Shown here one piece after another: positions 1-38,148 of a DNA stretch of 38,148 nt. A model generated the notes under the pieces. It had not been told where the DNA came from and did not search any database. It saw nothing but the letters and a program-made list of their open reading frames with translations. Source of the stretch: Thermoleophilia bacterium (GTDB lineage Bacteria > Actinomycetota > Thermoleophilia > Gaiellales > SKUG01); NCBI GenBank assembly GCA_025964465.1, contig JAOPYS010000211.1, positions 1 to 38,148 on the forward strand, given 5' to 3'. Position 1 is the first letter of the stretch, and every line of letters begins with the position of its first letter. A program made the position numbers and the translations under genes.

Positions 1-186
1 CACACGGTCGTGGCCACGGCCACCGCCGCATCCTGTCGCCTCACGTCTGGCATCGATCGTCCGTCCCGATGGTTCCCACACGGATGGGCCCCGTCCAGAG
101 GGCACATCTCCCCCGTCTATCGCCTCGTCGCGACACGGCGTTGCACCGCATCGCTGCGACCGAAACGCGAGGTAGCGTGGATCCTG

Positions 187-1068
187 ATGCAAGCTGCGCC
201 AACCATCCCGGGACTACGGATCGAGCCGCCGCTCGTGAACGGCAGCGGCGTCGTCGACGTGGTCTCGGTCGACGACGCCTGGAACCTGCCCGCGGGCGCA
301 CTCCGCAAACTGGGCGCCTTCACCACCAAGACGATCACGCGGGCCGCGCGCGCCGGGAACCCGCAGCCGTGGGCTGACACGCTCGACGACGGCAGCCTGC
401 TCAACGCGGCGGGGCTGCCCAACCCCGGCATCGACGCAGCCGCACGGGACTGGGCACACCTGCCCGAGCTGCTGGGCATGCCGATCATCGCCAGCATCGG
501 CGGGTCGGTCGACGACCTCCCCCACCTCGCCGCCGCGCTCGACCGTGCCGGCTGGGCCGCTGCGATCGAGCTCAACCTCTCGTGCCCCAACGTCGACGGC
601 GGCCTCGTCGCGGGCGACGAGCACGCCACCGCCGCCGCCGTCGCCTCGGTCCGCGCGGTCACGAGCCTGCCCCTGCTCGCCAAGCTCACCCCCGCGTGCG
701 GATCACCCCGCGCGGTCGCCCGCGCCGCCGTCGCGGCGGGCGCCGACGCCCTGACCTGCGGCAACACGATGCCGGCCCGCGCCGTCGATCCGGCCACCGG
801 CGCACCCCTGCTGGGCGCCGGCCCGGACGGCGGCCTCTCCGGCCGGGCGCTGCACCCGATCGCGCTGCGCCTCGTCGCCGAGGTGGCCGCCGCGGTCGAC
901 GTGCCGATCGTCGGCCTCGGCGGCGTCGACGGCCTCGCCGGTGCCGACCGCATGCTCGACGCGGGCGCCACCATCGTCGGGGTCGGCACCGGCGCCGCGC
1001 TCGACCACGACCTGCTCGCGGCCCTCGCAGCCCACCTCGCCTCGCGGGCGCGCGTGACGGCGACGTGA
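187..1068 (+). CDS. pyrD: Dihydroorotate dehydrogenase, class 1 (Cys catalytic base) catalytic subunit
   Basis: The ORF-track frame (10..1068) carries family motifs: PGL..PLVNGSG near the N-terminus, NAAGLPNPG, ELNLSCPNV (active-site Cys), KLTP, CGNT, GGLSG and GLGGV...GVGTGA. By eye it aligns from the ATG at 187 (MQAAPTIPGLRIEPPLVNGSG) with Bacillus-type PyrD, giving 293 aa. Residues encoded by 10..186 have no family resemblance. The frame is open to the window edge, so the start is not fully certain. Confidence 0.85.
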   Translation: MQAAPTIPGLRIEPPLVNGSGVVDVVSVDDAWNLPAGALRKLGAFTTKTITRAARAGNPQPWADTLDDGSLLNAAGLPNPGIDAAARDWAHLPELLGMPIIASIGGSVDDLPHLAAALDRAGWAAAIELNLSCPNVDGGLVAGDEHATAAAVASVRAVTSLPLLAKLTPACGSPRAVARAAVAAGADALTCGNTMPARAVDPATGAPLLGAGPDGGLSGRALHPIALRLVAEVAAAVDVPIVGLGGVDGLAGADRMLDAGATIVGVGTGAALDHDLLAALAAHLASRARVTAT

Positions 1069-1200
1069 GCATCCACGCATCATCACGGGCCCGAGAAATG
1101 GCCGCTCGCCCCTACTTTTCGGGCCGCATCCGGAGCGATTGCCAAACTGGTCGCCCCACCCATTGTGCGGGCGACCGAGGCATGCGTATGATGCTTCGCC

Positions 1201-1542
1201 ATGCCCCCACGGACCTCCAGCCAGACCCCCGTCAGGTCGCCCTCCCAGCGCATGGAGGCGCTCCAGAAGGCGAACGCGATCCGCTCGCAGCGGGCGCAGC
1301 TCAAGAAGGAGCTCAAGAACGGGGAGCTGGAGATCGTCGCCGTGCTGCAGTCACCGCCGGAGTTCCTCAAGACCGCCAAGGTCATGGACCTGCTGCTCGT
1401 CGTGCCGAAGTTCGGCCGCGTCAAGGCGGCACGCGTGCTCACGCGCTGCCGCATCAGCCAGGCCAAGACGGTCGGGGGCCTGAGCGAGCGCCAGCGCGCC
1501 GAGCTGTGCGAGACCCTCGAGAAGCGCAACTCGGCGAGCTGA
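1201..1542 (+). CDS. mihF: Actinobacterial integration host factor (mIHF/sIHF family nucleoid protein)
   Basis: 113-aa product. The segment SQRMEALQKANAIRSQRAQLKKELKNG...KVMDLLLVVPKFGRVKAARVL...GGLSERQRAELCETLEK matches, from memory, the mycobacterial mIHF pattern (EQRAAALEKAAAARRARAELKDRLK...LPKVGKVKA...LGDRQRKALLEKF). It sits in the conserved position directly upstream of gmk-rpoZ. Confidence 0.85.
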   Translation: MPPRTSSQTPVRSPSQRMEALQKANAIRSQRAQLKKELKNGELEIVAVLQSPPEFLKTAKVMDLLLVVPKFGRVKAARVLTRCRISQAKTVGGLSERQRAELCETLEKRNSAS

Positions 1543-1549
1543 GGTCCAC

Positions 1550-2149
1550 GTGAGCAGCGCCGCCTCCGAACACACCGCCAAGCCCCGCCGCGTGTTCGTC
1601 GTGTCCGGCCCCTCGGGCGCCGGCAAGGGCACGCTCATCCGCGGCGTCATGAAGTACTTCCCCTCGCTGGACGTGGCGATCTCCGCCACCACGCGTGCCG
1701 CGCGACCCGGCGAGGTCAACGGCCGCGAGTACTGGTTCAAGACGGACGAGGAGTTCGACGCGCACCTCGCCGCCGGCGACTTCCTCGAGCACGTCGACTT
1801 CGCGGGCAACCGCTACGGCACGCTGCTGAGCGAGATCGACCGCCTCCACGACGGTGGCTCGCACGTCATCCTCGAGCTGGAGCTCAACGGGGCCCTCGCG
1901 GTGGAGCACGGTCCCATGTCCTCCACGCTGGTCTGGATCGAGTCGCCGGACTTCGAGGAGCTGGAGCGGCGGTTGCGCTCGCGGGCCAGCGACACCGACG
2001 ACGAGATCGTCCGCCGCATGGCCGTAGCGCGTGCGCAGGTGGATGCGAAGGCGGAATTCCAGTATGTTGTCGTGAACGACGACCAGACACGGGCGATCGC
2101 CGAACTGCAGGCGATCATCGAGCGCGAGCTCGCCACCCCGCTGGTCTGA
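1550..2149 (+). CDS. gmk: Guanylate kinase
   Basis: 199 aa with a GTG start 7 nt after the mihF stop. It has the P-loop VVSGPSGAGKGTL and the motifs SATTRAARPGEVNGREYWF, FLEHVDFAGNRYGT and RSRASDTDDEIVRRM, typical of Gmk. The GAGG overlapping the mihF stop could serve as the SD. Confidence 0.9.
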   Translation: MSSAASEHTAKPRRVFVVSGPSGAGKGTLIRGVMKYFPSLDVAISATTRAARPGEVNGREYWFKTDEEFDAHLAAGDFLEHVDFAGNRYGTLLSEIDRLHDGGSHVILELELNGALAVEHGPMSSTLVWIESPDFEELERRLRSRASDTDDEIVRRMAVARAQVDAKAEFQYVVVNDDQTRAIAELQAIIERELATPLV

Positions 2150-2170
2150 CGCGACACGAGGAGTTTCCAC

Positions 2171-2425
2171 ATGGCGATCCAGCTCAAGGTCGATACCTAC
2201 CTCGAGAAGGTCGACGGCTCCAAGTACGCCCTGGTGCAGGTCGCCGCCAAGCGCGCCCGCCAGATCAACGACTACTACCACCACCTCGGCGAGGGCATGA
2301 GCTACGACGAGTTCCCCCCGCCGCTCATCGAGTCGCACTCGAAGAACTACCTGACCCTCGCCCTCGAGGAGATCGTCAGCAACAAGATCCGCGTCGAGTT
2401 CCCGGTGGAGAAGAAGGACAAGTAG
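2171..2425 (+). CDS. rpoZ: DNA-directed RNA polymerase subunit omega
   Basis: 84 aa with the RpoZ core motif SKYALVQVAAKRARQINDYY. A strong SD (GAGGAG, 2158-2163) lies 7 nt before the ATG. The position after gmk is the conserved one. Confidence 0.9.
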   Translation: MAIQLKVDTYLEKVDGSKYALVQVAAKRARQINDYYHHLGEGMSYDEFPPPLIESHSKNYLTLALEEIVSNKIRVEFPVEKKDK

Positions 2426-2446
2426 TCCCCACCGGATCGATCACCA

Positions 2447-2487
2447 CGAGCCCGACGGTCTGAGACCGGTTCGGGCTCGTTCTCGTT
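2447..2487 (+). terminator. Candidate intrinsic terminator downstream of rpoZ
   Basis: Inverted repeat CGAGCCCGA(c)GGTCT / GAGACCGGT(t)CGGGCTCG at 2447-2479. The 9-bp outer stem CGAGCCCGA/TCGGGCTCG continues into an inner GGTC/GACC pairing. A T-rich tail TTCTCGTT follows. It starts 21 nt after the rpoZ stop. Confidence 0.55.
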
Positions 2488-2669
2488 GCGGGTGTCCGAC
2501 ACCTCGGTCATCATCTCGCGGTGCCGGCCGCGACCGAACTCCCGCTTGCAGTCGAGCCATCGGCCCAGCCGAAGCTGCAATGTGTCCAGTCTGCGCGCGT
2601 TGACTTCAGGTTCTGGGGCACAAGCGTCGATACGTCCCTCACGGGCGAGCGACTGGGTGGTCCCCTCCG

Positions 2670-5600
2670 GTGACACGATCTGCACAGCGAGTCGAAGCAT
2701 TGCCGCGCCCTGCGGTCGCTTCGCCTGTGCGCCCGAACCTCGAGCTGGTCCCGGATTCGGCACCGACGAGCCGGCTCCTGCTCGTGCTTCCCGTCCTGAC
2801 GATCGTCATTCTCGCCCTCGCATCGCTCGCCGTCGTCCAGACCGTCCGCCACGGCCAGCGCACCGGCCAGTGGACGCCGTCGACGTCATTCCTGAACGAG
2901 GCTCGACCGCTGCCTGACTTCGTCAGCACGCCCCTCGGCGACCCGGTGGCCGGCCGCGCCTGGAAGTCCGCCGCACGATTCCCCGCAGCGCTGGGTGAGC
3001 CGCTCCAGGGCGGGTTCAGTGCGACGCAGCCGCGCCAGGTCGGGTTCGGGATGATCGGGGCGGCCCCCACCCTCGACCGCTCCGACTACCAGCAGGGCGT
3101 GCGCTTCACGACCGCCGAGTACGACGTCGTGATGGATGCCAACGCCCCCGACGCCACCATCCGCGAGCAGACGGTCGTCCGCGAGCACCAGGGCCTCAAG
3201 ACCTGGCGCTGGAACGCCTACGGCCCCGGCCCGCTCACCGTCGCGAGCGACGGTTCCATCCACTTCGGCAACGGCGGCCGCATCCTGGCGCCGGTGCTCT
3301 ACACCGAGCGTGGCACGCGCATCGCCATGCCCGGCCTCGCATGGCGCGTGGACGGCATGCAGTTCTCGCTCACGCTCGACGACTCGCACCTGGCGCTGCC
3401 GTACGTGATCGACCCCGACTCCATCGCCCCGATCATCGCGATCCAGGGCATCACCAGTGCGAGCCCGTGTACGTACGTGTCGTCGCCCACGAACATCTAC
3501 GTCCGCTCGAAGGGCTGCGCCGGCAGCCTCACGGTGCGCGCCAAGGCGTTCGACCCCTTCGAGGGCGTCAACGACTTCCCCGACCCGATCGGTCCGGCGT
3601 GCGCGCCGACCGCCACGTGCGACCAGAACCCGGTCGGCCTCGGCACGGGCACGACGGCCGGCACGTACGGCGTGGCCTTCAACCCCGCCCCGCCTGTCCT
3701 CAACACCACCGGCACCGCGAACTGGACCGGCGCCTCCACGGTCTACCAGGCCGGCGCCCCCCGGGGCCTCAAGCTCCAGTGCTGGCTCGACGGCGGGTTC
3801 AGCGGCCCGAGCTCCACGGGCACCGACACGCGCATCGACTACGACGCGCAGACGTTGGGCACGGCGCAGGGGTTCCGCAACCAGCACACCGACGGGGCCG
3901 GCCAGCCGCCGCGAACGATCACGAGCTCCGGCGGCCACAACGCATCCGACATCTCGTGCTACTGGACCGGCTACATCACGCCGCGCGGCAACAACACCGG
4001 CACCTATGGCTTCCAGACGTACTCCGACGACGGCATCCGCCTCGACATCGGTGCGAGCGGCGTCAAGGGCAACGAGGGTGGGTGGACGGTGGAGAACGGC
4101 TGCGGCGGCCCCACGCCGACCAGCTGCTTCTGGAGCGCGCACGGACCGAACTGGAGCGGGGTGTGGACGGGCGGCAACGGCGCCGCCAATACCGCACCCG
4201 CGACCATCAACATGGCGACCCAGGACGATGCGAGGGCGCTCACCGTCTCCTACTTCGAACGTGGCGGGCAGTCCGCGACCGGGCTGATCTGGGACCCCCC
4301 GGGCACGCCGACCCTCGACCACGGCGCGATCGGCGCCAAGCCCAACTACGAGGTCGTTCCTTCGGACGACTACGTGCAGGAGATCTACTACGACCAGACC
4401 TACACCTGGGCCTCCGACAACAACGATCCGCTCGCGCAGCAGAACGCCGTCACCGTCACGGCTCGCGATGCCGGCGGCCGCACGGCCAACCCCACCACGA
4501 CGGCCCCGACGACCCAACCCTTCACGATCTGGACCGACAACGACATCCCGGAGCCGATGAAGGCCTGGAGCATGACGGTGGCGCCGAACTGGACCACCAA
4601 CGCCAACTGGACGAACGACAACACGATCGCGTTCAACAAGCAGGACGACACGGACGGCACGACCGGCGGCACGCAGTCCGGAATCGCCCCGGGCACCGCG
4701 GGCATCGTGTTCCGGCGCATCTTCGCTCCCCTCGATCCCGTCACGCACGACTGCGGCGTCCCGCAGCCGGCCCAGGACATCACCACGACGGCCGGCTTCA
4801 CCTACAACACGGCAACGGCCCAGAGCTACACCGACACCGTGGCGGACGGCTGCTACTACTACGACTACACGCGCAGCGACCGCGTCGGCAACCAGGCGAT
4901 CTCCAGGATGACCCTGACCGCCGACCCCGCCGACACGAGCACGTGGCTGCGCGTCGACACCACCAAGCCCGTGTGGTCGCCCGGCAGCTTCGCCTTCACC
5001 GCGCAGCCGGGCTCCTCCAGCTACGTCTCGTGGGACGGCAACACGACGACGCGCACGATGTTCTACAACCCGACCGTCTCCGGCGCCGTGAAGGTCTCGG
5101 CGGGGTTCACCGACGACGGCCGGGGCGTGGATCGCGTCCTGTTCCCCGACCCTGACGGTGCCGGCAGCGGCTGGCCGCTCGGCGTGGTCAACGACACGAC
5201 CGACAACAACCCCGCCCCCTACTCCGGCATCTTCAGCTGGAACATCGGGGCCACCAGCCCCGGTCTGCTGACCGCGCAGGCCTACGACCTGGTGTGCCCC
5301 GGCACCGGATCACCCAATTACACGGGCTACACGGCCGGCGGCTGCACGACCACGCCGACCATCGCCAACGGGCCGACGAACCTGACGTACACGATCACGG
5401 CCGACAGCTCCACCCCGACGGGCGGGACGTTGTTCACGCAGAAGCCGTCGCCCGGGTGTGGCACCAACATGGCCAACCTCGACTACTTCAGCTCGAACAT
5501 CTGTGTCACGCGCGGCGGTTCGGCGATCACCGACACGGGATCCCAGCCGGACTTCGCCAACGCGAAGTTCGAGCGTCGCGAATCGAACTTCGTCGCCGGC

Positions 5601-8600
5601 GCGTGCGACCCGATGACCAACACATGGGCGCTCGTCCCGGGCTCGACCCTGAACCCGCCGGCCTCGATCTCCGACACGTCGACCACGACGGGCAAGTGCT
5701 ACGAGTACCGGTACGCGATCCCCGACAAGGTCTCCAACTGGTACTACCTCACCAACGGTGTCGTGATCCGCAAGGACACGGTCGCGCCCCTGGGCGTGAT
5801 CAACGTGATCACCCCCAACCCCACCAGCGGCAACGTGACGATCTCCGGCTCGGCCGCCGACGCGGCGTCCGGCGTCGAGCACGTCGAGCTGCGCTACGAC
5901 TCGCCGACGGCCGGCACGACGTGGGTGACGTACTGCCCCAACCCCCCGGTGAGCGGCGGCAACTGGTCGTGCACCGTGGACACGTCCGGCTTCGTGCCGG
6001 ACGGGACGTACACGTTCCAGCTGACGGTGTTCGACTTCGCCGGCAACACCTTCATCCCGGCGACCGAGACCGTCGTGCTCGACAACTCCGCGCCGACCGT
6101 CAACACGTTGACGCTGACACCCAATGCGAGCCCGACGAAGCAGTTCGCGGTCAATTGCGCGCTGCCGTGCACCCCGCGCATCTACTACAACAACTCTGCC
6201 GGCGTCACCGGCAGCTTCGACCTCACGACGACGGCGACCGACGCGCAGACGGGCATCGGGTCCGTCATGTACGACGACATCGACGGCGTCGGCACCGCCT
6301 GGTCCCCAGCCGGGTCGGTCGACTCCAGCTCGCCCTACACCACGACCTTCGCATGGGCGTCCGGCGCGACCGCCGGCCCCTTCCTCAACGCCACGGTCGC
6401 CAACGGCGGCGGCAAGACGGTGACGCAGGGGTTCCAGGTCATCGCGGACTCGACCGCGCCGACGGGCGGGACGATCACATCACCCGCAGCGGCCTACAAC
6501 GTCCTGAGCGTCCCCGTGTCCTTCACCACCGGCACGGACGGGGCCGGCTCGGGCATCGGGCCGGTCACCGTCGAGCGGCGGTCCGGCACGCTCACGGGCG
6601 GCACGTGCAACCCAGCTGGCGGATTCGCGCCCGTCACCCTCGTGGCCGGCAACGACACCAGCGTCGTGAGCGGCAACTGCTACGAGTACCGCGTCCTGGT
6701 GAGCGACAACGTCGGCAACGTCTTCACGTCGCCGATCACGACCCCGACGAAGATCGACACAGTGCCCCCGACGGGCTCCATGACGAGCTCGGTGCCCTCG
6801 CCGTGGTCCGGCACGGTCGCGATCTACGGCACCTCGGGTGACACGAACTCCGGCGTGTCCGGCATCACCGTCACGCGGACGGGCACCGCCACGCCGCTCT
6901 GCAACAACCTGGCACCGGCGACGTGGGGCACGAGCAGCCCCGGCTGCCCCTTCGACACCACGACCGTCACCGACGGGCCGTACACGATCACGGGCGTGAT
7001 CAAGGACGTCGCCGGCAACACCACGACCTTCACGATGAACGTGATCGTCGACAACACGGCGCCGTCGATGAGCTTCAACGTCTTCACCGAGGGCGCCGGT
7101 GCGCAGTACCAGGCCGACGACGCGGGCAACCCCGCGAAGCACTGGTTCAACAACGCGTTCGGCGGTTCGTTCACCGTGAGCGTGCACGCGAGCGACGGTG
7201 GCGGCACCGGCGTCAACAACGTGACCTTCCCCGGCCTGCCGCCGTCGGGCTGGACCAACGGCAGCCTGGTCGACACCACGCTCGTCGCCCCCGACATCTA
7301 CGACGCGACGTACACGTGGACCGCGTGCACGGTTCCCGCGTGCGACCCGGGCTCGCGCACCGCGACCGGCACCGACAACGCCGGACGCACGGCGACCCAG
7401 AGCTTCATCGTGCAGGCCGACACCACGGTGCCGACCGGCGGCTCGATCACGCCACCGAACGGCGCGCAGAGCGCGACCAGCGCCATCATCCCGTTCTCCG
7501 TCGGTACCGACACGCAGTCAGGCATCGACCTCACCAACGGCTACATCATCCGCCGCGCCCAGGCCGGCATGACCGCCGGCGTGTGCAACGCGATGGGCGC
7601 CTTCACGCAGGTCGGTCCCGTCGCACCCGCCGGGCCCAGCTACACCGACACGGGCCTGGTCGACGGCCAGTGCTACCAGTACGAGCTGGTCGTCACCGAC
7701 CGGGTCGGGCGCACGACGACGTACGCCAACACCAACAAGGTGATCATCGACACGGGCCTGCCCGGCGGCACGATCAACGGCCTGCCCGGCTACGTCTCCG
7801 GCGTCATCGCCTTCTCCGGCACCGCGACCGACGCAGCGACCGGCCCGGCCGCGATCACGCTGACCTGGGCGGCCTCCCCCGGCGGCACGCCCACCGGCAC
7901 GGTCTGCTCCGGTGCCGGGCCGCTGGCGGTCGTCCCGGCGAACTCCACGACGTGGAGCTGCCCGGGCTTCAACACCGCCTCGCTCGCGGACGGCGTCTAC
8001 ACGATCAACCTGAGCGTTCGCGACGCCGCGAACAACAACAGCATCCCCAACAGCATCCAGACGACGATCACCGTCGACAACACCAACCCCTCCGTCACCT
8101 TCACGGGCTTCACGCCCGGCAGCGGTCCCAACTTCCAGTCGGTGACCGGCACGACGCTCTGGTTCAATCCCGCGCAGTCCGGCTCGGTCACGGTCTCGGC
8201 GACGGCGACCGACGGCGGCTCGGGCATCAACAACGTGCTCTTCCCCGACATCGACGGCGGCGGCGGCTCGCTTTGGACGCCCGCCGGGTTCGCCGACTCG
8301 TCGTCGCCCTACAGCCAGTCGTTCTCCTGGACGGCCGGCGCCACGTCCGTCGGCCCCCAGACGATCATCGCGACCGACAACGCCGGGCGCACCTCGACCG
8401 CGGCGTTCACGGTCTCCCCCGACACGACCGCCCCGGCCGGTGGTTCGCTGACCGTCACCGACCAGACGATCAACACGACCACCAACTCGGGTGCGATCAC
8501 CTACACCTCGGGCACCGACGCGCAGTCGGGCATCCTCAAGCGCGAGGTCTGGCGTTCGCAGGCGGTCTACAGCAACGGCACGTGCGGGTCCTACTCCGTG

Positions 8601-11600
8601 CCGGCCTTCTACGCCCTGACGGTCGCCAGCCCCATCGTCGACTCGGGCCTCGTCAGCGGCTTCTGCTACCAGTACGAGCTGCACGAGTACGACAAGGTCA
8701 GCAACGTGCGCACGTACAACTCGGCGGGCACGGTGCGCGTCGACACGGTGGCGCCGACGGGCGCCGTCGCCTCGCTGCCGGCGGGCCCGTGGGGCGGCAC
8801 GGTGCTCGTCAACGGCACCGCCGGCGACACGCTCTCGGGCGTCAACAACGTGATCGTCACGTACGACGGCCCGGGCACCAACGACGGCACCGTCTGCGCC
8901 TCGCCCTCCCTGACCGGGCCGGCCAACTCCAAGACGTGGGGCACGCCGGGCGGCTGCAGCTGGAACACGATCGCGCTCGGCCTCCCGGACGGCAGCTACA
9001 TCATCAACATCCAGGTGTTCGACGTCGCCGGCAACTCGGTCATGGGCACCTCGCGCACGGAGATCGTCGACAACAACGCACCGACGCCGTTCACGCACCT
9101 CGACTACGCCGAGGGCGCGGGCGGCAACTTCCTGTACTGGAACGCCGTCCCCGGCACGCCGATGTACTACAACCCCACGGGGGCCGCGACGTTCACCGTG
9201 CGCATGACGGCCGTCGACGCCGGCACGGGCATGAACCACGTCGCCTTCCCGTCGCTCGGTGCGAACTGGACGCCGGTGGGCGCCAACGTCGGCGGTGCCT
9301 CGCCCTACTCCTTCACGTACAGCTACACGTCGTCGCCCGCCAACCCCGGCGCGGCCGTCGCCACCGCGTACGACAACGCGGGCAACACGCGCACGGGCAA
9401 CTTCACGGTCACCCCCGACCCGGCCGCCCCCACCGGCGCGACCCTGAGCGTCCCGGGTGGCATCCAGTCGGCCACCTCGGCCAGCATCGCCTTCTCCACC
9501 GGCACCGACGCGCTCTCCGGCCTCGGCTCCTGGTCGCTCGAGCGGCGCAGCGGCACGCTCGCCGGCAACGTCTGCACGTCGTGGACCGGGTTCACGCCGG
9601 TCGGTGGCGTCAGCCCGCCGTCGCCGTTCAACGACACCGGCCTGGTCAGCGGGTTCTGCTACGAGTACCAGCTGATCACCAAGGACCGCGTCGACAACGC
9701 CGCGACGGTGACCGATCCCACGACCTTCACGATCATGGTCGACGGTGGCAACCCGTCCGCCACGATGAACCCGCCCGCGGCCTCGATCTCGGGCAACGGC
9801 AACGCGATCACCGGCACGGCGAGCGACGTGCAGACGGCGATCGACCACGTCACCGTCACCTACTCGGGCCCGGCGAGCGGCACGATGTGCGCGAGCATCC
9901 CCACCTCGCCCCCCGGCGGCGGCACCTGGAGCTGCGCCTTCGACACCAACCCCGGCCCGGCCCTGCCGGACGGGGTCTACACGTTGACGGTCACCTCCTA
10001 CGACGCCGCCAACAACAACAGCGGCCCGGTCACGCGCACGGTCATCGTCGACAACAACGGCCCGGTCATCGCGCCGCTCGTGCTCACCCCGACGAGCGGC
10101 ACCAACTTCATCTTCGTCGCCGGCACCACCGCCTACTTCAACCCGGCGGGCGCCGGCACGATCCGAGTGGACGCCTCCGCGACCGACGCAGGCGCGGGCA
10201 TGCAGCAGATCACCTACCCGAGCATGGGCTTCCCGGCGTGGACCGGCGGCGGCCCTGACACCACGGTGCCGTACCAGATGCCGTACTCGTGGTCGACCCA
10301 CGCACCCGGCGCCGCCAACCCGGGCCCCAAGACGCTCACCGCGGTCGACAACGCGGGCAACACCTCGACCGCCAACTTCACGATCAGCCAGGACGCAACC
10401 CCGCCGACGGGCGGCACCATCGACACCACGCCGCAGGTGCGCAACACGGCCGGCACGATCATCGCGCTGACCAACGGCACCGACGCGGCGTCGGGCGTCA
10501 AGTCGCGTGTGCTGCAGCGCTCGCAGACCGGCTACGCGAGCGGCGTCTGCAACGCCGGTGGCTGGACCGTGCCGGCGACGATCGCCACGTCGCCCGCGTC
10601 GCCCTACAACGACACGACGATCGCCAACGGCTTCTGCTATCGCTACCAGTTCGTCCTGACCGACAACGTGGACAACGTGGTGACGGTCGCCGATCCCGAC
10701 ACGGTGGCGTTCGACAACACAGCGCCGACGGGCACGATCAGCGGCACGCCGGTCGGCCCGTCGAGTGGTTCGATCACCATCACCGGGGACGCGCAGGACC
10801 TCGGTTCACGCGTCGCGTCGGTCGACGTGCGCTACAAGAGCGGCCCGAGCCCGAACGGCTCGATCTGCCTCGCCCCCACGCTGACCCCGGCCGCGCCGAC
10901 CACCAACGGCACGTGGAGCTGCGGCTGGACGACCACCGCCCTGCTCGACGGTACCTACACGCTCGAGCTGACCGTGACCGACGTCGCGGGCAACACGTAC
11001 GTGTACACGCGCACGATCCAGCTCGACAACAACCCGCCGGCCGTGACGTTCAACAGCTTCGTGCCGACCACCAACCTGCAGTACCAGTACTGGAACGGAG
11101 TGGTCGGCCAGCCGCTCTACTACAACCCCGCGTTCGGCGGCTCGTTCAACGTGCTCATCAACAACGTCGACGGTGGCACCGGCGCGGCCAGCGTCTCCTT
11201 CGTCGACCCGGATGCGGGCGCCGCGGGCTGGTCGCTCCCGCAGTTGAGCGACACCACCCCGCCCACGCCGTTCTCGGCGGCCTTCAACTGGACCGCCGGC
11301 GCCGCCCAGCCCGGCACGCAGACCGCCACGGGCTTCGACGTCGCCGGCGCGTCCGCGACCACCACGTTCAACATCCTGCAGGACACGGGCCTGCCGACCG
11401 GCGGCTCGATCTCCTACCCCACGCGCTACACGAACGCGGCATCGGCGACCGTGACGTTCGCGGCGGGCAGCGACGCGCTGTCGGGCGTCGGCAGCACGGC
11501 GATCTGGCGCGAGCAGACGACGCTCGCGGGCGGCGTGTGCAACGCGGGCGGCTGGACCGGGTTCACGTCGCTCGTCGCCAACCCGGCGACCCCGTACGCC

Positions 11601-14600
11601 GACACGACGACGGCCGACGGCTTCTGCTACCACTACCAGCTGCGCGTCACCGACCGCGTGGGCAACGTCGCCACCTACAACAGCACGGGGCCGACGGAGG
11701 AGCGCGTCGATCGCTCGCCCCCGAGCGGCAACGTCAACAGCGCGCCGGTCGGCCCTGCCAGCGGCGCCGTGCCGCTCACGGGCGTCTCGTCCGACGGCGC
11801 CAGCGGCATCAACTACGTCGACGTCACCTACAGCGGCCCGGCGAGCGGCTCGATCTGCGCGTCGCAGCCCGCCAACTGGTCGTGCTCGTGGGCGACCGGC
11901 CTGCTGCCGCAGGGCGTCTACACGATCACCGCGACGATCCGCGACCTGGCCGGCAACGTGTACGTCACGTCGCGGACGCTCACGATCGACAACACGCCGC
12001 CGAGCATCGCGTTCGCGTCGTTCACCGAGGGCACCAACCCGAACTACCAGTTCGCGGTCGGCTCCACGATGTACTACAACCCGGCCGGCACGGGCGGGTT
12101 CAGCGTCGGCATGAACGCCACCGACGCCGGCAGCGGCATGCAGCGCGTCGACTTCCCCGCCCTCGGCGCCGGATGGCTTCCCGGCGGCACCCAGAGCGCG
12201 ACCATCCCCGCCGGCACGATCTACAGCGGTGCCTACAGCTGGAGTGCCACGCCCACCCCGCCCGGCACGAAGTCAGCCACGGCGTTCGACGTCGCGGGCA
12301 CGTCCGCCACCGCCGGCTTCACCGTCACGCCCGACACGTCCGCCCCGTCGGGCGGCTCGGTGTCGAGCCCGACCGTGATCCAGACCACCGCTGCCGTGAC
12401 GGTCACGTTCGGCACCGGCGGCGACACGGGATCCGGCGTCGGCTTCTGGCAGGTCCAGCGCCGCGCCACGGCCTACTCCAACGGCGTCTGTGCCACGGGC
12501 GCGTGGCTGCCCTGGGGCCCGCTCGTCGCGTCCAACAACGCGCCGGGATCCACCTTCGTCGACACGACCGTCGCCGACGCCACCTGCTACGAGTACCGCC
12601 TCGAGGTCCGCGACAACGTCGACAACATCATGACCGTGCCGGCGACGGGCATCACGCCGGTCGACCTGACCAACCCGAACGGCGCGATCGATCCGGGCAC
12701 GCCCGCCAGCCCGTTCAGCGGCACGGTCTCGGTCATCGGCACGGCGTCCGACGCGGCGTCCGGCGTGCAGAGCGTCGCGGTGACGTACTCGGGCCCGGCG
12801 TCGGGCACGATCTGCCCCACGGCCACGGCGCCCGGCGGCAACTGGACGTGCTCCTGGCCCACCGGCGGCCTCGCCGACGGCACGTACACGCTCACGCTCG
12901 TCGTCCGCGACAACGCGGGTCGGTTCAGCGCGCCCACCACCCGCGTGGTCGTCGTCGACAACCTCGCCCCGGTCATCGCCTTCAAGGCGTTCGCCGAATC
13001 GAGCGGTGCGATCTACCAGTATCCGAACTCCAGTGCACCACTGAACAAGATCTATGTCAACACCGCGCAGACCGGCACCACGCAGGTGCAGTTCACGGTG
13101 ACCGACGGCGGCACCGGCGTGCAGGACCTCGCCTTCCCGGGGCTGGGCAGCAACTGGAGCGCGGGCGGCGCCGACAGCACGGTGACGGCGCCCAACCAGT
13201 ACGACTGGAACTACACGTGGACCGCCGGCGCCGCCGATCCGGGCGTCAAGACGGTGACGGCCCGTGACAACGCCAACAACACGTCGACCTCCACCTTCAT
13301 CGTCGAGTCCGACATCACGGCGCCCGGCGGCGGCGGCCTGACCGTCCCCAACACGACCAGCAACAACGCGAGCCCGACGATCGCCATCTCGGCCAGCTCC
13401 GACACGCAGTCGGGCATCTTCACGACGGTCCTGGAGCGCCGCTTCGGCCTGCTCTCGCCGAGTGGCTGCGCCGCGCCCGGCGGCTGGACGCCGATCGCCA
13501 CCAACCCGGCTGCCAGCTACGTCGACGGGCCGCTGACCAGCGGGCGCTGCTACGAGTACCACGTCCTGGTCACCGACAACGTCGGCAACGTCCAGACCAT
13601 CCCCTCCGCCTCCGTGTACAAGCTCGACACGCAGGCGCCGACCGGCAACATCAACGTGCTGCCGGCCGACCCGTTCAGCGGCACCGTGACGATCAGCGGC
13701 GACGCCTCCGACGCCCTCACCGGCGTGTCCTTCGTGGACGTCGCCTACGACGGGCCGGGCACCACGGACGGCAACGTGTGCCTCTCCCCCGCCCTCTCCG
13801 CGGCGCCCGATCCGCGCCTGTGGTCGTGCCCGTGGCCGACGCCGCTCGTCGACGGCACCTACATCCTCAGCCTCGTCGTGCACGACCTGGCCGGCAACGT
13901 CAGCGCGCCCTTCACCCGCACGGTGATCGTCGACAACGTGGCGCCGACCATCAGCTTCCTGGACGTGCAGGAGACCGGTGGCAACAACTTCCAGTTCACC
14001 GACGTGCCGGCGGCCAAGCACTACTACAACCCGAACCAGACCGGCACCTTCATCGTCCGCATGAACGCCGCGGACGGCGGCACCGGCGTCAAGCAGGTCG
14101 ACTTCCCGACGCTCGCCGCGCCGTGGACCGGTGGCGGCGTGGACAACACGGGCCCGACGCCCTACACCGCCACGTACGGGTTCTCCGCCGTCACCCTGCC
14201 GAGCCCCGGCCTCCAGAACGCCATCGCCCGCGACAACGCCGGCAACACGGCGACCGCGAGCTTCCAGATCGAGGCCGACTCGGCAGCGCCGACCGGCGGC
14301 TCGATCGTGGTGCCGAACACGATCACCAAGCTGACCTCCGTCACCATCGGCTCGACCGCCAGCTCCGATTCCCAGTCCGGCATCGCCTCGGTGCAGCTGC
14401 AGCGCCGCCAGACCACGTACGCCAACGGCGTCTGTGACACAGCCTCCTGGAGCCTGTTCGCCGACCACGGCCCGGCCAACCCCGGCACCTCCTACACGAG
14501 CACGGTCGCCGGCGGCTTCTGCTACCAGTACCAGCGCGTCGTCACCGACAACGTGGGCAACAAGCAGCTCGACCCGAGCACCAACACGGTCAGCGTCGAC

Positions 14601-17600
14601 ACGCAGGCCCCCAACGGCTCCTTCAACCCGACGCCCGCCGGCCCGATCAGCGGCGCCGCCACCATCACCGGCGTCGCGAGCGATTCCCACAGCGGTGTCG
14701 CGAGCATCGCGCTGACCTATTCCGGTCCCGCCAGCGGCACCATGTGCTCGGCGACGCTCGCCCCGCCGCCGGACCCGCGCGGCTGGACCTGCGCGTGGGA
14801 CACCACGCTGCTCGCCGACGGCACCTACACGATGTCGCTCGTGGTGACCGACATCGCCGGCAACGTGTCCGCCACGGTCACCAAGTCGATGCTCGTCGAC
14901 AACCAGGCGCCGACGGTGACCTTCCTCGACTTCCAGGAGGCGAGCGGCAACGGCTTCCAGCACTGGACCGGTGGCGCCAGCACGAAGCTCTACGTCAACC
15001 CGACCGGCACCGGCCGCACCAACGTGCGCTTCACCGCGACGGACGCCGGCACCGGCATGAACCGCATCGACTACCCGGTCATCGGTGGCGGCTGGACGGC
15101 GGGCGGTTCCGCGGCGGGCGCCGGCCCGACGTTCTCGTTCGGCTACGACTTCGTGGCACCGGTCACCGGCCAGGGCCTCAAGACCGTGACCGCCTTCGAC
15201 AACGCGGGCAACCCGCGGACGGCGACCTTCGACGTGGAGCTCGATTCGCTGCCTCCCGCCGGTGGCTCCATCACCCCGCCCGCGGGCACGGCGACGAGCG
15301 CCACGAACATCACCATCCCGTGGACGACCGCCACCGATTCGCAGTCGCTGCTCGGCTCCACCGAGATCAAGCGCCGCTCCACCACGTACGCCAACGGCGT
15401 CTGCAACGCTGGCGCCTGGACGCTGCCCACCTCGCTCTCGACGACGCCCGCGTCGCCGTACGTCGACACGACCACGTCCAACGGCACCTGCTACGAGTAC
15501 TCGATCATCTTCACCGACAACGTCGGCAATGCGAACACCATCGTGGGCACCAACATCGTGCGCGTCGATCGCACGATCCCGGGCGGCACCTTCAACCCGA
15601 CCCCGGCCTCGCCCTTCGGCGGCACGGTGGCGGTCACCGGCACCTCGTTCGACAACGAGAGCGGCGTCCAGAGCGTCGACGTGACGTACACGGGCGCGGC
15701 GACCGGCAACATCTGCCTGGGCACCACGCCGACCGCGTCCTGGAGCTGCTCGTGGGCCACCGGCGGCGTGCCGGACGGCACCTACATCATGCACCTGACG
15801 GTGAAGGACTTCGCCAACAACACCTACGTGCTGGACAAGACGATCATCGTCGACAACGTCGCTCCGGTCTCGTCCTTCGGCGGGTTCGTCGAGGTGACCG
15901 GCGCCCCGTACCAGTTCGCGCCCACCGGCGGCACGACGATGTACGTCAACCCGGCCCAGAGCGGTGAGTTCACGGTCAACATCAACGCCACCGACGGCGG
16001 CACGGGCATGAACCGGGTCGACTTCCCGACGTTCGCCCCGGCGACGGGCTGGACGCCGCCGGGTGGTTCCGACGCCACCACGCCGTGGTCGCTCAACTAC
16101 CTCTGGTCCGGTCCCGGCGCCGGCCAGCCCGGCACGGTGCAGGCGAAGGCCTACGACAACGCCGGCAACTTCTCGAACGTCTCGTTCCGCGTCGAGAACG
16201 ACACCGCGCCGCCGACGGGTGGCTCGCTGACGCCGCTCAACATCACCACCAACGCTGCCGCCCACGCCGTGGCGTTCACGCTCGGCGCGGATTCGCAGTC
16301 CGGCCTGGGCACCGTGCTGCTGCAGCGCGACGCGGCTCCGTTCTCCGCCGGCACGTGCGGCGCCTTCCCCGGCACGTGGGTGACCATCGCCACCAACCCG
16401 ACCTCGCCCTTCAGCGACACCACCACCGCGACGGGCACCTGCTACAAGTACCAGCTGATCGTCAACGACAACGTCTCCAACCCGCAGACGATCTCGAGCA
16501 CGAACACCTTCCGCGTCGACCGCGTGGTGCCGACCGGCAGCATCGACCCGGCGCCGGCGAGCCCCTTCAGCGGCGTGAAGACCGTCACCGGCATCTCGGG
16601 CGACGCGACGAGCGGCGTGTCCAAGGTCGACGTGCGGTACCTCGGCCCCGCCACCGGCAACGTCTGCCTCGGCCCGGCCAGCCCCACGGCGTGGAGCTGC
16701 AACTGGGACACGACCACGCTCGCCGACGGCACGTACACGCTCGAGCTGACCGTCACCGACAACGCCGGCAACACGTTCGTCACCACGCGCACGCCGATTG
16801 TCGTGGACAACAACCCGCCAGTCGCCACCTTCGTCGGCTTCGTCGAGGGCACCAACGGCGGTTCGCAGTTCGCGGTCGGCTCGACGATGTACGTCAACAC
16901 GAACACCGGCTTCTTCGGCGACTTCTCGGTCGAGGTCGGTGCGACCGATGGCGGCACGGGCGTCAATGGCGTCACCTTCCCGATCAACGGGGCCGGGTGG
17001 ACGCCCGCAGCGCCGGGCACCGACAACTCCGGGCCGTACACGCAGAGCTACGGATGGACGGCCGGCGCGGCAAACCCGAGCCTGCGCACCGCCACCGCGA
17101 CCGACAACGCGGGCAACTCCAGCACCGTGACCTGGACCGTCACGCCCGACAACCTGCCGCCGTCGGGCGCCAGCATCAGCTCCCCGAACGGCACCACCAA
17201 CGCCGCCTCCACCACGGTCACCTTCAACAAGGGCACCGACGGGCTCTCCGGTGTCGGCACGTGGCGCATCCAGCGCGCGATGCGCGGCATCACGGCAGGC
17301 GCCTGCACCGGTGCGTTCAGCTGGGTCGACGTCGGCCCGGTCAACCCGGGCGGCACGACCTGGGCCGATTCGACCATCCCCGACGCCACGTGCGCCAGCT
17401 ACCGCCTGCACGTGATCGACAACGTGGGCAACGAGGTCTTCCAGCCCAACGGCAGCGAGGTGCTGATCGATCGCACCAACCCGACCGGCCTCATCAACCC
17501 GCCGAACCCGACGGGCGTGAGCGGCACGGGCGTGGCGATCACGGGCACCTCGGCCGACGCTGAGAGCGGCATCGCCTTCGTCGACGTGAAGATCCAGGGC

Positions 17601-20600
17601 GTCGCCGGCGCGCCGGGCACCGTCTGCCTCTCGCCGCCGAGCCCGACGAGCTGGAGCTGCAACTGGAACTCGACCCTCGTGCCCGACGGCACGTACGTGA
17701 TCGAGCTGACCGTGCACGACAAGGCCGGCAACACGTTCATCACCACGCAGCCGGTGATCGTCGACAACCTGCCGCCGGTCGTCGGCGTCGCGACGTGGAC
17801 CCCGCAGCTCAACCCGAGCTACCAGTACGTCGCGGCCGCCGCCCCGAGCCTGCTCTGGTTCAACCCGGCCTTCACCGGCTCGGCCCGCCTCGACGTGGCC
17901 GCGTGCGACACGAGCGGCATCGCCGGCGCGACCTTCCCGGACGCCGACGGCGCCGGCTCGCTGTGGGCACCGAGCGGCGGCTCGACCGACACCACGGCCG
18001 ACAACACCTCGGCCGTCTGCCCGGCGGGCCAGGGCGGCGTCCTCTCCGGCACGTACAACTGGTCGGTCGGCGCCACCACCAACGCCGGCTTGAACGTCGT
18101 CGTCACCGACAACGTGCCCAACTCCTCCAGCAAGACGTTCGAGGTGCGCCGCGACAACACGGCACCGACCGGCGGCTCGCTCAACTACTCCTCCGCGCGC
18201 ACGAAGCTCAACAGCTCCGGCAACATCACCTTCGGCTCGGGCACGGACGGGCTCGGCTCGGGCGTGCGCAGCTTCCAGGTCGAGCGCCAGTCCTACACCC
18301 TGCTCGCCGACGCGTGCACGTCGCCCGCGGGCTGGACGCCCGTCGCGCCGGCCAACACGGTCTCCCCCGTCGTCGACACCACCATGGTGGACGGCCACTG
18401 CTACGAGTACCGCCTCGTCGTGACCGACAACGTCGGTAACGTCGCCACGTACGTCGACCTGCAGTCCGACATCGTCCGCTTCGACCAGACGGTGCCGAGC
18501 GGCGCGATCAACCCCACCCCGGCCGGGCCGATCGGTGGCGCCAGCAACGTCTTCACCGGCACGAGCGGCGACGTGCACACCGCGGTCGACCACGTCACCC
18601 TGAGCTGGACGGGCCCGCAGGCGCCCGGCAGCGGCGCGATGTGCGCCGACCCGGTCCCCACCGCGAGCTGGACCTGCACGTGGAACACGACCGGGTTCGC
18701 GGACGGCTCGTACACGATGATCCTCACCGTGTACGACCTGGCCGGCAACATCGGCAACGCCTCGCGCGTCATCACGGTCGACAACCAGCCGCCGATCGTC
18801 GCCTTCGATTCGTGGACGCAGAGCACCAACCCGCAGTGGCAGCACGTCTCCGGCACGCGGCTGTACTTCAACCCGGGCCAGACCGGTGGCGCCCAGCTGC
18901 GCATCCAGGCCAGCGACAGCGGCACGGGCGTCAACCGCGTGGACTTCCCCGACCTCGACGGCGGCCTCTCGCTGTGGACGCCGGGCGCGACGTCCAACTC
19001 GGCCGGCCCCAACCCCTACCTCAACACGTACACGTGGGCGGCCGGCGCCGCCAGCTCGGGCGCGGTCAACGCGGTCGCCTACGACAACGCCGGCAACTCC
19101 TCGACCGTCGGGTTCGACGTGGTCGCGGACGGCGTCGGCCCGACGGGCCAGACGGTCAACCCGCCCAACTCGTTCACCTCCTCCACGACCGCCACCGTGG
19201 CGTTCACCACGGGCTCCGACGCGCTGTCCGGTGTCGGTGGCTGGCGGATCGAGCGCCAGAACGCGCCCCTCACCAATGGCTCGTGCGGGTCCTACCTCGG
19301 CTGGGGCCCGGTCGGCGGGCCCGACCCGAGCTCGCCGTTCGTGGACACCGGCCTGCTCGACGGCACCTGCTACCAGTACCGCCTCCAGGTGACCGACAAC
19401 GTGGGCAACTCGACGCCCGCGACCAGCCTCAACGAGGTCAAGGTCGACACCTCCAAGCCGACCGGCGCGATCAACCCCGCGCCGGCCAGCCCGTGGAGCG
19501 GCAACGCGGTGCCGGTCGCTGCGACCTCCGCGGACACGGGCAGCGGCGTGGCCAATGCGCGCCTCAGCTTCGCGGGCCCGGCCACCGGCACGATCTGCAC
19601 CGAGGCGACCGCGCCGGCCGCCTTCTCCTGCAACTGGAACACGCTCGTCGGGGTGCCCGACGGCACCTACACGATCACGCTGACGGTCACCGACCGCGCG
19701 GGCAACGCCAACAACCCGGGGCCGGCGTACCAGCGCACGGTGCTGGTCGACAACAACGGCCCGGTCATCGCCTTCAACAGCTTCGTCGAGGGTGCCAACC
19801 CGCAGTTCCAGTTCATCAAGGCCGGCACGACGATGTACGTCAACCCGCTCGGCAACGGCGGCTTCGACGTGCTGTTCGACGCAACGGACGCGGGCGCCGG
19901 CGTGAACCGCGTGGACTTCCCCGACCTGGGCCTGAACTGGAGCCCCAGCGGCGGCGGCAGCGACACGACCGGGCCCACCCCCTACTCGCAGACGTACTCG
20001 TTCAACACGGGCAACGTCGCGCCGAGCAACCCGGTCGACCCGATCGTCACCGCGGTCGACAACGCGAGCAACTCGAGCACCGCCACCTTCAAGGTGCTGC
20101 ACGACGCGTCCGCGCCGACCGGTGGCACGCTCAACGTGCCGGCGCTGCTGACCAACGGCACGAGTGCCACCATCGCCTGGACGCCCGGCACCGACGCGCT
20201 GTCGGGCCTCGGCCGCGTCGAGCTGAACCGCCGCCAGCGGCCCTACACCGGTGGCAGCTGCACGGGCGCCTACGGCCCGTTCGCGGTGATCGCCACCAAC
20301 CCCACGCCGAGCTACGCCGACACCACGATCGCGGACGGCTTCTGCTACGACTACTCGCTGACGCAGTACGACAACGTCGAGAACTCCTCCACGACGGTCG
20401 ATCCCGCCGGCGACGTCGTCCGCGTCGACCGCACGCCGCCGAGCGGCACCATCGACCCGCTGCCGGCCGGCCCGTGGAGCAACACGGTGACGATCGGCGG
20501 CACGGCGGTCGACACCAACAGCGGCCTCGTCGACATGGACCTCACGTACGGCACGCCGACCGGCAACGCCTGCCTGAACATGGCGCCCGGCACGCCGTGG

Positions 20601-23600
20601 AGCTGCGTGTTCGACACGCACTCGATGCCGGCCGACGGCACCTACACCTTCACGCTGGTGCTCACCGACGCCGCAGGCAACGTCAACTCCGTGCCGATCA
20701 CGCGCACGGTGCTCATCGACAACGGCGGCCCGACGGTCTCCGCGGTCAAGTGGGTCGAGACCGTGAACCCGCAGTACCAGTACGTGCCGACGCTCGACCT
20801 CACCAAGCTCTGGTTCAACCCGGCGCAGGGTGGCAGCGCGCGCCTCGAGGTGACGGCCACCGATTCCGGCAGCGGCGTGGACCGCGTCGACTTCCCGACC
20901 ATCGGCACGGGCTGGACGCCGGCCGGGGCCACGGACAACTCGGCGCCCAACCCTTACACCAACGACTACACGTGGGTGAGCGGCGCCTCCACGCTCGGCT
21001 CGCGCAACGTCACGGCCGTCGACCTCGCCGGCAACGCCACCACGTCGCCGTTCGTCACGGTGCCCGACCCCAACCTGCCGACCGGCGGCTCGATCAGCTA
21101 CGTCAATGGCTTCACCAACTCCGCCACCCCGACCATCACCTTCACGCCCGGCACGGACGTCGACTCCGGGATCGGGAGCTGGGCGATCTCCCGCGAGACC
21201 ACCTCCCTCACCGCCGGCGTGTGCGGCACGTACGGCGGCGCCACGGTCGTCGGCGGCGCCAACCCGTCCGGCACGACGTTCGCCGACAGCGGCCTGGTCG
21301 ACGGCAGCTGCTACCGCTACAGCCTGATCGTGACCGACAACGTCGGCAACGTGCGGACGTACACCAGCCCGAGCGAGGTCAAGGTCGACACGACCATCCC
21401 GACCGGCGCCATCGACGTCGCCCCGGTCGGCCCCGTCAGCGGCCTCACCGCCTTCACCGGCATCTCCGGCGACGGTGGCAGCGGCGTCAACACGCTGACC
21501 ATGACCTACACGGGGCCGGGCACGGTGCCGCCCTGCACGGTCGCGCTGCCGGCCACGGTCAACCCGTGGAGCTGCGGCATCAACACCGCCAGCTACACCG
21601 ACGGCACCTACACCCTGTCGCTCGTCGTCACCGACCGCGCCGGCAACAACAGCACGCCGTTCACCCGCACCGTGGTGTTCGACAACCTGCCGCCCGCGCT
21701 GAGCTTCTCCAGCTGGGTCGAGACGACCAACTCCCAGTACACGCACCCCGTGGGCAACCGCATGTGGTTCAACGGGGCGCAGAGCGGCGCGTTCGACCTG
21801 TTCATGGGTGCCGTCGACACCGGCAGCGGCGTCGCCAACGTCACCTTCCCGGCGCTGGGTGCCGGCTGGACCCCGGGCGCTCCGTTCGTCGATGCATCGG
21901 CCCCGAGCCCCTACACCGTCTCCTACGCCTTCTCGCCGAGCGCGGCCAACCCCGGCGCGCAGAACGCGATCGGCACCGACGTCGCCGGCAACACGGGCCT
22001 GGGCGCCTTCATCGTCTCGAGCGACACGGCGCCGACGACCGGCTCCTCGCTCAGCTACACGGGCGGCAACACGAGCGCCGCCAGCACGTCGCTGACCTTC
22101 TCGGCCGGCACCGACGGCACGGGGTCGGGCTTTGGCCGCACGCAGCTGCAGCGCCGCGACGCGACGCTCTCCAGCAGCACCTGCACCTCGTGGACCCCGT
22201 TCGCCAACCTCGGCGCCGCGAACGCCCCGTCGCCCTACGTGGACTCGACCACGGCGGACGGCCGCTGCTACGAGTACCAGCTGCTCGTGTTCGACAACGT
22301 GGAAAACATCGAGACGGTGACCCCCGGTACCATCGTGAAGGTCGACCGCACCAAGCCCGTCGGCGCGTTCACGGCGCCGACCGCCGGGCAGTTCATCTCC
22401 GGCACCTTCGCGGTCACCGGCACGCACTCGGACACCGGCAGCGGCGTCGCGACCTTCGACATCACCTACGCCGTGACCAACAGCGGTTCGGTCTGCGCCG
22501 CGCAGACCCAGGCCTCGCCGTTCAGCTGCTCCTGGATCACGCCCGCCGACGGTCCGTATGACCTGACGCTCGTCGTCAAGGACAACGCCGGCAACACGAG
22601 CGTGCCGGTCACCGTCTCGGTGATCGTCGACAACAACCCGCCGACCGTCACGTTCGACAGCTGGCTCGAGGGCACGAACCCGCAATACCAGTTCGCCGCG
22701 GGCAACAAGATGTGGTTCAACCCCGCCAACTCGGGCGACTTCCGCCTCAACATGGCGGCCACCGACACGGGCAGCGGCGTCAACCGCGTCGAGTTCCCGG
22801 CGCTCGGTGCCGGCTGGACCCCCGCCGCGATGTTCGCCGACAACGTCCCGCCGACGCCGTACCAGAGCATGCCGTACGGCTGGACGCCCGGTGCGAGCAG
22901 CCCGGGCGCGAAGACCGCCCTCGGGTTCGACAACGTCGGCAACAGCGCCACCGGGGCCTTCTCCGTGCAGGCCGATTCCGTGCCGCCCTCCGGCGCGACG
23001 ATCAGCTACCCCGGCGGCTGGAGCACGAGCACGACGGTCGGCGTCAACTTCACCACGGGAACCGACCTCGGCGGCTCGGGCATCGGCCACCACCAGCTCC
23101 AGCGGCAGAGCTCACCGCTGGTGGCGGGCGTGTGCACCGCGTACGGCGCATGGGCCAACATCGGCCCGGCGAGCCCGCCCGTGGGCACCCCCTACACCGA
23201 TTCGACCCTCGCCGACGGCTTCTGCTACAAGTACCAGGTCCAGGTCTGGGACAACGTCGAGAACCGCTTCGACCAGGGCGACTCGGCCGAGGTGAAGGTC
23301 GATTCCACCAAGCCGACCGGCACCATCGATCCGCTGCCCGCGTACGTGAGCGGCAACGCGCTCAGCGTCACCGGCACGCACGCCGACGCGGCGAGCGGCG
23401 TGGCGACCTTCTCGGTCACCTACTCCGGCACCGCCACCGGGTCGATCTGCGCGCCGACGGCCGCCGCCAACCCGAGCCCCTGGACCTGCACCTGGGACAC
23501 GACGAACGCGGCGACGCCCGACGGTCCGTATGACATCACCATCACGGTGGTCGACCAGGCCGGCAACATCAGCGTCCCGTTCATCGAGTCGGTCATCGTC

Positions 23601-26600
23601 GACAACGGCCTGCCGACGATCGCGTTCGACAGCTGGGTCGAGGGTGCCAACCCGCAGTTCCAGAACGCGATCGGCAACAAGATGTACTTCAACCCGGCGC
23701 AGACCGGCGCCTTCACGCTGCGCATGGCGGCCACGGATGCCGGCAGCGGCGTGAACCGCGTCGACTTCCCCGCCCTCGGCACGGGCTGGTCGCCCGCGGC
23801 GCCCGCCTCCGACACGAGCGGCCCCTCCCCCTACGACATGGTCTACGCCTGGACCGGCCCGACCCCGGCCGACCCGGGTGCCAAGGTCGCGACCGCGGTC
23901 GACAACGTCGGCAACCAGAAGACCGGTGCCTTCGCGGTCGAGGCGGACTCGACCGCGCCGACCGGCTCGACGATCGTGGCGAACATCCCGCCGAGCGGCT
24001 ACACCAGCGGCGCGTCGGTGGACGTGACGTTCGCGCCTGGCACGGATTCGCAGTCCACCACCGGCGAGTGGCAGCTGCAGCGCCAGCCCGGCACCCTCGC
24101 CGCCGGCACCTGCACGATGAGCGGCTCCTGGGCCAACCTCGGGCCGCTGAGCCCGCCCTCCGGCGTGCCGTACGTCGACTCGTCGATCACCGACGGCCAG
24201 TGCTACCAGTACCGCATCAACGTGCTGGACAAGGTCGGCAACGTCCAGACCGTGACGGCGCCCGGCACGCTCAAGGTCGACCGCACGCCGCCCACCGGCA
24301 CGATCGACACGCCCGTCGGCCCGTTCGTCTCCGGCCCGATCACGATCGGCGGCACCCACGCCGACACGCTCAGCGGCGTCGCGTCGTTCACGCTCACCTT
24401 CACGGGCACGAGCAGCGGCACGGTCACCTGCTCGGGCGCCCAGCCCTCGCCGTGGAGCTGCCCGCTCGTCACCAACTCGATCGCAGAGGGCCTCCACACC
24501 TTCCTGCTCACCGTCACCGACCTGGCCGGCAACGTCAGCGCGCCGATCACCAAGGACCTGACGGTCGACAACCTGCCGCCGACGATCCTGTTCGACCACT
24601 GGGTCGAGAACGGCGGCGCCAACTACGAGTACGCCACCACCGACACGATGTACTACAACCCCGCCGGCGCGGGCTCGTTCACCCTGCACATGACCGCCGC
24701 GGACACCGGCAGCGGCGTCAACCGCGTGGAGTTCCCGGCGCTCGGCACCGGCTGGACGCCCGCCGCCGTCACTCCCGACGCGACCGCCACCGGCACGCCG
24801 GCCACCTTCGACCAGATGTTCACGTGGACGGCGGGCGCCTCGGCCCCGACCGATCCGCAGAACGCGACCGCGTTCGACAACGTCGGGCTCACGGCGACCG
24901 CCGGGTTCCACGTCCTGCCCGACGCGGTCGGCCCCACCGGCGGCGCTGCGGTGTACCCGGCCGCCACGAGCAACGCCGCGACGTTCGACATCGGCATCAC
25001 CAACCCGACCGACGGGCTCTCCGGCCTCGACACCGTGCAGCTCGAGCGCGAGAGCGCGCCGTTCACGGGCGCCGCGTGCGGCACGACCTGGTCGCCGTTC
25101 ACGGCGATCGGCCCGGTCAACCCGACCGGCACGACCGTGACCGACACGACGACGGTCGACGGCTACTGCTACCGCTACCGCCTCCTCACGGTCGACCACG
25201 TCGGCAACGTCTCGACCTTCCCGTCCACGAACGAGATCCGCGTCGACCGCACCGCACCGACCGGGGCGTTCTCGACCTTCGACATGGACGGCCCGGGGCC
25301 GCTCGCCGCCGTGCCGGCGGTGGCGGGCATGTACGTCGGCAACAACTTCGTCATCAACGGCTCGGCGACCGATTCTGGCAGCGGCCTGACGACCGTCGGG
25401 GTGTACGCCACGCCCACGGCCGGCACGGAGTTCGTCATCGAGGACCCCCTCCTGACCGGCCCGAACCCGTGGTCCACGCGCTGGGATTCGCGTGCCAAGC
25501 CCGACGGCGCCTACACGCTCACGGCAAAGGTGCGCGACCTGGCCGGGAACGTCGCCCTCATCACGATCAACGTGATCGTCGACAACACGCCGCCGGCGAC
25601 CGCGCTGCTCGACTTCGTCCCGGGCGCCAACCCGACCTTCCAGTACGCGGACAACGCCAACGACATCCAGTGGTACAACCCGGCCGTCGGCGGCGACTTC
25701 GGCGTCCGCGTCGAGGCCACCGATTCGCCCGGCAGCGGCATGGCGCGCGTCGACTTCCCGGCCATCGCCGCCGGCTGGTCGCCCATCCCGGGCTTCACCG
25801 ACTCCTCGGTCGGCGCGGTCCCGCCCAACTCGTGGGGCGACACCACCAACTACGCGTGGACCCCGACCTCCACGGCCTCCAACGCGACGCCGTACAACGC
25901 GACCGCCTGGGACCTCGCCGGCAACTCTCGAACGGTCGCCTTCTCGGTCAAGCCCGACTCCGTCGCCCCGACCGGTGGCGTCATCTCCTACCCCGGTGGC
26001 TACACCAACGTGGCCAGCGTCGCCGTGAGCGTGACGAGTGGCACGGATGCCGAGTCCGGCCTGCGTGACGCGCAGATCGAGCGCCGCGCCGCGAACCTCG
26101 TCGGCGACGTGTGCTCGACGCCGTACAGCGCATGGGCATCGATCGGCACGCCCATCCTCACGCCGACCGGCACCTTCACCGACACGACGGTCGTCTCAGG
26201 GCGCTGCTACGAGTACCAGGTCGTCGTGAGCGACAACGTCGGCAACCGCACGCCCGCGACGACCGTCGGCCCGACGATCGTCAAGGTCGACACCGACCTG
26301 CCGCTCGGTGGGTTCACCGCACCCGCCGGGCCGAGCGTCTCCGGCGCCGTCCCGGTCACCGGCACCTCCAGCGACGTCACGACGGGCGTCGCCAAGGTCG
26401 AGGTCGCCTACGACGGCCCGGGCGCCAGCGACGGCACGATCTGCACGCTGAACGCCCCGCCCACCACCGTCTCCCCCGGCTGGAGCTGCCCCGCGTGGGA
26501 CACGACCGTGGCGTCGGTCACGCCCGACGGCACCTACGTGCTCACGCTGACGGTCACCGACTTGGCGGGCAACGTCATCGCGTCCCCGAAGCCGACGAAG

Positions 26601-29600
26601 ACGGTCATCGTGGACAACACCCCGCCGGTGATCGACTCGTTGACGCTGTTCGAGGGCACGACGCCCCTGTTCGAGGAGATCGCGCCGAGCGGCACCGAGA
26701 TCTTCTTCAACCCGGCCCAGGCCGGAAACTTCCGGGCCGAGGTCGTGGCACACGACGACGGCACCGGCATGAACCACGTCGCCTTCCCCGACATCGATGG
26801 TGCCGCCGCCGGGTGGACGCCCGACGCGCTCTCCGTCGCGCCCGGCGCGACGGTCACCACGCCCTACGTCGCCAACTACTCCTGGGTGCCGGGCGTGACG
26901 TCGCTGGGCACCGTGAACGCCACGGCGTTCGACAATGCCGGCGCGAGCAAGACGGCACCGTTCAAGGTGACGGCCGACGCGACCGCCCCGACCGGCGGCT
27001 CCATCAGCACCACCAACGGCTGGCTCGTCGGCCCGGACGTGACCGTCACGTTCGGCACGGGCACCGACGACGTCGCCGGCGTGACCGGGTCGGGCATCGG
27101 CAGCTGGAGCATCGAGCGCCGCGTCGCCCCGATTGTCGCGGGCGTCTGTGACACCGCCAACTGGAGCGCCGCCTGGACCACGATCGGCGGCGCCTCTCCC
27201 GCCACCCCGACGCTCGTGGACTCCACCACGCTCAACAACAACTGCTACCAGTACCGCCTCGCGCAGGTCGACAAGGTCGGCAACCGCTCGACGCTCGACG
27301 CCGAGACGTCGCCCGGCGTGCCGATGATCGTCATGGTCGACCGCAACGCTCCGACCGGCGTGGTCAACACCCCGACGACCACGTGGGTGAGCGGGCCCAC
27401 GAACCCGGTGGACGGCACCGTCGCCGACGGCGAGAGCGGCGTGGCGCGCGTGGACGTGCGGGCCGTCAACATCGCCGATCCGACGCTCTCCAACAACATC
27501 TGCCTCTCGACGGCGATGACCCCCGCCCCCGCGTTCGGCGCCGGCGTCGCGACCGCCGCATGGGCCGGCTGCAACTGGAACACGACGATCGCCACGGCCG
27601 ACGGCAACTGGAAGATCGAGATCGAGGTCATCGACCTCGCGGGCAACCGCGCCAAGTACAGCCGGACCTACCTGGTCGACAACCTCGCACCGGTCACGGC
27701 CTTCAAGCAGTTCGTCGTCGGCGTCAACCCGGGCTACCAGCACATCGACCCGATCAACCCGGCGCTGCTGTACATCAACGGCAGCCTGTCGGGGACCTTC
27801 ACGGTGGAGGCGACGTCCAACGACGGCGCAGGTGCGGGAGTCAATGACGTGACCTTCCCGTCCCTCGGCGCCGCGCCGTGGGCGACCCTGCCCAGCAGCG
27901 GCATCGACACCACGGTGGTGCCGACCGACACCTACTCCGTCGACTACCAGTGGGGCACGGGCGCGACCAACCCGGGCGTCCAGACGCTCACCGCCCACGA
28001 CAAGGTCACCGTGCCGGCCGGTGGCCACGCGTCCACCGCCGACTTCGAGGTGCGCGTGGACAACAACGCACCCACCGGAGGCGCCGTCAGCTACACGAAC
28101 GGCTGGAACCCCTCCTCCACCGTCGCCATCCCGTTCACCGCACCGAGCGAGCCGCTGGGCGAGAGCGGCATGGCATCCACGCAGCTGCAGCGCATGACGG
28201 GCACGATCGTCGGCGGCGCCTGCGTCATGCCGGCCGTGCCGGTCTGGAACAACGTCGGCGCGGCGAACCCCACGAGCCCGGCCCCGGATTCGGGCCTCGT
28301 CGACGGCATGTGCTACCAGTACCGCATCGCCGGCACCGACAACGTGGGCAACGTCGCGTACTACGACGACCCGACGAGCTTCGTGCTCGTCGACGCGACC
28401 GCGCCGACCGGCACGATCAGCAACATCCCGGCCGGCTCGGGGCCCGCCAACGCGCTCAGCGGCGACATCAGCACGCCGCCGTTCAGCGGCACGACGTCCG
28501 ACGGCCTCAACGGCTCCGGCGTGTTCTCCGCCACGGTCACCTTCCGCGACAGCAGCGGCACGCCCAAGACGTGCACCATCACCGCGCCGACGCCGCTCAA
28601 CCCGTGGACGTGCGCCTGGAACACGCTGTCGCCGTTCATCGCGTCGGGGACGTTCACGATGGAGCTCTCCGTGCGCGACGTCGCCGGCAACGTGAGCCTC
28701 CCCGGCACGATCACCCGCACCGTCGTCATCGACAACACGCCGCCGACGATGTCGCTCTCCGGCCTCGTCGAGGGCACCAACGCGCAGTACCAGTTCGCCG
28801 ACCTGCCCGGCCAGACCATGTGGTACAACTCGAACTTCGGCGGCGACTTCCGCGTGGAGATGGACGCGACCGACACCCCGGCGGGCGTCCACTTCGTCGA
28901 CTTCCCCGACCCCGACACGACTGGCACGAGCTGGCAGCTGACCGGCGGCACGCAGCAGCTCACGGTCAAGCCGTCGACGACGAGCACGTACAGCAAGCAG
29001 TTCACGTGGACGTCGACCGCCGCCGACCCGGGCTCGCAGCTCGCGACGGCCTACGACTGGGCGGCGGCAGCCCCGCCGGCGCTCTCGCCGAACAACTCGA
29101 TCACGGCCGGGTACACGATCAAGGACGACCCCACCGACCCGACCGGCACCTCGATCAGCTACTTCAACGGCTACGTGCTGCCCGGCGCGATGTCGGTGAC
29201 GTTCGACGCCGGCACCGACGGAACGGGCGTCGGCATCGACCCCACCCTGACCCGCATCGAGCGGCGCAGCGCGCCCGTCTCGGCGCCGGCCGGCGTGATG
29301 CCGACCTGCCCCGGCCCGCTCACCGCCGCGTGGAGCCTCTGGACGACGGTCGTCACCGGCGCGACCAGCCCGTGGGTGGACCCGACCGCCGTGCCCGGCA
29401 CCGTCGACGGGACGTGCTACGAGTACCGCGTGTACGCCTCCGACCGCGTCGGCAACGAGACACCCGCCGTGGCGCCCGTCGCCCCGAGCACGGCGATCGT
29501 CGCGCAGCCCGGCTTCGTGGTCACGCGCGACCCGGCCTGCCCGCCGCAGCTGACCGAGGACCAGCTGGCCCCCGGCACGCCGAGCTGCACCCTGCACGTG

Positions 29601-32600
29601 CGCCTGACCACCGCGCCCAACACGACCGCCACGCTCAACGCGTCCGCCGGCCTCGCCAACCCGCAGGTCACCGTCAACGGCGCCGGCGTCACCGCGCTGA
29701 CGTTCGACTCGAGCAACTGGTGGACGACGCAGGACATCGTCGTCACGGCGATCGACGACGCGGTCGACGAGGTCGACCCGAGCAGCACGAACGTGTCGTT
29801 CACGGTCACGAGCCCCGATCCGCTCTACGCGCCGCTGCTGGTCGCCGACCAGGTCTTCAGCATCAAGGACAACGACACGGCCAAGATCTCGATCGCGCCC
29901 GAGAACGCCGCGCCGACGGTCTCCTCCACGGACGTCACCGAGGGCGGCGTCACCGACCGCATCGTCGTGACCCTCTCGTCGCAGCCGACCTCCAACGTCT
30001 CCGTCACCCCGAGCGCCGCGCCCGGGCCGATCGGGCTCGTCAACGACCTGACCTTCTCGGCGCCGCTGGTGTTCACCCCCGCGAACTGGAACACGCCCCA
30101 GTACGTGACGGTGACCGGCTTCGACGACAACATCGCGGAAGGCCCCGCACCCGAGGTCGTGCCGATCTCGTGGGCCTTCTCGAGCACCGATCCCTTCTAC
30201 TCGGCCCTGCCGACGCCGATCAACCCGGCCACGGGCCTCGCGGCGGGCGCCGAGAAGGCGTCGGTCACCGACAACGACCAGGCCGCCATCCAGTTCGACC
30301 AGGCCGGTCCGTTCAACGTGAAGGAAGGCCAGCCCGGCCACAGCTGGACCGTCGTGCTCAAGTCGCAGCCGGCCAACAACGTGACGATCAAGTTCCAGGT
30401 GAGCAACGGCGACATCGCCATGGCCAACGACACCTTCACCTTCACGCCCACGAACTGGAACGCGCCGCAGACGGTCACCGTCAACGCGGTGGACGACGAC
30501 ATCGACGAGGTCGACGGCGAGACCGCGCAGATCTCGCTCATCGTCACGAGCCTCGACCCCGGCTACAACGGGGCCGTCCTCTCGCCGTTCGACGTCACGA
30601 TCGACGACAACGACACGGTCGGCATCGTGTCGGACGAGACGGCGCCCGAGAACACCACCGAGGGTGGCGCTCCCGCGACGTGGAAGATCCACCTCGCGTC
30701 GCAGCCGCTGTCGCCGGTGACGATCTACCCGACGCCCGACCCGACGCAGCTGACCAGCTCGGTGGTGGCACTCACCTTCCTGCCGTCCAACTGGAACACG
30801 GACCAGACCTACACGGTCACCGCGATCGACGATCCGTTCGCCGAGGGCGTGCACCACGCGGCGGTCACCTACAACGTGACCAGCCCCGACGCGCTGTACA
30901 ACGGCATGACCAAGTCCAGCACCGACGTGCGCATCACCGACAACGAGACGGCCGGCGTCAAGCTCTCCAAGACGCGCGTCCACGTCGCCGAGGGCGGGTT
31001 CACCGACACCTATACCGTCGTGCTCACGTCGCAGCCCGCCGGGCCGGTGCGCATCGTGATCGCCGGCGACGCGGACGCCGTGCCGTCGCTGCAGAGCCTG
31101 AGCGACCTGGACACGTCGACGAGCACGGTCACGTTCGACATCGATCCACTGCTGTGGAACGTGCCGGTGGTGGTGGTCGTGACCGCGGTCGACGACCGCA
31201 TCTCCGAGGGCACGCCGCACACGGGCACGCTGCACACGGTCGTGGCGAGCGCGACCGACCCGGCCTACAGCACCTCGGCGCTGGTCGACCCGATCGTCGT
31301 GCCCGACGTCGAGGCGCTCATCGACGACAACGACGTCGCCGGCATCGAGGTCGTGCCGACCAACAGCAGCACGAACGTCACCGAGGGCGGCGCCACCGAC
31401 ACGTACAACGTGCGCCTGCGCAGCGTGCCGTCGAACATCGTCACCGTTCGGATGTTCCCGGACGACCAGGTCACGGTGAGCCCGGCGTCCCTGACGTTCG
31501 ACAGCGGCAACTGGGACACGTGGCAGTCGGTGACCGTCGCCGCGGTGGACGACGCCAAGGTCGAGGGCTTGCACCAGGGCCTCATCAAGCACGTCGTCGA
31601 CAGCCTCGACCCGTTCTACGACGGGATGCGCGGCGACAACATCAAGGTCGACATCACCGACAACGACGCAGCCGGCGTCAAGGTCGACATCGCGAAGGGC
31701 ATCCTCTACGTCGTCGAGGGCGGCGTGTGCGACAAGGCGAGCGTGTCGCTCACCGCACAGCCGGCGCAGCCCGTGACGATGAAGATCCTCCCCGACCCCG
31801 ACAAGGACGTTCGCGTCATTCCGGAGATCGGCGTGACCTTCACCTCGGAGAACTGGAACATCCCGCAGGAGATCACGGTCTGCGCGATCGACGACAACGT
31901 CTACGAATCGGACGAGATCAAGAACCTCAAGGTCCGCACGTTCAGCAACGACCGCTTCTTCAACAACGGCAGCTGGCCCGACGTGACCGTGCAGATCAAG
32001 GACAACGACGGCGGCGTCATCACCAAGAACGAGCCCTACGACGGGCGTGACCTCGAGGTCTACCGAGCCGGCTTCAAAGCGGCGAACTTCACGATCCGTC
32101 TCTCGCAGAAGCCGACCAAGCCGGTGTACGTGTACGTCATCCTCCCCAAGGAGTTGGACACGCGCGGCGCGAACAAGAAGTCGCACCAGAAGCTGGTCCT
32201 GTTCGATGGCAAGGGCCCGAAGGGATGGCAGCTGCCGCGCACGATCCGCGTGTACCCGAACAAGGACGGTTCGGGCAAGGGCACCAAGCGCCTCAAGATC
32301 ACGTTTGCCGTGCGGTCCGCTGACCGGCAGTTCCACCTGGCCAAGGTCAAGCCGGTGTACGTGCGGATCTCCGAGCGCTGGAAGCCGGGCACCTCGTCGC
32401 AGTCGCGTGACCGCACGGCCCTCGGCGCGACCAAGGCTCCGGCCCCGGCTCCCGCACCCAAGCCCACGACCGCCACGCCCGCCGAACCGAAGCCGGTGGC
32501 GCCGAAGCCCGCCGCTCCGGTCGCACCCGCGCCGGTGACCGCCACCCTGCCCGCGACGCTGCCGGACACGGTGCTCGCGACGCTGCCGCCCGAGCCGGCG

Positions 32601-32996
32601 ACGTTCGACCCGGCCTCCCTCGTCGGTGACGCGTTCGCCCAGGACTGGGCGAAGTACCCGGACGGAACCGAGGCGAAGGGCGGCACCATCCGCCTCACGA
32701 AGCTCGCGGAGGGTTCGCGCGGCGGGTTCACCACGTCCGCCGAGGCCGCGAAGCTCGCGCGCACCACGCGCGCCGCCAAGCTGGGCACCGCCGCCGCGAC
32801 CGCCCGCTGGGTCGTCGTCGAGGGCGCCGACCGCCGCTTCCACGTCTACGAGGCCGAGCTCCTCGCGGACGCCACGAAGGTGACGGCCGCTCCCCTCGAG
32901 GCGGCCGCCACGCTGTTCGTGTTCGGCCCGGCCCACGCCAGCTGGCGTGACGCGTCCAACGCCTGGCGCGCGGGTCGCGACACCGCCAGCTCCTGA
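2670..32996 (+). CDS. Giant (10,108 aa) modular cell-surface protein: PA14-like domain, about 26 Ig-like tri-modular super-repeats, Calx-beta-like array, basic C-terminal region (putative adhesin/fibril)
   Basis: A single open frame of 30,327 nt, with strong GC3 codon bias throughout and no stop or frameshift. Conserved protein motifs recur in exact codon phase along 25 kb (see the repeat features). The GTG start at 2670 is taken from the ORF track and has only a weak purine-rich SD (GGGTGG), so the exact start is uncertain. The stop is TGA at 32994-32996. Confidence 0.85.
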   Translation: MTRSAQRVEALPRPAVASPVRPNLELVPDSAPTSRLLLVLPVLTIVILALASLAVVQTVRHGQRTGQWTPSTSFLNEARPLPDFVSTPLGDPVAGRAWKSAARFPAALGEPLQGGFSATQPRQVGFGMIGAAPTLDRSDYQQGVRFTTAEYDVVMDANAPDATIREQTVVREHQGLKTWRWNAYGPGPLTVASDGSIHFGNGGRILAPVLYTERGTRIAMPGLAWRVDGMQFSLTLDDSHLALPYVIDPDSIAPIIAIQGITSASPCTYVSSPTNIYVRSKGCAGSLTVRAKAFDPFEGVNDFPDPIGPACAPTATCDQNPVGLGTGTTAGTYGVAFNPAPPVLNTTGTANWTGASTVYQAGAPRGLKLQCWLDGGFSGPSSTGTDTRIDYDAQTLGTAQGFRNQHTDGAGQPPRTITSSGGHNASDISCYWTGYITPRGNNTGTYGFQTYSDDGIRLDIGASGVKGNEGGWTVENGCGGPTPTSCFWSAHGPNWSGVWTGGNGAANTAPATINMATQDDARALTVSYFERGGQSATGLIWDPPGTPTLDHGAIGAKPNYEVVPSDDYVQEIYYDQTYTWASDNNDPLAQQNAVTVTARDAGGRTANPTTTAPTTQPFTIWTDNDIPEPMKAWSMTVAPNWTTNANWTNDNTIAFNKQDDTDGTTGGTQSGIAPGTAGIVFRRIFAPLDPVTHDCGVPQPAQDITTTAGFTYNTATAQSYTDTVADGCYYYDYTRSDRVGNQAISRMTLTADPADTSTWLRVDTTKPVWSPGSFAFTAQPGSSSYVSWDGNTTTRTMFYNPTVSGAVKVSAGFTDDGRGVDRVLFPDPDGAGSGWPLGVVNDTTDNNPAPYSGIFSWNIGATSPGLLTAQAYDLVCPGTGSPNYTGYTAGGCTTTPTIANGPTNLTYTITADSSTPTGGTLFTQKPSPGCGTNMANLDYFSSNICVTRGGSAITDTGSQPDFANAKFERRESNFVAGACDPMTNTWALVPGSTLNPPASISDTSTTTGKCYEYRYAIPDKVSNWYYLTNGVVIRKDTVAPLGVINVITPNPTSGNVTISGSAADAASGVEHVELRYDSPTAGTTWVTYCPNPPVSGGNWSCTVDTSGFVPDGTYTFQLTVFDFAGNTFIPATETVVLDNSAPTVNTLTLTPNASPTKQFAVNCALPCTPRIYYNNSAGVTGSFDLTTTATDAQTGIGSVMYDDIDGVGTAWSPAGSVDSSSPYTTTFAWASGATAGPFLNATVANGGGKTVTQGFQVIADSTAPTGGTITSPAAAYNVLSVPVSFTTGTDGAGSGIGPVTVERRSGTLTGGTCNPAGGFAPVTLVAGNDTSVVSGNCYEYRVLVSDNVGNVFTSPITTPTKIDTVPPTGSMTSSVPSPWSGTVAIYGTSGDTNSGVSGITVTRTGTATPLCNNLAPATWGTSSPGCPFDTTTVTDGPYTITGVIKDVAGNTTTFTMNVIVDNTAPSMSFNVFTEGAGAQYQADDAGNPAKHWFNNAFGGSFTVSVHASDGGGTGVNNVTFPGLPPSGWTNGSLVDTTLVAPDIYDATYTWTACTVPACDPGSRTATGTDNAGRTATQSFIVQADTTVPTGGSITPPNGAQSATSAIIPFSVGTDTQSGIDLTNGYIIRRAQAGMTAGVCNAMGAFTQVGPVAPAGPSYTDTGLVDGQCYQYELVVTDRVGRTTTYANTNKVIIDTGLPGGTINGLPGYVSGVIAFSGTATDAATGPAAITLTWAASPGGTPTGTVCSGAGPLAVVPANSTTWSCPGFNTASLADGVYTINLSVRDAANNNSIPNSIQTTITVDNTNPSVTFTGFTPGSGPNFQSVTGTTLWFNPAQSGSVTVSATATDGGSGINNVLFPDIDGGGGSLWTPAGFADSSSPYSQSFSWTAGATSVGPQTIIATDNAGRTSTAAFTVSPDTTAPAGGSLTVTDQTINTTTNSGAITYTSGTDAQSGILKREVWRSQAVYSNGTCGSYSVPAFYALTVASPIVDSGLVSGFCYQYELHEYDKVSNVRTYNSAGTVRVDTVAPTGAVASLPAGPWGGTVLVNGTAGDTLSGVNNVIVTYDGPGTNDGTVCASPSLTGPANSKTWGTPGGCSWNTIALGLPDGSYIINIQVFDVAGNSVMGTSRTEIVDNNAPTPFTHLDYAEGAGGNFLYWNAVPGTPMYYNPTGAATFTVRMTAVDAGTGMNHVAFPSLGANWTPVGANVGGASPYSFTYSYTSSPANPGAAVATAYDNAGNTRTGNFTVTPDPAAPTGATLSVPGGIQSATSASIAFSTGTDALSGLGSWSLERRSGTLAGNVCTSWTGFTPVGGVSPPSPFNDTGLVSGFCYEYQLITKDRVDNAATVTDPTTFTIMVDGGNPSATMNPPAASISGNGNAITGTASDVQTAIDHVTVTYSGPASGTMCASIPTSPPGGGTWSCAFDTNPGPALPDGVYTLTVTSYDAANNNSGPVTRTVIVDNNGPVIAPLVLTPTSGTNFIFVAGTTAYFNPAGAGTIRVDASATDAGAGMQQITYPSMGFPAWTGGGPDTTVPYQMPYSWSTHAPGAANPGPKTLTAVDNAGNTSTANFTISQDATPPTGGTIDTTPQVRNTAGTIIALTNGTDAASGVKSRVLQRSQTGYASGVCNAGGWTVPATIATSPASPYNDTTIANGFCYRYQFVLTDNVDNVVTVADPDTVAFDNTAPTGTISGTPVGPSSGSITITGDAQDLGSRVASVDVRYKSGPSPNGSICLAPTLTPAAPTTNGTWSCGWTTTALLDGTYTLELTVTDVAGNTYVYTRTIQLDNNPPAVTFNSFVPTTNLQYQYWNGVVGQPLYYNPAFGGSFNVLINNVDGGTGAASVSFVDPDAGAAGWSLPQLSDTTPPTPFSAAFNWTAGAAQPGTQTATGFDVAGASATTTFNILQDTGLPTGGSISYPTRYTNAASATVTFAAGSDALSGVGSTAIWREQTTLAGGVCNAGGWTGFTSLVANPATPYADTTTADGFCYHYQLRVTDRVGNVATYNSTGPTEERVDRSPPSGNVNSAPVGPASGAVPLTGVSSDGASGINYVDVTYSGPASGSICASQPANWSCSWATGLLPQGVYTITATIRDLAGNVYVTSRTLTIDNTPPSIAFASFTEGTNPNYQFAVGSTMYYNPAGTGGFSVGMNATDAGSGMQRVDFPALGAGWLPGGTQSATIPAGTIYSGAYSWSATPTPPGTKSATAFDVAGTSATAGFTVTPDTSAPSGGSVSSPTVIQTTAAVTVTFGTGGDTGSGVGFWQVQRRATAYSNGVCATGAWLPWGPLVASNNAPGSTFVDTTVADATCYEYRLEVRDNVDNIMTVPATGITPVDLTNPNGAIDPGTPASPFSGTVSVIGTASDAASGVQSVAVTYSGPASGTICPTATAPGGNWTCSWPTGGLADGTYTLTLVVRDNAGRFSAPTTRVVVVDNLAPVIAFKAFAESSGAIYQYPNSSAPLNKIYVNTAQTGTTQVQFTVTDGGTGVQDLAFPGLGSNWSAGGADSTVTAPNQYDWNYTWTAGAADPGVKTVTARDNANNTSTSTFIVESDITAPGGGGLTVPNTTSNNASPTIAISASSDTQSGIFTTVLERRFGLLSPSGCAAPGGWTPIATNPAASYVDGPLTSGRCYEYHVLVTDNVGNVQTIPSASVYKLDTQAPTGNINVLPADPFSGTVTISGDASDALTGVSFVDVAYDGPGTTDGNVCLSPALSAAPDPRLWSCPWPTPLVDGTYILSLVVHDLAGNVSAPFTRTVIVDNVAPTISFLDVQETGGNNFQFTDVPAAKHYYNPNQTGTFIVRMNAADGGTGVKQVDFPTLAAPWTGGGVDNTGPTPYTATYGFSAVTLPSPGLQNAIARDNAGNTATASFQIEADSAAPTGGSIVVPNTITKLTSVTIGSTASSDSQSGIASVQLQRRQTTYANGVCDTASWSLFADHGPANPGTSYTSTVAGGFCYQYQRVVTDNVGNKQLDPSTNTVSVDTQAPNGSFNPTPAGPISGAATITGVASDSHSGVASIALTYSGPASGTMCSATLAPPPDPRGWTCAWDTTLLADGTYTMSLVVTDIAGNVSATVTKSMLVDNQAPTVTFLDFQEASGNGFQHWTGGASTKLYVNPTGTGRTNVRFTATDAGTGMNRIDYPVIGGGWTAGGSAAGAGPTFSFGYDFVAPVTGQGLKTVTAFDNAGNPRTATFDVELDSLPPAGGSITPPAGTATSATNITIPWTTATDSQSLLGSTEIKRRSTTYANGVCNAGAWTLPTSLSTTPASPYVDTTTSNGTCYEYSIIFTDNVGNANTIVGTNIVRVDRTIPGGTFNPTPASPFGGTVAVTGTSFDNESGVQSVDVTYTGAATGNICLGTTPTASWSCSWATGGVPDGTYIMHLTVKDFANNTYVLDKTIIVDNVAPVSSFGGFVEVTGAPYQFAPTGGTTMYVNPAQSGEFTVNINATDGGTGMNRVDFPTFAPATGWTPPGGSDATTPWSLNYLWSGPGAGQPGTVQAKAYDNAGNFSNVSFRVENDTAPPTGGSLTPLNITTNAAAHAVAFTLGADSQSGLGTVLLQRDAAPFSAGTCGAFPGTWVTIATNPTSPFSDTTTATGTCYKYQLIVNDNVSNPQTISSTNTFRVDRVVPTGSIDPAPASPFSGVKTVTGISGDATSGVSKVDVRYLGPATGNVCLGPASPTAWSCNWDTTTLADGTYTLELTVTDNAGNTFVTTRTPIVVDNNPPVATFVGFVEGTNGGSQFAVGSTMYVNTNTGFFGDFSVEVGATDGGTGVNGVTFPINGAGWTPAAPGTDNSGPYTQSYGWTAGAANPSLRTATATDNAGNSSTVTWTVTPDNLPPSGASISSPNGTTNAASTTVTFNKGTDGLSGVGTWRIQRAMRGITAGACTGAFSWVDVGPVNPGGTTWADSTIPDATCASYRLHVIDNVGNEVFQPNGSEVLIDRTNPTGLINPPNPTGVSGTGVAITGTSADAESGIAFVDVKIQGVAGAPGTVCLSPPSPTSWSCNWNSTLVPDGTYVIELTVHDKAGNTFITTQPVIVDNLPPVVGVATWTPQLNPSYQYVAAAAPSLLWFNPAFTGSARLDVAACDTSGIAGATFPDADGAGSLWAPSGGSTDTTADNTSAVCPAGQGGVLSGTYNWSVGATTNAGLNVVVTDNVPNSSSKTFEVRRDNTAPTGGSLNYSSARTKLNSSGNITFGSGTDGLGSGVRSFQVERQSYTLLADACTSPAGWTPVAPANTVSPVVDTTMVDGHCYEYRLVVTDNVGNVATYVDLQSDIVRFDQTVPSGAINPTPAGPIGGASNVFTGTSGDVHTAVDHVTLSWTGPQAPGSGAMCADPVPTASWTCTWNTTGFADGSYTMILTVYDLAGNIGNASRVITVDNQPPIVAFDSWTQSTNPQWQHVSGTRLYFNPGQTGGAQLRIQASDSGTGVNRVDFPDLDGGLSLWTPGATSNSAGPNPYLNTYTWAAGAASSGAVNAVAYDNAGNSSTVGFDVVADGVGPTGQTVNPPNSFTSSTTATVAFTTGSDALSGVGGWRIERQNAPLTNGSCGSYLGWGPVGGPDPSSPFVDTGLLDGTCYQYRLQVTDNVGNSTPATSLNEVKVDTSKPTGAINPAPASPWSGNAVPVAATSADTGSGVANARLSFAGPATGTICTEATAPAAFSCNWNTLVGVPDGTYTITLTVTDRAGNANNPGPAYQRTVLVDNNGPVIAFNSFVEGANPQFQFIKAGTTMYVNPLGNGGFDVLFDATDAGAGVNRVDFPDLGLNWSPSGGGSDTTGPTPYSQTYSFNTGNVAPSNPVDPIVTAVDNASNSSTATFKVLHDASAPTGGTLNVPALLTNGTSATIAWTPGTDALSGLGRVELNRRQRPYTGGSCTGAYGPFAVIATNPTPSYADTTIADGFCYDYSLTQYDNVENSSTTVDPAGDVVRVDRTPPSGTIDPLPAGPWSNTVTIGGTAVDTNSGLVDMDLTYGTPTGNACLNMAPGTPWSCVFDTHSMPADGTYTFTLVLTDAAGNVNSVPITRTVLIDNGGPTVSAVKWVETVNPQYQYVPTLDLTKLWFNPAQGGSARLEVTATDSGSGVDRVDFPTIGTGWTPAGATDNSAPNPYTNDYTWVSGASTLGSRNVTAVDLAGNATTSPFVTVPDPNLPTGGSISYVNGFTNSATPTITFTPGTDVDSGIGSWAISRETTSLTAGVCGTYGGATVVGGANPSGTTFADSGLVDGSCYRYSLIVTDNVGNVRTYTSPSEVKVDTTIPTGAIDVAPVGPVSGLTAFTGISGDGGSGVNTLTMTYTGPGTVPPCTVALPATVNPWSCGINTASYTDGTYTLSLVVTDRAGNNSTPFTRTVVFDNLPPALSFSSWVETTNSQYTHPVGNRMWFNGAQSGAFDLFMGAVDTGSGVANVTFPALGAGWTPGAPFVDASAPSPYTVSYAFSPSAANPGAQNAIGTDVAGNTGLGAFIVSSDTAPTTGSSLSYTGGNTSAASTSLTFSAGTDGTGSGFGRTQLQRRDATLSSSTCTSWTPFANLGAANAPSPYVDSTTADGRCYEYQLLVFDNVENIETVTPGTIVKVDRTKPVGAFTAPTAGQFISGTFAVTGTHSDTGSGVATFDITYAVTNSGSVCAAQTQASPFSCSWITPADGPYDLTLVVKDNAGNTSVPVTVSVIVDNNPPTVTFDSWLEGTNPQYQFAAGNKMWFNPANSGDFRLNMAATDTGSGVNRVEFPALGAGWTPAAMFADNVPPTPYQSMPYGWTPGASSPGAKTALGFDNVGNSATGAFSVQADSVPPSGATISYPGGWSTSTTVGVNFTTGTDLGGSGIGHHQLQRQSSPLVAGVCTAYGAWANIGPASPPVGTPYTDSTLADGFCYKYQVQVWDNVENRFDQGDSAEVKVDSTKPTGTIDPLPAYVSGNALSVTGTHADAASGVATFSVTYSGTATGSICAPTAAANPSPWTCTWDTTNAATPDGPYDITITVVDQAGNISVPFIESVIVDNGLPTIAFDSWVEGANPQFQNAIGNKMYFNPAQTGAFTLRMAATDAGSGVNRVDFPALGTGWSPAAPASDTSGPSPYDMVYAWTGPTPADPGAKVATAVDNVGNQKTGAFAVEADSTAPTGSTIVANIPPSGYTSGASVDVTFAPGTDSQSTTGEWQLQRQPGTLAAGTCTMSGSWANLGPLSPPSGVPYVDSSITDGQCYQYRINVLDKVGNVQTVTAPGTLKVDRTPPTGTIDTPVGPFVSGPITIGGTHADTLSGVASFTLTFTGTSSGTVTCSGAQPSPWSCPLVTNSIAEGLHTFLLTVTDLAGNVSAPITKDLTVDNLPPTILFDHWVENGGANYEYATTDTMYYNPAGAGSFTLHMTAADTGSGVNRVEFPALGTGWTPAAVTPDATATGTPATFDQMFTWTAGASAPTDPQNATAFDNVGLTATAGFHVLPDAVGPTGGAAVYPAATSNAATFDIGITNPTDGLSGLDTVQLERESAPFTGAACGTTWSPFTAIGPVNPTGTTVTDTTTVDGYCYRYRLLTVDHVGNVSTFPSTNEIRVDRTAPTGAFSTFDMDGPGPLAAVPAVAGMYVGNNFVINGSATDSGSGLTTVGVYATPTAGTEFVIEDPLLTGPNPWSTRWDSRAKPDGAYTLTAKVRDLAGNVALITINVIVDNTPPATALLDFVPGANPTFQYADNANDIQWYNPAVGGDFGVRVEATDSPGSGMARVDFPAIAAGWSPIPGFTDSSVGAVPPNSWGDTTNYAWTPTSTASNATPYNATAWDLAGNSRTVAFSVKPDSVAPTGGVISYPGGYTNVASVAVSVTSGTDAESGLRDAQIERRAANLVGDVCSTPYSAWASIGTPILTPTGTFTDTTVVSGRCYEYQVVVSDNVGNRTPATTVGPTIVKVDTDLPLGGFTAPAGPSVSGAVPVTGTSSDVTTGVAKVEVAYDGPGASDGTICTLNAPPTTVSPGWSCPAWDTTVASVTPDGTYVLTLTVTDLAGNVIASPKPTKTVIVDNTPPVIDSLTLFEGTTPLFEEIAPSGTEIFFNPAQAGNFRAEVVAHDDGTGMNHVAFPDIDGAAAGWTPDALSVAPGATVTTPYVANYSWVPGVTSLGTVNATAFDNAGASKTAPFKVTADATAPTGGSISTTNGWLVGPDVTVTFGTGTDDVAGVTGSGIGSWSIERRVAPIVAGVCDTANWSAAWTTIGGASPATPTLVDSTTLNNNCYQYRLAQVDKVGNRSTLDAETSPGVPMIVMVDRNAPTGVVNTPTTTWVSGPTNPVDGTVADGESGVARVDVRAVNIADPTLSNNICLSTAMTPAPAFGAGVATAAWAGCNWNTTIATADGNWKIEIEVIDLAGNRAKYSRTYLVDNLAPVTAFKQFVVGVNPGYQHIDPINPALLYINGSLSGTFTVEATSNDGAGAGVNDVTFPSLGAAPWATLPSSGIDTTVVPTDTYSVDYQWGTGATNPGVQTLTAHDKVTVPAGGHASTADFEVRVDNNAPTGGAVSYTNGWNPSSTVAIPFTAPSEPLGESGMASTQLQRMTGTIVGGACVMPAVPVWNNVGAANPTSPAPDSGLVDGMCYQYRIAGTDNVGNVAYYDDPTSFVLVDATAPTGTISNIPAGSGPANALSGDISTPPFSGTTSDGLNGSGVFSATVTFRDSSGTPKTCTITAPTPLNPWTCAWNTLSPFIASGTFTMELSVRDVAGNVSLPGTITRTVVIDNTPPTMSLSGLVEGTNAQYQFADLPGQTMWYNSNFGGDFRVEMDATDTPAGVHFVDFPDPDTTGTSWQLTGGTQQLTVKPSTTSTYSKQFTWTSTAADPGSQLATAYDWAAAAPPALSPNNSITAGYTIKDDPTDPTGTSISYFNGYVLPGAMSVTFDAGTDGTGVGIDPTLTRIERRSAPVSAPAGVMPTCPGPLTAAWSLWTTVVTGATSPWVDPTAVPGTVDGTCYEYRVYASDRVGNETPAVAPVAPSTAIVAQPGFVVTRDPACPPQLTEDQLAPGTPSCTLHVRLTTAPNTTATLNASAGLANPQVTVNGAGVTALTFDSSNWWTTQDIVVTAIDDAVDEVDPSSTNVSFTVTSPDPLYAPLLVADQVFSIKDNDTAKISIAPENAAPTVSSTDVTEGGVTDRIVVTLSSQPTSNVSVTPSAAPGPIGLVNDLTFSAPLVFTPANWNTPQYVTVTGFDDNIAEGPAPEVVPISWAFSSTDPFYSALPTPINPATGLAAGAEKASVTDNDQAAIQFDQAGPFNVKEGQPGHSWTVVLKSQPANNVTIKFQVSNGDIAMANDTFTFTPTNWNAPQTVTVNAVDDDIDEVDGETAQISLIVTSLDPGYNGAVLSPFDVTIDDNDTVGIVSDETAPENTTEGGAPATWKIHLASQPLSPVTIYPTPDPTQLTSSVVALTFLPSNWNTDQTYTVTAIDDPFAEGVHHAAVTYNVTSPDALYNGMTKSSTDVRITDNETAGVKLSKTRVHVAEGGFTDTYTVVLTSQPAGPVRIVIAGDADAVPSLQSLSDLDTSTSTVTFDIDPLLWNVPVVVVVTAVDDRISEGTPHTGTLHTVVASATDPAYSTSALVDPIVVPDVEALIDDNDVAGIEVVPTNSSTNVTEGGATDTYNVRLRSVPSNIVTVRMFPDDQVTVSPASLTFDSGNWDTWQSVTVAAVDDAKVEGLHQGLIKHVVDSLDPFYDGMRGDNIKVDITDNDAAGVKVDIAKGILYVVEGGVCDKASVSLTAQPAQPVTMKILPDPDKDVRVIPEIGVTFTSENWNIPQEITVCAIDDNVYESDEIKNLKVRTFSNDRFFNNGSWPDVTVQIKDNDGGVITKNEPYDGRDLEVYRAGFKAANFTIRLSQKPTKPVYVYVILPKELDTRGANKKSHQKLVLFDGKGPKGWQLPRTIRVYPNKDGSGKGTKRLKITFAVRSADRQFHLAKVKPVYVRISERWKPGTSSQSRDRTALGATKAPAPAPAPKPTTATPAEPKPVAPKPAAPVAPAPVTATLPATLPDTVLATLPPEPATFDPASLVGDAFAQDWAKYPDGTEAKGGTIRLTKLAEGSRGGFTTSAEAAKLARTTRAAKLGTAAATARWVVVEGADRRFHVYEAELLADATKVTAAPLEAAATLFVFGPAHASWRDASNAWRAGRDTASS
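2775..2846 (+). other. N-terminal hydrophobic segment of the giant protein (signal peptide or signal-anchor helix)
   Basis: Residues 36-59, LLLVLPVLTIVILALASLAVVQTV, are preceded by Arg35 and followed by RHGQR. This is the only long hydrophobic stretch I see in the protein. A possible ALA-S cleavage motif lies inside it, so cleavage versus anchoring cannot be decided by eye. Confidence 0.6.
3770..4300 (+). other. PA14-like (carbohydrate-binding/adhesin-type) domain-coding segment
   Basis: Signature spacing of PA14 domains: CYWTGYITPRGNNTGTYGFQTYSDDGIRLDIG (W-x-G-x-I-x-P...G-x-Y-x-F...DDG-x-x-L-x-I), then ...ALTVSYFERGGQSATGLIW (V-x-Y-F-E-x-G-G-x-A-x-x-x-L-x-W). Recognised by eye only. Confidence 0.6.
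4400..29510 (+). repeat. Coding tandem array of about 26 diverged super-repeats (about 950-1100 nt each), each built of three Ig-like modules (A-B-C)
   Basis: The in-frame Cys codon of the C-module motif G-x-C-Y-x-Y-x-x-x-x-x-D-x-V-[GSDE]-N occurs at 4851, 5697, 6678, 7671, 8664, 9657, 10635, 11625, 12585, 13548, 14520, 15489, 16440, 17391 (variant C-A-S-Y), 18399, 19368, 20343, 21309, 22266, 23223, 24201, 25167, 26205, 27243, 28311 and 29415. Module A: VD-x-x-x-PTG...SG-x-V-x-[IV]-x-G-x-[AS]-x-D-x-x-SGV...C...W-[ST]-C-x-W...DG-x-Y-T-[LIF]...D-x-AGN...VDN-x-x-P. Module B: F-x-E...YQ...[MLW]-[YFW]-x-NP...G-x-F...A-x-D-x-G-[ST]-G[VM]N-x-V-x-FP...W-[TS]-P...PY...Y-x-W-x-x-GA...DNAGN...F-x-V-x-x-D-x-x-[AP]PTGG. 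Module C: GTD-x-x-SG...R[RQ]...C...CY-x-Y. There are 24 A modules. The first two units are incomplete. Confidence 0.9.
29510..32010 (+). repeat. Seven tandem Calx-beta-like units (about 110-135 aa each)
   Basis: Recurring pattern: [IV]-x-D-N-[DE]-x-[AG]-[GKA]-[IV]... V-x-EGG-x-x-D/T...V-x-L-x-SQP-x-x-x-V-x-[IV]...L-T-F-x-x-x-NW-[NWD]-x-x-Q-x-[VIY]-x-V-x-A-[IV]-DD-x-x-x-E...[LF]-Y. The unit-closing D-N-[DE] motifs lie near 29866, 30269, 30604, 30936, 31324, 31656 and 31998. The family was assigned by eye; cadherin-like or other beta-sandwich families are alternatives. Confidence 0.6.
32013..32430 (+). other. Lys/Arg-rich, visibly lower-GC degenerate unit of the giant protein
   Basis: The segment VITKNEPYDGRDLEVYRAGFKAANFTIRLSQKPTKPVYVYV...KKSHQKLVLFDGKGPKGW...NKDGSGKGTKRLKITFAVRS...AKVKPVYVRISERWKPG contains about 18 Lys and about 12 Arg in about 140 aa. 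Lys is rare in the preceding 9,700 residues. It keeps a faint Calx-beta-like skeleton (F-T-I-R-L-SQKP-x-x-PV-Y-V). Confidence 0.6.
32436..32540 (+). repeat. Pro/Ala/Lys low-complexity linker
   Basis: APAPAPAPKPTTATPAEPKPVAPKPAAPVAPAPV, read directly from the frame translation. Confidence 0.8.
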
Positions 32997-33012
32997 CCGG
33001 CCGGCGGCGCGC

Positions 33013-33498
33013 TCAGCGCAGCCAGATCGCGACCGACTCGTCCTGCTTCTCCTGGATCTTCGCCGCCATCTTGGTGAGGTTCTCGTAGGTGCTCATCTGC
33101 ATCGTGTACTGCTGCAGCTTGGCCGGGTCCATCGTGCCGTTGCCGGCGGCGAGGTCGCCCTGGATCGCCTCCTGGATCTTGTTCATCCCGTTCTGGGCGA
33201 ACGCCGCGATCTTGGCGACGCCGCTCTTGAGCGCGTCGGTGATCGCCCCGCCACCGACGGCCGACGAGAAGTCGGCGCCGAGCTGCGGTCCGAACTTCGA
33301 CGTCACGAGCGCCTGTGCGGCGGCGTCGGAGGTCGACCCCGTGCCGGACGCGGGTGCGGGCGCCGGGTCGAAGCCGGTCTGCACCTGCGCCGCCGCCGAG
33401 CCGACCGGCGTGCTGGCCACCGGGAGGGCATAGGCCGAGTAGGCCGGCTGGAGGCTCGGCGAGGGCAGGAGGGCGGAGTACGGGCTGAGTGTCGTCAT
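33013..33498 (-). CDS. Hypothetical 161-aa protein: low-complexity Ala/Pro/Ser N-terminal half and helical-hairpin C-terminus resembling type III needle/filament-type subunits
   Basis: ATG at 33498 with the SD-like AGGGA 6 nt upstream, and codon bias consistent with its neighbours. The C-terminal 45 aa, GTMDPAKLQQYTMQMSTYENLTKMAAKIQEKQDESVAIWLR, resemble by eye the PrgI/MxiH tail (PSDPALLAAYQSKLSEYNLYRNAQSNTVKVFKDIDAAIIQNFR). The function is unproven. Confidence 0.6.
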   Translation of the reverse strand: MTTLSPYSALLPSPSLQPAYSAYALPVASTPVGSAAAQVQTGFDPAPAPASGTGSTSDAAAQALVTSKFGPQLGADFSSAVGGGAITDALKSGVAKIAAFAQNGMNKIQEAIQGDLAAGNGTMDPAKLQQYTMQMSTYENLTKMAAKIQEKQDESVAIWLR

Positions 33499-33642
33499 GA
33501 GGTGTCCCTGGGGGTAGTTGACACCTGTTCATCGAGGCCCGCGTTCGGCTCGATCCGTGATCGGGCGGACACCTTCCAGCGAATCCACACCTAGCTCGTA
33601 CATCCTCCGACGGCCCCTGAATCCCGCTGGAGGGCGTCCGAA

Positions 33643-34044
33643 TCAGCCGGTGGTGCCGACCAGCAACTCGACGAGGTTGCCGAAGGGGTCGCGCAGCTTG
33701 CAGCGCGCGTCGGCGACCGGCTCGTCGGACCAGTCGACGGGGTGGCCGGCCTCTCCCAGCCGCGCCGCCAGCGCCTCGAGCGTCTCGAGGTCGCGCACCC
33801 GCAGGGCGGGGTGCCCCTTGGTCGACGGCACGAACGGCTCGAGCACACCGACGTGCAGGCCTGTGGCGCCGGCCCGGAACCAGCAGCCGCCGCGCGATGC
33901 GAGCACGCCGGGCTTGGGCACCTCGGGCAGCCCGAGCAGGTCGCCGTAGAACGCGCGCGCGGCGCCTTCTCCCCCACGCGGGCAGCAGACCTGGAAGTGG
34001 TCGACCCCGATCACGGGTCGGGAGGGGTGTTCGTCGTCGGCCAT
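33643..34044 (-). CDS. VOC (glyoxalase/bleomycin-resistance/dioxygenase) superfamily protein
   Basis: Contains IGVDHFQVCCP...ARAFYGDLLGL...GGCWF...GLHVGV...KGHPALRV.DLE.L..RL...G....W.......RCKLRDPFGNLVELL, the typical betaalphabetabetabeta VOC-fold motif order. I prefer the ATG at 34044 (MADDEHP) over the TTG at 34062 used by the ORF track. Confidence 0.7.
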   Translation of the reverse strand: MADDEHPSRPVIGVDHFQVCCPRGGEGAARAFYGDLLGLPEVPKPGVLASRGGCWFRAGATGLHVGVLEPFVPSTKGHPALRVRDLETLEALAARLGEAGHPVDWSDEPVADARCKLRDPFGNLVELLVGTTG

Positions 34045-34207
34045 TGCCGCGAGCCTACCCAACGCCCCGCCACGATCCCGGTGTGCGGCCCGCTGAGGGG
34101 GCCGATCTACCTCATACTCGGGGAAGGGGGCGGGAACACGTTCGGCCCGGCTCCGTGCCCTGCCGTGGTTGGCTGGGGCACCGGATCCGGGCCGAGTGCG
34201 GGGGGAT

Positions 34208-34234
34208 CGTCGCCCCGATGGGGTCGGGGCGACG
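34208..34234 (-). terminator. Hairpin terminator ending the flagellar operon after fliW
   Basis: Perfect 11-bp inverted repeat CGTCGCCCCGA (34208-34218) / TCGGGGCGACG (34224-34234) with a 5-nt loop, 35 nt downstream of the fliW stop. No U-tract follows, which is common in high-GC actinobacteria. Confidence 0.6.
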
Positions 34235-34268
34235 GGTGTGGGGCGGTGCGGTGGGAAAGCGGGTGGTG

Positions 34269-34799
34269 TCAGGCGACCTGGAGGACCGCGACGTTCTTCA
34301 TCTCGTCCTCGTGCATGGCGACGGGCGTCGGCTGGGCGGCAGCCTTGAAGAGCGGGTCACGCGTCGAGTAGCCGTCGGCAGTGTTGATGACCTGCTTGGC
34401 CAGGCGCTCGTCGTTGTTGATGACGATCGGCGAGAAGAGGTTGATCGTGCCCTTGCGCACGTCCGCCCCGACGTTGACCACGCACATGATCGAGATCTGC
34501 GCGGCGTTCTCCACGTTGATCGCCTCGAGGTCCTCGTCACCGAGCTTGACCTCGTACTCCCAGTAGAACGCCCACGGGAGCACGACGGGGAAGGCGAGCG
34601 ACGGGTCGCTCGTCGAGTGCAGCCACATGAAGACCGAATCGGGGCGCTGCTTGAGCAGCACGTACTCCGTCTCGTCCGGGAAGCCGATCATGCCCTGCGG
34701 CATCGTCAGCACGATGGCGTCCGACACCTCGATGGAGCCGAAGCGGCTGCTCTCGAGCTGGAGGATGCCGGCGTTGTCTGCGGAGCTGTGGTTGCTCAT
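34269..34799 (-). CDS. fliW: Flagellar assembly factor FliW
   Basis: 176 aa with FliW hallmarks: FGSIEVSDAIVLTMPQGMIGFPDETEYVLL......FMWLHS......AFPVV.PW, then INLFSPIVINNDERLAKQVI....GYSTRDPLF. It follows flgL, the canonical position. The SD-like AAAGG lies about 7 nt upstream of the ATG. Confidence 0.85.
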   Translation of the reverse strand: MSNHSSADNAGILQLESSRFGSIEVSDAIVLTMPQGMIGFPDETEYVLLKQRPDSVFMWLHSTSDPSLAFPVVLPWAFYWEYEVKLGDEDLEAINVENAAQISIMCVVNVGADVRKGTINLFSPIVINNDERLAKQVINTADGYSTRDPLFKAAAQPTPVAMHEDEMKNVAVLQVA

Positions 34800-34842
34800 G
34801 TCGTGCCTTTTCGTCTGCCTGGATGGGGTTGGCGAAATCGGA

Positions 34843-35727
34843 TTACAGGAAATCGAGGATCGAGGTCTTGAGCATCTGCGTACCGGACGCGAGCGCGGCC
34901 TGGTACATCGTCTGCTGCTGGGAGAACTTCATGAACGCCTCGGCGGAGTCGACGTCGGCGACGTCGGTGCGCGCCGAGATCAGGCGCTCCTCCGTGAGGT
35001 CGAGCCGGGTCGACGTGACCTGCAGCCGCGCGGAGGTCGCGCCGAGCTGCGTGCGCACGTTGAGCGCCATGTTGGTCTGCGCCTGGATCGAGCCGAGCGA
35101 GGCCCGGACGTTGGTGCCGTTGTTCGCCTGCAGGTCCGTGACGAGCTGGTCGATCACGTCGAGCGTGCTGGTCGGCGTCGGACCGAGCACCGTGTCACCC
35201 GCGACGTTGACCTGGACGCTCTGGTTGTCACCCACGCGGCGGCTGATCGTGTTGGCGCTGCCCGCGTACGCGTTGCCCGGCCCCGGGAACGGCGGCGTGG
35301 ACGATGCGGTGCCGCCGAACAGGTAGGTGTCCCCGTGCTTGGAGTTCATCGCCTGGCGGACGACCTCCTTCAGCTGGAGGATCTCCGTCGCGATGGCATT
35401 GCGGTCCGTGGCGTTGTTGGAATCGCTGCCGCCCTGGACGGCCTTGGAGTAGATCTGCTGCATGGCCGACGTCACGCTGTCGAGCGCGGCGTCCTGGGCG
35501 TCGAGCATCGAGATCGACTCCGACGTGTTGGCCTGGTAGCGCTTGGTGTCGGCGAGCTGCGCGTCGAAGCCGAGCACCTGGCCGGTGCCGAACGGATCGT
35601 CGCTCGGCTTGGTGATGCGGCGGCCGTCGGCGACCTGCTGCTGGCTCTTGGCCAGCTTGGAGTAGATCGACTGGACGTCGGTGTTGAACCCGTTCGCCAT
35701 CGCGTTCTGCGTGATGCGGATCGCCAT
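34843..35727 (-). CDS. flgL: Flagellar hook-associated protein 3 (hook-filament junction protein FlgL)
   Basis: This is the last 294 aa of the 950-aa track ORF, beginning MAIRITQNAMANGFNTDVQSIYSKLAKSQQQVADGRRITKPSDDP (flagellin-N-type motif) and ending SAEAFMKFSQQQTMYQAALASGTQMLKTSILDFL (flagellin-C-type). The ATG at 35727 overlaps the flgK stop (TGATG). The portion of the track ORF upstream of 35727 overlaps flgK and flgN out of frame and is Arg/Gly/Pro junk. Confidence 0.85.
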   Translation of the reverse strand: MAIRITQNAMANGFNTDVQSIYSKLAKSQQQVADGRRITKPSDDPFGTGQVLGFDAQLADTKRYQANTSESISMLDAQDAALDSVTSAMQQIYSKAVQGGSDSNNATDRNAIATEILQLKEVVRQAMNSKHGDTYLFGGTASSTPPFPGPGNAYAGSANTISRRVGDNQSVQVNVAGDTVLGPTPTSTLDVIDQLVTDLQANNGTNVRASLGSIQAQTNMALNVRTQLGATSARLQVTSTRLDLTEERLISARTDVADVDSAEAFMKFSQQQTMYQAALASGTQMLKTSILDFL

Positions 35728-37157
35728 CAGAGCCCCACCCGTCCCATGCGGTTGATGAGCGTGTCGAGCAGCTCGTCCATCGTCGTCAGCACGCGGGCCG
35801 ACGCGTTGTAGGCGTGCTGGAAGCGCAGCATGTTGCTCATCTCCTCGTCCATGGAGACGCCCGAGACCTGGTCGCGTCGGGACTTGGCCATGTCGGAGAG
35901 CACGTCGGCGTTGGTGAGGGTGCTCTCGGCGGTCTGGGCGTCGGCACCGATCGTGGTGACCGTGGACTTGTAGAAGCTGTCCCAGGTCTGGCCGCCCAGC
36001 GCGGCGTTGCCGCCGGGGCGCACCGTGTCGAGCACGGTCTTGAGGTTCGTGCCGTTGCCCGGTTCGCCCGTGCCCGTCCATGAGGACGCCGCCGCGACGA
36101 GACGCGGGTTCGTGACGATGTTGTTGGCGGGGTCGAGCGAGATCGTGGCGGCGGTGGTGCCGGCCGGGTTGAAGATGTTGCCGCCGGGGTTGCCGTTGAG
36201 GTCGAAGCCCGCGGCGTGTGCGGTGTTCACACCCGAGACGAAGTCGGCGACGAGCGCATCGAGCTTGCCGATGTAGCCCGGGATGGTGCCGGTCGTCGGG
36301 TCCCACAGCTGCTCGTCCGCGTGGGCGCGGCCGCTGGTGAGGTCGCCGTTGCCGAACGCCGTGTCGAGGTCCGCGCGCGTGATCGCCGTGGAGCCGGGTG
36401 CGACGGTGGGGTCGACGAGCGCGATGGGCGCAGCCGATCCGAAGGTGATGGTGACCTCGCCGAAGGCGTTCTCGGTCGAGGTGTAGTTGACGAGCTTGCT
36501 CAGGTCGTCCATGAGCTTGTCGCGCTCGTCCAGCAGGTCGTTGGGCTGCTGGGAGTGGTCGATCGCCCGGTGGATCTCCGTGTTGAGCGCGGCGATGCGC
36601 TGGGTGATGCCGTTGACGTCGGTGACGGTCTGGTTGAGGCGCAGGTCGCTCTGCATGGCGACGTTGCCCAGGTCGGTGCTGACCTGACGGAACCCCTGCG
36701 CGAGCGCGCTGGTGGCATTGGCGAACGCCTGGCGCGCGGAATCGTTGTCGGCGTTGGACGCCACGGCGTCCATAGACGACCAGAAGTTGGCGAAGAGCTT
36801 GCTGAGGCCGGTGTCGCCCGGCTCCTGCAGCGCGGCCTCGACCTGGTGCAGCTGCTCGACCGTGGCCTGCGCGTCGGCCTGGCGGCCGAACTGCCCGCGC
36901 GCGTTCTGGTCGATGAACTGGTCGCGCAGGCGCTCGATGCGCAGCACCTCGACGCCCGTGCCGATCTGGCCCGGCGTGGTCTGCGTGAAGGCTGAGGGGT
37001 TCGACCACGGCGCCGACGCCGTCATCTCCGCGCGCTGGCGCGTGTAGCCCTCCGTGGAGAGGTTGGAGATGTTGTGGCCGGTCGTGTCGAGGGCGACCTG
37101 CTGGGCGAGCACACCGCGCAGTGCGGTGTTCAACCCCATGAACGTGCTCTGGTACAT
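35727..37157 (-). CDS. flgK: Flagellar hook-associated protein 1 (FlgK)
   Basis: 476 aa. The N-terminus is STFMGLNTALRGVLAQQVALDTTGHNISNLSTEGYTRQRAEM. The C-terminus is SGVSMDEEMSNMLRFQHAYNASARVLTTMDELLDTLINRM. Both are canonical FlgK rod/hook-family terminal motifs. A strong SD, GGAGGAGGGGAG, lies directly upstream of the ATG at 37157. Confidence 0.9.
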   Translation of the reverse strand: MYQSTFMGLNTALRGVLAQQVALDTTGHNISNLSTEGYTRQRAEMTASAPWSNPSAFTQTTPGQIGTGVEVLRIERLRDQFIDQNARGQFGRQADAQATVEQLHQVEAALQEPGDTGLSKLFANFWSSMDAVASNADNDSARQAFANATSALAQGFRQVSTDLGNVAMQSDLRLNQTVTDVNGITQRIAALNTEIHRAIDHSQQPNDLLDERDKLMDDLSKLVNYTSTENAFGEVTITFGSAAPIALVDPTVAPGSTAITRADLDTAFGNGDLTSGRAHADEQLWDPTTGTIPGYIGKLDALVADFVSGVNTAHAAGFDLNGNPGGNIFNPAGTTAATISLDPANNIVTNPRLVAAASSWTGTGEPGNGTNLKTVLDTVRPGGNAALGGQTWDSFYKSTVTTIGADAQTAESTLTNADVLSDMAKSRRDQVSGVSMDEEMSNMLRFQHAYNASARVLTTMDELLDTLINRMGRVGL

Positions 37158-37172
37158 GTGCTCCCCTCCTCC

Positions 37173-37679
37173 CTAGACCTGTGCGTCCAGCAGTCGGAGG
37201 CGAGGCGCCTCCTGCTGCATGCCGTGCTTGCCGTACGTCTTCTGTGCGCTCGTGTCGATCGTGGCGCCGCGCACGAGCACCTCGATGATGGCGAGCTCCT
37301 GCTCGAGCATCGCCGTGTTGCGGCCGACGACCGCGTCCAGCTCGACGACGAGCGCGCGCAGCTCCTCGGCGGCGACCGCGAGGGCCTGGCCGAGGGGCGC
37401 GTCGCAGTGCTCGGCGATGATGTCGCGAGTGACCTGGTCGGGAGCGATCTCCAGCAGCGCGCCGGCCTGGGCCAGCAGCACGCCGCGGCGCACCTCCGTG
37501 CGGGAGCGGTCGAGCATGGCGATCTCGACCTCCTGCAGGATCGCGTGCACGGAGTGCACGTCCTGGACCTCGAGCGCCGCGAGCTGCGCGTGCGAGAGGT
37601 CGAGCAGGCGGCGCCAGACGCGCGTCTGCTCCTCGAGGTTGAGGCACAGTTCGTGGGCGATGGATCGGAGCGCGGTCAT
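37173..37679 (-). CDS. flgN: FlgN-family flagellar export chaperone
   Basis: 168 aa, predicted all-helical, Leu/Ala/Glu-rich. The N-terminal pattern L...L..E......LL.L...Q..AL...D is typical of the FlgN family. It lies immediately upstream of flgK-flgL, whose products are the FlgN clients. The call rests more on position than on motifs. Confidence 0.65.
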   Translation of the reverse strand: MTALRSIAHELCLNLEEQTRVWRRLLDLSHAQLAALEVQDVHSVHAILQEVEIAMLDRSRTEVRRGVLLAQAGALLEIAPDQVTRDIIAEHCDAPLGQALAVAAEELRALVVELDAVVGRNTAMLEQELAIIEVLVRGATIDTSAQKTYGKHGMQQEAPRLRLLDAQV

Positions 37680-38056
37680 GCGGGCGTCTTCCCATCGGTG
37701 GCGGCGCCGGGCTTGGGCGTGGGCGTGAGCACGCCGGCCGCGTCGGCCATCTGCGTGTAGAGCGTGGCGGCGATGCCGAGCCCGCCGCCGTTGAGCACGG
37801 CGTTGGTGAGCTGGTCCTGGGCCATGTCCCCGTAGCCAGCAGTCGAACCGGTCTTGTCTTCGCCGCCCTTGTCTTCGTCGCCGAGCATCGAGCCGGCGTT
37901 CTGCATCGGCTTGAGCAACTGCTGCACGAAGAAGCGCTCGAACTCCATCGAGGCTCGGTAGACCTCCTTCTGCTCGGGCGTGTCCAGCCGGATCCCGGGC
38001 GGGGGAGTCAGCGGCTCGTTGCCGAGGGAGGCGGATGTGGAGTTGACGCTACTCAT
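37676..38056 (-). CDS. Rod-binding protein (FlgJ N-terminal domain-like, no muramidase domain)
   Basis: 126 aa containing YRASMEFERFFVQQLLKPMQ, which matches the Rod_binding motif A-x-x-FE-x-x-F-[LV]-x-x-[LM]-L-K-x-M. The stop overlaps the flgN start (ATGA). The start overlaps the stop of the upstream hook/rod gene (TGATG). Confidence 0.7.
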   Translation of the reverse strand: MSSVNSTSASLGNEPLTPPPGIRLDTPEQKEVYRASMEFERFFVQQLLKPMQNAGSMLGDEDKGGEDKTGSTAGYGDMAQDQLTNAVLNGGGLGIAATLYTQMADAAGVLTPTPKPGAATDGKTPA

Positions 38057-38148
38057 CAGCGGCGCATCGAGTTCGCGATACCGAGCATCTCGTCACTCGT
38101 GGAGATGACCTTGCTGACGCTCTCGAACGCGCGCTGCGCGTTGATCAT
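38056..38148 (-). CDS. 3' end (30 codons) of a flagellar hook/basal-body rod family gene (FlgE/FlgF/FlgG type), truncated by the window edge
   Basis: The reverse-strand translation MINAQRAFESVSKVISTSDEMLGIANSMRR* matches the conserved C-terminal motif of rod/hook proteins (for example Bacillus MI.AQRGFQANS..I.TSDE.L.E..NLKR). It is too short to appear in the ORF track. Confidence 0.6.
   Translation of the reverse strand: MINAQRAFESVSKVISTSDEMLGIANSMRR

Follow-up and report, generated by a model that had tools for sequence, protein, structure and literature searches.

The window, a 38,148-nt stretch of DNA from a Thermoleophilia bacterium, contains one giant gene on the plus strand (2670..32996), which begins with a GTG codon and runs for 10,108 codons to a single terminal stop. 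The predicted protein has 10,108 amino acids, a mass of 1.036 MDa, a pI of 4.27 and a net charge of -395. Codon usage is uniform and biased towards high GC3, as the original prediction had described: GC by codon position is ~0.55/0.58/0.96 in each 3-kb slice of the gene, and GC3 stays at 0.93–0.98 throughout. These values, and a chance of ~1e-79 (computed from base composition) for a stop-free run of 10,108 codons, bear out the view that this is a real gene rather than a chance ORF. Two long ORFs lie opposite it on the antisense strand, at 12273-23093 (3606 aa) and 26196-32936 (2246 aa). Both have their GC enrichment at their own codon position 1 (0.97) and translate into R/G/A/V-rich products, so they were rejected as genes and are regarded as codon shadows.

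Between rpoZ and the giant gene is a leader region (2426..2669, plus strand) with a terminator-like hairpin 3' of rpoZ at 2457-2477. Alignment of six orthologous leaders shows two conserved blocks, CTGCAATG at 2575-2582 and CACGGGCGAG about 35 nt upstream of the start of the giant gene. The leader matched no Rfam family, and a search of it for a sigma-70-type promoter found none.

The protein starts with a short N-terminal tail (aa 1-35; 2670..2774, plus strand), which carries the motif (V/L/M)TR(S/F)AQRxExLP at the start codon. The motif is conserved in an alignment of 11 orthologue N-termini, and protein P0121 begins with Met at the position equivalent to the start. Next comes a hydrophobic segment at aa 36-59 (about 30-61; 2775..2846, plus strand), the only one in the whole protein according to a Kyte-Doolittle scan. 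In all orthologues the hydrophobic stretch is 22-25 residues long, bordered by Arg on both sides and followed by VRSGxRxG. A small-x-Ala pattern occurs ahead of VRSGxRxG in about seven of the 11 N-termini; strict conservation is seen neither for this candidate cleavage motif nor for any AxA site. From its sequence, the segment probably serves either as a signal peptide for Sec export or as a signal-anchor helix.

The unique head of the protein reaches aa ~560 and has two parts. The first, the N-domain (aa 60-360; 2847..3749, plus strand), is beta-rich, ends in the motif LPLPYVIDPD and is modelled by AF2 with a pLDDT of 80-97 over aa ~70-250. An exhaustive HMMER search of 1.84 billion proteins found it to be common to 38 relatives; the genome scan for head relatives was made with a 7-sequence head alignment. 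The N-domain has no credible sequence match in Pfam, NCBIfam or the PDB, and hits to WIV_2, Mfa1 and cobalamin-binding families in the N-domain and tail searches (E ~0.08-0.1) were dismissed as noise. A word-indexed protein search with the N-terminal 760 aa gave no matches, a result of little weight as the index saturates on low-complexity composition.

The second part is a diverged PA14-like (lectin-type) domain with Cys-containing insertions (aa ~361-560; 3750..4349, plus strand). The original call of a PA14-like domain holds up on indirect evidence, as the Pfam gathering threshold is missed on the window's own segment: the 760-aa head piece scores 18.1 bits, below the cutoff of 24, and on a 3,500-aa piece PA14 (PF07691) reaches 29.3 bits without any single stretch passing. 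A profile built from orthologue heads only matches two PA14 domains of known structure, 6qe7 (E 1.5e-4) and 6qdi (E 4e-4), both collinear over the PA14 motifs, and smaller relatives have a canonical PA14 domain at the equivalent position. Foldseek matches of the AF2 head model, in which the PA14 part is of low confidence, include RsgI PA14, Epa and Flo5.

Most of the remaining chain is a stalk of Ig-like repeats. An hmmsearch with a profile of the repeat unit identifies a relic at aa 250-356, then a second relic (aa 563-742) and a truncated super-repeat with modules B and C (aa 756-1023), the latter two forming a region that extends to aa 1032 (4356..5765, plus strand). These are followed by 24 full tri-modular super-repeats (aa 1033-8930; 5766..29459, plus strand). 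About 26 had originally been counted, and this number becomes 24 full units, one truncated unit and relics, while the rest of the architecture is nearly as described. Units are ~322 aa long (range 317-359) and consist of three modules, each ending in D-x-A/V-G-N, which gives 72 beta-sandwich modules in the 24 full units. There are four conserved Cys per unit, and Asp/Asn residues are invariant at the module junctions. With the relic, the truncated unit and the eight Calx-beta-like units described below, the protein has ~84 tandem beta-sandwich modules.

Pfam matches on the stalk are to Big_13, Big_7, Big_3_3, Big_3_2 and DUF7743, the Ig-like families scoring 64-183 bits (Big_13 up to 183). Against the PDB, the unit profile matches a fragment of SiiE (2yn3) at E 2.6e-7. 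An AF2 model of one A-B-C unit (pLDDT 91.2, pTM 0.82) folds into three beta-sandwiches. In a Foldseek search with this model, 2yn3 is found with probability 1.00 and exceeds all other entries in TM-score (TMq 0.35, TMt 0.40). When the matches are sorted by E-value it comes second and alpha2-macroglobulin/complement entries lead; the fold is that of Ig/FN3-type beta-sandwich chains. By profile and predicted fold, the stalk belongs to the Big_13/SiiE-type bacterial Ig-like domains, and it has the tandem Ig-like/beta-sandwich organization by which fibrillar adhesins are recognized. The family scores, the confident unit model (pLDDT 91) and the orthologues at the same locus all agree with a giant, modular, extended surface protein, as had been proposed.

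Seven acidic Calx-beta-like units (aa 8964-9773; 29559..31988, plus strand), with the motifs A-[IV]-D-D-x-x-x-E and I-x-D-N-D, come after the stalk, and together with one basic unit they span aa 8964-9888. The original assignment of seven such units stands by transitive homology, but the Pfam gathering threshold is missed on the window's segment: Calx-beta (PF03160) gives no match at E<=1 on aa 8931-9760, and the orthologue P0006, at 23.6 bits, stays below the cutoff of 27. The units have 1,103 homologues, many of them named Calx-beta or bearing PF03160, and in three of the five homologues checked (P0004, P0015 and P0028) the Pfam Calx-beta stretches (47-73 bits) are in register with the window's unit profile. 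Through these intermediates the units can be placed as homologues of bona fide Calx-beta domains, with predicted acidic Ca2+-site motifs. A search of the PDB with the unit profile matched only de novo designed Ig proteins, which is uninformative.

The basic unit that had been noted beyond this array exists, and can now be described more precisely as a diverged, charge-inverted eighth member of the same repeat family (aa 9774-9888, in a region extending to aa 9900; 31989..32369, plus strand), with a pI of 10.3 and a net charge of +16. It has lost the acidic motifs and contains 13.4% Lys compared with 1.0% in the super-repeats, matching the reported scarcity of Lys until the C-terminal end. The terminal cationic unit is kept at +15/+16 in all three orthologues (the giant protein, P0005 and P0006). 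A net charge of +8 or more occurs in only 2 of 1,559 units (0.13%) from 120 homologues.

Two further regions complete the protein, a Pro/Ala-rich linker (aa 9901-9975; 32370..32594, plus strand; 24% Pro, 21% Ala) and a tail domain of 133 aa (aa 9976-10108; 32595..32993, plus strand) without a transmembrane (TM) segment, sortase motif or family match. The tail has no credible sequence match in Pfam, NCBIfam or the PDB, and is 34-40% identical in P0005 and P0006, the only proteins with a tail match, so its description as an orphan C-terminal domain is upheld in that it is found in orthologues only. The tail profile gave no match in a word-indexed protein search, which also missed P0005 and P0006 and carries little weight owing to its saturating index; in a pattern scan of metagenome contigs, none of the 288 pattern matches was confirmed.

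Fragments of orthologues are found at about eight loci (L002-L006, L011-L013) of uncultured Thermoleophilia-type MAGs and metagenomes, and comparison with L005 shows that the super-repeat units are positionally orthologous between diverged genomes. This means that such repeat arrays can stay in register through inheritance and need not be homogenized. The domain combination had been regarded as one not yet characterized, and the searches agree: no named or characterized homologue of the giant protein was found, and no papers on giant proteins or Calx-beta in Thermoleophilia came up in a literature search.

Among known systems, the closest in layout are the fibrillar adhesins of Gram-positive bacteria (Monzon et al. 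2021, PMC8286594), which have in common with the giant protein the predicted N-terminal export signal, an N-terminal lectin-type (PA14-like) head, a long tandem Ig-like stalk and, ahead of the C-terminal end, a segment rich in Pro. The giant protein differs in being 5-10 times the typical length, in its stalk of 322-aa three-module super-repeats, in the absence of an LPXTG, SLH, LysM or other anchor, and in its C-terminus, where the Calx-like array is followed by a charge-inverted unit and a tail specific to the lineage. Among the giant, Ca2+-dependent BIg-repeat adhesins of Gram-negative species (SiiE/MpIBP/LapA/LapF type), SiiE has BIg domains (2yn3) to which the stalk modules are homologous or structurally similar. 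With this type the giant protein also shares acidic, Asp-rich junctions that suggest Ca2+ rigidification, and such adhesins can have a PA14 sugar-binding module as well (Lap-type entry 6m8m, matched by the PDB profile search). In contrast to these, the giant protein comes from an actinobacterial host, its PA14 domain is N-terminal rather than C-terminal, and its export is presumably by Sec. No RTX nonapeptide repeats (HemolysinCabind) or T1SS signal were found in its segments, in a search able to detect the HemolysinCabind family since the homologue P0041 was matched.

The Giant1-5 proteins of the Gram-positive Apilactobacillus kunkeei (PMC12863079) are likewise very large and extracellular, with an N-terminal signal, imperfect internal repeats, no TM or LPXTG, and a positively charged C-terminal end that is proposed to bind the anionic wall. 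They are shorter (3,000-8,000 aa), largely alpha-helical or beta-solenoid, and have DUF5776/SH3b-like C-termini; no sequence relationship to them was detected. ‘Large repetitive proteins’ with multiple Calx-beta units, from Myxococcota, Cyanobacteria, Chloroflexota and others (P0001-P0120), have the ~105-aa unit with DDxxxE and DND at 29-37% identity. They mainly carry 7-17 units within the retrieved, often partial, 1,000-2,060 aa, and have neither the head and tail domains nor the tri-modular super-repeats and cationic terminal unit. Finally, giant genes for proteins of more than 10,000 aa have been described from uncultured lineages, and outside Omnitrophota the phylum where they are most often seen is Actinobacteriota (West-Roberts et al. 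2023, bioRxiv 10.1101/2023.11.21.568195). Those proteins have many TM regions and SecA-DEAD, enzymatic or LPXTG-adhesin domains, as opposed to the single hydrophobic segment and purely beta-sandwich/lectin/Calx-like make-up found here. Proteins above 10,000 aa are indeed rare, but the rarity originally attached to this gene is somewhat overstated, the phenomenon being already documented with Actinobacteriota as a frequent host; the finding is solid but less surprising than it first seemed. Giant adhesin-like proteins of this kind are rare but already known, and the giant protein does not amount to a new kind of system.

The most plausible explanation, which we hold to be probable, is that of a Sec-exported giant fibrillar adhesin whose lectin head, at the N-terminus, is distal and whose cationic C-terminal module binds the wall. 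The beta-sandwich modules would form a rod ~0.3 µm long, probably stiffened by Ca2+ bound at the invariant Asp/Asn junction motifs VDNxxP and DxAGN. Additional Ca2+ sites are probable in the Calx-like units, at their acidic DDxxxE/DND loops, and modules A and C probably each contain one stabilizing disulfide. The N-terminal segment would act as an extended, cleaved signal peptide (the canonical Gram-positive polarity), so that the N-domain and PA14 head, exported first, would become a distal carbohydrate-binding tip. The last-exported cationic Calx-like unit, a wall-spanning Pro/Ala linker and the tail domain would then provide a non-covalent hold on the anionic envelope. In soil-type Thermoleophilia, its likely role would be to attach the cell to surfaces that bear glycans, to other cells or to matrix, or else to mediate aggregation. 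In the fibrillar adhesins of Firmicutes and Actinobacteria the adhesive domain is N-terminal and the anchor C-terminal, even without a sortase motif, and PA14 is classed as an adhesive domain (PMC8286594).

Polarity is the point on which the main alternative differs. If the hydrophobic segment were an uncleaved type II signal-anchor with a conserved cytoplasmic tail, the C-terminal cationic module would be the distal sticky tip, an arrangement we consider possible but rather doubtful. It would mirror the polarity of Gram-negative RTX adhesins, which are anchored at the N-terminus and bind their ligand at the C-terminus. The N-domain and PA14 would then sit in the wall zone, perhaps on wall glycan, and the cationic tip would target anionic surfaces such as minerals, EPS or other cells. 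The TM-like length of 22-25 hydrophobic residues in all orthologues, with Arg on either side, the conserved cytoplasmic-side tail (TRFAQRxExLP) and the loose cleavage motif count against a cleaved signal peptide and fit a signal-anchor. So does the location of the sole hydrophobic segment at the N-terminus of a protein in which no C-terminal anchor motif was found, and the smaller relatives P0126, P0127 and P0142 also start with TM-like helices. However, a conserved N-terminal extension (ESPR, KxYKxGKxW) is typical, too, of the signal peptides that are cleaved from very large adhesins. In the smaller relative P0130, a classical signal peptide stands immediately upstream of the shared head, which, like the small-x-Ala pattern, supports an N-distal polarity. 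With the N-terminus anchored, a chain of 10,000 residues would also have to loop out across the wall, which is topologically awkward, and Gram-positive fibrillar adhesins as a rule have their adhesive domain at the distal N-terminal end (PMC8286594).

How a fibrillar adhesin is held on the cell is of wider interest, as about half of the predicted fibrillar adhesins are without a known anchor (PMC8286594). In the giant protein, LPXTG, SLH, LysM, GW and C-terminal TM anchors were searched for and none detected; the only LPXTG-type motif, NPATG, lies at aa 9185, a long way before the C-terminus, and there is no C-terminal hydrophobic segment. A wall-binding role for the C-terminal module is thus argued from its charge and by analogy, the analogy being with A. 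kunkeei Giant1-5, which are without TM or LPXTG and have a positively charged C-terminal end proposed to bind the cell wall (PMC12863079). The charge-inverted Calx-like unit and orphan tail are a concrete candidate for what holds anchorless fibrillar adhesins on the cell. A more specific proposal, put forward tentatively, is that the cationic unit, linker and tail form a non-covalent envelope anchor of a kind not yet described, or else a cationic adhesive tip, for the megadalton fibres of Thermoleophilia that have no sortase motif, and that the 24-unit stalk, in register ever since the lineages separated, is a molecular ruler selected for its length.

Preservation of unit number and register between diverged genomes, which fits selection on length, would also be expected of a structural fibre without adhesive function. 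As a spacer, sheath or coat, such a fibre would set the distance between cells or between cell and particle, or shield the surface, without a specific ligand. The extremely acidic, uniform chain and the absence of any known ligand are compatible with this, but the lectin-type PA14 and conserved head indicate specific binding, the gene is present in a single copy, and S-layer-type self-assembly domains were not detected in Pfam or NCBIfam searches, making a purely structural role improbable.

The orthologous locus is always flanked by pyrD-mIHF-gmk-rpoZ and a flagellar cluster of late genes (fliW-flgL-flgK-flgN-flgJ-like). The 3' end of the giant gene adjoins this cluster in the window, L002 and L003, which raises a link to motility or the flagellum; a loose analogue is the giant protein SwmB, needed for swimming in Synechococcus. 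The connection is very unlikely, and a flagellar component was rejected: the cluster is convergent to the giant gene and separated from it by a glyoxalase-like gene, the genes on the upstream side have housekeeping functions, and segment searches of Pfam and NCBIfam revealed no flagellar domain in the protein. The compared genomes are also close relatives (gmk 83-88%, FliW 80% identity), so the shared gene order has little functional weight.

A long filament that ends in a linker and a small unassigned domain of ~130 aa also recalls polymorphic-toxin or contact-dependent (CDI-type) delivery filaments, with the C-terminal domain as the toxin. This was rejected as highly improbable: the tail is about as conserved as its C-terminal surroundings (34-40% versus ~41%) instead of being hypervariable, it matches no toxin family, and there is no co-oriented immunity-like ORF downstream, the next gene in L002 and L003 being the convergent glyoxalase-like gene 8-10 nt away.

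The chance that the gene is an assembly artefact or decaying pseudogene is negligible: the retrieved orthologues all end at contig ends within repeats, indicating a locus that is hard to assemble, but the frame is uninterrupted with uniform GC3, the repeats are diverged, unit order agrees with L005, and both gene ends are syntenic with independent assemblies. Super-repeat units are mutually 35-46% identical in protein and ~64% in DNA, and the longest exact repeat in the gene is 27 nt, which makes repeat collapse unlikely. The latter value is from self-BLASTN, used in place of TRF, which reported no tandem repeats but has a period limit of 500 nt, below the ~970-nt unit. Codon statistics, Ig-like families, the unit model and the same-locus orthologues together establish the giant gene as real and intact, and a 30-kb repeat gene can evidently be assembled reliably once the identity between its units has fallen to ~64% at the DNA level. 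Among the copies retrieved, that in the window appears to be the only complete one, the others being partial (through contig ends or the stretch read), and it can therefore serve for annotating fragments, as the reference copy for a family of megadalton surface proteins in the poorly known, uncultured Thermoleophilia-type Actinomycetota.

The giant ORF (2670–32996, forward strand) begins with GTG and encodes 10,108 aa, and its translation contains one stop only, at its end. The G+C fraction at codon positions 1, 2 and 3 stays at ~0.55, ~0.58 and ~0.96 across 11 consecutive slices of the ORF, a pattern typical of translated frames where the genome is 70% G+C. The chance of a stop-free run of 10,108 codons, calculated from base composition, is ~1e-79. 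These features uphold the original prediction of a real gene, not a chance ORF, and the gene is intact. Its start codon is supported by the orthologues, all of which start with GTG, TTG or ATG and continue with the motif (V/L/M)TR(S/F)AQRxExLP. High-GC genomes also yield long spurious ORFs, here two on the reverse strand inside the gene, at 12273–23093 (3,606 aa) and 26196–32936 (2,246 aa). Their GC enrichment falls on codon position 1 of their own frames (0.97) and their translations are R/G/A/V-rich; they were rejected as shadows of the giant frame, of a kind that naive ORF finders could mis-call as genes.

No tandem repeats were found in the window by TRF, the maximum period of which (500 nt) is below the repeat unit size of ~970 nt, and for this reason the giant ORF was also compared to itself by BLASTN. 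The units share 63–66% DNA identity, no HSP of at least 200 nt exceeds 73%, and the longest exact repeat within the 30-kb ORF is 27 nt, so that repeat collapse or expansion is unlikely. The unit order also agrees with that of an independent assembly (L005, an orthologous locus).

The protein has a mass of 1.036 MDa, a pI of 4.27 and a net charge of −395. Its parts are all on the forward strand and are given here in residues, where aa i corresponds to nt 2670+3(i−1). A conserved, Arg/Pro-rich tail (aa 1–35) precedes the sole strongly hydrophobic segment (aa 36–59). Next is an N-domain (aa ~60–360) that matches no Pfam or NCBIfam family, is modeled as beta-rich (pLDDT 80–97 over aa ~70–250), and has LPLPYVIDPD, a nearly invariant motif, at its end. 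The PA14-like domain originally predicted to follow spans aa ~361–560. On the head alone it falls short of the Pfam cutoff (18.1 vs 24 bits), but smaller relatives with the same N-domain carry a canonical PA14 at exactly this position (E 1e-10 to 1e-22). A profile built only from orthologues of the giant gene matches the solved PA14 of RsgI3 (6qe7, E 1.5e-4) and 6qdi (E 4e-4), with alignments collinear across the PA14 hallmark motifs. The head model, although poor in the PA14 part, still retrieves RsgI PA14, PA14-bearing GH31 enzymes, Epa1/6/9 and Flo5.

The stalk (aa 563–8930) starts with a relic and a truncated super-repeat (aa 563–1032), followed by 24 full super-repeats of 317–359 aa each (aa 1033–8930). 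The tri-modular, Ig-like plan that had been proposed is confirmed, while the count of about 26 is better given as 24 full units, one truncated unit and a relic. In an alignment, the 24 units show 35–46% identity to the reference unit and 20 invariant columns. Each consists of three modules that open with (V)D-x-x-x-P-(T)-G and close with D-x-A/V-G-N; modules A and C contain two conserved Cys each. Profile searches, as suggested at the outset, detected the Ig-like Pfam families Big_13, Big_7, Big_3_3 and Big_3_2, along with DUF7743. An AlphaFold2 model of one A-B-C unit, using the 24 paralogues as alignment, shows three beta-sandwiches (pLDDT 91.2, pTM 0.82). Foldseek with this model returns chains of Ig/FN3/MG domains, with alpha2-macroglobulin/complement entries at the top; the SiiE BIg50–52 fragment 2yn3 ranks second, has the best TM-scores, and is also matched in sequence by the unit profile (E 2.6e-7).

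A second repeat family (aa 8964–9888) comprises eight units of ~105 aa. Seven are acidic, with a pI of ~4 and the motifs A-[IV]-D-D-x-x-x-E and I-x-D-N-D; both motifs have been lost from the eighth, which is strongly basic (net +16, pI 10.3). Seven Calx-beta-like units and a basic unit had been predicted, but the Calx-beta label holds only indirectly: a Pfam Calx-beta search on the window units gave no match at E<=1, and the C-terminal orthologue P0006 reaches 23.6 bits (cutoff 27). The C-terminal query (1,178 aa) has 1,103 homologues, many with PF03160 or named Calx-beta or Na-Ca exchanger/integrin-beta4, and in three of the five examined an above-threshold Calx-beta stretch is in register with the window-derived unit profile. 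By such transitive homology, although not by direct profile membership, the units appear to be a diverged Calx-beta-type domain. A linker (aa 9901–9975; 24% Pro, 21% Ala) leads to the tail domain (aa 9976–10108), which has no family match, hydrophobic segment or sortase motif. Both P0006 (GCA_025964505.1) and P0005 (GCA_025964405.1), Thermoleophilia MAG proteins that end at contig edges, align with the C-terminal query at 97–99% coverage and 41–42% identity, and have seven acidic units and one basic unit, the linker and the tail domain. They are the only relatives of the tail domain found, one of the searches being insensitive, in keeping with its original description as an orphan of about 130 aa. 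Among 1,559 homologous units from 120 proteins, only two, those of P0005 and P0006, have a net charge of +8 or more, so the cationic terminal unit is specific to this group.

The product is an intact protein of the exported type, in which a lectin-type head and ~84 beta-sandwich modules are followed by a cationic module at the C-terminus. Ig-like modules extend a rod by ~3.5–4 nm each, and the 53 BIg domains of SiiE span roughly 175–200 nm. On this basis ~84 modules would form a rod ~0.3 µm long, in agreement with the predicted fibre of hundreds of nm. The invariant Asp/Asn junction motifs, which are like the Ca2+ linkers of cadherin and BIg domains, and the DDxxxE/DND loops suggest rigidification by Ca2+. 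The paired Cys of modules A and C suggest disulfides, consistent with an extracytoplasmic location.

Among fibre scenarios, one with the head N-terminal and distal and the anchor at the C-terminus is somewhat favoured. The main alternative is the reverse polarity, with the N-terminal hydrophobic segment acting as a signal-anchor; the 22–25 residue length of this stretch, the conserved N-terminal tail and the lack of a recognisable C-terminal anchor all speak for it. So does the imperfect conservation of the cleavage pattern. A small-x-Ala pattern before VRSGxRxG in ~7 of 11 N-termini, in contrast, speaks for the distal head. In the relative P0130 (1,009 aa) the same head is preceded by a classical signal peptide, which also argues for the distal head, as does the order of stalk, Pro/Ala linker and small domain, typical of wall-spanning regions. 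The conserved cationic unit points the same way, with a precedent in Giant1–5 of A. kunkeei (PMC12863079). As a general rule, fibrillar adhesins of Firmicutes and Actinobacteria have an N-distal adhesive domain (PA14 is counted among these) and a C-terminal anchor, also when they lack a sortase motif (PMC8286594).

Overall, the protein resembles a fibrillar adhesin. The BIg domains of giant adhesins of the SiiE type are related to its stalk modules, and multi-Calx-beta 'large repetitive proteins' to its Calx-like units. It lacks the defining features of RTX/T1SS adhesins (no RTX repeats), LPXTG proteins (motif absent) and polymorphic toxins. Giant genes are rare, as had been claimed for proteins of this size, but they have been documented before, with a relatively high frequency in Actinobacteriota (bioRxiv 10.1101/2023.11.21.568195). 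As originally suspected, no characterised counterpart of the domain combination was found. New are the N-domain joined to a diverged PA14 head, the 24-unit tri-modular stalk maintained in register, the 7+1 Calx-like array, whose charge-inverted last unit is conserved, the orphan tail domain, and the confinement of the family to an uncultured Thermoleophilia-type clade without a characterised member.

An exhaustive HMMER search of 1.84 billion representatives gave only 38 relatives of the head, five of them strong, orthologue-grade fragments. Orthologous 5' ends occur in GTDB species representatives (L004, L005, L006) and JGI metagenomes (L011–L013), and two of these orthologue ORFs are uninterrupted over at least 3,887 and 3,857 codons, up to the limit of the sequence read. 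The proposed search of related genomes yielded fragments. Compared unit by unit with L005, 9 of 10 units align best with the unit at the equivalent position (up to 61–66% on the diagonal vs 31–51% off it). The array therefore existed before these lineages split, and its units have not been homogenised. In MAG RYN_238 the orthologue begins on a 30.4-kb contig (L005, JAOPYW010000004.1), ~270 nt in from its end, while its 3' end is on a different contig (L002, JAOPYW010000147.1); if the whole 30.4-kb contig is ORF (the first 11.7 kb were read), this gene would be at least as long as that of the window. Smaller paralogues (L007–L010, L014) are built from the same set of domains, and the giant gene is the extreme member of a modular family. 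Four of them (L007, L009, L010, L014) come from the same MAGs or metagenome as orthologues, are cut by contig or locus ends at >=970–2,030 aa, and combine N-domain, PA14 and B/C-type Ig modules, with Calx-like units in L009.

Upstream of the gene, the order pyrD, mIHF-like H2TH protein, gmk, rpoZ (window 1–2425) is shared by L004, L006 and L011–L013. The L006 contig (JBPCMH010000037.1) bears the label of an Acidimicrobiales MAG. It has the same gene order, with 85–95% identity between its mIHF, gmk and rpoZ and those of the window and the Thermoleophilia MAG loci, and is probably mis-binned or its MAG mislabelled. Downstream, on the opposite strand, a glyoxalase-like gene is followed by fliW, flgL, flgK, flgN and a FlgJ-N-like gene in the window (late flagellar block, 33646–38056), L002 and L003. 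Neighbour identity across these genomes is 53–95% (mIHF, gmk and rpoZ 83–95%, FliW 80%, FlgK 64%, FlgL 53%), and that of the giant-gene head and tail 41–49%; the gene is evolving more rapidly than most genes around it but has been kept. A functional link to the flagellar genes is given low weight, since the neighbourhood is convergent and common only to fairly close relatives.

Given a terminator-like hairpin 3' of rpoZ (2457–2477), the giant gene is probably transcribed from a promoter of its own, within a leader of ~190 nt. Six orthologous leaders, otherwise diverged, share two invariant blocks, CTGCAATG at 2575–2582 and CACGGGCGAG at ~2630–2640, which may belong to a promoter, an operator or an element of the 5'-UTR; the leader (2426–2669) has no Rfam match or sigma-70 consensus. 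Between the giant-gene stop and the glyoxalase-like gene, a 161-aa ORF (33013–33498, reverse strand; GC3 0.95) lies within a ~630-nt segment that is absent from L002 and L003, where the gap is 8–10 nt. It has no Pfam match, and its C-terminal ~60 aa show only a weak resemblance to SctI, an inner-rod protein of the T3SS (E 0.089, well short of the threshold). Its status as a gene is uncertain, because an overlapping forward-strand ORF (33089–33433) also has high GC3. The window FlgK has its only identical copy on a 2.5-kb contig of run SRR13312995 (L001, Logan SRR13312995_205963).

Follow-up and report, generated by a model that had tools for sequence, protein, structure and literature searches.

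Background

The adhesin of Mobiluncus mulieris is of the sortase type. SiiE of Salmonella enterica spans 175 nm with 53 bacterial Ig-like (BIg) domains (PMC6272769). Repeat proteins expand several domains at once, often in the middle of the array (PMC1553488). Divergence of adjacent domains has been connected to the avoidance of misfolding, and high DNA identity enables recombination in the Periscope proteins (PMC8201768; PMC4660218). The window analysed here, a stretch of 38,148 nt (GCA_025964465.1, JAOPYS010000211.1:1-38148), belongs to a Thermoleophilia-like high-GC actinobacterium. A first-pass annotation had described in it a super-repeat array of codon-exact phase, with three consecutive 993-nt spacings followed by drift and lengthening toward the 3' end. 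We consider it probable that the locus holds an old, diverged super-repeat array of three modules (A, B, C) that would form a giant surface fibre, the 993-nt steps being coincidental.

Results and discussion

Gene organization and module order

The array lies inside one uninterrupted frame of 10,108 aa on the plus strand (2670..32996) with a GTG start and a GC3 of 96.6 %; all features of this gene given below have the same orientation. Upstream are pyrD, a mihF-like gene, gmk (1550..2149, plus strand; PF00625, 3.8e-40) and rpoZ (2171..2425, plus strand), followed by a terminator-like hairpin at 2457-2477. Flagellar genes, recognised by Flagellin_N and Flagellin_C, are located downstream on the minus strand, a flgL-like gene (34843-35718) and flgK (35727-37157). 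In the orthologous locus L013, gmk (88.7 % identity) and rpoZ (90 %) also precede the giant gene, and the N-terminus 'VTRxAQRVEALP' is kept. The array is the repetitive core of one 30-kb gene for a presumed cell-surface fibre of about 1 MDa.

Module HMMs revealed the domain order B'C' + BC + (A-B-C)x24, the units after the first reading BC + (ABC)x24. Unit 1 (4365..4904) is a degenerate B'-C' remnant (module B, i-E 2e-4, aa 566-607; module C, i-E 1.9e-6, aa 650-745) and contains the first phase marker, Cys 728 at nt 4851. By alignment and HMMs, U02 (4923..5768, 282 aa) consists of modules B and C without A; it is orthologous to the first units of P0078 (53 %) and L013 (43 %). Twenty-four complete A-B-C units, U03-U26, occupy 5769..29486. 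Units U03-U14 start at 5769, 6750, 7743, 8736, 9729, 10707, 11697, 12657, 13620, 14592, 15561 and 16512, units U15-U26 at 17463, 18471, 19440, 20415, 21381, 22338, 23295, 24273, 25239, 26277, 27315 and 28383.

The AF2 model of U20 (pLDDT 93.7, pTM 0.82) was all-beta with three beta-sandwiches, and its Foldseek matches were rods of tandem Ig/FN3 domains, among them SiiE (2yn3) and titin FnIII. Big_13 (PF19077) matched 22 of the 24 single units at E <= 0.01 (best 1.3e-9) and reached 50.4 bits on U04-U06 against a gathering cut-off of 27; Big_3_3 (PF13750) stayed below its threshold (25.3 bits, cut-off 27). A profile search against the PDB gave SiiE BIg50-52 (2yn3) as the sole relative by sequence (E 3.8e-7, module A only), with the common motif 'ladGtYt..v.D.AGN...vDnt'. 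The modules are related to each other (hhalign, A to C 96.6 %, A to B 91 %), and equivalent domains across units are ~40 % identical versus ~19-26 % for neighbours within a unit. One SiiE-type BIg beta-sandwich domain has diversified into the three module types, and B-C and then the A-B-C super-unit were amplified to B'C' + BC + (ABC)x24.

As phase marker served the Cys codon of module C. A regular expression (C[YA]xY...DxV) found 26 markers in the 10,108-aa frame, marker 14 being CASY instead of CYxY, and reproduced all 25 spacings of the annotation: 282, 327, 331, 331, 331, 326, 330, 320, 321, 324, 323, 317, 317, 336, 323, 325, 322, 319, 319, 326, 322, 346, 346, 356 and 368 aa. Likewise, the three successive 993-nt steps were recovered (Cys codons at 6678, 7671, 8664 and 9657), the last four units were the longest, and a MAFFT alignment of the units placed the markers at homologous positions within module C.

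Divergence and age of the array

Unit pairs had 29-54 % protein identity and 49-66 % DNA identity. Adjacent units were 33-54 % identical (mean 41 %), in agreement with the earlier estimate of one third to one half of the residues. The 18-nt run noticed at 7671 and 8664 is exact and does not extend further, but it is not the longest among neighbours, which is 23 nt (U11/U12 and U16/U17); between any two units the longest exact repeat has 27 nt. Where two units share a residue, codon identity was 0.70 versus 0.67 expected from codon usage and flat with distance, and synonymous sites between units are saturated. The neighbour signal was weak (Mantel r = -0.41, P < 5e-5): for eight of 24 units the closest relative was a neighbour in the array (P = 0.002). 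Of all unit pairs in the window, U20/U21 are the most alike, being mutual closest relatives with 54-55 % identity, and the terminal units are the most divergent. It had been proposed that divergence protects the array from collapse by homologous recombination. This is plausible, since exact runs of at most 27 nt and 49-66 % DNA identity would leave almost no substrate for recombination, and array length would thus be stable. The divergence of same-type modules would also fit the known avoidance of inter-domain misfolding.

Orthologues, in the form of partial contigs, were found in Thermoleophilia MAGs, with coarse taxonomic labels, and in metagenomes; orthology was called from best hits and identity matrices. 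The arrays of L001, L003, L004, P0078 and P0077 are collinear with the window array, and the units of L013 map to U01-U15 in order. Because 23 of 25 units were nearest to the collinear unit of another genome, not to a unit of their own array, the array predates the split of those lineages; these relationships place the amplification before the separation of all available orthologues. Unit length is inherited per unit (r = 0.74, 53 orthologous unit pairs), with an SD of 9 aa between orthologous units. The giant gene has a dN ~4-5x that of its neighbours gmk and rpoZ. Its dN/dS of about 0.4-0.7, a rough estimate because of a pS of about 0.5 and an extreme codon bias, indicates weak constraint. 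The suggested unit individuality is supported in part, by the own orthologue and the conserved length of each unit, but constraint is weak and unit number varies, with one to four extra units in orthologues.

An old array and not a recent amplification, as the first-pass annotation had concluded, is supported by the low DNA identity, the short exact runs and the saturated codons. The regular ~970-nt period would also agree with recent tandem amplification or with misassembly of a shorter repeat, but both can practically be dismissed: near-identical DNA was not present in any unit pair (maximum 66 %), exact repeats do not exceed 27 nt, TRF detected no long-period tandem array, and each unit has a distinct orthologue in other genomes. 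Gene conversion, a concerted evolution that holds the units in register with the 993-nt steps as its footprint, is very improbable as well. The three identical spacings and the mutual closeness of U20 and U21 agree with it; however, where residues are shared, codon identity is what codon usage predicts and does not rise for neighbours, the three units of equal length are only 38-39 % identical to each other with different indel patterns, and 23 of 25 units are nearer to orthologues than to paralogues. Between units, gene conversion was not detectable.

Unit length and copy number

The three 331-aa units (U04-U06, 6750..9728) do not support an inherited codon-exact register, since they are split differently into modules (98/123/84, 109/115/81 and 109/116/80 aa) and have unequal counterparts in L004 (340/343/333 aa) and L013 (320/328/323 aa). 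The run of equal spacings also varies with the marker chosen: five adjacent equalities arise only from markers in the ungapped stretch that closes module C (35 of 292 ungapped columns), and other columns give 0-3. Since the equality vanishes with other phase markers as well as in L004 and L013, the three 993-nt spacings, sums of different module lengths, are most likely a coincidence.

Copy number changed in two internal zones. Extra units were present at U11-U13 (13620..16511) in L001 (two), L004 (one) and L013 (four), in the latter as duplications of two-unit blocks (u12 and u14, 79 % aa and 77 % DNA identity; u11 and u13, 68 %). At U19-U21 (21381..24272), the zone of the closest pair, two additional U20/U21-like units are present in L003 and likewise in P0073, and at least one in L001. 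Subsequent copy-number changes were rare tandem duplications of such two-unit (~1.9-kb) blocks. The long 3' units U23-U26 (25239..29486; 346, 346, 356 and 368 aa) were extended by many insertions of 2-13 aa, mostly in loops and across all three modules. Their orthologues in L003 have 327, 350, 348 and 343 aa; as these terminal units are long too, length is an ancestral property of the units.

Two alternatives ascribe a meaning to these lengths. A ruler-like constraint would demand an equal residue number of neighbouring units, e.g., for in-register lateral packing, by analogy with the super-repeats of titin and nebulin, and the fibre would then assemble laterally or against a periodic partner. 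Pure coincidence is indeed not fully comfortable, because five of 24 adjacent spacings are equal, an excess over shuffled orders (whole array, P = 4e-4; core, P = 0.005; a local null expects about 1.6, P about 0.02), and because P0078, the nearest fragment of an orthologue, shows 333 aa three times at U04-U06 despite several independent indels; P0094 shows 328/328. Nevertheless, selection on super-unit residue length as a bacterial 'molecular ruler' is improbable. Besides the marker dependence and the unequal lengths in L004 and L013, equality among adjacent unit pairs of the orthologues is about at chance level (4 of 58, spacing lists without L013), orthologous unit lengths vary, and in loop-rich beta-sandwiches physical length is not fixed by the number of residues. 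Slightly less credible still is a polarised growth, tentatively read by the annotation from the ordered gradient, in which units were added and lengthened at the 3' end. The monotonic increase toward that end and the high divergence of the terminal units suggest it, but the terminal units of L003 are long without being monotonic, the extra orthologue units and the closest pairs are all internal (U11-U13, U20-U21), and an array whose ends are its oldest parts should likewise show high terminal divergence (PMC1553488).

Terminal regions and anchoring

The protein is strongly hydrophobic only at aa ~30-60 (2757..2849), a putative N-terminal signal-anchor; in 19-aa windows over the whole protein, Kyte-Doolittle values above 1.8 were restricted to aa 30-42. 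P0078 and L013 have a comparable segment. The following region (2850..3935) is 49 % identical to the N-terminus of P0078 and contains the motif 'LPYVIDPD', also present in the distant giants P0092, P0102, P0108 and P0120; Pfam gave no match to this region. A PA14-like stretch (3936..4052, aa 423-461, the matched domain part) follows. With 27.4 bits against a gathering cut-off of 24 (PF07691) its assignment is weak, no single stretch alone passing the threshold.

Downstream of the super-units, a second array of eight beta-sandwich repeats (29517..32375) was delineated by alignment, each 111-134 aa long and of the 'VTVTAVDD...DND' type. The AF2 model (pLDDT 92.3) resembled in Foldseek only generic Ig-like, PapD/MSP-like folds (TM about 0.55). 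Arrays related to it occur in Calx-beta-annotated proteins. A Calx-beta identity (PF03160) of the repeats was rejected, as Pfam had no match at E <= 1 and Foldseek only the generic fold. Some homologous proteins carry PF03160 elsewhere in their sequence. The translation continues with a Pro/Ala/Lys-rich low-complexity linker (32436..32603) and a C-terminal region of ~130 aa (32604..32993). The latter has no hydrophobic or TM segment, no LPXTG and no other known anchor; the LPxxG strings of the protein are all internal (aa 1523, 4194, 4829 and 8407). A sortase-anchored protein of the LPXTG class was rejected on these grounds. The type 1-secreted RTX adhesins (SiiE/LapA class) were rejected with the GGxGxD motif absent from the entire protein and T1SS genes absent from the window, although SiiE-related BIg domains are present. 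A secretion or anchoring system was not identified in the window.

Function, localisation and orientation of the giant protein can be proposed from its primary structure. Anchored via the single N-terminal hydrophobic segment, it could project from the cell as a rod of ~0.25-0.3 µm, scaled from the dimensions of SiiE, with the PA14-like domain near the base and the second beta-sandwich array and the C-terminal domain as tip. It may act as adhesin or as spacer.

Comparison with known systems

The Periscope proteins (Whelan et al. 2021, PMC8201768) resemble the window protein in the presumed surface stalk of beta-sandwiches projecting terminal domains. Their repeats are highly identical, recombining and variable in number among strains, the opposite regime to a collinear array of 49-66 % DNA identity, and membership in this class was rejected (maximum DNA identity 66 %, longest exact run 27 nt). 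The super-repeats of titin (A-band) and nebulin offer an analogy, not a membership: several distinct domains are repeated in fixed order, domains of the same position are closer across units, and multi-domain blocks expand mostly internally (PMC1553488). Homology does not go past the general Ig/FN3 fold, and super-repeats in titin and nebulin match a filament period, whereas the window protein has no known partner filament of matching period. The Mobiluncus mulieris adhesin (7,651 aa, 51 Ig-like domains) is also an actinobacterial giant with dozens of Ig-like domains, for which intramolecular ester, isopeptide and thioester cross-links are reported (PMC10619420); the window protein lacks LPXTG, and a sequence relationship between the two was not found.

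SiiE, a giant non-fimbrial adhesin, shares with the window protein the long rod of diverged tandem BIg domains, and its BIg50-52 match module A by sequence and fold. It comes from a Gram-negative bacterium, is exported by type 1 secretion and has a single-domain repeat. In contrast, the actinobacterial protein has a three-domain super-unit, ~76 Ig-like modules and an N-terminal hydrophobic segment, without RTX motifs or T1SS genes in the window. The related giants P0092, P0102, P0108 and P0120 (4.6-7.9 kaa) share the 'LPYVIDPD' region, the PA14-like domain and the order of BC and ABC units before 'VTVTAVDD' beta-sandwich repeats; they have 0-4 ABC triads, dozens of second-type repeats and a C-terminal TM with a basic tail, the window protein 24 triads, eight second-type repeats and no C-terminal TM. 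With synteny, N-terminus and collinear units conserved, the gene fits an orthologous group of gmk-rpoZ-linked giant Ig-like proteins from Thermoleophilia-type MAGs, and its product is an ordinary, if very large, case of a known kind of protein.

Gene and unit structure

The super-repeat array (4400-29510) lies entirely within a single uninterrupted reading frame on the forward strand (2670-32996) that codes for a protein of 10,108 aa, in a window with a G+C content of 70 %. A motif search of this giant protein found 26 Cys markers of the C module and, between them, exactly the 25 spacings listed in the first-pass annotation; marker 14 (Cys 4908, nt 17391) reads CASY rather than CYxY. The protein was cut 24 residues past each marker. 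The resulting units U03 to U26 were alignable end to end as three Ig-like modules, A (~100 aa), B (~117 aa) and C (~106 aa), and this alignment over the full length established the homology of the motif positions. U02 lacks module A, and unit 1 is a degenerate B'C' remnant behind a PA14-like stretch. Module HMMs parsed the protein as BC + (ABC)x24, and the Ig-like modules number about 76. Modules A and C contribute two conserved cysteines each, four per unit. U23 (25239-26276) has two, the pair of module A being lost, while U03, U04 and U15 have six each.

An AlphaFold2 model of U20, with 24 units as alignment, had three beta-sandwich domains (pLDDT 93.7, pTM 0.82). Its Foldseek matches were strings of Ig and FN3 domains: the Fn3-like modules of CbhA, BIg50-52 of the Salmonella adhesin SiiE, NCAM2, the FnIII tandem of the titin A-band and macroglobulin domains. 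Compared with solved structures, the unit profile had a single relative by sequence, SiiE BIg50-52, which has the motif 'ladGtYt..tv.D.AGN....tv.vDnt' in common with module A. The Pfam Ig-like family Big_13 (PF19077) was matched by 22 of the 24 units; an NCBIfam search gave no matches. Since hhalign linked A to C (96.6 %) and A to B (91 %), the three modules are diverged copies of one domain.

Divergence and age of the array

Unit pairs share 29-54 % of the amino acids and 49-66 % of the nucleotides. Adjacent units average 41 % protein identity, in agreement with the earlier estimate by eye of one third to one half. The 18-nt identity noted at 7671 and 8664 is exact, but it is not the longest between neighbours, where 23 nt were found; between any two units the maximum is 27 nt. 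A self-repeat search of the DNA picked up no more than segments with 60-81 % identity, spaced 948-1005 nt apart. Tandem Repeats Finder missed the array, as its period is above 500 and its identity under 70 %. Shared amino acids use the same codon in 70 % of cases, with 67 % expected from the codon usage of the gene. This sharing is unchanged with distance along the array, and the pS between paralogous units is 0.41 throughout. The units are without recent copying, and an assembly artefact was ruled out: the array is real. Tandem history leaves a weak trace, as units further apart in the array are less alike (Mantel r = -0.41, P < 5e-5) and the closest relative is an adjacent unit for 8 of 24 units (P = 0.002). 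U03, U25 and U26, at the ends of the array, are least similar to the rest.

Genome and metagenome contigs were searched with a five-unit alignment (VTDNVGN) and an alignment of U06 orthologues, the 24-unit alignment being too degenerate as a query; scans of such contigs with N-terminal patterns turned up no relative. Protein-database matches were limited to about 0.6-1.8 times the query length. The exhaustive profile search gave 2,815 representative proteins at E <= 1e-30. Module HMMs described the family grammar as (A)n, (BC)n, (C)n and (ABC)n, with at most four triads in complete proteins. Fragments such as P0073, a C(ABC)8 protein, derive from larger arrays. Only fragments of relatives are on record, under names like 'laminin sub domain 2, partial [Thermoleophilia bacterium]'. 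Four orthologous loci were compared: L001 (Thermoleophilia MAG, 15.4 kb, one open frame throughout, 16 markers), L003 (Thermoleophilia MAG, 10 markers), L004 (labelled Gaiellales, 14 markers) and L013 (metagenome contig, 19 markers), in which the gene start is present and synteny with the window covers the upstream side only, gmk-rpoZ-giant gene.

Loci and protein fragments mapped collinearly onto the array: L013 to U01-U15, P0078 to U02-U06, L004 to U04-U14, P0077 to U07-U10, P0046 to U07-U09, L001 to U10-U21, P0083 to U15-U17, L003 to U20-U26 and P0086 to U21-U23. When 107 units were pooled in one alignment, the nearest relative of 23 of the 25 window units stood at the collinear position of another genome (44-69 % identity, where the best paralogue reached 35-48 %); only U20 and U21 depart from this, being closest to each other (55 %). 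An array with individually recognisable units is therefore older than the divergence of these lineages. The spacings and divergence first described are real, and the reading of an old, diverged array is largely right, given the low unit identity, saturated synonymous sites and collinear orthologues. Old means here that the array predates these lineage splits and is synonymously saturated, not that it is necessarily ancient in absolute time.

Equal spacings, unit length and copy number

Cys codons at 6678, 7671, 8664 and 9657 confirmed that a spacing of 993 nt occurs three times running. Equal adjacent spacings are in excess by a naive shuffle (P = 4e-4 for the whole array, 0.005 for the core). 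Unit lengths are locally autocorrelated, and about 1.6 equalities were expected from the density of small adjacent differences (Poisson P ~0.02, calculated from the spacing list). The three 331-aa units (U04-U06) split into modules of 98/123/84, 109/115/81 and 109/116/80, thus the equal totals were reached by different indels; the pairs 317/317, 319/319 and 346/346 became equal in the same manner. Five adjacent equalities depend on a phase marker within the ungapped block that closes module C; markers elsewhere gave 0-3. Units orthologous to U04-U06 measure 340/343/333 in L004 and 320/328/323 in L013. The closest fragment, P0078 (aa 1270-2269), has Cys-to-Cys spacings of 333/333/333 at these units, which arose via about 10, 4 and 2 separate indel events, and P0094 has adjacent spacings of 328/328. 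The threefold 993 nt is not a preserved register: module splits, marker dependence and the unequal lengths in L004 and L013 leave the significance attached to it unsupported. Coincidence is the most likely explanation, with statistics that are not decisive and the 333 x 3 of P0078 unexplained.

Unit length is inherited unit by unit (r = 0.74 for 53 orthologous pairs, 0.61 without the end units). The last four units were indeed lengthened by insertions, many small ones, mostly in loops and across all three modules. Their ordered gradient had been taken as a hint of polarised growth; the L003 counterparts of the long 3' units are also long (327, 350, 348 and 343). Unit number varies among the orthologues, and extra units were confined to two internal zones in the loci compared, around U11-U13 (two in L001, one in L004, four in L013) and around U20-U21 (two each in L003 and P0073, at least one in L001). 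The within-locus identity matrices of L013, L001 and L003 have a two-unit period, with amino acid identities of 61-79 % among u10, u12 and u14 and 63-68 % among u11, u13 and u15 of L013, 59 % (u02 and u04) and 56 % (u03 and u05) in L001, and 51 % (u01 and u03) in L003. The six units with this periodicity at 11915-17722 of L013 represent a U11-U12 block triplicated in this lineage only; their youngest pair has 77 % DNA identity and a longest exact run of 26 nt. Repeats are known to expand by several domains at once, often in the middle of an array (PMC1553488). The internal two-unit expansion matches this general pattern and speaks against polarised growth in the 3' direction.

Evolutionary rate

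For paralogous units dN/dS was dropped because synonymous sites are at codon-usage equilibrium, and L013 orthologues were used instead (window 1550-2425 versus L013 32-899 for gmk and rpoZ). The gmk genes share 88.7 % identity (dN 0.10, dN/dS 0.12) and rpoZ 90 % (dN/dS 0.16); the units of the giant protein share 48-63 % (dN 0.34-0.54, dN/dS 0.38-0.69) and its N-terminal region 45 %. With pS around 0.5 and an extreme codon bias, the dN/dS values are approximate only. Across one intergenic region, identity to L013 changes from 89-90 % in gmk and rpoZ to about 50 % in the adjoining giant gene. No clear difference between modules A, B and C pointed to module-specific selection; their rates are similar (identities 0.56/0.54/0.50 for orthologues, 0.41/0.39/0.37 for paralogues).

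Gene surroundings and proposed function

Genes for dihydroorotate dehydrogenase, a mihF-like protein, gmk and rpoZ lie 5' of the giant gene, with a terminator-like hairpin (2457-2477) 3' of rpoZ. Directly 3' of the giant gene region follows a flagellar cluster on the reverse strand (34843-38056) with a flgL-like gene, flgK and a weak rod-binding-like ORF. The 160-aa ORF in between (33013-33498, reverse strand) had no Pfam match; its N-terminal half is Ala/Pro/Ser-rich and its C-terminal half helical-looking. Two antisense open frames inside the giant gene, of 3,606 aa (12273-23093) and 2,246 aa (26196-32936), are most likely by-products of the sense-strand GC3 of 96.6 % and not genes.

A second array of eight beta-sandwich repeats ('VTVTAVDD...DND'; 29517-32375, forward strand) was modelled with a generic Ig/PapD-like fold (AlphaFold2 pLDDT 92.3). 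No Pfam model covers these repeats, and the name Calx-beta, suggested by homologues with PF03160, was dropped after Pfam and Foldseek tests. The repeats are followed by a linker rich in Pro and Ala and by a C-terminal region of some 130 aa. The sole hydrophobic segment of the protein is at aa ~30-60; LPXTG and RTX repeats were sought in the protein and neither is present. Judged from sequence, the protein may be exported and retained by its N-terminal segment, with a role as adhesin or spacer. SiiE spans 175 nm with 53 BIg domains (PMC6272769); scaled from it, the rod would measure about 0.25-0.3 µm.

At its low DNA identity the array should be refractory to homologous recombination. RecA-dependent exchange in E. 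coli, an organism other than the host, needs about 20-30 bp of perfect identity and falls steeply with divergence. The divergence of same-type modules fits the avoidance of inter-domain misfolding that has been proposed (PMC4660218; PMC8201768).

Comparison with known systems

The contig provides a complete 30-kb gene for a putative giant surface protein from a poorly studied actinobacterial class, and a clean bacterial multi-domain super-repeat with units traceable one-to-one across genomes. It offers a natural system for array growth by internal two-unit blocks, for the divergence of surface repeats versus housekeeping genes and for length stabilisation by divergence. For annotation, the array can be treated as genuine and the long antisense ORFs probably as non-genes. 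The gene reveals no new mechanism; its product is a further case of an already known kind of protein. Four distant relatives (P0092, P0102, P0108 and P0120) have the N-terminal region, BC or ABC units and the second repeat type in common with it, but their second repeat is expanded to dozens beside 0-4 ABC triads, the reverse of the window protein. The two arrays appear to have expanded reciprocally in different lineages. Membership in the T1SS-RTX, LPXTG and Periscope groups was rejected, as the defining features tested were absent. In P0082, a superfamily member of 4,218 aa, A-B and B-C blocks recur several times in a row in nearly identical form as judged by eye, thus recent Periscope-like amplification occurs elsewhere in the domain family. 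By analogy, the giant protein would work like the SiiE-type giant Ig-like adhesins, and its organisation resembles the super-repeats of titin and nebulin. Periscope proteins have near-identical, recombining repeats of variable number (PMC8201768), and the array of the giant protein is their converse.
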